From: a virus
Lineage: Duplodnaviria; Caudoviricetes
IMG/VR virus record: IMGVR_UViG_3300025875_000068
Coordinates: 1 to 36,468 of that record
Direction: 5' to 3' (one strand)
Length of the DNA stretch: 36,468 nt
Part shown: one piece after another, positions 1 through 36,468 of the stretch
How positions within the stretch are numbered: position 1 is the stretch's first letter
Layout: the number at the start of each line of letters is the position of its first letter
Made by a program: the position numbers and the translations under genes
Notes under the pieces: model-generated
Told to the model about the DNA's origin: nothing
Seen by the model: only the letters and a program-made list of their open reading frames with translations
The model's database searches: none

Positions 1-93
1 TTGATCGAGCTAATGTCGGCTCAGATCGAGTGGTGCGCCGACATGCCTCTTGGGGCAGCCGGTTTCGCGGGTGAGCTTTACAGGAAGGACTAG
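1..93 (+). CDS. DNA polymerase family A (phage Pol I-like), C-terminal fragment; 5' part outside window
   Basis: Frame 1 reads LIELMSAQIEWCADMPLGAAGFAGELYRKD*, matching the typical W-x-x-x-PL-x-A-x-G...Y-RKD end of APSE/Chi-type PolA; lies upstream of VRR-NUC and SNF2 genes as in Chi-like phages. Confidence 0.75.
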   Translation: MIELMSAQIEWCADMPLGAAGFAGELYRKD

Positions 94-96
94 GAC

Positions 97-1122
97 GTGC
101 GGCTTTTCTATCATCCCGAATCGGACAGCCTCTTTTGGAGCGGCGAATGGCCGTCCGATGGTCTGTGCGAGGACGTGACCGACGAAGTGAAGCTGCGCCG
201 TGCCGCCCGTGATCGCGGGATCAAGGAGCCACCGATGATTACTGTGTCGGCCGTCGAGAAGGCGGCAGCGCAGACCATCCGTGGCTGCGGCACGATCTGC
301 AAAGACGAGCCGCAGAGGGTCGCGTTCTACAAGGAATTGCCGGCAGACAGCACGCCGTTGCAGGTCGCTCAAGCGTTCGCGGGCGTGCGTTCGGGCGGCC
401 TGGCCGGTGCGATCCAGACGAGCTACAAGAAGTGGGACCGAAAGCCGGCCGACTTCTATCCGACGCCGTTCGACGTGACGCACTCGCTCTTGCCGCTGGT
501 CCAGACGCTCGCCGACTCCGTTATCTTGGACGAACGGCCGTTCCGGATTTGGGAGCCGTGCTGCGGCGATCTCGACATGACGCGGGTGCTTCAGCACGCC
601 GGCTACGAAGTTACTTCCACCGATATCCGCGATACGGGCGTGATCCCGTTCGGCGAGGGCTTTGGTGGCTTCGACTTCCTCAATGATGATCCGGTTGAGA
701 AATTCGGATGGGAGCCGCAGCCGGACATGATCGTGATGAACCCGCCGTTCAATCTGGCGGCCGAGTTTATCGAGCGGGCGCTGCGCTACACGCCGAACGT
801 CGCCTGTTTGATGAAGATCGACTATTGGAATGCCGTCAGCCGGCTCCCGCTGTGGCAGCGCAATATCCCGCAATTCTTTCTGCCACTGACGTGGCGCCCT
901 GCCTTCCTCAAGGCTGAGCGCGGCAACTCACCGTTGATGAATTGCGCCTGGTGCGTGTGGACGGAGCATCGGGACACGCCGGATATGTGCGTGATCGAGC
1001 CGATGCGGAAGCTCGTCTATCCCGGCTATCAGGGTCCCGGCCTTCGCACCGCCATGTCGCGGCTTGTGCAGGCTATCGACGATCTCACGGAAGTTACTTC
1101 GCGTGTCAGCACGAACGCCTGA
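97..1122 (+). CDS. SAM-dependent DNA (amino, probably N6-adenine) methyltransferase-like protein with N-terminal extension
   Basis: DFYPTP, motif I-like IWEPCCGDLDM, TDIRD, catalytic-type NPPF (MIVMNPPF). Confidence 0.75.
   Translation: MRLFYHPESDSLFWSGEWPSDGLCEDVTDEVKLRRAARDRGIKEPPMITVSAVEKAAAQTIRGCGTICKDEPQRVAFYKELPADSTPLQVAQAFAGVRSGGLAGAIQTSYKKWDRKPADFYPTPFDVTHSLLPLVQTLADSVILDERPFRIWEPCCGDLDMTRVLQHAGYEVTSTDIRDTGVIPFGEGFGGFDFLNDDPVEKFGWEPQPDMIVMNPPFNLAAEFIERALRYTPNVACLMKIDYWNAVSRLPLWQRNIPQFFLPLTWRPAFLKAERGNSPLMNCAWCVWTEHRDTPDMCVIEPMRKLVYPGYQGPGLRTAMSRLVQAIDDLTEVTSRVSTNA
607..617. repeat. Dispersed palindrome GAAGTNACTTC, copy 1
   Basis: GAAGTTACTTC inside the methyltransferase gene (EVTS frame). 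Confidence 0.9.
1090..1100. repeat. Dispersed palindrome GAAGTNACTTC, copy 2
   Basis: GAAGTTACTTC at the methyltransferase/VRR-NUC junction. Confidence 0.9.
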
Positions 1123-1402
1123 AGGCAAGCTCAAGGAGAAGTGCCGCAGGCTCGCGCTGAAGCTCGGGCTGATGTTTCGCAACGTCGAAGGCAAGGGCTT
1201 CAAGGGCTGGCCCGACACGGCCTGCGGCAAATATCCGAAGGGCAGCGGCTTCCTGCATATCGAATTCAAGGCGCCTGGCAAAGAGCCGGAAGAGGCTCAG
1301 TGGGCGCGGATCAACGAGATCAGGGACGCGGGCGGCGAGGCGGATTGGGCAGATAGCTACGAGCGCTACTGTGAATTGATTGGCTACGATCTCGACCTAT
1401 GA
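1103..1402 (+). CDS. VRR-NUC domain nuclease (PD-(D/E)xK)
   Basis: E...GWPD...IEFKAPG...Q pattern; start taken at GTG 1103 (frame open from 1064); adjacent to SNF2 helicase. Confidence 0.85.
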   Translation: MSARTPEGKLKEKCRRLALKLGLMFRNVEGKGFKGWPDTACGKYPKGSGFLHIEFKAPGKEPEEAQWARINEIRDAGGEADWADSYERYCELIGYDLDL

Positions 1403-1409
1403 GGATGGT

Positions 1410-1613
1410 ATGACAAAAGCACAGCGCCGTGAAGCATTGCTCCTTTTCGAGAAAGGCTTCATCGTGCAGCCGCTCAGCTTTCGAGGGCTACCGCGCAACC
1501 GACCGCTTGGTGCGCTAGTCGAGATGGGCCTTGCGGACTTTGATCGAGGCCCTGCGGGCAGTTGTCTCAAGATAACCGGCTATATGCCTTTATGGTCCGA
1601 TCCGATTTGCTGA
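1410..1613 (+). CDS. Hypothetical protein (67 aa)
   Basis: ATG at 1410 preceded by GAGG; fills the gap between VRR-NUC and helicase. Confidence 0.55.
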   Translation: MTKAQRREALLLFEKGFIVQPLSFRGLPRNRPLGALVEMGLADFDRGPAGSCLKITGYMPLWSDPIC

Positions 1614-1614
1614 G

Positions 1615-3288
1615 ATGATGCATTACGCGATCCAGCCTGAGCGGCATGTCCGGAAGCTCGGTGATCTGCACGCTTTCCAGCGGAAGGCGAAGCGGTTCCT
1701 CCGCGAGAATCCCATGTCGCATCTCTTCATTGATCTCGGCATGGGGAAGACGGTCATCTGTCTGAGCCTGCTGCGCGACATGATCGAGAATGACGGGTGG
1801 CAGGGTAAGGCGCTGGTGATCGCCCCGCTGCGGGTGGCGAAGGCCACATGGCCGGACGAGATCGACGAGTGGGAGCATCTTCAGGGCTTCCCTTATACGC
1901 TGATCCGCGCTGAAGACGATGACGACGATATCCGCGAAGCCTATGAGGCGATCTACAAGCCCCGCTATGCGAAAGAGCGCTGGTATGGCGAGACGCCGGC
2001 TGACGCTGCCAAGCTGGCCCGATCCAAGGCGAATCCCGTTCGCCAGGCCGCCAAGGAAGAGAAGCGCGGACGCCTGGCGGTAGAGGACACGCAGCTTCAC
2101 ATTATCAACGTGCAGCGGCTCGAATGGCTCGTCGAATTCTGGAAAGCCCGCTGGCATACGCACCGCGAGCGCTGGCCGTATGACACGGTTCTGATCGACG
2201 AAGCCACGATGTTCGGCATCCACAATACGCTGCGGTTCCGAGCACTGAAGAAGGTGCTCAAGCGGATCAAGCGGATGCACCTTCTGACGGCCTCGCCCGC
2301 GTCGGAAGGCTACATGAAAATATTCGCCATGACGTATCTCGTTGACGGCGGCGAACGCCTTGGCAAGAGCATCACGGCCTATCGCGAGCGGCACTTCACG
2401 GAGAATCCTTACACCCGCGCCTGGACGCTGAAGCCAGGCCACGACAAGATCATTGCCGAGAAGATCGCTGATATCACGATGATCCTGAAGGCGGCCGACT
2501 ATCGCCATGTCATCGGTAGAGAAGCCAGCGACTTCCAACCGCTGAAGCGGAAGATCAAGCTCCCCGAAAGTCTCATGGAAGTCTATTGGCGCTTCGAGGA
2601 AACGATGTTCCTACACTTCGATACGAACGTGATCGAAGCCTTGAACGGCGGGGCGCTCGTCAACAAGCTGCTGCAATTCGCTGCCGGCGCCGTCTATGAC
2701 GAATCGAAGAAGGTCGTCGCGATCCATGACGAGAAGATCGAGGCGCTGCGCGAGTTAAAGGCCGAGCTTGGCGACGAGCCATTGATGGTCTGCTATTGGT
2801 TCAAGTCGAGCCTGGACCGGCTGAAGAAGGCGTTCCCGAAAGCCGTGGTCATGGACAAGGCCGGCAAGTGCATCAAGCCCTGGAACGAGGGCAAGATCGA
2901 CATGCTGCTCATCAATCCAGGCTCGGCCGCGCACGGCCTCAACATGCAGAAGGGGCCAGGCCATGATATCGCGTTCTTCGATCTCGTTTGGAGTCGCGAG
3001 CTTTATGAGCAAGTGATCGGCCGTCTGGCCCGCCAGGGGCAGAAGCAGCTAGTCCGCGTCCATCATTTGCTAGTGGTTGGCTCGGCCGATGAAGTCGTTT
3101 ATGACACGCTAGTTGACAAGGGCGAGGGCCAAGAGCGCCTTTTCAACTTCATCCGCGCCATGCAGAGGCGCATTGAAAAGAGGAACAGAGATGCAGGAGG
3201 CAAACCCCGCGCTCGATCAGAGCGGCGTGCTCACGCCAATGATGCAGAAGCATTTGAACGATCCCGTGATCTGGCGAAGGCTGCATGA
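1615..3288 (+). CDS. SNF2-like superfamily 2 helicase
   Basis: Motif I DLGMGKT, Ia IAPLRVA, II IDEAT, III LTASP, V HGLNMQ, VI QVIGRLARQGQ. Confidence 0.92.
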   Translation: MMHYAIQPERHVRKLGDLHAFQRKAKRFLRENPMSHLFIDLGMGKTVICLSLLRDMIENDGWQGKALVIAPLRVAKATWPDEIDEWEHLQGFPYTLIRAEDDDDDIREAYEAIYKPRYAKERWYGETPADAAKLARSKANPVRQAAKEEKRGRLAVEDTQLHIINVQRLEWLVEFWKARWHTHRERWPYDTVLIDEATMFGIHNTLRFRALKKVLKRIKRMHLLTASPASEGYMKIFAMTYLVDGGERLGKSITAYRERHFTENPYTRAWTLKPGHDKIIAEKIADITMILKAADYRHVIGREASDFQPLKRKIKLPESLMEVYWRFEETMFLHFDTNVIEALNGGALVNKLLQFAAGAVYDESKKVVAIHDEKIEALRELKAELGDEPLMVCYWFKSSLDRLKKAFPKAVVMDKAGKCIKPWNEGKIDMLLINPGSAAHGLNMQKGPGHDIAFFDLVWSRELYEQVIGRLARQGQKQLVRVHHLLVVGSADEVVYDTLVDKGEGQERLFNFIRAMQRRIEKRNRDAGGKPRARSERRAHANDAEAFERSRDLAKAA

Positions 3289-3562
3289 AGAGCATGTGGG
3301 CCTGGGATATCTCTTCAAGGATCATCTCAGTTGCCAATGGTTCGCGCTCGCCCGTTACCCGTGGCTGCCCGATGACCGGCTCCCCTGGTGGTGTAATGAG
3401 TATGATTCGCGCACGACGCTCATGGGGCGGGGCAAGACGCCGGTTGAAGCGGTGCTCGGGCTGTTCGATCATCCGAATCGCGAGAAGCCGGAAGGACTCG
3501 GCCGAGCCGTGGCCGCGCTGACGTGCGAGATCGCTAATCTGATTGCGACGATTCGGCGGTGA
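3191..3562 (+). CDS. Hypothetical protein (123 aa), overlapping helicase 3' end
   Basis: ATG 3191 preceded by GAGGAACAGAG; protein-like composition. Confidence 0.55.
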   Translation: MQEANPALDQSGVLTPMMQKHLNDPVIWRRLHEEHVGLGYLFKDHLSCQWFALARYPWLPDDRLPWWCNEYDSRTTLMGRGKTPVEAVLGLFDHPNREKPEGLGRAVAALTCEIANLIATIRR

Positions 3563-3581
3563 TCGACATGGGTAGCCTTGA

Positions 3582-4364
3582 GTGGAAGATGCGGAAGGCG
3601 GGCGAAGCGCTCGACACGCTTCGATTCGCGCTGCGCGACAATCGCGAGTATGGGATGAGGAAGCTCGGCTACAGCAAGCCGGCGATGGGAAGACGGAGCA
3701 ACTGGCCGTGGCAGAATTAGAGACGAAGCGGCGGGGCCGGCCGCCTACGGCACGCGACGAAGTTACTTCCGATCTCCTGGCGACGGGCGAGGCGAGCATC
3801 GCGCAGATCGCGCACCTATTCCGCACGGACGCCAAGACGCTCCCGAAGCGACTTCGTCGGCTCAAGCCCGTGGCCGTTCGGCGTGGCGTCAGCATGTATA
3901 GCATCCGCGACGCCGCCGCCTATCTCGTCAAGCCTGGCTACAGCATCGAGCAGTATATCCGCCAGATGCACCCTAATGAATTGCCAGTAGGGTTGATGAA
4001 GGAGTTTTGGGCCGGTCAGAAGAGCCGTCAGAGCTACGAGCTTCAGGCCGGCGATCTTTGGGTTACTTCGCAAGTCGTCGAGGCGTTGAGCGAAGCACTT
4101 AAGGAGTTGCGGATGACGACGATGCTTTTCACAGAGACAGTGGAGCGCGAAGTCGGTATTACGGAAGATCAGCGCAAGGTCTTGCGCCGACTTACGGATG
4201 GTCTGATCGACGACGCACGCAAGGCATTGGTGGAAAAGTTTAAGCATTATGAACCTTCTTCCGGACCACAGCAGCTTTCACCCTCTAGCGGAATGGGACC
4301 CGCTGAAGACGGAGATGGCGTTCTTCCAGCCGAGGATGACTCGGAAGACCCTGACGACCTTTGA
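3582..4364 (+). CDS. Terminase small subunit (DUF1441-like); real start may be GTG 3708
   Basis: HTH-like SIAQIAHLF...YSIRDAAAYLVKP and FWAGQKSRQ...GDLW segments typical of Chi-like TerS; directly upstream of TerL. Confidence 0.8.
   Translation: MEDAEGGRSARHASIRAARQSRVWDEEARLQQAGDGKTEQLAVAELETKRRGRPPTARDEVTSDLLATGEASIAQIAHLFRTDAKTLPKRLRRLKPVAVRRGVSMYSIRDAAAYLVKPGYSIEQYIRQMHPNELPVGLMKEFWAGQKSRQSYELQAGDLWVTSQVVEALSEALKELRMTTMLFTETVEREVGITEDQRKVLRRLTDGLIDDARKALVEKFKHYEPSSGPQQLSPSSGMGPAEDGDGVLPAEDDSEDPDDL
3759..3769. repeat. Dispersed palindrome GAAGTNACTTC, copy 3
   Basis: GAAGTTACTTC in terS (EVTS frame). Confidence 0.9.
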
Positions 4365-6489
4365 GAGCCTGGGCGATCTCTTCGCGAAGGTAGCGGATCA
4401 GGCGCTTCAGCCGCCGCAGCGGATGACGGTGAGCGAGTGGGCCGAGCAGGACCGCTTCATCAATCAGCCTGGCGCTTATGTCGGCCCGTGGCGCAACGAG
4501 ACGGTTCCCTACATGGTGGAGCCGATGGACGTTCTGACGGACACGGCTTTCCAGTATTGCGTCTTCGTTGGGCCGGCTCAGTGTGCGAAGACGGACGGCC
4601 TGATCGTCAACTGGATCGGCTATTCGGCGACCGTCGATCCGATGGATATGATTGTCTATGAGAAGACTTCGGTAACGGCCCGCGACTTCTCGATCCGCCG
4701 CGTGGATCGCTTGCACAAGCATTCGCCGGCCGTGGGCGCGGCCTTGCTGCCGCAACGCGACGCCGATAACCGAACGGACAAGCAGTATAAGAACGGCATG
4801 ATCCTGACGCTGAGCCATCCGTCGAAGAACGAATTGGCCGGCAAGCCCGTGGGCCGCACCGCGATCACCGATTATGATCGTATGCCCGACGATATCGACG
4901 GGGAAGGCTCGGCCTTTGATCTGGCGGCCAAGCGCGGCACGACCTTTGGCAGCTACCGGATGCACTTGGCGGAAAGCTCGCCCTCGCGTGAAATTCTCGA
5001 TCTGAAGAAGATTCCGCAGGGCAACGAAGCTCCCCCGTGCGGCGGCATCCTGGGCCTCTACAATCGCGGGGATCGCCGCCGTTGGCATTGGCCTTGCCCT
5101 GATTGCGGAAGTTACTTCGAGGGTCTGTGGGATCACATCAAGTATGATCGGCTCGCGTCCAACATGGACTCGGCCTTGTCTGTGCGAATGGTCTGCCCGC
5201 ATTGCAACTATGCGATCAAGCCTTCGCAGCGCTTCGAGATGAATAATTGGGGCGTGTGGCTCAAGGAAGGCCAGGGCATTGACGCAAACGGCCGTATCGT
5301 CGGTGAGGGCCGGCGCTCGGATATCGCGAGCTTCTGGCTTCGCGGCGTTGCTGCGGGCCTTACGAATTGGGTCAAGCTCGTCAAGTCGTATCTCGATGCC
5401 GAGGACGACTACAATCGAACCGCGTCCGAAGAGGCGCTGAAGAAATTCTACAACACTGATCTCGGCGAACCGTATGTGCCGAAGTCGGCCGCGAACGACA
5501 ACGAGCGCACCGCCGAGACGCTTCAGGGCCGTTCCTACGCCCTGCCTTACTTCGACGATGACGATCAGCAGGATATTGGCGTGCTGCGGCTCACGTCGAA
5601 CAACGCGCCGAAGTATATCGAGCCGGCTGTGCCGGAGAACGTGCGAGCGCTCGTCGCGGCCGTGGACGTGCAGCAGAATATGTTCATCGTCCAAGTCCAC
5701 GGAATCGCTCCCGGCCGGCCGTTCGATATCGTGCTGATCGACCGATTCCAGATTCGCAATTCGAAGCGGGTGGACGAACACAGCGGCGGTTTCGAGTGGC
5801 TGAAACCAGGCAGCTACACCGATGATTGGGACTTGCTGACGGAGCATGTGATCCGCCGCACCTATCCGCTCGAAGCCGATCCGTCGCGTCGGATGCAGAT
5901 CAAGCTCACGCTCTGCGACTCGGGCGGTAAAGCCGGCGTGACGAGCAACGCTTACGCCTTCGCCCGCACGCTTCGGAAGCTCGGCCTCAACTCGAAGTTT
6001 CATCTCGTCAAGGGCGCCAGCCAAATCGAGGCGCCGCGCTATCGGATCACCTATCCGGACAACAGCAACCGGACAGGCGTGAAGGGCGGTGCTCAGGGCG
6101 ACGTGCCGGTGCTCATGCTCAATCCGCTGCTCAACAAAGACACGGTGGACAACCGGCTCGACGTGATGGTGCCTGGCGCGGGCATGGTTCACTTCCCCGA
6201 TTGGCTGCCCGATTGGTTCTACCAAGAGCTTGTCGCCGAGATCAGGGACAGCAAGAAGGGCTGGACGAATCCGAACAAGCGGCGCAACGAAGCCTGGGAT
6301 TTGCTCTACTATCTCGTCGGGGCTTGTGCTTCGTCGCTTCTCAACATAGAGAAAACCGCCTGGGAAAATCCGCCCTTGTGGCTGACGCCTCAAGATAGTA
6401 ATCCTCTCGTCGTCGCGGCCGAGCGGCAGGATGAGATCGCGCCTACAACCGAGATCGACTTCAGCAGATTTGGCCGCGCTCTGGCATAA
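4249..6489 (+). CDS. Terminase large subunit, lambda gpA family (start may be 4315 or 4336)
   Basis: PY-x-x-EPMD, Walker A-like GPAQCAKT, TDYDR, SSP coupling motif, two CPxC zinc knuckles, FYNTDLGEPY, AVDVQ, RNEAWDLLYY. Confidence 0.95.
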   Translation: MNLLPDHSSFHPLAEWDPLKTEMAFFQPRMTRKTLTTFESLGDLFAKVADQALQPPQRMTVSEWAEQDRFINQPGAYVGPWRNETVPYMVEPMDVLTDTAFQYCVFVGPAQCAKTDGLIVNWIGYSATVDPMDMIVYEKTSVTARDFSIRRVDRLHKHSPAVGAALLPQRDADNRTDKQYKNGMILTLSHPSKNELAGKPVGRTAITDYDRMPDDIDGEGSAFDLAAKRGTTFGSYRMHLAESSPSREILDLKKIPQGNEAPPCGGILGLYNRGDRRRWHWPCPDCGSYFEGLWDHIKYDRLASNMDSALSVRMVCPHCNYAIKPSQRFEMNNWGVWLKEGQGIDANGRIVGEGRRSDIASFWLRGVAAGLTNWVKLVKSYLDAEDDYNRTASEEALKKFYNTDLGEPYVPKSAANDNERTAETLQGRSYALPYFDDDDQQDIGVLRLTSNNAPKYIEPAVPENVRALVAAVDVQQNMFIVQVHGIAPGRPFDIVLIDRFQIRNSKRVDEHSGGFEWLKPGSYTDDWDLLTEHVIRRTYPLEADPSRRMQIKLTLCDSGGKAGVTSNAYAFARTLRKLGLNSKFHLVKGASQIEAPRYRITYPDNSNRTGVKGGAQGDVPVLMLNPLLNKDTVDNRLDVMVPGAGMVHFPDWLPDWFYQELVAEIRDSKKGWTNPNKRRNEAWDLLYYLVGACASSLLNIEKTAWENPPLWLTPQDSNPLVVAAERQDEIAPTTEIDFSRFGRALA
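5108..5118. repeat. Dispersed palindrome GAAGTNACTTC, copy 4
   Basis: GAAGTTACTTC in terL (GSYF frame). Confidence 0.9.
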
Positions 6490-6504
6490 GAGGGAGCGGG
6501 CTAA

Positions 6505-6738
6505 ATGCAGTTGACACCGGCAAAGGCCATAGTCCTTCTCGGGCAGGCCCGCACGGCGCGTCACCAAATGGTGACAGGAAAGCTCGCCCGCGTCTTCATG
6601 GATCAGAACGGTGAGCGCGTCGAATTCTTGGCGACGAACATCGCGCAACTCGACAAGTATATCCGTGAGCTTGAAGCGATCTGCAACCCCGTGGCTGCCC
6701 TTCACAACCGGCCGCGACCGATTGGATTCACGTTCTAA
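6505..6738 (+). CDS. Head-tail joining protein gpW
   Basis: 77 aa, A-x-H-x-x-x-TG...DQNGERVEF...LDKYIRELE pattern; between terL and portal. Confidence 0.9.
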   Translation: MQLTPAKAIVLLGQARTARHQMVTGKLARVFMDQNGERVEFLATNIAQLDKYIRELEAICNPVAALHNRPRPIGFTF

Positions 6739-8384
6739 TGGGAACCGCTCTCACCGTGATCGCGCCGGACGCTTCCGGCGAGCAACTGGCGTTCGGCGGC
6801 GGCTTGGAAGGCGCCGAGCGGACTAGCCGCGAGACCGTTTCCTGGCGGCCGGTCTTCGGCTCGCCGGATCAGTCGATCAACCCCGTTAAGCGCGAGGCCG
6901 ATGCTCGGTCCCGCGACATGGTGCTCAACGATGGTTATTCGGCCGGCGCGGTGGCGCTGCACAAGGATAGCATCGTCGGCTCGCAATACCGGCTTAACGC
7001 AAAGCCGGACTATCGAGTGCTCGGAGCCGACGCCGAGTGGGCCGAAGAGTTTGCCGTGGCCGCTGAGAGCCGCTTTAACCTTGCGGCTGAGAATGAAAGC
7101 TGCTGGTTCGACGCGGCAGGGCAACTCACCTTTACCGGCATGGTTCGGCTCGTCACAGGCGCTTTCGTCTATACCGGCGAGATTTTGGCAACGGCCGAGT
7201 GGATCAAGGACGGCCGGCCGTTCAACACCGCGATCCAGCTTGTCTCGCCGGATCGGTTGAGCAATCCCGATGGCGTGTCCGACGACCGGCTGCTGCGCGG
7301 CGGCGTGCGGAAGAACCCTCGCGGCAAGCCCATCGGCTACTATATCCGCCAGGGCCACCCCGAAGAGTGGTATGACAACCGGCAGAATTCGTGGGCCTAT
7401 ATTCCCGCGATGAAGCCGTGGGGCCGCCGCCAGGTGATCCATGTGATCGACCCGCAGCAGATCGACCAAACGCGAGGCGTCGCCGACATGGTGGCCGCGC
7501 TTAAGCACGCTCGGATGACGAAGAAGTTTTCCGAGGTCACGCTTCAGAACGCCGTTATCAACGCGAGCTTCGCGGCGGCTATCGAGTCCGAGCTTCCTTC
7601 GCCGGAAGTCGTCGCAGCGATGGGTGGTGGCAAGGAAGGCTATCAGGATGCGATTGCCAATTATCTGACGATGCTTGAAGGCTATCTCGGCGCGGCGGAT
7701 AATGTGCATATTGACGGCGCGAAGATTCCGCACTTCTTCCCCGGCACGAAGCTGAATCTGAAGCCGATGGGAACGCCTGGCGGCGTCGGAAGTGACTTCG
7801 AAGCGTCGCTGCTGCGGCGGCAGGCCGCTGTGCTCGGCGTCAGCTATGAAGAGCTTTCCCGCGATCTGTCGCGCACCAACTACTCCGGTTGGAAGGCGGG
7901 CGCGTCGATCACCGGCCGAGCGATGGGCGCTCGCAAGAAGCTCGTCGCGGATCGCTTCGCGCAGAACGTCTATGAGCTTTGGGTAGAAGAAGAGATCGCT
8001 GCGGGCAATCTGCCGCTGCCGGCTGGTCGCAATCGCACGGACTTCTACCGCGACAACGGCATGGCGAAGGCCGCCTACACCCGCGCCACCTTCGTCGGCT
8101 CCGGCATCGGCCAGATTGACGAGTTGAAGGAAACGCAGGCTGCCATGCTGCGCGTCAAGGCGGGGCTTTCGACCTACGAGATCGAGTGCGCGAAGCTCGG
8201 CCGCGACTACCGCGAAGTCTTCGAGCAGTTGGCCCGCGAACAGAAGTTGATTGGGGCGCTCGGCATCCCGGTCAACCTTGACGCGACGGCCAAGGGCAAG
8301 CAGACGGCCGCTAGCACGCTCAAGGGCGACGGCCAGAGCGACGATGCTCAGGGCGGCCAGGAAGAGGAAACCGAAGATGAATGA
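6738..8384 (+). CDS. Portal protein, lambda family
   Basis: ARSRDMVLND, QTRGV, GVSYEELSRD-x-SRTNYS, IDELKE motifs; position. Confidence 0.95.
   Translation: MGTALTVIAPDASGEQLAFGGGLEGAERTSRETVSWRPVFGSPDQSINPVKREADARSRDMVLNDGYSAGAVALHKDSIVGSQYRLNAKPDYRVLGADAEWAEEFAVAAESRFNLAAENESCWFDAAGQLTFTGMVRLVTGAFVYTGEILATAEWIKDGRPFNTAIQLVSPDRLSNPDGVSDDRLLRGGVRKNPRGKPIGYYIRQGHPEEWYDNRQNSWAYIPAMKPWGRRQVIHVIDPQQIDQTRGVADMVAALKHARMTKKFSEVTLQNAVINASFAAAIESELPSPEVVAAMGGGKEGYQDAIANYLTMLEGYLGAADNVHIDGAKIPHFFPGTKLNLKPMGTPGGVGSDFEASLLRRQAAVLGVSYEELSRDLSRTNYSGWKAGASITGRAMGARKKLVADRFAQNVYELWVEEEIAAGNLPLPAGRNRTDFYRDNGMAKAAYTRATFVGSGIGQIDELKETQAAMLRVKAGLSTYEIECAKLGRDYREVFEQLAREQKLIGALGIPVNLDATAKGKQTAASTLKGDGQSDDAQGGQEEETEDE
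7789..7799. repeat. Dispersed palindrome GAAGTNACTTC, copy 5 (central G)
   Basis: GAAGTGACTTC in portal gene (GSDF frame). Confidence 0.8.
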
Positions 8385-9786
8385 TCCCCGCGTCGCGCTG
8401 AGCCAGATCAATCTTCGGCCGTCCGCGTTCCTGCCGCAGACGCTCGATCAGTATGCGGCGAATCTCTCGACGTTCGCGACGACCGATCCGAAGAGCGGGC
8501 CTGATCTCGAAGACGCGGTTTTCGCGGGCGTCGAGTGCGCTTACGGATTCGACCGCTCGGAGCGAGCCGACCGCAAGCCCTTCGTCTATCAGGACGGCTT
8601 TGCCGTGATCCCGATTCACGGAGCGCTGCTCAACCGCTTCGCCTATTCCTGGGGCTTCGTCACCGGCTACCAGGCGATCCGGCGCCAGTTGAACGCCGCG
8701 CTCGAAGACGATGACGTGAAGACGATCATCTTTGACGTGGACAGCCCTGGCGGTGCCGTGGCTGGCAATATCGAGCTTGCCGACGAGATCAGGGCCAGCC
8801 GCGAGATCAAGCCGTCCCTGGCCGTGGTGGACGCCGTTTGCGCTTCGGCCGCCATGCCGCTCGCGAGCGCCGCCACGCAAGTCGTCGCGATCCCGAGCGC
8901 ACGCATCGGCAGCATCGGCGTTTATGTCATGCATATGGACGTGTCCGGCGCGATGGAGAAGGCCGGCGTCAAGGTGAGCTATATCGAAGCTCCCGAGGAC
9001 GGCATGAAGACTTCCGGCACGCCGTTCCGCGCTCTCTCGGATTCCGAGCGTGCGGAATTCCAGGCGAGCGTGAACAAGTCCTATGATCGCTTCGTGGCTT
9101 GCCTCACCGCAAACCGTGGCATCTCGGACAGCGCCGTGCGCGAAACGAAGGGCCGCGTCTTTGATGCGGATGAGGCTCTTGCGCTCGGATTGATTGATGC
9201 AGTAAGAACACCATCGGAAGCCGTCTCGTCGTTCCTGGCGGAATTGGCCGATGATGACACAACCGAAGAGGATGAGGACATGAACGCCAAGACCGGAACC
9301 GTTGGTTCGACCGCCGCCGCGCCTGCCGCCGCCGCGCCTGCCACGACGACCACGGAAGTTGCTTCCGCGCCTTCCGCCGATGCGATCCAGACTGCCATTG
9401 CCGCCGACCGTCAGCGCGTCGCGTCGATCAAGGCGTTGCCGGAGTCGGCCAAGCTGCCGAAGCTCGCCGATCAGCTTGCGCTCTCCGGCGCCAGCGTCGA
9501 GGACGCCAAGGCTTCGCTGACTGCCGCCATTGGCGATCTGCCCGAGCCGGCCGCCGCCGCCGCGCCCGCCGCTGGTGCGACCGCAACCGCGCCCGTGGAC
9601 GGCACCAACCATCTCGCCGCCGCGATGGGGCAGACCGAGCAGCCGAATGTCGGCGCCGGCACTGGCACCGGCCAGGCCGCCGCTCCTGGCACCGGCCAGG
9701 CCGCACTGACGGACGATCAGCAGGCCGCCGCGATCCTGGGAGATCATTCGGCCGTCACCGGTCGCCGCTACGAAGACGCCAAGTAA
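8377..9786 (+). CDS. Prohead protease, peptidase S49 family, with C-terminal scaffold region
   Basis: DVDSPGG, CASAA, IGSIGV, ALALGLID motifs; ATG 8377 with GAGGAAA upstream; Ala-rich C-terminal third. Confidence 0.92.
   Translation: MNDPRVALSQINLRPSAFLPQTLDQYAANLSTFATTDPKSGPDLEDAVFAGVECAYGFDRSERADRKPFVYQDGFAVIPIHGALLNRFAYSWGFVTGYQAIRRQLNAALEDDDVKTIIFDVDSPGGAVAGNIELADEIRASREIKPSLAVVDAVCASAAMPLASAATQVVAIPSARIGSIGVYVMHMDVSGAMEKAGVKVSYIEAPEDGMKTSGTPFRALSDSERAEFQASVNKSYDRFVACLTANRGISDSAVRETKGRVFDADEALALGLIDAVRTPSEAVSSFLAELADDDTTEEDEDMNAKTGTVGSTAAAPAAAAPATTTTEVASAPSADAIQTAIAADRQRVASIKALPESAKLPKLADQLALSGASVEDAKASLTAAIGDLPEPAAAAAPAAGATATAPVDGTNHLAAAMGQTEQPNVGAGTGTGQAAAPGTGQAALTDDQQAAAILGDHSAVTGRRYEDAK
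9280..9786 (+). CDS. Probable nested scaffolding protein (lambda Nu3-like internal start)
   Basis: In-frame ATG at 9280 preceded by GAGGATGAGGAC, at the boundary between protease domain and Ala-rich region. Confidence 0.55.
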   Translation: MNAKTGTVGSTAAAPAAAAPATTTTEVASAPSADAIQTAIAADRQRVASIKALPESAKLPKLADQLALSGASVEDAKASLTAAIGDLPEPAAAAAPAAGATATAPVDGTNHLAAAMGQTEQPNVGAGTGTGQAAAPGTGQAALTDDQQAAAILGDHSAVTGRRYEDAK

Positions 9787-9848
9787 GGCGTCGTCGCAAC
9801 CGCAACAGACCTTTGCCGGATGGTCCGGCCGAAGTGAGGGAGTGAAAC

Positions 9849-10208
9849 ATGGATCGAGCTTTGGCCGGATATGAGGCCGTCGCCACCTTCTCGCCGGATC
9901 AGCTTTACGCTGGCGAGGCGGATATCGTCACCACGCAGGGCAGCGTTCCGGCCGCGCAGGGCGCGTTCACGAAGTATGCAGTCGTGTCCCAGGACACGGA
10001 CGGCAATCTCGTCGCGTTCGACGGCACCGAGGCTTACGGCGTTCTGCCGCACGCGCTCCCCGATGCGGCTGTGCCGCAGGACACGCCGGTTATCATCGGC
10101 GGCGTGCTCAACTTCGACGTGCTGACGGGCCATGCCCTGAGCTACGGCGATCTGCGGACGGCGTTCGCCCGCAGCAACAGCAACATCGTGCCGCAGAAGC
10201 TCTACTAA
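9849..10208 (+). CDS. Head decoration protein, lambda gpD-like
   Basis: 119 aa, QLYAG, YAVV, AYGVL, GGVLN pattern; between protease and capsid genes. Confidence 0.8.
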   Translation: MDRALAGYEAVATFSPDQLYAGEADIVTTQGSVPAAQGAFTKYAVVSQDTDGNLVAFDGTEAYGVLPHALPDAAVPQDTPVIIGGVLNFDVLTGHALSYGDLRTAFARSNSNIVPQKLY

Positions 10209-10272
10209 GGGCCAAGCAGCAGGGCGGGACAACGGGGCAGTAGTGGCCCAAGATCAAAAGGAAAGTGGGAGC

Positions 10273-11319
10273 ATGTTCGATATCTTCTCGACGGCCACTC
10301 TGCTCGCGGTTGTGCGGCAGCAGCGTCCGGAGTCGGCCTACTGGCTCGATTCGTTCTTCGGCAACACCATCAACTTCACGACCGAAGAAATTCTCTTCGA
10401 CCGCGTGGTGAAGAACCGCCGCCTGGCGCCGTTCGTGTCGCCGGTCGTGCAGGGTCGCGTCATGCGGAAGCAGGGTTATCAGACCCTCAGCTTCCGGCCG
10501 GCCTACACCAAGCCGAAGCATGTCGTCGATCCGAATCGGCAATTCAACCGCCTGGCGGGCGAAGCGCTCGGTGGCGAGCTTACGCCGGCTCAGCGTTGGA
10601 ACGCGGCCGTGGCCGAGAACCTTCAGGAAGAGCGCGACGCCATCCAGCGCCTTTGGAATTGGATGGGCGCGATGGCGATCATCCACGGTGAAGTTACCGT
10701 GGCCGGCGAGGACTACCCGACTCAGGTGGTCAACTTCGGCCGTGATCCGGCCCTCACCAATATCCTCGCCGGCACCGCTCGGTGGGGCGAGGCAGACGCC
10801 GATCCGCTCGCGGACGTGCGTGACATGCGCCGCGCCGCGTTCGGCAAGGGCGGTGCGCCGATCACCCGCCTGACGTTCGGCCTGGACGCCTACGATCTGT
10901 TCTCGGCCGACGAAGGGGTGCAGAAGCTCCTTCAGGGCAAGGATATCGCTCGGCAGAGTAATTCCACCCTGTCGGCGATGGGCAGCGAGGATGCGCCCTA
11001 CGAGTATATGGGCCGACTTCAGGGCGCGAACGGTCAGGGCGGGGTGGATATCTTCACCTACAACGAGCAGTATGAGGACGCCAACGGCGATACTCAGTCC
11101 ATCATGTCGAGTTATGACGTGATCGGCACGGGCGGCTCGATCCAGGGAACGCGCTGCTACGGCGCGATCCGCGACAAGCGGGCCGGCTTGGCGGCGCTCT
11201 CTCTCTTCCCGAAAATGTGGGATCAGGAAGACCCGAGCGTGACCTACACCATGACGCAGAGCGCTCCGCTTATGGTGCCTGGCAACCCGAACAACAGCTT
11301 CCGGATGAAGGTTCGCTAA
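10273..11319 (+). CDS. Major capsid protein, lambda gpE family
   Basis: LAPFVSP, FRPAYTKPK, DPS...TQSAPLMVP motifs; ATG 10273 after GGGAG. Confidence 0.95.
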   Translation: MFDIFSTATLLAVVRQQRPESAYWLDSFFGNTINFTTEEILFDRVVKNRRLAPFVSPVVQGRVMRKQGYQTLSFRPAYTKPKHVVDPNRQFNRLAGEALGGELTPAQRWNAAVAENLQEERDAIQRLWNWMGAMAIIHGEVTVAGEDYPTQVVNFGRDPALTNILAGTARWGEADADPLADVRDMRRAAFGKGGAPITRLTFGLDAYDLFSADEGVQKLLQGKDIARQSNSTLSAMGSEDAPYEYMGRLQGANGQGGVDIFTYNEQYEDANGDTQSIMSSYDVIGTGGSIQGTRCYGAIRDKRAGLAALSLFPKMWDQEDPSVTYTMTQSAPLMVPGNPNNSFRMKVR

Positions 11320-11344
11320 GCGGCGAATTCCGAGATCGGAAAAC

Positions 11345-11385
11345 AGGACGGCCGGGGCTTCCAAAGCTCCGGCCGTTCTTGTATC
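11345..11385 (+). terminator. Probable intrinsic terminator after the capsid gene
   Basis: Stem AGGACGGCCGGGGCTT / AAGCTCCGGCCGTTCT with T-rich 3' end. Confidence 0.6.
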
Positions 11386-11396
11386 GAAGTAACTTC
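11386..11396. repeat. Dispersed palindrome GAAGTNACTTC, copy 6 (intergenic)
   Basis: GAAGTAACTTC immediately after the capsid terminator. Confidence 0.9.
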
Positions 11397-11419
11397 CGCC
11401 AACGTAGGGGAAAGAGGAC

Positions 11420-11824
11420 ATGACCAAGCCAAGCCTAACTCTCACCGTCAAGAAGGGCGTCACCGTCATTCGCGACGGCAAGCGCGTTCGTCCGGAGATC
11501 GGCAAGACCTTCGACTTCACCGCCGACGAGCGCGACTCGATCCTGGGCGCCGATGCGTCCGCGCTCGTCAAGCCGCAGGGCGAAGAGGCTGGCACCGCCA
11601 CGGCCGCTTCCGTCACGGGCGGGACCACGCCGACCGGCACCCCGCCGAGCGCCGAGCAGTCGCAGAGCAAGGCCAGCGGTGGCCGCAAGAAGTCCACGGC
11701 TGGCAAGTCCGACGCCGAGAACGCCAGCGATGGCGACGACAACGGGCCGGACAATTCCGAACCGCTCAAGGACGGTGAGGGCGACGCCGCCCACGCCGAC
11801 GAGACTGCGGACGACGATCTCTAA
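11420..11824 (+). CDS. Hypothetical protein following capsid gene (small N-terminal domain, low-complexity acidic tail)
   Basis: RBS GAGGA, good codon usage; equivalent position is occupied in Chi-like phages. Confidence 0.75.
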   Translation: MTKPSLTLTVKKGVTVIRDGKRVRPEIGKTFDFTADERDSILGADASALVKPQGEEAGTATAASVTGGTTPTGTPPSAEQSQSKASGGRKKSTAGKSDAENASDGDDNGPDNSEPLKDGEGDAAHADETADDDL

Positions 11825-11827
11825 GCC

Positions 11828-12205
11828 ATGAGCATGAGCCAGTATAAGGCGCAGGCCCGCGAGGCTCTGCACGGAGCGTTGGCCGAGCCGGCGTCTTATA
11901 CTGCGCCCGTGAAGTCGGGCGGGCAGACCTATCCGACTCCAGAACAGATCGCGTCCGGCTTGAGCCTGACGGTTCGCTGGCACAATCGCATGAAGATCAG
12001 CGGCGAGCGCACGTCCGATGACGTGGGCGTGATCGAAGGCATCAACCGCCTGGTCCTCAACGAATACGAGATCACCGCGCTCGGCCTCACCCTTGAGCGC
12101 AACGGCGTCATCTCGGTTCCCGGTTACGGCAAATCGTTTCGACTCGATTATCACGAAGAGCCGGACGGCCCGCAGAACGTTTATTGGAGCGTCGTCGAGC
12201 AATGA
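11828..12205 (+). CDS. Head-tail joining/closure protein (lambda FII-like)
   Basis: 125 aa, AREALH...A-x-Y...VRWH pattern; position. Confidence 0.65.
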   Translation: MSMSQYKAQAREALHGALAEPASYTAPVKSGGQTYPTPEQIASGLSLTVRWHNRMKISGERTSDDVGVIEGINRLVLNEYEITALGLTLERNGVISVPGYGKSFRLDYHEEPDGPQNVYWSVVEQ

Positions 12206-12804
12206 GGATCGAAGCCGGCGCGATCAAGGGCCTGGCCGACTTCCTTGAATCCGCAGAGGGCGCTACTCGCCCCGCCGCCGCGCACGCCATGAATGACGTG
12301 ACGGGCGGAAGCGGCCTCAAGACGTATCGCACGGAGATGCGGAAGGAGATTGCTTTTCCGGCTGGCTATCTCGAAGACGTGGATCGCTTCGGGCAGAGCG
12401 GCTTTGCCACGGCGCAGCGGCTTGAGACCAAGATCAGCGCCCGAGCACGGCCAACGAGCTTGGCCCGCTTTAGCGACGGCGGCGTGGGCGAAGGCGTGAC
12501 CGTTCGCGTGAAGGCCGGCCGCACGACTCGGCTCAAGCGTGCTTTCACCGTCCGGTTGCGGGCCGGAGCCGCGATCACCGCCGATGGCTTCAATCTCGGC
12601 CTGGCGGTGCGCGTGAAGCCTGGCACGGTGATCCGCAACAAGAAAGACGGTGCCAGCGCGGCCAGGCTCGCGCCCAACGTCTTCTTGCTCTACGGGCCTT
12701 CGGTGGATCAAGTCTTCCGGACTGTCGCGACGACCGCGACGCCGAAAGTGCTCGATCTCATGGGCGCCGAATTCCTACGTCAGTTTGCGAGGCTGAGCAC
12801 TTAG
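12202..12804 (+). CDS. Neck/tail completion protein (lambda Z-like)
   Basis: Basic protein with RPTSLARF and LLYGPSVDQVF; ATGA overlap with upstream gene. Confidence 0.7.
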   Translation: MRIEAGAIKGLADFLESAEGATRPAAAHAMNDVTGGSGLKTYRTEMRKEIAFPAGYLEDVDRFGQSGFATAQRLETKISARARPTSLARFSDGGVGEGVTVRVKAGRTTRLKRAFTVRLRAGAAITADGFNLGLAVRVKPGTVIRNKKDGASAARLAPNVFLLYGPSVDQVFRTVATTATPKVLDLMGAEFLRQFARLST

Positions 12805-12805
12805 C

Positions 12806-13354
12806 ATGTCCGATCCGAAGCAACTTCGCGTGCTCAAGAAGCTGTGCGACCATCTGGAATTCATCAACCCTGAGAACGTCGATCCGTTGACGGGTCGGCC
12901 ATACGAATTCGATCTGCGGGATAAGGTCTATCGGGGCCGCTCGATCCTTACGATTGACGACGCCGAAGACGCGATCTCGTTGTTGGAATTCCCGCGCCAA
13001 GATATCTACGAGCCGGTGGGCGAGCACGGGATCGTCCGTGTCGAGCGCATGTCCGTTATGGTGCAGGGTTGGCCCGTGGACGATCCCGAGCACCCGAGCG
13101 ATCCCGCCTATCGGCTCAAGGCCGTGGTGGGCGCTCGCTTGGCGCGAATCGTCGCGCAGAAGGACGCCGGCCGTGGGGCGGAATTTCCTGACGAATTCAT
13201 GCTAGGCAAATCGCCGGATGGAACGGGCTATGAATTGGCCTCTTTCTTGATCGCGCCTGGTGTTGTAAGACCGCCCGAAGACGCCGCATCCAGGCTTGCC
13301 ATGTTCTACATGCCGCTGGTGCTTGGCGTCCGAGTGGACGTGGCAAGGCCATAA
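12806..13354 (+). CDS. Tail terminator protein (lambda U-like)
   Basis: VYRGR, DPAYRL, PGVVRPP segments; directly upstream of tail tube gene. Confidence 0.65.
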   Translation: MSDPKQLRVLKKLCDHLEFINPENVDPLTGRPYEFDLRDKVYRGRSILTIDDAEDAISLLEFPRQDIYEPVGEHGIVRVERMSVMVQGWPVDDPEHPSDPAYRLKAVVGARLARIVAQKDAGRGAEFPDEFMLGKSPDGTGYELASFLIAPGVVRPPEDAASRLAMFYMPLVLGVRVDVARP

Positions 13355-13375
13355 TTGAGCGAGGGAGTTATTACG

Positions 13376-14164
13376 ATGCGGAATCCCAATTACGTTATCG
13401 GGCGCGGCAAGCTGTTCTTCACGCCGTTCCTGCCTGGCACGCGCACGCTCGTCGGCGGCTCGCGCTACTTCGGCAACTCGCCCGCGCTCTCGCTGAGCCA
13501 GGATGAGGAAAAGGTCGATCACTACAACAGTGACGCCGGCCTGAAGGTGAAGGACGCCAGCGCGACCCTTCAGAACGATCAGACCGGCAGCTTCTCGCTC
13601 GACGATATCAGCGGCCCGAACCTGGCGATGTTCTTCCGTGGCGCTATCGAGAACGGCGCCGTGGCGGCCGTCAACGCCGATACCACGACCGTCGCAGTCA
13701 TCCTTGGCACGCACGTCCAACTCGGCTTGACCGATGGCAATCCTATCGGTGCGCGGCTGGTGAAGGGCGTGACCGCGAAGAAGGGCGACGAAGCCGTGGC
13801 GGCGGCTGGCAACTTCGAGGTCGATTCCGTCACCGGCCGCGTCTATATCCTGCCGAACGCGAGCGATATCGAAGAAGGCGACGAGATCGAATTCACCTAC
13901 AGCACCGACGCCTATGATGAGGAAGTCGTGATCGCTGGCGGGACGCTGATCGAAGGCCGCTTGGACTTCCTTTCGGACAACGCCGTGGGCGAGAACCGCG
14001 ACTATATCTGGCCGTATGTGCAGATTCGTCCGGACGGCGATTTCTCGCTTAAGGGCGACGATTGGCAGACGATGGAATTCAATCTCGAAGTCCTGAAGCT
14101 GAACGACTCGACCGAGCGCCAGTATATCGTCAAGCGGCCGGCCGCCGCTCCGGTGGCGCCGTAA
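13376..14164 (+). CDS. Major tail (tube) protein
   Basis: NYVIGRGKLFF, RYFGNSP, LKGDDWQ motifs; RBS GAGGGAG; followed by terminator and chaperone genes. Confidence 0.88.
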   Translation: MRNPNYVIGRGKLFFTPFLPGTRTLVGGSRYFGNSPALSLSQDEEKVDHYNSDAGLKVKDASATLQNDQTGSFSLDDISGPNLAMFFRGAIENGAVAAVNADTTTVAVILGTHVQLGLTDGNPIGARLVKGVTAKKGDEAVAAAGNFEVDSVTGRVYILPNASDIEEGDEIEFTYSTDAYDEEVVIAGGTLIEGRLDFLSDNAVGENRDYIWPYVQIRPDGDFSLKGDDWQTMEFNLEVLKLNDSTERQYIVKRPAAAPVAP

Positions 14165-14202
14165 GCCACGGATTGATCTCTCCGGAGATCACCGGCATAC
14201 AG

Positions 14203-14237
14203 AGGGCGTCGGGCTTCGGCTCGGCGCCCTTTTCATT
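14203..14237 (+). terminator. Intrinsic terminator after the major tail gene
   Basis: AGGGCGTCGGGC-TTCG-GCTCGGCGCCCT stem with cUUCGg loop followed by TTTCATT. Confidence 0.8.
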
Positions 14238-14257
14238 GTAGCGGGTGGGACCGAACC

Positions 14258-14740
14258 ATGCTGTTGAAAGACTACGCGATCCCGAAGGAGCGGATTCCGC
14301 TGCCGGGGCCGAAGGTGCAGGGCGAGCAGCCCTACTTCGAGATTCGCGGACTGAATATCGACGATCTGACTTTCCTTGTGCAGCTTCATCTCGACCCCGT
14401 GACGCGGGCGGTGAAGCTCTATCAGGAGAGCCGCAAGGATATCATGGCGACGGGCAACCTGTCGCAATTCGTCCTGTCGATCATGCGCGACTTCCCCGGC
14501 CTGACGGCGGAAGTTATTTCCGCAGCCGCCGACTCGCTCGACGACGCCACGCGAGAAGTCGCCCAGCGGCTCCCCGTCAGCACGCAAACCCTGGCGCTCA
14601 CGAAGATCGTCAGCCTCACGCTTGAGGACGCTGGCGGCCTGGGAAACCTTTTGGCCGAGATGCGGGAGCGGATGGCAGAAGCCGTCCAGGCAGCCAGCGT
14701 CGAGGGCGTCAGCGCGAACGCACGGCCGAAGACGAAGTAG
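14258..14740 (+). CDS. Tail assembly chaperone (lambda G-like)
   Basis: IRGLNIDDL motif; position between tail tube and tape measure genes. Confidence 0.85.
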   Translation: MLLKDYAIPKERIPLPGPKVQGEQPYFEIRGLNIDDLTFLVQLHLDPVTRAVKLYQESRKDIMATGNLSQFVLSIMRDFPGLTAEVISAAADSLDDATREVAQRLPVSTQTLALTKIVSLTLEDAGGLGNLLAEMRERMAEAVQAASVEGVSANARPKTK

Positions 14741-14991
14741 CGCACTTCTATTGGGGCTGCCGCGAGGACGTGGGCGCCCTTCTAGCAGCAGGCCACAGCA
14801 ATGCGGCCCGATATCCCTTGGCGATGGTGTGGAGTGAGGCTCGCGCTGCTCGACGCCGCATGGTTAATCGGTTAGAGAGCGAAGCCGGAGTGATGCAGTT
14901 GGCTGTCGCGGGCGGTATGGGTGCGAAGAAGGCACCTACATTGCTCAAGGATATGTTCAAGAAGCTGAGGGCGAGCGATGGCGGGGCTTAG
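14641..14991 (+). CDS. Tail assembly chaperone extension (lambda T-like), reached by -1 frameshift at G GGA AAC (14641-14647)
   Basis: The -1 frame is open from 14626 to 14991; the slippery heptamer is correctly phased; product contains LLAAGH...ARYPL. Confidence 0.8.
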   Translation, partial: GKPFGRDAGADGRSRPGSQRRGRQRERTAEDEVAHFYWGCREDVGALLAAGHSNAARYPLAMVWSEARAARRRMVNRLESEAGVMQLAVAGGMGAKKAPTLLKDMFKKLRASDGGA

Positions 14992-17900
14992 GAAAGACGT
15001 TGAGCTAATCTTCCGGGGTGAGGACCGCGCCTCACCGACGATCAAGAAGGTCCGGCAGAACGTCAACGATCTAGGCGACGCGATCCAGCAGCAAGTCGCG
15101 GCGGCCGAGCGCGGCGAAGGCAGTATCGAAGAGCTTGCCAAGGCGCACCGGCAACTCGGCGAGTCGATGGTGGACGTGCGCGAGATCGCGAAGATCGCGA
15201 GCGCCTACGACAGTCTGACGCGGAAGCTCGACGAGCAGGCCGCGAAGACGGAAGAGGCCCGCCAGAAAGAGGCCAAGCTGACGGCTGAGATCGCAGCGGC
15301 CGAGAAGCCGACCAAGCGGTTGCAGAACGCCCGCGACGCCGCCGCCCGCTCGCTTCAGGCCAACGCCGCCAAGGAAGAGGCGATGCGGCGGGAAGTCGCG
15401 GAGCTTGGGGCTGCGCTCGACGCGGCAGGCGGTGACTCGAAGAGCTTCGCTGCTACGCAGGACGCCGTTCGCCAGGCTGCGGTTGAAACGGCTCGCGCTC
15501 TGCGAGATGCGACCGCAGCAATGGACGAATTCAAGGCCAAGCAGAACCAGGCTGCGGCCAACAAGGCGGCGGCGGCCGACGCGGACAAATTCAATGCGAT
15601 GGCGGCTGGCTCAGGCCTGCCGAAAGAGCAGATCGCCTTCATCTCGCAACTCGAAAACCGGATGCAGGCGCTCACCGCTGCGATCCGCGAGCAGAAGGCC
15701 GCGCAGGACGCGCTCAACGCCGCTCAGGCAGATCGGGCCGCCGCCCTGGCCGCGACCGACGCCGCGCTCCTGAAGCAGCGGTTGGATGAAGCCGCGCAGG
15801 CGGCGCTTCGGCTCGAAGCCGCTGCTAAGTTTCGCAACATCGCCGCCGAGATCGAAGCCGGCGCTCGGGATATCCAGCGCTTCGGCACCGCGACCGATAG
15901 CACGGCCGTCAGTGTGCAGCGCTTGGGCGATGCGGTGCAAGCGATCCTTAACCCGACACAGGCTGCGGCGTCGAACCTCCAAAGCGTCAATTCCATTCTC
16001 GATCAGGCCGAATCGAGTCTCGAAGGCAACAAGCGCCGGCTGTCGGAATATAACGCGGAGTTGAACAACCTTCAGGCGGCGTCGGCCGGCCTGACCGGGA
16101 TCGCCGGCTCGATCGACAACTTCCGGCGCCAGGAAGCCGCCGTGAACGCGGCTCGATCCGAGATGGAGATCGCACGCGGCGAAGTGCTGAAGCTGTCCGG
16201 TGCGATCCAGACGGCCGATGCACCGACGAAGGAGATGGTCGCCGATCTGCAAAGGGCCGAGGCCGGTTTCGAGCGTGCCGGCGCCGCGATGCAGAAGGAA
16301 GTGAACAAGCTCGCCGAGCTAGAGCGCGGGCTTGAGTCGGCCGGCGTGGACGTTCGCAATCTCGACAAGGCGCAAGAGACCCTGATCGCGTCGTCGAACC
16401 GCTTGGCTGCGGCGCAGGCGAAGATCACGAACGCGACGAAGGGCAAGGGCAGCTTCCTTGGTCTGAATCCCAACGAGATGACCAATCTCGGCTATCAGAT
16501 CAACGATATCGTGGTGAGCCTGGCGTCCGGCCAGAATCCGCTCATGGTGTTCGCGCAGCAGGGCGCTCAGATCGGCCAGATTATCCCCGGTGCCTTTAGC
16601 GCAATCGCGTCGAAGATTCCGCAGCTAGCCGCGCTCGCGGCCGTGGTGCTCACGGTTGCCGGCGCTATGAAGAAGGCCGACGACGAAGCTCGTCGGCTGG
16701 CTCAGGGCGTCAGCATCGTCGGACAAGTGGGCGACGGCGGAACCGGCGTCAGTGCTCAAGGCTTCGCCGATCTCGCGGCGCAGATGGAGAACGCTGGCGT
16801 CAAGGCCGAAGACGTGCGCGAGAAGCTGGTGCAGCTTTCCGCCGATGGCCTGAATACCGCTCAGATGGAGCAGTATATCGAAACGGCCAAGACTGCGGCC
16901 GAAGCTACCGGCGTGGACTTCGCCGACGCGCTTGAGACGGTGCGCGGCTCTTTCCAGGGCGGCATGGAAGATATCATTGCGCTCGACGACGCGCAGAATA
17001 TCTACAACGACACGCAGCTTGATACGATCCAGAGCCTCTTCGATCAGGGCAAGGCTGACGAAGCCCGCACGATGGCGCTGACGATCTATCAGCAGAAGAT
17101 GAATGACGTGGCCGCTCAGCAGCAGGGCGGGTGGAAGACGGCCACGGATCAGCTTTCGCAGGCATGGTCAAACTTCCTGGGATGGCTGAGCAACACCGCG
17201 CCGATCACCTACGTCCGGCAGAAGCTCGCGGAGCTTGCGACCGGCGCCGCGTTCGTCGCCACGCTGCTGAATCAGATCGCGTCGGGCAAGGGGATCGACA
17301 TTGACGCGGCCGGCAAGACCGCAATGGGCATCACCATGCCGAAGGCGGCCAAGGGTGCTGCGGCTGATCCCGGTCGCACGACCAATGCCGGCAGGCGGAT
17401 GCTCGCGGAAGATCGCGAGGCGCTGGCAATCGCCAAGGCCCGCACGCCGGCTGAGAAGGCAGCAGCGCAAGCCATCGCCAATCGCCGCAAGTATGCTCAG
17501 GAAGCCGCCAACGCGGGCCTGAGCAGCGCCGAAGCGCAACGGCATGTCGAAGCCCGCCTGGCCGCAGATCGCGCCACGTTCGACGGGCAGCAGGCTAAGC
17601 GGGACGCCAGGGCGGGCAAGAGCGCAGCGTCGAAGCAGGCTGCGGCCGAGCGCCGCCGTGCCGCTGCCGCTCGGGCCGCCGCGAATCGTGCCAAGGCTGA
17701 GCAGAACCGAATCGAGAATCAGGAAGAAGGGCTTCAGCGCCAAATCGAGTCGCTCGACGCCAGCGTTGCGCGGAAGAGCACGCAGGGTCTCGACGAGCGT
17801 TTGACCGCTATCGACTCCAAGTTTGCGAAGTTATTTCGGGGGATCGACGAATACGCTGCGGCGACGGGCGGCAAAGGCAAGATCGGTGGCCGGACCATTG

Positions 17901-19189
17901 GCGAAGCTCGGGCGCATATCGAAACGCAGAAGCAAGAGCTTCGCAACTTCGAGACGCTGAGCTATTACGAGCAACAGATCGGTGAGCTTGAGCAGCAGCG
18001 CGACGAGCGGCTGAAGTCGATTGCGGATAATGTGCGGCTCGGCATCATCAAGCCGGAAGACGGTCTCACGCAGTCGAACGCCGTGATCTCGGACATGGCC
18101 GGCCAGATCAATGCGATGGCCGCCGCTGGCCTGGCGTTCGCGGAAGGGATCAAAGGGGCCAAGCCTGATCCGCAGCTTCTTGCGTTGATCGAGAAATTCC
18201 GCACGGCCGGTTCCACGAACGCCAACGGCAACGTGTCGCAGCGGCAGGACAACAGCCAAGCCCTCATCGAAGGGCAGATGCGCGATCTCAACGACCTGAT
18301 TCAGCACCGCACGGCGCTGATCGAGCATGAGAACGCGCTTGTGGACGCGGGACTTCAGACGCGCAACGACGCTGAGCGGAAGATCGCCGGCCACTACGCG
18401 ACGACGAGCGGGCTGATCCAGCAGCAGATCAATCAGATCAGGGCGCTTCGTGCGGCCTACGGATCGAATCTGACGCCGGAGATGCAGCGCTACTTCGATC
18501 AGCTTGAGATCAATCTTCAGCAAGCCGCGCTTGAAACGCAGTATGTCGATAGCCGATTCCAAGAGATGAAGAACGGCTTCAACCAAGTTATCTCGTCGGG
18601 AATTGTCGGCTTCATCGACCAAGTGGCGCAGAGCTTCGCCAATCTCGCGACTCAGCAGACCGGCGTGCTCGGCTTCTTGGGCGAGATCGGTCGTGCCTTC
18701 TTGGGAATGATCGCCCAAATGCTTCAGGGCATCGCCATGCTCATCATTCAGGCGCTTGTGCTTGACGCCGTGGACAAGCTGACGGGTGGCTTGGTGAAGC
18801 CGCTCTTGAAGCTCTACACCGGCAGCGGCGTCTTCCATGAGGGCGGTGTTGCCGGGAACAACGGATCGAGTAGCCGGAAGCGCCAAGTTTCCCCTCTCGC
18901 CTTCGCCAATGCCCCGCGCTATCACACGGGCGGGATTGCAGGACTGCGGCCAAATGAGATGACCGCGATCTTGGAGAAGGGGGAAGAAGTGCTGACTGAG
19001 GATGATCCGCGTCATCGGACCAACGGCGGCCTTGCGCCGTCCGCTCCGGCTGCGGGTGGTTTGCGCCAAATCCTCGCCATCGGTGATGACGAGATCGCGG
19101 GCGCAATGGCCGGCGCGGCCGGCGAGAGCGTGACGATCACGCATATCCGCCGCAACATTCCCACGCTCAAGCAGATGCTCAATCAGTGA
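14978..19189 (+). CDS. Tail tape measure protein
   Basis: 1403 aa Ala/Gln-rich helical protein; lambda TMP-like LGYQINDIVVSLASGQNPLMVFAQQGAQI; C-terminal FHEGG/YHTGG...GEEVL. Confidence 0.95.
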   Translation: MAGLRKDVELIFRGEDRASPTIKKVRQNVNDLGDAIQQQVAAAERGEGSIEELAKAHRQLGESMVDVREIAKIASAYDSLTRKLDEQAAKTEEARQKEAKLTAEIAAAEKPTKRLQNARDAAARSLQANAAKEEAMRREVAELGAALDAAGGDSKSFAATQDAVRQAAVETARALRDATAAMDEFKAKQNQAAANKAAAADADKFNAMAAGSGLPKEQIAFISQLENRMQALTAAIREQKAAQDALNAAQADRAAALAATDAALLKQRLDEAAQAALRLEAAAKFRNIAAEIEAGARDIQRFGTATDSTAVSVQRLGDAVQAILNPTQAAASNLQSVNSILDQAESSLEGNKRRLSEYNAELNNLQAASAGLTGIAGSIDNFRRQEAAVNAARSEMEIARGEVLKLSGAIQTADAPTKEMVADLQRAEAGFERAGAAMQKEVNKLAELERGLESAGVDVRNLDKAQETLIASSNRLAAAQAKITNATKGKGSFLGLNPNEMTNLGYQINDIVVSLASGQNPLMVFAQQGAQIGQIIPGAFSAIASKIPQLAALAAVVLTVAGAMKKADDEARRLAQGVSIVGQVGDGGTGVSAQGFADLAAQMENAGVKAEDVREKLVQLSADGLNTAQMEQYIETAKTAAEATGVDFADALETVRGSFQGGMEDIIALDDAQNIYNDTQLDTIQSLFDQGKADEARTMALTIYQQKMNDVAAQQQGGWKTATDQLSQAWSNFLGWLSNTAPITYVRQKLAELATGAAFVATLLNQIASGKGIDIDAAGKTAMGITMPKAAKGAAADPGRTTNAGRRMLAEDREALAIAKARTPAEKAAAQAIANRRKYAQEAANAGLSSAEAQRHVEARLAADRATFDGQQAKRDARAGKSAASKQAAAERRRAAAARAAANRAKAEQNRIENQEEGLQRQIESLDASVARKSTQGLDERLTAIDSKFAKLFRGIDEYAAATGGKGKIGGRTIGEARAHIETQKQELRNFETLSYYEQQIGELEQQRDERLKSIADNVRLGIIKPEDGLTQSNAVISDMAGQINAMAAAGLAFAEGIKGAKPDPQLLALIEKFRTAGSTNANGNVSQRQDNSQALIEGQMRDLNDLIQHRTALIEHENALVDAGLQTRNDAERKIAGHYATTSGLIQQQINQIRALRAAYGSNLTPEMQRYFDQLEINLQQAALETQYVDSRFQEMKNGFNQVISSGIVGFIDQVAQSFANLATQQTGVLGFLGEIGRAFLGMIAQMLQGIAMLIIQALVLDAVDKLTGGLVKPLLKLYTGSGVFHEGGVAGNNGSSSRKRQVSPLAFANAPRYHTGGIAGLRPNEMTAILEKGEEVLTEDDPRHRTNGGLAPSAPAAGGLRQILAIGDDEIAGAMAGAAGESVTITHIRRNIPTLKQMLNQ

Positions 19190-20928
19190 CGGCCGACAAC
19201 GCCCTTCCTGTTTGGACGATCCGCCCGAATTGGGCGAGCGGCATCGTCGAGCGCCTGTCGTGGCTGACGGACGTGATTCCGTCCACCTACGGCACGGAGC
19301 AGACGCGAGCGCTGCGCCTGTCGCCGCGCCGCGAATTCGAGATGAGCTTCTTGGTTATGGACGCGGCCCGAAGTTACTTCGAGTTGTTCCTGCATCGGCT
19401 CGGCTGGACGGAATTCATGGTGCCGCTGTTCCACGACAAGGGCAAGGTGACGGCCGCGCTCGCGCCTGGTGCCGCCGTGATCCCGGTCAACACTCTGTTC
19501 CGTGAATTCACCGTGGGCGGCATGGCGGTCCTGATCGGCGACGATCCTTTCACTTTCGACAAGGTGGAGATCATCGGCAAGTCGCCTAATGATATCACCG
19601 TCAAGCCTGGCGGGATCACGCGAGCCTGGGAGAAAGGCTGCGCCATCCACCCGTTGCGGCGCACTCGGATCGAGCAGGAGAGCGCGGTGGCGGCCCTGTC
19701 GAATCGAGTGGGCGAAGCCACGCTGCGGTTCCAACTGAATCAGGCCAACGATATCGAGGACGAAGGCGCCTGGGGGCCGCTGTATCGCGGCTATCCGGTG
19801 CTCGCAACGCCGCCGAACCGGCGCGAGGCCATTGATCTCAGCTTCTTGCGGAATTCGATGGTGCTCGACAACGACCACGGCCTCACCGTGCTCGGGGACG
19901 ACGCGCAGCGGGCCTTCACGGTGCAGGTTCACAACAAGATGCTGCGGGGCCGCGCCGAGCAATTCGCCTTCAGGCAATTCCTATATCGGCTGCGCGGCCA
20001 GCAGGGCGCCATTTGGCTGCCGACCTTCAACCGCGACTTCCGCATCTCCCGCGCTAAGCTGGCCGGCACCGCGCAGATCGACATTGACAAGATCGGCTAC
20101 GCCTACACGGGCGGGGCGGTGAGCGGGCGCACGCATGTCTTCCTCCCAGGTGGGGCCACAGGCGCGATCTCAGGCACCGTGGCGGCTCCTAGCAGCCGGG
20201 AAGAGCGCCTGGTGCTCACGGCGCCCCTGGCGGCATCCCTGGCGGCCGGCAGCTACGGCAGCTTCATGGAGCCGTGTCGCCTGGCGTCGGACGATATTGA
20301 GATCACGCATCACACGGACACGGACGGCACCGCTGAGTGCAATCTGTCGTTCCGCGCCTTCCGCGATGAGCGCACGACTGCCGGCGCTATCGACATGCCG
20401 ATTCCGGCTGCCGTGAAGTCACCGCAGCGCTGCGGTGCGCCGGCTCCGGAAGAGGCCGGATGCGTTGACGAAGACACGACCGGCTGGTGGCTGAAAGTCC
20501 GCATGACGTGGGGATGGGTTAGCCCAAATACGGGGCTAGTCACTAAGAAGCCGAAAGTGGATATCTCGCCAGGCGTCGCGCTTGATACCAATGGCGATGG
20601 TTTCGAGGATACGGGTGGGCCGTCAAGCTATACGTCAGTCCGCGTGCAGGAAGGTGAATTCTTGCGGACTAGCTCAACGGAGTGGACTTGGAGCCGCACG
20701 CAATATCCCGTGGATTTTACCCGTCATCACCCGATTCAGGCGCGTTTCCAGATTCAGATTCCGATTGACTTCGGCGTAGGCGAACAGCCGCGAGCCGCTT
20801 ATGTGGAAGCGCGGCGCTATGATGAGCCGTGGCATCCTGTAGCCGGCACCGATGGGTTCTTTGGCGGCGATAGGTCTGTGCTCGGCCAAGGTGGCATCTT
20901 TCCCTTCGACTTCCTATTCGCGATCTGA
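19186..20928 (+). CDS. Distal tail/baseplate-type structural protein with C-terminal accessory region
   Basis: PNW...ERLSWLTDV...EQ-x-RALR-x-x-PRR N-terminus; follows tape measure gene with GTGA overlap. Confidence 0.7.
   Translation: MTADNALPVWTIRPNWASGIVERLSWLTDVIPSTYGTEQTRALRLSPRREFEMSFLVMDAARSYFELFLHRLGWTEFMVPLFHDKGKVTAALAPGAAVIPVNTLFREFTVGGMAVLIGDDPFTFDKVEIIGKSPNDITVKPGGITRAWEKGCAIHPLRRTRIEQESAVAALSNRVGEATLRFQLNQANDIEDEGAWGPLYRGYPVLATPPNRREAIDLSFLRNSMVLDNDHGLTVLGDDAQRAFTVQVHNKMLRGRAEQFAFRQFLYRLRGQQGAIWLPTFNRDFRISRAKLAGTAQIDIDKIGYAYTGGAVSGRTHVFLPGGATGAISGTVAAPSSREERLVLTAPLAASLAAGSYGSFMEPCRLASDDIEITHHTDTDGTAECNLSFRAFRDERTTAGAIDMPIPAAVKSPQRCGAPAPEEAGCVDEDTTGWWLKVRMTWGWVSPNTGLVTKKPKVDISPGVALDTNGDGFEDTGGPSSYTSVRVQEGEFLRTSSTEWTWSRTQYPVDFTRHHPIQARFQIQIPIDFGVGEQPRAAYVEARRYDEPWHPVAGTDGFFGGDRSVLGQGGIFPFDFLFAI
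19370..19380. repeat. Dispersed palindrome GAAGTNACTTC, copy 7
   Basis: GAAGTTACTTC (RSYF frame). Confidence 0.9.
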
Positions 20929-20937
20929 GGCTCGGCG

Positions 20938-21783
20938 ATGGCGTTCAATATCTTTGAGATCGGGAGCAGGAGCGGCCGGCCGGTCTGCCTCTACGACTTC
21001 ACTTGGGGCAATACCAAGTGGCGCTATACAAGCGCGGATCGCGACGTGACTTGGGGCGCCGAGCTAATTGACGGTGAGCTAAAACCGATCACTTGGAAGA
21101 AGCTCGCGATCTCGGACGATGGATTCAGCCAGGGTAGCCAGGCACAGGAATTCACCGTCACCATGCCGCGAGCGACGCCCCTGGCCGATCTCTTCCTGAG
21201 CACGCCGCCGAGCTTGCCGGTTTCGCTGATCTGCCGACGCTTCCACTTCGACGATCCGGATCAGGACGCGAAGGTCTATTGGTCCGGCACCGTGGGCAAC
21301 GTGCGGGGCAAGGATCAGATCACCGTCGAAGTGCTCGGCACCGCGATCTCCGCGACAATGAAGCGCACGGGCCTACGGCTCTGTTGGGAGCGCAACTGCC
21401 CGCACGTCCTTTACGATGAGAATTGCCGCGCAGATAAGGACGCTCACAAGGTTGAAACCACGATCACCGCACTCACCGGAACGTCGATCACGGTGGCGAG
21501 CCTGGGCGCGTTTGCATCGGCTGACTTCAGGGGCGGCTTCGTCGAGTGGGCGGCTAACGCGGACGGCACGATTGAGCGACGAGGGATCGAAACGACCAAC
21601 GGCAATGTCTTCGCGCTCTTCGGCACGACCGTTCGCATGACACAAGGCATGGCGGTGACGATCTATAAGGGCTGTGATCTCACGCCAGGCACATGCTTCA
21701 ACCGTTTCAACAATCTCCCCAATCACGGTGGCATCCCGTTCCTTGCGGGCGAGTCGCCGTTCGACGGCAACCCGGTTTTCTAG
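20938..21783 (+). CDS. Tail hub protein, DUF2163/BR0599 family
   Basis: WRYTSAD, CPHVLYD-x-x-C, GCD...C-x-x-RFNN-x-x-NHGG-x-PF cysteine pattern. Confidence 0.88.
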   Translation: MAFNIFEIGSRSGRPVCLYDFTWGNTKWRYTSADRDVTWGAELIDGELKPITWKKLAISDDGFSQGSQAQEFTVTMPRATPLADLFLSTPPSLPVSLICRRFHFDDPDQDAKVYWSGTVGNVRGKDQITVEVLGTAISATMKRTGLRLCWERNCPHVLYDENCRADKDAHKVETTITALTGTSITVASLGAFASADFRGGFVEWAANADGTIERRGIETTNGNVFALFGTTVRMTQGMAVTIYKGCDLTPGTCFNRFNNLPNHGGIPFLAGESPFDGNPVF

Positions 21784-21795
21784 GGAGCGCTCGAC

Positions 21796-22032
21796 ATGCC
21801 TTGGCTCCTGATCGCCGCCGTGGCGATGCTGATTATCAGCTACATCATCACGGCCTTTATGACGAAGCGGCCGGCGCAGAAGCCGGCAGCACTCGAAGAG
21901 TGGGAATTCCCGCAGAAGGAAGAAGGCACACCGGAGTATTACGTCTTCGGCGACGGCTGGCTCGAAGGCCCGATGGTGCTGTGGTTCGGCAACTATCGGA
22001 CGATTAAAATCAAGAGCAAGGGCAAGAAGTGA
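21796..22032 (+). CDS. Small tail assembly protein
   Basis: Hydrophobic N-terminus, FP-x-x-EEG-x-P...FG...WFG pattern, basic KSKGKK end. Confidence 0.75.
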   Translation: MPWLLIAAVAMLIISYIITAFMTKRPAQKPAALEEWEFPQKEEGTPEYYVFGDGWLEGPMVLWFGNYRTIKIKSKGKK

Positions 22033-22247
22033 CGGAAGTAACTTCCGAGCTTCGCGTTCACATGCGTCATGTCCGAGCTGCTGGCATCTGCTCGAAGGGG
22101 TCACGCGCCTTCTTCGCAAAGAACGATCTCGATTGGCCCGACTTCCTTGCCAATGGTATCCCCGTGGCGATATTAGAGGATATCGGCGATCCGGTTGCGC
22201 TTCGCGCTGCGGACCAAGCGAGGGCGGAAGCAGACAATGGGCGGTAA
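22029..22247 (+). CDS. Small tail-region protein
   Basis: C-x-x-G-x-R-x-FF...LDW-x-DFL-x-NGI pattern seen in Chi-like tail modules. Confidence 0.75.
   Translation: MTEVTSELRVHMRHVRAAGICSKGSRAFFAKNDLDWPDFLANGIPVAILEDIGDPVALRAADQARAEADNGR
22035..22045. repeat. Dispersed palindrome GAAGTNACTTC, copy 8
   Basis: CGGAAGTAACTTCCG, 15-bp extended symmetry, just inside a gene start. Confidence 0.9.
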
Positions 22248-24519
22248 GAAGCAGACCATCGGATATCACTATCTGTTCGATATCCTATTCGGCCTGTCGC
22301 GTGGCCCGTTGAATGAGCTTCGCCAGATCAAGGTCGCCGACAAGGTGGCTTATGACGGCCCGCTCTGCAACTCGGACGTGAACGCGATTTACAAGCCCGA
22401 TCTGTTCGGCGGCGACAAGAAGGAAGGCGGCATCCAGGGGCCGTTCCGCGTGCTGTTCGGCAAGGCCGATCAAGTGCTGCCTGGCGACGGCTCCACCAAC
22501 TGCGGCTCGAAGGGACCATACGGCGGCAACCGCGTGCTGAAGGGGCTGCGTTCGCTTATCCCTGGTCCGTTCGGCGATCTGCGCGGCGTCACGACGCTCC
22601 ACTTCTCCGGCCTGATCTCTTCGATGAATCCATATCCGAAGGAGTGGAGCTTCCGCGTTCGGCGGCAAACGAAGGGCTGGCATCTCAACCAATGCTGGTA
22701 TCTTGAGAAGGCGGTGATCTTCATGGCGGATGGCAAAGTCCATGCCATGAATCCCGCGCATATCATCTATCAGCTTCTCACCGATCCCTTGTTCCGGGGC
22801 CTGCCGGTCAACCTGATCGACGAGCCTTCCTTCGTCTATGCAGCCAACACACTCTGCGCTGAAGGCTTCGGGCTGTGCTTCGTGTGGCAGCGTCAGGAAG
22901 AGATCGACCAATTCCTTCAGATCGTTCTCGATCACATTGGCGCGGCGCTCTACCCTGATCCCGAAACCGGCCGGATGGTGCTACGGTTGTTGCGCGGCGA
23001 CTATGTGGCGGCCGATCTACCGCTCTATACCAAGACGAGCGGCCTGGTTGAGATCAAGCAGGATGATTCTGCGAGCCAAGACGGCGTTTATAGTGAAGTC
23101 GTCGGCAAGGGCAAAGACCCTATCGAAAACAAGGATATCTCAGTCCGCGTTCACAACCTTGCGGCCCGCATGTCGCAAGGAGCCACCAACACTTCGACAA
23201 AGGACTACAGCGGCATCCCGACACGCGATCTCCTGGCGCGAGTGTGCCAGCGCGATCTCCGCATGTATGCGGCCGGCCTGAAGAAGTTTGAAGTCGTCTT
23301 GGATCGGCGCGGCTGGAAGCTGCGTCCCGGCATGTGCTTCCGCGTGCAGGATGACCGCCGTGGCTTCGGGATGCTGGTATTGCGCGTCGGCGAGATCATG
23401 GATCAGAGCTTCCGTGACGGCAAGATTACGATCAAGTGCGCTCAGGACGTTTTCGGCCTGCCCGATACGAGCTTTGTGGCGATCACGGAGCCGACATGGG
23501 AAGCCCCGCCGCAGTCTGCGGTGCCGGCCACGGAGTCGCGCCTGGTGGAAGCCAACTATCGTGATATCGTGCTGCGCCGAGATGAGAGCGCTGCACAGAC
23601 GCTCGACGGCACGGACGCGGTTATCGGGATGCTCGCGCTCTCCCCGCATCCAGCGATGTATGAGTATGTGCTGGCGTCTCGGGCGCTCGGCGAGGACGAA
23701 TTCGACGAAGACATGCGCGGCGGCTTCACCGGAGCGGCGACGCTGGTGGACGCGATTACGGTCTATCAGACAACGTTCGCGATCACGGGCGAGACTGACT
23801 TTGCCGAGAGCTTGGAAGGCCAAGCGATCCTGATCGACGATGAGCAGATGGAGCTTGTCAACTATGACCCGACGACTCACATGGTCACAGTTACTCGCGG
23901 CGTGGCCGACACGATCCCGCAGGCTCATGCTGCTGCCGCGACGCTGTGGACGATTGACGACGATCTCGTAAGCGACGGTCGCACCTATGCAGCCGGCGAG
24001 ACAGTGGAAGCCTACGCGCTCACCGCCACCTACAGCGACGTGCTGGCAATCGAAGCTGGCACGAAGAAGACGTTGGTGCTCGGCGGCCGGCAGGGCAGAC
24101 CCTATCCGCCTGGCGACGTGCGCGTGGGCGGTGATCCGGCGCTCGCGCTGACTCCGTTCAAGGAATACACCGCGCCGCTCATCGCCTGGGCGCACCGCGA
24201 CCGCATCCTTCAAGCGGATCAGCTTGTCGGCCACGCGGCCGGCAGCACCGGGCTTGAGCCTGGCGCGAGCTACACGATCCGCATCTATCCGTTCGCGACG
24301 CCGGACGTGGCCGTGCGGACGGTGCCGGGGATCATGGACGCGAGTTGGACCTACGACAACGACATGTGGACGGCTGACGGCAGCCCTTCACGGGTCTATA
24401 TCGAGCTTGAGACGGTGCGGGACGGTCTGGCTTCCTATCAGAAGTATCGCTTCCCTGTCGTTATCGCTATCGGTTATGGCACAGGCTACGGTATGAATTA
24501 CGGCGGTAAGACGGTCTAG
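22237..24519 (+). CDS. Tail tip / central tail protein (phage-tail_3 / host-specificity J-like)
   Basis: MGGKKQTIGYHY, LFGGDKKEGG, NPYPK-x-W, MNPAHII, RGVADTIP-x-x-H, RPYPP motifs. Confidence 0.88.
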   Translation: MGGKKQTIGYHYLFDILFGLSRGPLNELRQIKVADKVAYDGPLCNSDVNAIYKPDLFGGDKKEGGIQGPFRVLFGKADQVLPGDGSTNCGSKGPYGGNRVLKGLRSLIPGPFGDLRGVTTLHFSGLISSMNPYPKEWSFRVRRQTKGWHLNQCWYLEKAVIFMADGKVHAMNPAHIIYQLLTDPLFRGLPVNLIDEPSFVYAANTLCAEGFGLCFVWQRQEEIDQFLQIVLDHIGAALYPDPETGRMVLRLLRGDYVAADLPLYTKTSGLVEIKQDDSASQDGVYSEVVGKGKDPIENKDISVRVHNLAARMSQGATNTSTKDYSGIPTRDLLARVCQRDLRMYAAGLKKFEVVLDRRGWKLRPGMCFRVQDDRRGFGMLVLRVGEIMDQSFRDGKITIKCAQDVFGLPDTSFVAITEPTWEAPPQSAVPATESRLVEANYRDIVLRRDESAAQTLDGTDAVIGMLALSPHPAMYEYVLASRALGEDEFDEDMRGGFTGAATLVDAITVYQTTFAITGETDFAESLEGQAILIDDEQMELVNYDPTTHMVTVTRGVADTIPQAHAAAATLWTIDDDLVSDGRTYAAGETVEAYALTATYSDVLAIEAGTKKTLVLGGRQGRPYPPGDVRVGGDPALALTPFKEYTAPLIAWAHRDRILQADQLVGHAAGSTGLEPGASYTIRIYPFATPDVAVRTVPGIMDASWTYDNDMWTADGSPSRVYIELETVRDGLASYQKYRFPVVIAIGYGTGYGMNYGGKTV

Positions 24520-24523
24520 GCCG

Positions 24524-24534
24524 GAAGTAACTTC
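24524..24534. repeat. Dispersed palindrome GAAGTNACTTC, copy 9 (intergenic)
   Basis: GAAGTAACTTC 4 nt after the tail tip gene stop codon. Confidence 0.9.
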
Positions 24535-24549
24535 GAGCGGAGAATCGAG

Positions 24550-25296
24550 ATGGGATCGCGGACACTTGCTGGCGGGCTTGCGCTGAAGGGCGATTGGACC
24601 TTCGGCGAGGATCATTGGGATGACGAGATGGACGCGAATCTGCTGCGCCTTTCTGTGCTCTGCCAAGGGCGCGTCGTCGATATCGTGTCAGTTACGCCTG
24701 GCGCTCCGGCTGAAGGGGCGGTGTATCTGTTCGCGTCGGATCACCCGACACAGCCGAACAAGGTCGCAGCCCGCGACAACGGCGCCTGGGTCTATTTCAC
24801 GCCGTTACAGGGGTGGCGATTCTACAATGTCGCTTTGGGCGCGTCCATGTCGTTCTCAGGGGCCGCCTGGGTGACGGATGGCGCTTCCGCTAACGCTGCC
24901 ACGGTCGCGCAAGCGTGGGCTGGCACGAACAACGGCGCCTTCATGACTCCGAAGACGATCTTCGACATGGCGGCTCCGGTGGCTCTACCGGCTGCGGCGG
25001 CAAATGTTATCACGCCCGACTTCGGCGCGGGGATCAATTTCTATGGCGTGCTCGTGAACAACGTCACACTCGCCAATCCGACCAATGCGAAACCAGGGCA
25101 GAGCGGCAAGATCAAGCTGACGCAGGACGCGACCGGCAGCCGCACCCTGGCCTACGGCAACAAGTGGCGGTTCCCTGGCGGGGCTGCAACAGGCGGTGTC
25201 TTGTCCACGGCTGGCAATTCGGTCGATCATCTCACCTACTTCGTCGAAGAGGACGGCACGATCACCGCCGCCGTCATCAAGGCGCTTGCGGCATGA
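24550..25296 (+). CDS. DUF2793-domain tail fibre/adaptor protein
   Basis: W-x-x-GE-x-x-W...MDANL-x-x-L and GAWVYFTP-x-x-GW; C-terminal LANPTN-x-x-PGQSG-x-I-x-x-TQD-x-TGSRT fibre-type domain. Confidence 0.8.
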   Translation: MGSRTLAGGLALKGDWTFGEDHWDDEMDANLLRLSVLCQGRVVDIVSVTPGAPAEGAVYLFASDHPTQPNKVAARDNGAWVYFTPLQGWRFYNVALGASMSFSGAAWVTDGASANAATVAQAWAGTNNGAFMTPKTIFDMAAPVALPAAAANVITPDFGAGINFYGVLVNNVTLANPTNAKPGQSGKIKLTQDATGSRTLAYGNKWRFPGGAATGGVLSTAGNSVDHLTYFVEEDGTITAAVIKALAA

Positions 25297-26237
25297 TGCC
25301 GTTTCGAGCGGCGCTGCTTGCGTCTTCCGCCCTCAAGCCGGTCGGCGGTGGTAGCACCCCTGGCGGCGGCGTTGATGGCACCCCGCCGTCTTCGACAAGG
25401 TGGCGGATCAACTTCACGTCGCGGCAAGTGGCTACAAATTGGTTCACGCTTACCGAGATCGAGATGCTTGATACGGCGGGCGGAACCGATCAATGCACGA
25501 GCGGCACGCCAAGCTCGTCCTACAGCTATAATTCGGCGGCTCTTCTCTTCGATGATAATCGCGGGACTCAATGGCAAAGCGGGACGAACGCTTTGGGTTG
25601 GGTGCAGTATGAATTCACGGCGCCCAAGACGATTCAGGCGGTTTCCATCGCGATTGGCTCCACGCCTGGTGACGCGCCTACGGCGTTTGACGTGCAATAC
25701 TGGAATACAACGACGAACGCTTGGGTCACTTATTGGTCCGAGCAGTCGCAATGGAACACATGGCCCACTGGCAGCGAGAAGCGAGTCTATGCCAAGCCCT
25801 TGAACGCGGGAGTGGGAGCACTGAAATGGCGGCTCAATATCTCTGCGACCGGCTCGCCTACGGCGTGGCCTACGCTCCGTGAGATTGAGTGGCGCGTCGC
25901 CGCCGGTGGATCGGATCAGACGGTGCCGGACAACACCGCTCCGTTCGGTAATGCATTCTCGGACGGCTATCAGCTTTCCCCGTCAAACTCGGTCAACAAC
26001 AATTTGGGCGACTATTGGCAGGCACCAGGCGTCCCACCGCGCAAACTCGGTTATCGGTTCACGACCAAGAAGGCGATTGCCGAGATCGCGATCACGGCCG
26101 CGCCAACGGTCACAGACACGCCTACCGCATTCACCGTCGAGTGGTTCGATGAAGTGAACCTAGTTTGGGTGGCGCAGAAGACCGTCTCGGGATTGACGTG
26201 GGCGGTGAACGAAACAAAGGTGATCGCGGCTGTATAG
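25293..26237 (+). CDS. Probable receptor-binding protein with two tandem galactose-binding (discoidin/F5-8 type C)-like domains
   Basis: ATGA overlap start at 25293; two ~140 aa internal repeats (WR-h-N...L-x-EIE...GGxDQ...WQ...Y-x-FT...I...PTAF-x-V). Confidence 0.7.
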   Translation: MMPFRAALLASSALKPVGGGSTPGGGVDGTPPSSTRWRINFTSRQVATNWFTLTEIEMLDTAGGTDQCTSGTPSSSYSYNSAALLFDDNRGTQWQSGTNALGWVQYEFTAPKTIQAVSIAIGSTPGDAPTAFDVQYWNTTTNAWVTYWSEQSQWNTWPTGSEKRVYAKPLNAGVGALKWRLNISATGSPTAWPTLREIEWRVAAGGSDQTVPDNTAPFGNAFSDGYQLSPSNSVNNNLGDYWQAPGVPPRKLGYRFTTKKAIAEIAITAAPTVTDTPTAFTVEWFDEVNLVWVAQKTVSGLTWAVNETKVIAAV

Positions 26238-26238
26238 C

Positions 26239-26249
26239 GAAGTAACTTC
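26239..26249. repeat. Dispersed palindrome GAAGTNACTTC, copy 10 (intergenic)
   Basis: GAAGTAACTTC 1 nt after a stop codon, upstream of the putative lysis promoter. Confidence 0.9.
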
Positions 26250-26308
26250 CGAGAGGGCCGCGCAACGCTTACGGATCGTTAAGGTTCCGTAACAGTCTTC
26301 ACGATTGC

Positions 26309-26337
26309 TAGACAATTCATTTTGCGGCGAGTAGAGC
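26309..26337 (+). promoter_or_regulatory. Putative sigma70-type promoter for the lysis cassette
   Basis: TAGACA-N17-TAGAGC in an AT-richer intergenic stretch. Confidence 0.4.
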
Positions 26338-26404
26338 AGCTAGGCCGGGGCATTAAGGGTTGAGGGCGGGACCTTTGGACGACCAAATTCAGGACCGCGT
26401 AACC

Positions 26405-26875
26405 ATGATGCTCGTCAAGCTGTCGAAGACATTCCCCGTCCGCGTTACCGATTGGCTAGTCGCGTGCATCATGTTTTCGTGGTCGCTTGTCTGCTGGCGT
26501 TTAACGGAAGAAGCCTGGACATTGCCGACAATGGCCGGCCTGGCCCGCATCTTCGATCAAAACACTTGGGCCTTTCTTGCGTTCTGGATCGCGGTGACAC
26601 GGCTTTCCGCGCTGGCGATCAATGGCGCTTGGCGTCCGTCGCCGCATCTGCGGGCAGGCTGCGCGTTCCTGTCCTGCTTCTTGTGGCTTCAGATCAGTAT
26701 CGGTATGCTTTCAGCCGATGTTACTTCGCTCGGGGCCGCCGTTTATCCTTGGTTACTCGTAGCAGATATTTACAATGTGTTCCGCGCATCGCATGACGCT
26801 CGCCTGTCCGACGAGCGGGCGAGAGTGGCGTTAAAGGCGGGGAACCAGGGAAGTGACACAGCCGCCGCACATTGA
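26405..26875 (+). CDS. Multi-pass membrane protein (about 4 TM), first gene of lysis region
   Basis: Several hydrophobic segments; INGAW-x-x-SPHLR motif. Confidence 0.7.
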   Translation: MMLVKLSKTFPVRVTDWLVACIMFSWSLVCWRLTEEAWTLPTMAGLARIFDQNTWAFLAFWIAVTRLSALAINGAWRPSPHLRAGCAFLSCFLWLQISIGMLSADVTSLGAAVYPWLLVADIYNVFRASHDARLSDERARVALKAGNQGSDTAAAH

Positions 26876-27215
26876 CGGTCTTCCGCTCTGGCTTCAGGCG
26901 GTGCTTTCGGTCATCTTCGGGTTGGCCGCACTTGGCGCTGCTTACAAGGGCTACTTCACCAAATCGGGCGAGCGGGTAGAGACCCGTCAAACCGCACCCC
27001 AAGCACAGCTTATGGCGGCCACGATTGCTGACATGGGTGCGATCCGCAACTTCACCGATGCAGCCCTACGGCTCGAAGTTGCGGTGCAGGGTTTGTGCCG
27101 CGAGATCGAAGACGCTAAGCACCATGAGCGCAACAACGTGGAAGTTACGCGAGAGCTTTGCGGCCGGTTGCGTGCGCTGACTGAGATGATGGAGCGTCAG
27201 TCGAAAGGCTACTAG
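26853..27215 (+). CDS. Single-pass membrane protein with coiled-coil C-terminus (holin/antiholin candidate)
   Basis: N-terminal hydrophobic helix LWLQAVLSVIFGLAALGAAY; heptad-like C-terminus. Confidence 0.65.
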   Translation: MTQPPHIDGLPLWLQAVLSVIFGLAALGAAYKGYFTKSGERVETRQTAPQAQLMAATIADMGAIRNFTDAALRLEVAVQGLCREIEDAKHHERNNVEVTRELCGRLRALTEMMERQSKGY

Positions 27216-27225
27216 GTGGGGCGGG

Positions 27226-27738
27226 ATGGACGACAACGCGAATAAGGATCAGCCGCTTACGATTTCAGCGCCGCCCGCGCCGACTGTTACCGTTGATCCG
27301 CAGAATCCGCTCCCCGAACCGAGCTTTTTCTGGCGTCGCGTGATCGCGTGCGCCGTCACGGCGTTCGCCTGCACCCTGGCGTGGATTACGGCCGGCCATC
27401 TATTCGCCTTGGGCGACGCCGAACGGCTCTACAGCTTGACGAAGCTCGTCATCATCGGCGCTGGCTTGGTGCTCACCTATTACTTCGTGGCGCCGAGCGC
27501 GGCCGAGCTTACGAGCATGATCCAGACCGCCAAGTTGCAGCGCCACGCCGTTGAGGCTGCAATGTCGGCACAAAATAAGGCGATTCCCGACGATCCGCGT
27601 TGGCGCCAGGCACGATCTCAGCAGTCCGTGGGGCCGCACAGCGGGATTCCGGAAGAGCCTCTGAGCGACGCTTACAGCCGCCCTGGCGGCGATTTAACCG
27701 ATTTGGATCAAGATTGCGCTCCTAGAGGCCGGCAATGA
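27226..27738 (+). CDS. Holin candidate (2 TM)
   Basis: WRR-hydrophobic helix, second helix ending YYFVAPSA; directly upstream of endolysin. Confidence 0.6.
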   Translation: MDDNANKDQPLTISAPPAPTVTVDPQNPLPEPSFFWRRVIACAVTAFACTLAWITAGHLFALGDAERLYSLTKLVIIGAGLVLTYYFVAPSAAELTSMIQTAKLQRHAVEAAMSAQNKAIPDDPRWRQARSQQSVGPHSGIPEEPLSDAYSRPGGDLTDLDQDCAPRGRQ

Positions 27739-28523
27739 GCATGAATCGAGGGCAGCTACAGGCTGTCGAGCTAGACCTTGAAGCCGCGCTGGTGAAGGTG
27801 CGGGCGCTCCTGGCCGAGTTGCCGGAAGTTACTTCGGCTCCCGCGCCGCTGCCCGTGCCGGCCAATGACGCCAGCCCTGCCTTCGCGGACTACGGCCTGT
27901 TCTATGACTTCCTTCGCGGCAACAAGATGCTCGGGCCACGGATCAGCGCCGACGAGTTTGGCGGTTGCGACGCGATCCTGAAGGCTTGCGTGCGTGCCGG
28001 CTGGCCGGTGAGCTTCACCGCCTACGCCCTGGCAACCGCCTACCTTGAGACGGCTGCGACCATGCAGCCGATCCACGAAAAGGGCGGCACAGCTTACTTC
28101 ACCCGCATGTATGATATCCAGGGTGCTCGGCCGGCCAAGGCTCGGGAGCTTGGGAATCTGACGCCTGGCGACGGTGCTCGCTACCACGGGCGCGGTTACG
28201 TCCAACTGACGGGCAAGACCAATTATGCTCGCGCTACCACGAAGCTGCGGGCGCTCGGCCTGGACGTGGATTTGGTCGCCGATCCCGATCTGGCGCTGCG
28301 GCCGGACGTGGCTGCCGCGATCATGGTCTCGGGCATGAGCGAAGGGTGGTTCACGGGGCGGAAGCTCAACGACGACCTGCCGTTGCGTGGGCCGGCGAGC
28401 TTGGCGCAATTCACCGCTAGCCGCGATATCATCAATGGGAAGGATCGAGCGGCCGAGATCGCCGCGTTCGCGCTCGATTGGCAGACCGGCCTAATGGCTG
28501 GCGGCTATCGCATCGCGGCGTAG
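27735..28523 (+). CDS. Endolysin, glycoside hydrolase family 19 (chitinase-like lysozyme fold)
   Basis: YALAT-x-x-x-ET, MQPIHE, LGN...GDG-x-RYHGRGYVQLTGKTNY, R-x-IING. Confidence 0.9.
   Translation: MSMNRGQLQAVELDLEAALVKVRALLAELPEVTSAPAPLPVPANDASPAFADYGLFYDFLRGNKMLGPRISADEFGGCDAILKACVRAGWPVSFTAYALATAYLETAATMQPIHEKGGTAYFTRMYDIQGARPAKARELGNLTPGDGARYHGRGYVQLTGKTNYARATTKLRALGLDVDLVADPDLALRPDVAAAIMVSGMSEGWFTGRKLNDDLPLRGPASLAQFTASRDIINGKDRAAEIAAFALDWQTGLMAGGYRIAA
27825..27835. repeat. Dispersed palindrome GAAGTNACTTC, copy 11
   Basis: GAAGTTACTTC in the endolysin linker (EVTS frame). Confidence 0.9.
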
Positions 28524-28533
28524 GAGATCAACG

Positions 28534-28908
28534 ATGGAATTCTTCTCACGGACCTTCGCGCTCAGCAGGGTCTTGCTGATCGCGCTGCCGCTGCTCTTGG
28601 TCGCGATGATCGGCGCCTATTTCTACGGCCGCAGCGACGGCAAGACGGCAATCGAATTGGAGAACGCCGATGCGCGGAATATCGCGCTGAAGCGCTCCTA
28701 CGACGCGGGCGAGCGGGCAGCCGAAGCACGGCTGGCCGATCAGCGCCGGCAACTGGAAGCGGAGAACAAATATGAGCACGCGATTGCTGCCGCGCCTGGT
28801 GGGCGCAACTCTCCTGCTGCCAGCGCTCTTGCTTGCGAGCGCTTGCGGCGGGCGGGGCTTAGGGGTGCAGAGCTTCCCGCCGAGTGCGGACCTTCAGGCG
28901 GCCACTGA
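28534..28908 (+). CDS. Inner-membrane spanin (Rz-like)
   Basis: N-terminal TM helix, coiled-coil region, C-terminal cysteines; follows endolysin. Confidence 0.75.
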   Translation: MEFFSRTFALSRVLLIALPLLLVAMIGAYFYGRSDGKTAIELENADARNIALKRSYDAGERAAEARLADQRRQLEAENKYEHAIAAAPGGRNSPAASALACERLRRAGLRGAELPAECGPSGGH

Positions 28909-29086
28909 GCCGAAGCAGAAGCCAACCGTCGAGATCGTCACCGATCCGCAGGCCAATGAGCGCTACAACGCAGCCATCGAGTCTCGCGGTGATCGCATCT
29001 ACGACGCGGCCGTTCGGATTTGCGAGTGGGCGGTGGAGATGGGAATGAAGCCAGGCTTCGAGTGCCGGCGCGATCCACCGCATTGA
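28772..29086 (+). CDS. Outer-membrane spanin lipoprotein (Rz1-like), overlapping i-spanin
   Basis: Lipobox LASAC after a hydrophobic signal, Pro-rich mature region, overlap in another frame; RBS GGAG. Confidence 0.8.
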   Translation: MSTRLLPRLVGATLLLPALLLASACGGRGLGVQSFPPSADLQAATEPKQKPTVEIVTDPQANERYNAAIESRGDRIYDAAVRICEWAVEMGMKPGFECRRDPPH

Positions 29087-29116
29087 TCGACTACCGGATC
29101 AGTTGAGTCGCCACAT

Positions 29117-29159
29117 AAAAGGAAGCCCCGGCTGAGAGATCGGCCGGGGCTTCGTTATT
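29117..29159. terminator. Bidirectional intrinsic terminator between converging transcription units
   Basis: AAAA-GGAAGCCCCGGCTGA-GAGA-TCGGCCGGGGCTTC-GTTATT. Confidence 0.8.
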
Positions 29160-29163
29160 CGAG

Positions 29164-30702
29164 TTAGGCGCCGGCAGCCCGCAGCTTCTTCAGGGCGCCG
29201 AGCAGATCGGTCGCCGACTTCACGACCGTCTCTTGGTGAGCGATCACGGCGTCAAGCTCCGCAACCGTCAGGATGACGCTCGGCTCCGGCTTCGGATCGG
29301 GCTGCGGCGTGGGCGCGGTCCCGGCCGGCACGGTCACGGCATTGCGCGAGCTTGTCTGCCCGCGCCGATCCTTGGCGTCGAAGCCATAGACTTCGGCCTT
29401 CACCGGCTTGCCGGCGTGCTCGGGCGGCACCGTCAGAACGATCTCTTTGCCCTCAAAGCCCTCGCCGACGATGGGAGCGCCCTGGCCGTTGATGCGAAGC
29501 TCGGCGTAGCCGCGCACCACAGGGCCGTTCTTCCACTCCGGCATCGGCACCCGCACGCGGTTGTCCGAAGTCAGACTGATCTCGATCTGCGTTCGCGCCT
29601 GGGGCGGTTCCGTGCTGGTGGTCGGCACCGGCTCGGTTGGCTTGGGATCGGGCTGCGGCGTGGGCGGCGTCGGCGTCGGCGTCGTCGCACCGCCGATGAC
29701 GATCTCCTTCCAGGCTTTTGCGTAAGCCGTCATGCCTGCGGTCGGCTGATCGCGCACGATCTTCGCAAAGCTGTCGTCCGCAGACCAATTCGTTGCGATC
29801 CACGGCGCAGCGCCCCACAGCACGTCCGCGAATTCCTTCAGGAACGCAACGAAGTGCGGGACAACTGCGACGCCGATTGCGGTGTTTGGCAGCCCGAATT
29901 CACCGAAGAACAGCTTCAGGCCGAGCGCCCGCGCCTTCTCAAGCTGCTTCCGCTCTTCGGCCAGGTTCGCTTTGACCTTGGCCCCGAGATCGGCCGCCGT
30001 GGCGTCCGCGTCCGTCAGATTCCACAGGCGCGGATCGTTGCCCTCATTGCCGGGATCGAAGTAGCGGTGGACGGAGATCACAAGCGGGTTGCCCCGCGTC
30101 TTCAGCAACGCCAGGCCAGGCGCATCTTCCGTGATCCGCGTGATCCCGCCCCAACTGGCCGTTGTGCCGATCAGGGTGTTGGTGCGGAAGCCCTGGTTCC
30201 ATATTTCGTCGAAGAAGGCGTTCTGCACGTCCCACGTCAGCGGTGCCGCGACGTTGACCATCTCGTTGCCGACTTCAAACGCAATACGGGTGTCGTTCTT
30301 ATACTCGGGGAAGATGCGGCCGTAGAGCCGCGCCAGATCGCGAGCGGACTCGACCGTATGCGTCTTCGTGAGCGCATAGGTCGGCCGGCTATCGGTGCCG
30401 CCGTTGCGGACTGCCGGCGTCGTTTTGCCGTAAGTGTGATCGTCGATCACGATCACCGCTTCGGGGTTGGCCGCATGGATCGCGGCGATGCTCTTCTTGT
30501 AGGCGTCCACCGTGGCCGTCTGGATCGGCCCGCCTGGCGTAAGCTCGAAGCGATGGCGCTTGTGCGCGATCCGAGCACCCTGGAAGCCCAAGCCGGCGAC
30601 AAGCGCGATCTCGCTCGTCGTGGGAAAGTTGAAGTCCTGGCCGAGATTGGCGCCGTTGCTGTCGCCGTGGCCGCCTGCGCCAAGATTGATGAGATGCAGC
30701 AT
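29164..30702 (-). CDS. Glycoside hydrolase family 5 (cellulase/endoglucanase-like) with Pro/Thr linkers and C-terminal domain
   Basis: IDDHTYG, acid/base FEVGNEM, SVHRYFD, nucleophile FFGEFG, terminal PW; PTPTPPTPQPDPKP linker. Confidence 0.8.
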   Translation of the reverse strand: MLHLINLGAGGHGDSNGANLGQDFNFPTTSEIALVAGLGFQGARIAHKRHRFELTPGGPIQTATVDAYKKSIAAIHAANPEAVIVIDDHTYGKTTPAVRNGGTDSRPTYALTKTHTVESARDLARLYGRIFPEYKNDTRIAFEVGNEMVNVAAPLTWDVQNAFFDEIWNQGFRTNTLIGTTASWGGITRITEDAPGLALLKTRGNPLVISVHRYFDPGNEGNDPRLWNLTDADATAADLGAKVKANLAEERKQLEKARALGLKLFFGEFGLPNTAIGVAVVPHFVAFLKEFADVLWGAAPWIATNWSADDSFAKIVRDQPTAGMTAYAKAWKEIVIGGATTPTPTPPTPQPDPKPTEPVPTTSTEPPQARTQIEISLTSDNRVRVPMPEWKNGPVVRGYAELRINGQGAPIVGEGFEGKEIVLTVPPEHAGKPVKAEVYGFDAKDRRGQTSSRNAVTVPAGTAPTPQPDPKPEPSVILTVAELDAVIAHQETVVKSATDLLGALKKLRAAGA

Positions 30703-30740
30703 GATCGAGTCGTCCCTCTATATGCCCCAAAATGGGACAT

Positions 30741-30770
30741 TTGACGACCTTAGACCGATTCGGCTATACG
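30741..30770 (+). promoter_or_regulatory. Putative sigma70 promoter facing the non-coding region
   Basis: TTGACG...GCTATAC, close to the alphaproteobacterial CTTGAC-N17/18-CTATAT consensus. Confidence 0.55.
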
Positions 30771-30774
30771 GCCA

Positions 30775-31111
30775 AGGCCGGGGTTTGTTCCTCTTTCCTC
30801 GGCGCCTCTGCCGGTCGGTCCACCGGGAGATCAGGACTGCGGGATCGCGGTCGGGGCGGCTCCTTTCCTCGCAAGACAGGGGCCGCCCTTCTTGTGTCGC
30901 CTCTGTGAAGCCGTGCGATTAAGCGTTGACCTACCTTTTACCCTAGCGAAGCCGACTTGGGGTGGCTCACAGACCTTGCTTTCCTGCGGTTTCCCTCAGA
31001 AACGCTCGATATGTTTTGGCGGGTGAGAGCTTGCTGCTCCCGGTAATTACCTTCGCACGACTTCACGGAAGCGACACAGGGCGGTGACAGGAGAAGCAGC
31101 ACCGCCCTGTG
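30775..31111 (+). ncRNA. Candidate structured non-coding RNA(s)
   Basis: No credible ORF; tandem hairpins with G-U pairs and a GCAA tetraloop on the + strand; long-range stem 30891-30918/31053-31080; terminal 12-bp hairpin 31075-31111. Confidence 0.45.
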
Positions 31112-31120
31112 CCTGGTCGA

Positions 31121-32341
31121 TCAGATATCGTCCGGATCGTCGTTGTCAACGGTCGGAACGCTCGGCGGCATGATCGCCTGCTCGCCATCGTCCTCGGAAG
31201 TTGCTTCCGGAGCCGGAGCTTCAGGCGCCGCTTCGGGGGCAGGAGCCGGGGCAGCAGCAGCCGCAGGCTTCGCGCCGCCTCCACTCTTCTTCGCGCCGCC
31301 TCCACTCTTCTTCGCGCCGCCGCCGCTCTTCTTCGCCGCAGTCGGCTTGGCAGCGGGCTTCGCGGCAGCGGGCTTCGCGGCGGCCGGTGCCGGGGCAGGC
31401 TCGGGAGCCGGGACGGTGATCGCAATCGTGATCGAGCCATCCGTGGTGAGCGCCTGGCTCTCGGCGTCAGCCGGGATGCCGGTGACTTCGCGCACCTTGC
31501 CGGCGATGGCCGCGAGCACGGCCTTCACCGAGTCACCCTGGCCGAGCGACACGTCATGCCGAATCGTCTGCATCTTCGGGCCGGCGAGATGCTTCTTGGT
31601 GGCCTTGGACTTGCCGGCCGCCTTGGCGCTGTTGACGGCTGCGACGATCTTTTCTTCGGCCTTCTTCGGGTCCTTCGTCTTGCGAAGGGTCTCGATTGCC
31701 AGCGTCGAGGACACGTTGCCTTCGAGCACGGCCGTCCGGACCTTGGCCGGCGCCCCGACGAGCACCAGCAGATCGTCGATGTAGCGCCCGGTCACGCTCA
31801 GGCGCTTGGCGATGGTCTCCTTGTCGAACAGTGGCTCGTCACCGTTCTTCATGCCCATGAGGCGCGAGACGACGACGCCCTGCTCGTAAGGCGTCAACGG
31901 CCGGCCGCTGTTCTCCTGCACCAGCGCAATCGTCAGATCGGCGATGCTGGAGTCGGCTGGCTTGAGCGAGATCGGCAAGCCGGGGATCGTCTCGTTGTCG
32001 TCCACGGCTTCGGCGTTGATCGCGTTGACGGCTTCGAGCCGCGTGTGGCCGTCCGTGACATAGATCACGTCAGCTTCACCGTCCTTGCCGATGAAGCCGG
32101 CCAGGGGCTTGTTCTGATAATAGCCGTTCTCGCGGATCGACTGCTTCAGGCTCTCGACGTGGCCCTGATAGTCGTCGGTCTCGCGAACGCGGACGTTGAA
32201 ACCAGGGAGCACCCGAAGCTGATCGACGGGAACGATGAAGTCGGTGTTCTTGCCGGTCGCGACGGAGATCGCGCCCTTCTGCTTGCCCGCTTCGAGCGTG
32301 AGATCGAGATTGATGGGCGGGAGAGTCATTTTCTTCGACAT
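31121..32341 (-). CDS. ParB/Srx-family DNA-binding protein with HTH and Ala/Lys/Pro-rich tail
   Basis: GFNVR, L-x-x-SI-x-x-NG, VTDGHTRLEA (GxxR motif), QENSGRPLTPYE, HTH KETIAKRLSVTGRYIDDLL. Confidence 0.88.
   Translation of the reverse strand: MSKKMTLPPINLDLTLEAGKQKGAISVATGKNTDFIVPVDQLRVLPGFNVRVRETDDYQGHVESLKQSIRENGYYQNKPLAGFIGKDGEADVIYVTDGHTRLEAVNAINAEAVDDNETIPGLPISLKPADSSIADLTIALVQENSGRPLTPYEQGVVVSRLMGMKNGDEPLFDKETIAKRLSVTGRYIDDLLVLVGAPAKVRTAVLEGNVSSTLAIETLRKTKDPKKAEEKIVAAVNSAKAAGKSKATKKHLAGPKMQTIRHDVSLGQGDSVKAVLAAIAGKVREVTGIPADAESQALTTDGSITIAITVPAPEPAPAPAAAKPAAAKPAAKPTAAKKSGGGAKKSGGGAKKSGGGAKPAAAAAPAPAPEAAPEAPAPEATSEDDGEQAIMPPSVPTVDNDDPDDI
31269..31335. repeat. Three tandem 21-bp units encoding AKKSGGG in the ParB-like tail
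   Basis: TTCGCGCCGCCTCCACTCTTC x2 plus a third synonymous variant. Confidence 0.85.
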
Positions 32342-32373
32342 GGTGAATTCCTTCCTCTTTCGGCGTCAGCGCA

Positions 32374-32658
32374 TTAGTGCAAACCGAGAGCGTTCCGATA
32401 AGTTTCGAGCAAGGCGTCCTGCTCGTCGCGTGCGTGCTTCTCCATCTTCCGGAGCCTCACGATCTGCCGCATGATCTTGGAGTCAAATCCGGTTGCCTTG
32501 GCTTCCGAATAAACGTCCTTGATATCGTCGGCGACGCCCTTCTTCTCTTCTTCCAGGCGCTCGATGCGCTCGATGAAGAGCCGAAGCTGTTCGGCCGACA
32601 CGTCGCCGTCCGAATTATGGCCCGCTTTCACACGCGGATTGATTGGCTTGTCGGTCAC
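32374..32658 (-). CDS. gapR: GapR-family nucleoid-associated protein (DUF2312)
   Basis: GHNS...[38 protein letters not shown][12 protein letters not shown]; start taken at GTG 32658 after GAGGAA. Confidence 0.93.
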
Positions 32659-32689
32659 TCTCGTCACTTCCTCGCTTGTGACGCCGATT

Positions 32690-32718
32690 GCTCTGCTCGC
32701 AATCGTGCGGGTTGTCAA
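32690..32718 (-). promoter_or_regulatory. Putative promoter of the gapR-parB pair
   Basis: TTGACA-N17-CAGAGC on the - strand; shares GCGAGYAGAGC with the 26309-26337 element. Confidence 0.4.
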
Positions 32719-32739
32719 TTCACTGTTTCGGCTTGACGG

Positions 32740-32756
32740 GCGGAAGTTACTTCCGC
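32740..32756. repeat. Dispersed palindrome copy 12, longest form (17 bp, intergenic)
   Basis: GCGGAAGTTACTTCCGC, about 20 bp upstream of the putative gapR-parB -35 box. Confidence 0.9.
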
Positions 32757-32762
32757 GCAGAG

Positions 32763-33035
32763 CTACGGCTGTCCCGATTCGGGACTTGCGGCTCGCGGCG
32801 TGAGCGTGATCGTCATCGCGCCGCCTGTGTCGTAGTGCGAGATCATGTCGAAGTCGCGCACGATGGCTGAGAGATCGTCGGGGGTGATCGTGACGGTGGG
32901 CGGGTCCTCGCCCTCACACGGGGGCTTGGTCTTCAGCAGGACGGCCGCCGCGACCATCTCAATCACCAGGGCGTCGCGGCGACTTTCGGCGTCAGCCATC
33001 ATCGCCATGACATTGTTGAATTCAGCGTCCTTCAC
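32763..33035 (-). CDS. Hypothetical protein (90 aa)
   Basis: GTG start overlapping upstream TGA, GGAG upstream. Confidence 0.6.
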
Positions 33036-33328
33036 TTTGGCTCCACTTGGCTGAGCACGGATGCCGCCAGGCTTTCCGCGTCGTCGATAAAGGGCTTGAG
33101 CGCTTTCGCGAAGATGCCGACGAGATGATCCGTCATGTCGCACCCGCAGATCGCGCTATACTTCTCGGGATCGAGATCGGAATTCGTAATCGCGGTGGCG
33201 AAGGCGCTCTTGATCTCGTCGTTGAGGATGGCACGGTTCTGCTCGATAGGGCCGCCCTGCTTCGCGGTCTGCATGATCGCGCTGGCCGTGCCGCCCATCT
33301 TCTTGCTGCTCTTCCGTGCCATCCTCAT
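33032..33328 (-). CDS. Hypothetical protein (about 97 aa)
   Basis: RBS GGGAG, operon-like packing, good codon usage. Confidence 0.7.
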   Translation of the reverse strand: MRMARKSSKKMGGTASAIMQTAKQGGPIEQNRAILNDEIKSAFATAITNSDLDPEKYSAICGCDMTDHLVGIFAKALKPFIDDAESLAASVLSQVEPK

Positions 33329-33337
33329 TCTCCCTGG

Positions 33338-34318
33338 TTAGGTGCGCTTGCCGTCTTCCTTGAGGCGGTTTTCGATCTTGTGATCTTCCCGCGTCGCGTT
33401 GAAGGCGAGCTTACCGTCGATCATCATAGCAACGTCCTGCGGCGCAAGGAAGTCGGCCGTTTCTGGATCGCCAATGGCGGCCGGCGTCTTGCGGATCGCC
33501 TCGTAACGCCAAGCGATCTCGCAAATCTCCTTGAACATGCGATCACCGGGATTGTTCGCGGGATCGGGCTGGATGATTCGGCCGGCTAAGAGGGCTCCGC
33601 AGAAGTCGGCCATGCGGATCGCGAGGTCGCCCATCTCGACGCCGAGCGCCGGGAATTGCGGCAGCTTGTCGTCCGCGCAGCCTTGAAGCCAGCCCTCATA
33701 GGCTTCGGCCATCTCTGTCACCATAAGGATCAGAAGCTCGCCAGGGCTGCGCTTCTTCGGGGCGCCCGTGTCGATATCGGTCCACCAGCCGGCCTTCACG
33801 TTCCGCAAATGAACGTCCGTGAAGAACAGCCGCAGCGCCGACTCATGCTTGGTGCCGGTGTCGTTCGACTCGTTGTATGGGATGATTCGCCCTTCGAGCA
33901 CGACTTCGGGCAGATGAAGACCCTGGCGGAAGTCCTGGGCCATCGCAAGGAAGGCGTTGGCCGTCACTTCGAGATGCGGGGCGATGGCCGGCCGCTGCTT
34001 CGCCAGATTGCCGGCTGACGCCGCTTTCTGCTCGCACAGCCGCGCCGCAAGCTCCCGTTCTTCGACGTTGCCGGTGACTTCGAGCAGCTTGGGTGTCTCA
34101 AGCCGTGCTGCGTGCGCTCGCTCGATCTCCTGCTCGACGACGCCCGCCGCATGGATAATATCGGGCCATTGGTGCGTGCCACCTTCTTCAACTGGCGCGA
34201 GTAAGGCGACGAGATTGGCGGCGGCGGTTTCGAGCGGCGTAGCAAGATTGAGCAGCGGTGTCACGTCATAGACAGCCTGGATATCCGCTACTGCGTCTTC
34301 AACGGTTACATCGGTCAT
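33338..34318 (-). CDS. MazG-like NTP pyrophosphohydrolase domain protein with N-terminal extension
   Basis: GWW...GELLILMVTEMAEAYEG...DDKLP...VEMGDLAIRMADFCG and K-x-x-FN-x-x-R-x-DHK...R...GK end. Confidence 0.8.
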   Translation of the reverse strand: MTDVTVEDAVADIQAVYDVTPLLNLATPLETAAANLVALLAPVEEGGTHQWPDIIHAAGVVEQEIERAHAARLETPKLLEVTGNVEERELAARLCEQKAASAGNLAKQRPAIAPHLEVTANAFLAMAQDFRQGLHLPEVVLEGRIIPYNESNDTGTKHESALRLFFTDVHLRNVKAGWWTDIDTGAPKKRSPGELLILMVTEMAEAYEGWLQGCADDKLPQFPALGVEMGDLAIRMADFCGALLAGRIIQPDPANNPGDRMFKEICEIAWRYEAIRKTPAAIGDPETADFLAPQDVAMMIDGKLAFNATREDHKIENRLKEDGKRT

Positions 34319-34636
34319 GGTCGGTCCTTATCAACGGTGAGGAAGGGACTTCGCGGCGGCGCCTTTCTCGTAGGCGCCTGGCGCGGCAAGGTTCGTAGCG
34401 AACGCGGTCGGCACCGGCATACGGCGAGGCTCATCGAGCAATTCGACGCGATTGATATCATACCAATTCCCGTCTTTCGCCTCACCGTCCTTGTCCACGT
34501 CCGGCGTAAGCACAACTTGAAGGCAGCCGTAAAGATCGAAGCAAACGGACGTAACGGTTCCCGCAAACTTGCTGACTTTATCCCTGCCCCGCTGGCCGAG
34601 ATAGTTGATGGATTCTTGGATCATGGTCGGTCCTTA
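34315..34636 (-). repeat. 16-bp direct repeat TAAGGACCGACCATGA (34315-34330 and 34621-34636) flanking one gene
   Basis: Identical stop/RBS/start block read at both positions. Confidence 0.85.
34331..34624 (-). CDS. Hypothetical protein (97 aa, small beta-barrel-like)
   Basis: LG-x-x-x-RD-x-x-x-x-F-x-G-x-x-T...LYGC...W-x-D-x-x-R pattern seen in phage proteins; RBS AAGGA. Confidence 0.75.
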   Translation of the reverse strand: MIQESINYLGQRGRDKVSKFAGTVTSVCFDLYGCLQVVLTPDVDKDGEAKDGNWYDINRVELLDEPRRMPVPTAFATNLAAPGAYEKGAAAKSLPHR

Positions 34637-35362
34637 CTTCCGTGCGGCTGCGTTGGCGTTCTGCTCGGCGTAGCCTTCCATCCGAGCGCCGTTGATCCCC
34701 TCAGCCTGAAGAAAGTCGTCCCAGGCGTAGGCGTCCACCCATTGCTTCGGGTGGTGAAAGCCCCATCGCCGCAGCACGGGGCCAGTGATGAAGATCGTGT
34801 GGACCGGCATCTCGCCGCCCTTGATGCCGCCAATCGTCCATCCTGGCGGGTAGCGATCAAGCTCAAGGCGGTGGGCGAACGATCCTGAGCGGCGAAAGCG
34901 GACGGCGCCAGGGCCGTAGCGCTGCTTCACATGCACGCCACCTTCGCTGATCGTGTGCTCGGTATATTCACCCTCAAGCACGATGCTGAAATTCCACCAG
35001 GGATGATCGTGCAGGGCCGTGTCTTCGTCGCTGCGGCGAACGATGTGGAAGTAGCAGTTGAAGAAGGCGTTGCGCTTGATCCGCCACCAGCGCAGCATGT
35101 AAGGCGGGATATCGGTGTTGCTCGGAATCCGCACGTCCGGCAGTCGGCCGGTGGTGACGCGGTTGTGCTCCCGAAGTAACTTCCGAAGAAGCCAATCCGG
35201 CACGCGCTTGAAGACGGTCGCGAAGGCCCACAGGAACAGATAGACCGGCAGCACAGCCGCCCAAGCGGCGTAGCCCTTGATCCACTCGGCGGCGCTATAC
35301 CGCGTTCCTGGCGGATTGCGGACGGTGCCGCCGCGCTTGTTCTTCTCGTTGATGACTTGCAT
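34634..35362 (-). CDS. Cupin-fold protein with N-terminal hydrophobic segment
   Basis: SD...LHDHPW...SIVLEGEY-x-E...HRLEL...IFITGP-x-x-RRWGF. Confidence 0.75.
   Translation of the reverse strand: MQVINEKNKRGGTVRNPPGTRYSAAEWIKGYAAWAAVLPVYLFLWAFATVFKRVPDWLLRKLLREHNRVTTGRLPDVRIPSNTDIPPYMLRWWRIKRNAFFNCYFHIVRRSDEDTALHDHPWWNFSIVLEGEYTEHTISEGGVHVKQRYGPGAVRFRRSGSFAHRLELDRYPPGWTIGGIKGGEMPVHTIFITGPVLRRWGFHHPKQWVDAYAWDDFLQAEGINGARMEGYAEQNANAAARK
35173..35183. repeat. Dispersed palindrome GAAGTNACTTC, copy 13
   Basis: GAAGTAACTTC on +; reads RKLLR (rare TTA codon) in the - strand cupin gene. Confidence 0.9.
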
Positions 35363-35543
35363 CTCTGATCTCCTTCAGAAGCTCTAGCTTCAATTCGGTT
35401 TGCTGGATCGCGGCGTCGATCTTGTGGGCGAAACGCTGGCGGTAGAGCAGCTTCAGATGGCGCCGACGAGTGATGGGCGTGTAGTATTTCTGATTGAGCG
35501 CCTGGCGGCCTTGTGGCGTTAGCTCAGACGCGGCGCCGGTCAT
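35295..35543 (-). CDS. Hypothetical basic protein (82 aa)
   Basis: ATG 35543 preceded by GAGGAAG; fills the gap between neighbours. Confidence 0.5.
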   Translation of the reverse strand: MTGAASELTPQGRQALNQKYYTPITRRRHLKLLYRQRFAHKIDAAIQQTELKLELLKEIRDASHQREEQARRHRPQSARNAV

Positions 35544-35823
35544 GCACTTCCTCGCGAGCCTTGAGCCACGGATAGAATTCGGGCCACTCGCCGAGATCGC
35601 CTTCACGCCAAGCCCGCAGAAACGCATCGCGCTCCCAAGAGTCGTCGATCACGTCGAGAGCGAAGATCATCGCGTTCTCATGGCTGCCGTGGTCGCCCAC
35701 TGGCCGGCCGGTTGACGGGTCCACCACAGGGGGTGTCGTGAGCCAATCGTAAAGACGGCTGAATCCGTAGCCGAACACGAATAAGACGAAGGCAAAAATG
35801 ACAAGGCTAGTGAAGTCGATCAT
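35524..35823 (-). CDS. Hypothetical protein with N-terminal TM helix
   Basis: ATGA overlap with upstream gene; hydrophobic N-terminus; [10 protein letters not shown]...WPEF segment. Confidence 0.65.
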
Positions 35824-36008
35824 GGCTGCATCCTTGGTGCTCGACGAAGGGCGGCAGCCGGATATATCTGGACGCTGCCGATCTCAGTTTCGCTCTCGAC
35901 GCAGTAGCCTTCTGGCGTGAGCGTCGTGCTGTAGGTCCCAACGATGAAGCCGGTCCATCGTGATCCCTTTATCTTCGTGACGCGATCTCCGCGCTTGAAG
36001 GCGCTCAC
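35820..36008 (-). CDS. Type II (R67/DfrB-family) dihydrofolate reductase homologue, 62 aa
   Basis: [51 protein letters not shown] aligns without gaps to R67 DHFR ([51 protein letters not shown], recalled); GTG start overlaps upstream TGA. Confidence 0.9.
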
Positions 36009-36463
36009 GGGCAGAGTCCTTGTCCCAAGCCTTGCTCGTCGCAGATCGCGAGCTTCAGGCTGTCTCGCAGACGCTCGTATATCTCGATCCGTTGCGAGAT
36101 CATGCGGCCGGCGTGCAGATCGAGCAGCCCGCCCACGGTAAAACGGATCGGCTCGGACCAGGGCGACGGGCGGGCCATGAGCCGGCGAGCGCGGTTGTCT
36201 TCGGCCAGGAAGATGCGGAAGTCCTCGGCCGCCTGGCCGCCCATGAGCCAGTAAGCGTCGTGGTGGTAGCTCCGCTCGACATACCACAGGGCTTTCTCGA
36301 AGTCCTGCGTTGCGTCCTCGCTCTTCAGTCCGCCGCGCCAGACATACTTCAGCGCGTTGCCGAGATTGAACGTCATCTTCTCGGCGAAGACGATGCACTC
36401 AAGCCCGCTCGGGTGGCCGTTATAGTGCGCCGCCTTTTGCACGGGATCGGTCGGCATTGCCAC
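36005..36463 (-). CDS. DUF3310 (SaV-like) domain protein; start may be 36457 or outside window
   Basis: DPV-x-x-x-x-HY...ECI...F[15 protein letters not shown]...D-x-x-KA-x-WY. Confidence 0.85.
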
Positions 36464-36468
36464 TCGGA

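Follow-up and report, generated by a model that had tools for sequence, protein, structure and literature searches.

The window, a stretch of 36,468 nt that is a partial Casjensviridae genome of a Chi/Nazgul-type phage, contains 13 perfect and 8 one-mismatch copies of the palindrome GAAGTNACTTC (exact count). The palindrome has 13 letters and recurs about every 1.7 kb, chiefly within genes, and selection acts on the DNA of the sites. Judged from its sequence, this array is best read as a set of sites bound by a dimeric protein, as an earlier note on this DNA had proposed. The ParB-family protein of the window very likely binds the palindrome, and the sites would then be its loading sites. On balance, the array probably serves this ParA-less ParB of the phage mainly to coat the phage DNA evenly.

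Copies, spacing, and codon context of the palindrome

All 21 copies were found where the earlier note had placed them, and the G/C flanks that it described on both sides of the perfect copies are present in all 13. The word itself is a palindrome, and its flanks run in both orientations. In 100 dinucleotide shuffles of the window (GC content, 62.1%), copies with at most one mismatch averaged 0.58 and never exceeded 2, versus 21 observed. In the codon-preserving test, a check suggested in the earlier note, synonymous codons were permuted 2000 times with the proteins held fixed. Perfect in-gene copies then had a mean of 0.11 and a maximum of 2, versus 9 observed, and in-gene copies with at most one mismatch had a mean of 1.91 and a maximum of 7, versus 17 observed. 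The lowest profile scores belong to the weak copies at 34342, 3845, and 26717, and given the shuffle mean of 1.91, one or two of these may be due to chance.

As the earlier note had it, the motif lies in all three coding frames, with 17 of the 21 sites in coding sequence, and in four intergenic gaps. Perfect sites are located in a DNA methyltransferase gene in the EVTS frame (607..617), at the 3' end of the methyltransferase gene (1090..1100), in the terminase small-subunit gene at a position shared with five relatives (3759..3769), and in the terminase large-subunit gene in the GSYF frame (5108..5118), where Carli and G007 have a GGAAAT-type word instead. They also occur in the portal gene (7789..7799), a tail assembly gene (19370..19380), the start of a tail chaperone gene (22035..22045; CGGAAGTAACTTCCG), the endolysin gene (27825..27835), and a cupin-type gene in the RKLL frame (35173..35183). 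One-mismatch sites are found in the genes for the head protease (9355..9365), tail terminator (12817..12827), tail chaperone (14510..14520), and tape measure (17827..17837), as well as within parB (31197..31207). The three weak ones are in the terminase small-subunit gene (3845..3855), in a hypothetical gene (26717..26727), and at 34342..34352, the weakest site. The intergenic sites, all perfect, are positioned 3' of the major capsid gene (11386..11396; a site is present near here in 9 of 13 relatives), 3' of the tail tip gene (24524..24534), 3' of the tail fibre genes (26239..26249), and at 32743..32753 (CGGAAGTTACTTCCG).

The sites force codons that are unusual for this phage, as previously noted: TTA makes up 0.9% of Leu codons, GTA 2.1% of Val codons, and AGT 4.7% of Ser codons. 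On the coding strand, the central base of the sites is T in 110 cases and A in 39, and stop-codon avoidance may be part of the cause of this excess. Homologous sites in Carli and G007, which have variant arrays, carry a variant word with changed amino acids; at the tail chaperone site (14510..14520), the window encodes EVIS and both relatives encode EIIS with GAAATCATTTC. These switches, together with the codon-preserving shuffle, indicate selection on DNA rather than on protein, as the earlier note had argued. A chance or peptide-driven repeat would fit the preference of the sites for codon contexts that tolerate them and the one or two weak copies. However, both kinds of shuffle rule it out, since none of the 2000 codon-preserving shuffles exceeded 2 perfect copies, and the three frames, the intergenic copies, and the conservation in many relatives likewise leave this explanation with practically no weight.

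The gaps between sites in the window have a mean of 1728 nt, and the largest, 3372 nt, agrees with the upper limit of about 3.4 kb given before. Their coefficient of variation is 0.52 versus 0.93 under random placement (P = 0.0014). Evenly spaced sites number 23 to 49 per genome, and spacing is more even than random at P < 0.05 in 13 of 14 genomes. Closer relatives keep several of the site positions (8 of 13 shared with G001), which turn over in distant ones, none of 9 being shared with BcepNazgul and none of 9 with G011, while the density persists.

Co-occurrence of the array with ParB

The window and 10 ParB-positive relatives have 13 to 41 perfect copies each, and 11 ParB-less relatives, which amount to about three independent lineages with two pairs of near duplicates among them, have none. 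In a gene-family screen that took in proteins of about 45 residues and longer, ParB was the sole family present in 11 of 11 dense-array genomes and in 0 of 11 array-less genomes. Capsid-selected records served as a blind test of this co-occurrence: both new dense-array genomes (G017 and G023) were ParB positive, and 12 of 12 near-complete ParB-less genomes were without a perfect copy in capsid loci of 13 to 21 kb. ParB alone is not sufficient for the array. No array was found in G016, G010, RG-2014, and ST79 despite a ParB homologue, and G008 and G013 have a ParB homologue with only traces of an array. Palindromes are bunched in one region in Milano and Lumi, and two ParB-like genes each are present in G017, G187, and G191.

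A further word, AASTNASTT, is present in 8 copies in AH2, 11 in G014, 18 in G015, and 34 in G020, compared with 0 to 2 in 12 controls; the first impression that AH2 is array-less was overturned by its 8 copies. With a profile trained on G015 and G020, the contrast was 7 versus 1 for AH2 and 10 versus 0 for G014. These AASTNASTT-type arrays are sparse, and their even spacing is not significant in AH2, G014, and G015. G020 has its 34 variant sites and no ParB, on a 72%-complete contig that stops before the ParB region. No simple residue-to-base code was found between ParB and its word: the G-type word occurs both with Arg and with Lys at position 186, and the ParB of G007 keeps RYLDD, yet G007 prefers the A-type word.

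Another reader of the word, such as a host factor, a small Cro-like helix-turn-helix protein, GapR, the methyltransferase, or the terminase, is improbable, even though co-inheritance can mislead and very small or fast-evolving genes fall outside the screen. The Cro-like protein is encoded equally often with and without the array (10 of 11 genomes each), GapR is present in 8 and the methyltransferase in 7 of the 11 dense-array genomes, and the terminase occurs in both groups; the first three were rejected as readers since they do not track the array, and GapR is not needed for it, being present in just 8 of 11. In 120 alphaproteobacterial genomes (342.6 Mb), a host-class scan of the kind proposed earlier, the word gave 7 matches, versus 12 in the 36 kb of the window, and in a 6.1-Mb bin all 13 copies are on the phage contig. 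On these counts, a host regulon as the owner of the word was rejected. The reversed word gave 59 matches in the same genomes, a contrast with 7 that probably reflects word composition, so that active depletion from hosts is not claimed. Phages of Erythrobacter and of Burkholderia share the palindrome of the window, a finding that also argues against a host reader.

The ParB-family protein and its operon

The ParB-family gene is located on the minus strand (31121..32341) and encodes 406 amino acids; its product is the likely reader of the sites, as predicted from sequence. The earlier note neither named this gene nor tied it to the sites. The protein matches a ParB-like PHROG family (E = 3.7e-43), and its Pfam matches to KorB and HTH_ParB are below the cut-off. 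No useful match was retrieved by a PDB sequence search, and scanning viral contigs with this one ParB sequence gave no match. The NTP-binding fold is present with its Box I to III motifs, including GFNVR, GxxR (G98 to R101), and ENSGRPL, and G98, R101, N49, R51, N144, and R147 are invariant in 41 homologues. Nucleotide specificity in the ParB family is described as not predictable from sequence (PMC12704722).

The structure model (pLDDT 89.7) presents a central helix-turn-helix DNA-binding domain at about residues 174 to 195, with helices at 174 to 181 and 185 to 195. Where a C-terminal dimerization domain might be expected, the monomer model has a helix at 272 to 287 flanked by extended, fairly confident segments. 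The protein also has a Lys/Ala/Pro-rich tail and an acidic C terminus. The closest structural matches are KorB (8qa9; Z 13.3, RMSD 3.4, 192 aligned residues), tied with Noc (Z 13.0) and Caulobacter ParB (Z 12.9); the DNA-bound domains 6y93, 6s6h, and 1r71 match with Z values of 8.5, 7.7, and 6.8. Noc has an N-terminal amphipathic membrane helix. In contrast, the phage ParB has no such helix, residues 1 to 17 being modeled as coil with a hydrophobic moment of at most 0.19 in N-terminal windows.

Directly upstream of parB, on the same strand, is a gene for a GapR-like nucleoid protein (32374..32658), preceded by a TTGACA (32713..32718, minus strand) that is the predicted −35 element of a gapR-parB promoter. 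The perfect site at 32743..32753 is 24 nt upstream of this hexamer and is a candidate autoregulatory site that would regulate the gapR-parB operon. Of 14 genomes, 11 have a site 3 to 24 nt upstream of the TTGACA that precedes gapR/parB. By hand count, these pairs are 11 of the 22 site-TTGACA pairs among 223 TTGACA hexamers, the 11 further sites being near other TTGACA hexamers. GapR and ParB are both mentioned for an Erythrobacter phage of 56,415 bp, and the accessible text of that report does not contain "palindrom" (PMC12185513); this phage is likely R22L, with which it agrees in size and ORF numbering.

The conserved promoter-side site, the sites near other hexamers, and the tie of KorB for the top structural match would also fit a KorB-like global control of transcription by the same ParB and sites, in which clamps slide from the sites to promoters, repressing them or setting their timing. 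The KorB operator OB is palindromic as well and has 13 bp, 12 copies being present on about 60 kb (PMC13768133), and the conserved position of several sites is as expected of a regulator's sites. As the main job of the protein this is nevertheless rather unlikely, as the 23 to 49 sites per genome are evenly spaced, mostly inside the genes of one long head-tail operon, and turn over in position, and among proteins of at least about 45 residues, no other gene family follows the array in the way expected of a KorA-like lock.

Use of the sites and relation to known systems

ParB-family proteins read a palindrome with their helix-turn-helix, after which the clamp closes and slides (PMC11790492, PMC12704722, PMC13768133). 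By analogy, the phage ParB dimer would dock on the palindrome through its helix-turn-helix and then close to form a sliding clamp gated by nucleotide; the clamps would spread over phage DNA, sparing host DNA. Given binding, the main use is plausibly an even cover of the unintegrated genome, which would compact and organize it during infection, with partners recruited by the acidic tail; the site at 32743 would regulate gapR-parB. The coating reading is based on the even gaps in 13 of 14 genomes, the 17 of 21 sites in genes, the turnover of positions with kept density, and the rarity of the word in hosts. A more tentative extension is self-labelling: a word nearly missing from host DNA but present every 1 to 2 kb in the phage, even where this costs amino-acid changes, would load ParB clamps on phage DNA alone. 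The clamps would form a phage nucleoid without a shell, in which the genome would be compacted as it replicates, enzymes would be recruited, and the DNA would be protected from the defences of the host.

It is doubtful that the sites form a distributed centromere, which would maintain a carrier state or an unintegrated prophage with the help of the host ParA or SMC. Dispersed centromere sites have a precedent in phage N15, and 12 of 12 tested dense-array genomes are without an integrase, which is present in 7 of 8 ParB-positive relatives with a sparse array or none. However, this contrast follows the tree, four ParB-less genomes tested also have no integrase, and the AH2 repressor has no homologue in dense-array genomes. 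Furthermore, a search for ParA was negative in all 24 relatives and positive in 14 of 14 controls, no deviant Walker A was found in the window (a partial genome), and the ParB of the window has no ParA-binding motif [LFI]G[KR]G[LFI], which is described as missing from P1 ParB as well (PMC12704722).

Coating of the phage genome by ParB would differ from the roles described for ParB clamps, which are segregation of chromosomes and plasmids, nucleoid occlusion, and repression over long distances. Intragenic, evenly spaced sites without ParA or integrase point to a further use, namely, covering a whole viral genome. The cultured phages R22L (PQ394074.1, with ParB as ORF29) and Carli and their natural word variants permit a specificity swap, and a ParB-site pair could find use as a DNA label where its word is rare in bacterial genomes.

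Among known systems, KorB/OB of the IncP plasmid RK2 shares with the phage the ParB-family fold, dispersed 13-bp palindromes with a variable central base in many copies over about 60 kb on the replicon that encodes the ParB, a site closely upstream of a promoter, and a phosphate-binding motif without glutamate (GARRYR in KorB, GHTRLEA in the phage ParB) (PMC11790492, PMC13768133). In contrast, the phage word is different, its sites are 2 to 4 times more numerous, evenly spaced, and mostly intragenic, the replicon is an integrase-less phage without IncC/ParA rather than a plasmid, and the gene-family screen found no corepressor. Chromosomal ParB-parS and Noc-NBS share the domain order, the fold, and the palindrome-reading helix-turn-helix family, and Noc sites are dispersed too (PMC7383237, PMC12704722). 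Unlike these, the phage system is without ParA, the LG[RK]GL motif, or site clustering at one centromere region as in ParABS, its site has 13 rather than 16 bp, and its ParB has the added Lys/Ala/Pro-rich tail.

The literature search, whose scope excluded subscription papers and supplements, found no paper on the phage palindrome array, and among the matches listed for the literal motif all were unrelated by title. This agrees with the earlier note, which knew of no such array in Chi-like phages, but a similar, unexplained one has been published for Cluster O mycobacteriophages (PMC4351075). The stoperators of Cluster A are also many short sites along a phage genome, some in genes, but they are asymmetric and aligned with transcription (PMC4351075), whereas the sites described here are palindromes with both orientations of their flanks. 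Cluster O phages have more than 30 17-bp palindromes along the genome, about a third in genes, with a repeat absent from the host and no integrase or parAB; the word is different and denser at one genome end (PMC4351075). The authors of that study named three possible DNA-binding proteins, gp90 being one of them, left the function of the repeat unassigned, and considered a role of ParB in genome stability unlikely (PMC4351075). The match between Corndog gp90 and the phage ParB family spans the NTP domain and the helix-turn-helix (probability 95%, E = 2e-8). This family supplies a candidate for the reader of the Cluster O array, which was left unexplained on its publication in 2015, and if self-labelling is true, the same design would account for the Cluster O repeats.

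The phage genome and its dispersed palindrome

The window is a 36.5-kb portion of a Casjensviridae (Chi/Nazgul-like) genome; its plus strand carries the helicase, terminase, head, tail, and lysis genes, and its minus strand carries small genes. Among cultured phages, R22L, Carli, and AH2 are the nearest. An alphaproteobacterial host is likely, as inferred from the gapR gene, the hosts of the nearest phages, and a 68% ParB match inside a Rhizobium bin. The minus strand also carries a small predicted R67/DfrB dihydrofolate reductase-like gene (35820-36008; Pfam E value of 1e-20; 81 bits for NCBIfam DfrB, below the cutoff of 137) and encodes a 512-amino-acid protein of glycosyl hydrolase family 5 (29164-30702), which contains a Pro/Thr-rich linker and is unusual in this phage group.

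All 21 palindrome sites listed in the earlier note were found in place, compared with a mean of 0.58 matches and a maximum of 2 in 100 dinucleotide shuffles of the window. As that note had described, the sites occur within genes in all three frames (17 of 21) and between genes (4 of 21). Its claim that selection acts on the DNA held up in 2000 permutations of synonymous codons that left the proteins unchanged, which gave a mean of 0.11 perfect in-gene copies (maximum, 2) versus the 9 observed. Spacing is more regular than random placement would give (CV of the gaps, 0.52 versus 0.93; P = 0.0014). The array is real, under selection, and evenly spaced, and one or two of its weakest copies may be due to chance. 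The major capsid gene (10243-11319 in the window) is free of sites both here and in all 13 relatives compared, and one site usually follows it.

Co-occurrence of the palindrome with a ParB-like protein

The ParB-like gene (31121-32341, minus strand) comes immediately after a GapR-like gene (32374-32658, minus strand). This pair was found again in 8 of 11 dense-array relatives, and phage-borne GapR has already been described for such a phage (PMC12185513). The ParB structure model (pLDDT of 89.7) fits KorB, Noc, and Caulobacter ParB equally (Z of 13.3, 13.0, and 12.9), and the NTP-pocket motifs are unchanged across 41 homologues. Beyond its helix-turn-helix, the protein has a tail rich in Lys, Ala, and Pro and an acidic end that many relatives share. 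In nearly all members, the window and its Casjensviridae relatives included, the last residues of this end are mostly Asp, Glu, or Gly plus Ile or Leu, a possible partner-binding motif. Neither a ParA-binding motif nor an amphipathic N terminus was found in the window ParB. Homologues occur on 131 plasmid records, the 15 matches listed being 38 to 41% identical and many from Pseudomonas and Xanthomonas.

Among the 19 ParB-bearing viral loci identified, 14 have at least three perfect palindromes. Where records were whole or nearly so, 13 to 41 perfect copies were counted in each of ten ParB-positive relatives, including BcepNazgul, a phage of Burkholderia with a ParB 27% identical, and none in any of the 11 ParB-less relatives, which form about three lineages in a FastTree tree (five relatives' records were covered to 60,000 of 60.1 to 61.8 kb). 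ParB is the sole gene family present in 11/11 dense-array genomes and 0/11 array-less genomes.

Two tests were blind to ParB. The first started from 536 loci selected by capsid, of which the best 80 supplied 31 records for searching; among the 18 near-complete ones, both dense-array records had ParB, 12 had neither ParB nor a dense array, and 4 had ParB with a sparse or missing array. The second used a motif scan with 120 loci, the first 80 of which gave 39 contigs of at least 25 kb. Six carried 13 to 33 copies, all of them half-genomes from this phage group; ParB is encoded on both of those that span its region, and the four others cover different parts of the genome. The remaining 33 had one or two copies, with a distant ParB match in one. 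A site lies 3 to 24 nt upstream of the TTGACA ahead of gapR/parB in 11 of 14 genomes and 60 nt upstream in BcepNazgul; the related genomes G006 and G017 have no such site there. The array sites are likely loading sites for the phage's own orphan ParB.

ParB is present and the array was not found in the related genomes G016 and G010 and in phages RG-2014 and ST79. Lumi (TTACT-N5-AGTAA, 16 copies) and Milano (TACAA-N5-TTGTA, 9 copies) have palindromes bunched in one genome region, which look more like operators or promoters. Three relatives (G017, G187, and G191) encode two ParB-like proteins each, and their arrays are among the densest, reaching 41 perfect copies over 57 kb and 33 over about 30 kb. 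Pseudomonas phage SS2019XI combines a distant ParB homologue with another dispersed word, similar to ATCAAC-N5-GTTGAT (11 sites; spacing P = 0.06). In pYD38-A, KP591P1, and Sa179lw, whose related ParB-like proteins have one common recognition helix, TTTATNATAAA is over-represented (13, 14, and 9 copies with at most one mismatch; 2 to 3 for the reversed control).

The word itself varies among relatives. Carli has 30 copies of GGAAAN3TTTCC, and the related genome G007 has mixed words. In both, the sites at homologous terminase and chaperone positions turn to the A-type word, altering the encoded protein (Ser-Tyr becomes Asn-His or Asn-Tyr, and Val becomes Ile); in ParB-less phages these positions lack a palindrome. 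The C-type word, with a sparser array, occurs in AH2 and three related genomes (G014, G015, and G020). Within the ParB family, the recognition helix and the helix after it determine specificity (PMC7383237); a simple residue-to-base code between ParB and the word variants was sought and not found.

Purpose of the array

None of the 24 relatives carries ParA, and the system is therefore not ParABS. Sites are evenly spaced in 13 of 14 genomes. Two checks proposed in the earlier note concern position and host. Shared positions number 8/13 with the related genome G001, 6/13 with R22L, 2/10 with Carli, and 0/9 with BcepNazgul: they are retained among near relatives and lost in distant ones, with density maintained. 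Across 120 genomes from the host's likely class (342.6 Mb), the word was counted 7 times, and the phage contig accounts for all 13 copies present in a single 6.1-Mb bin. The main rival explanation is KorB-like global control by ParB from the array sites; spacing, position turnover, and host rarity are better explained by selection to cover phage DNA than by selection for promoter positions, and coating is favored for this reason. A less probable alternative is that the sites maintain the phage as an episome, consistent with integrase being found in 0/12 dense-array genomes versus 7/8 with sparse or no arrays, although this contrast tracks the tree. The favored purpose remains coating with autoregulation at one site, in which ParB would coat phage DNA from the array and one site would serve to regulate its own expression.

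Comparison with known systems

The palindrome bound by KorB is 13 bp long and has twelve sites over about 60 kb (PMC13768133), and KorB partners with IncC (PMC13768133, PMC11790492). Orphan ParBs are common, and the nucleotide that they use cannot be predicted (PMC12704722). No account of this array was found in the main text of openly readable articles. Cluster O mycobacteriophages have a 17-bp palindrome in 34 copies, of unknown function, plus the ParB-like gp90 (PMC4351075), which is a distant member of the window ParB's family. The array and its orphan ParB are likely a further form of ParB-palindrome pairing.
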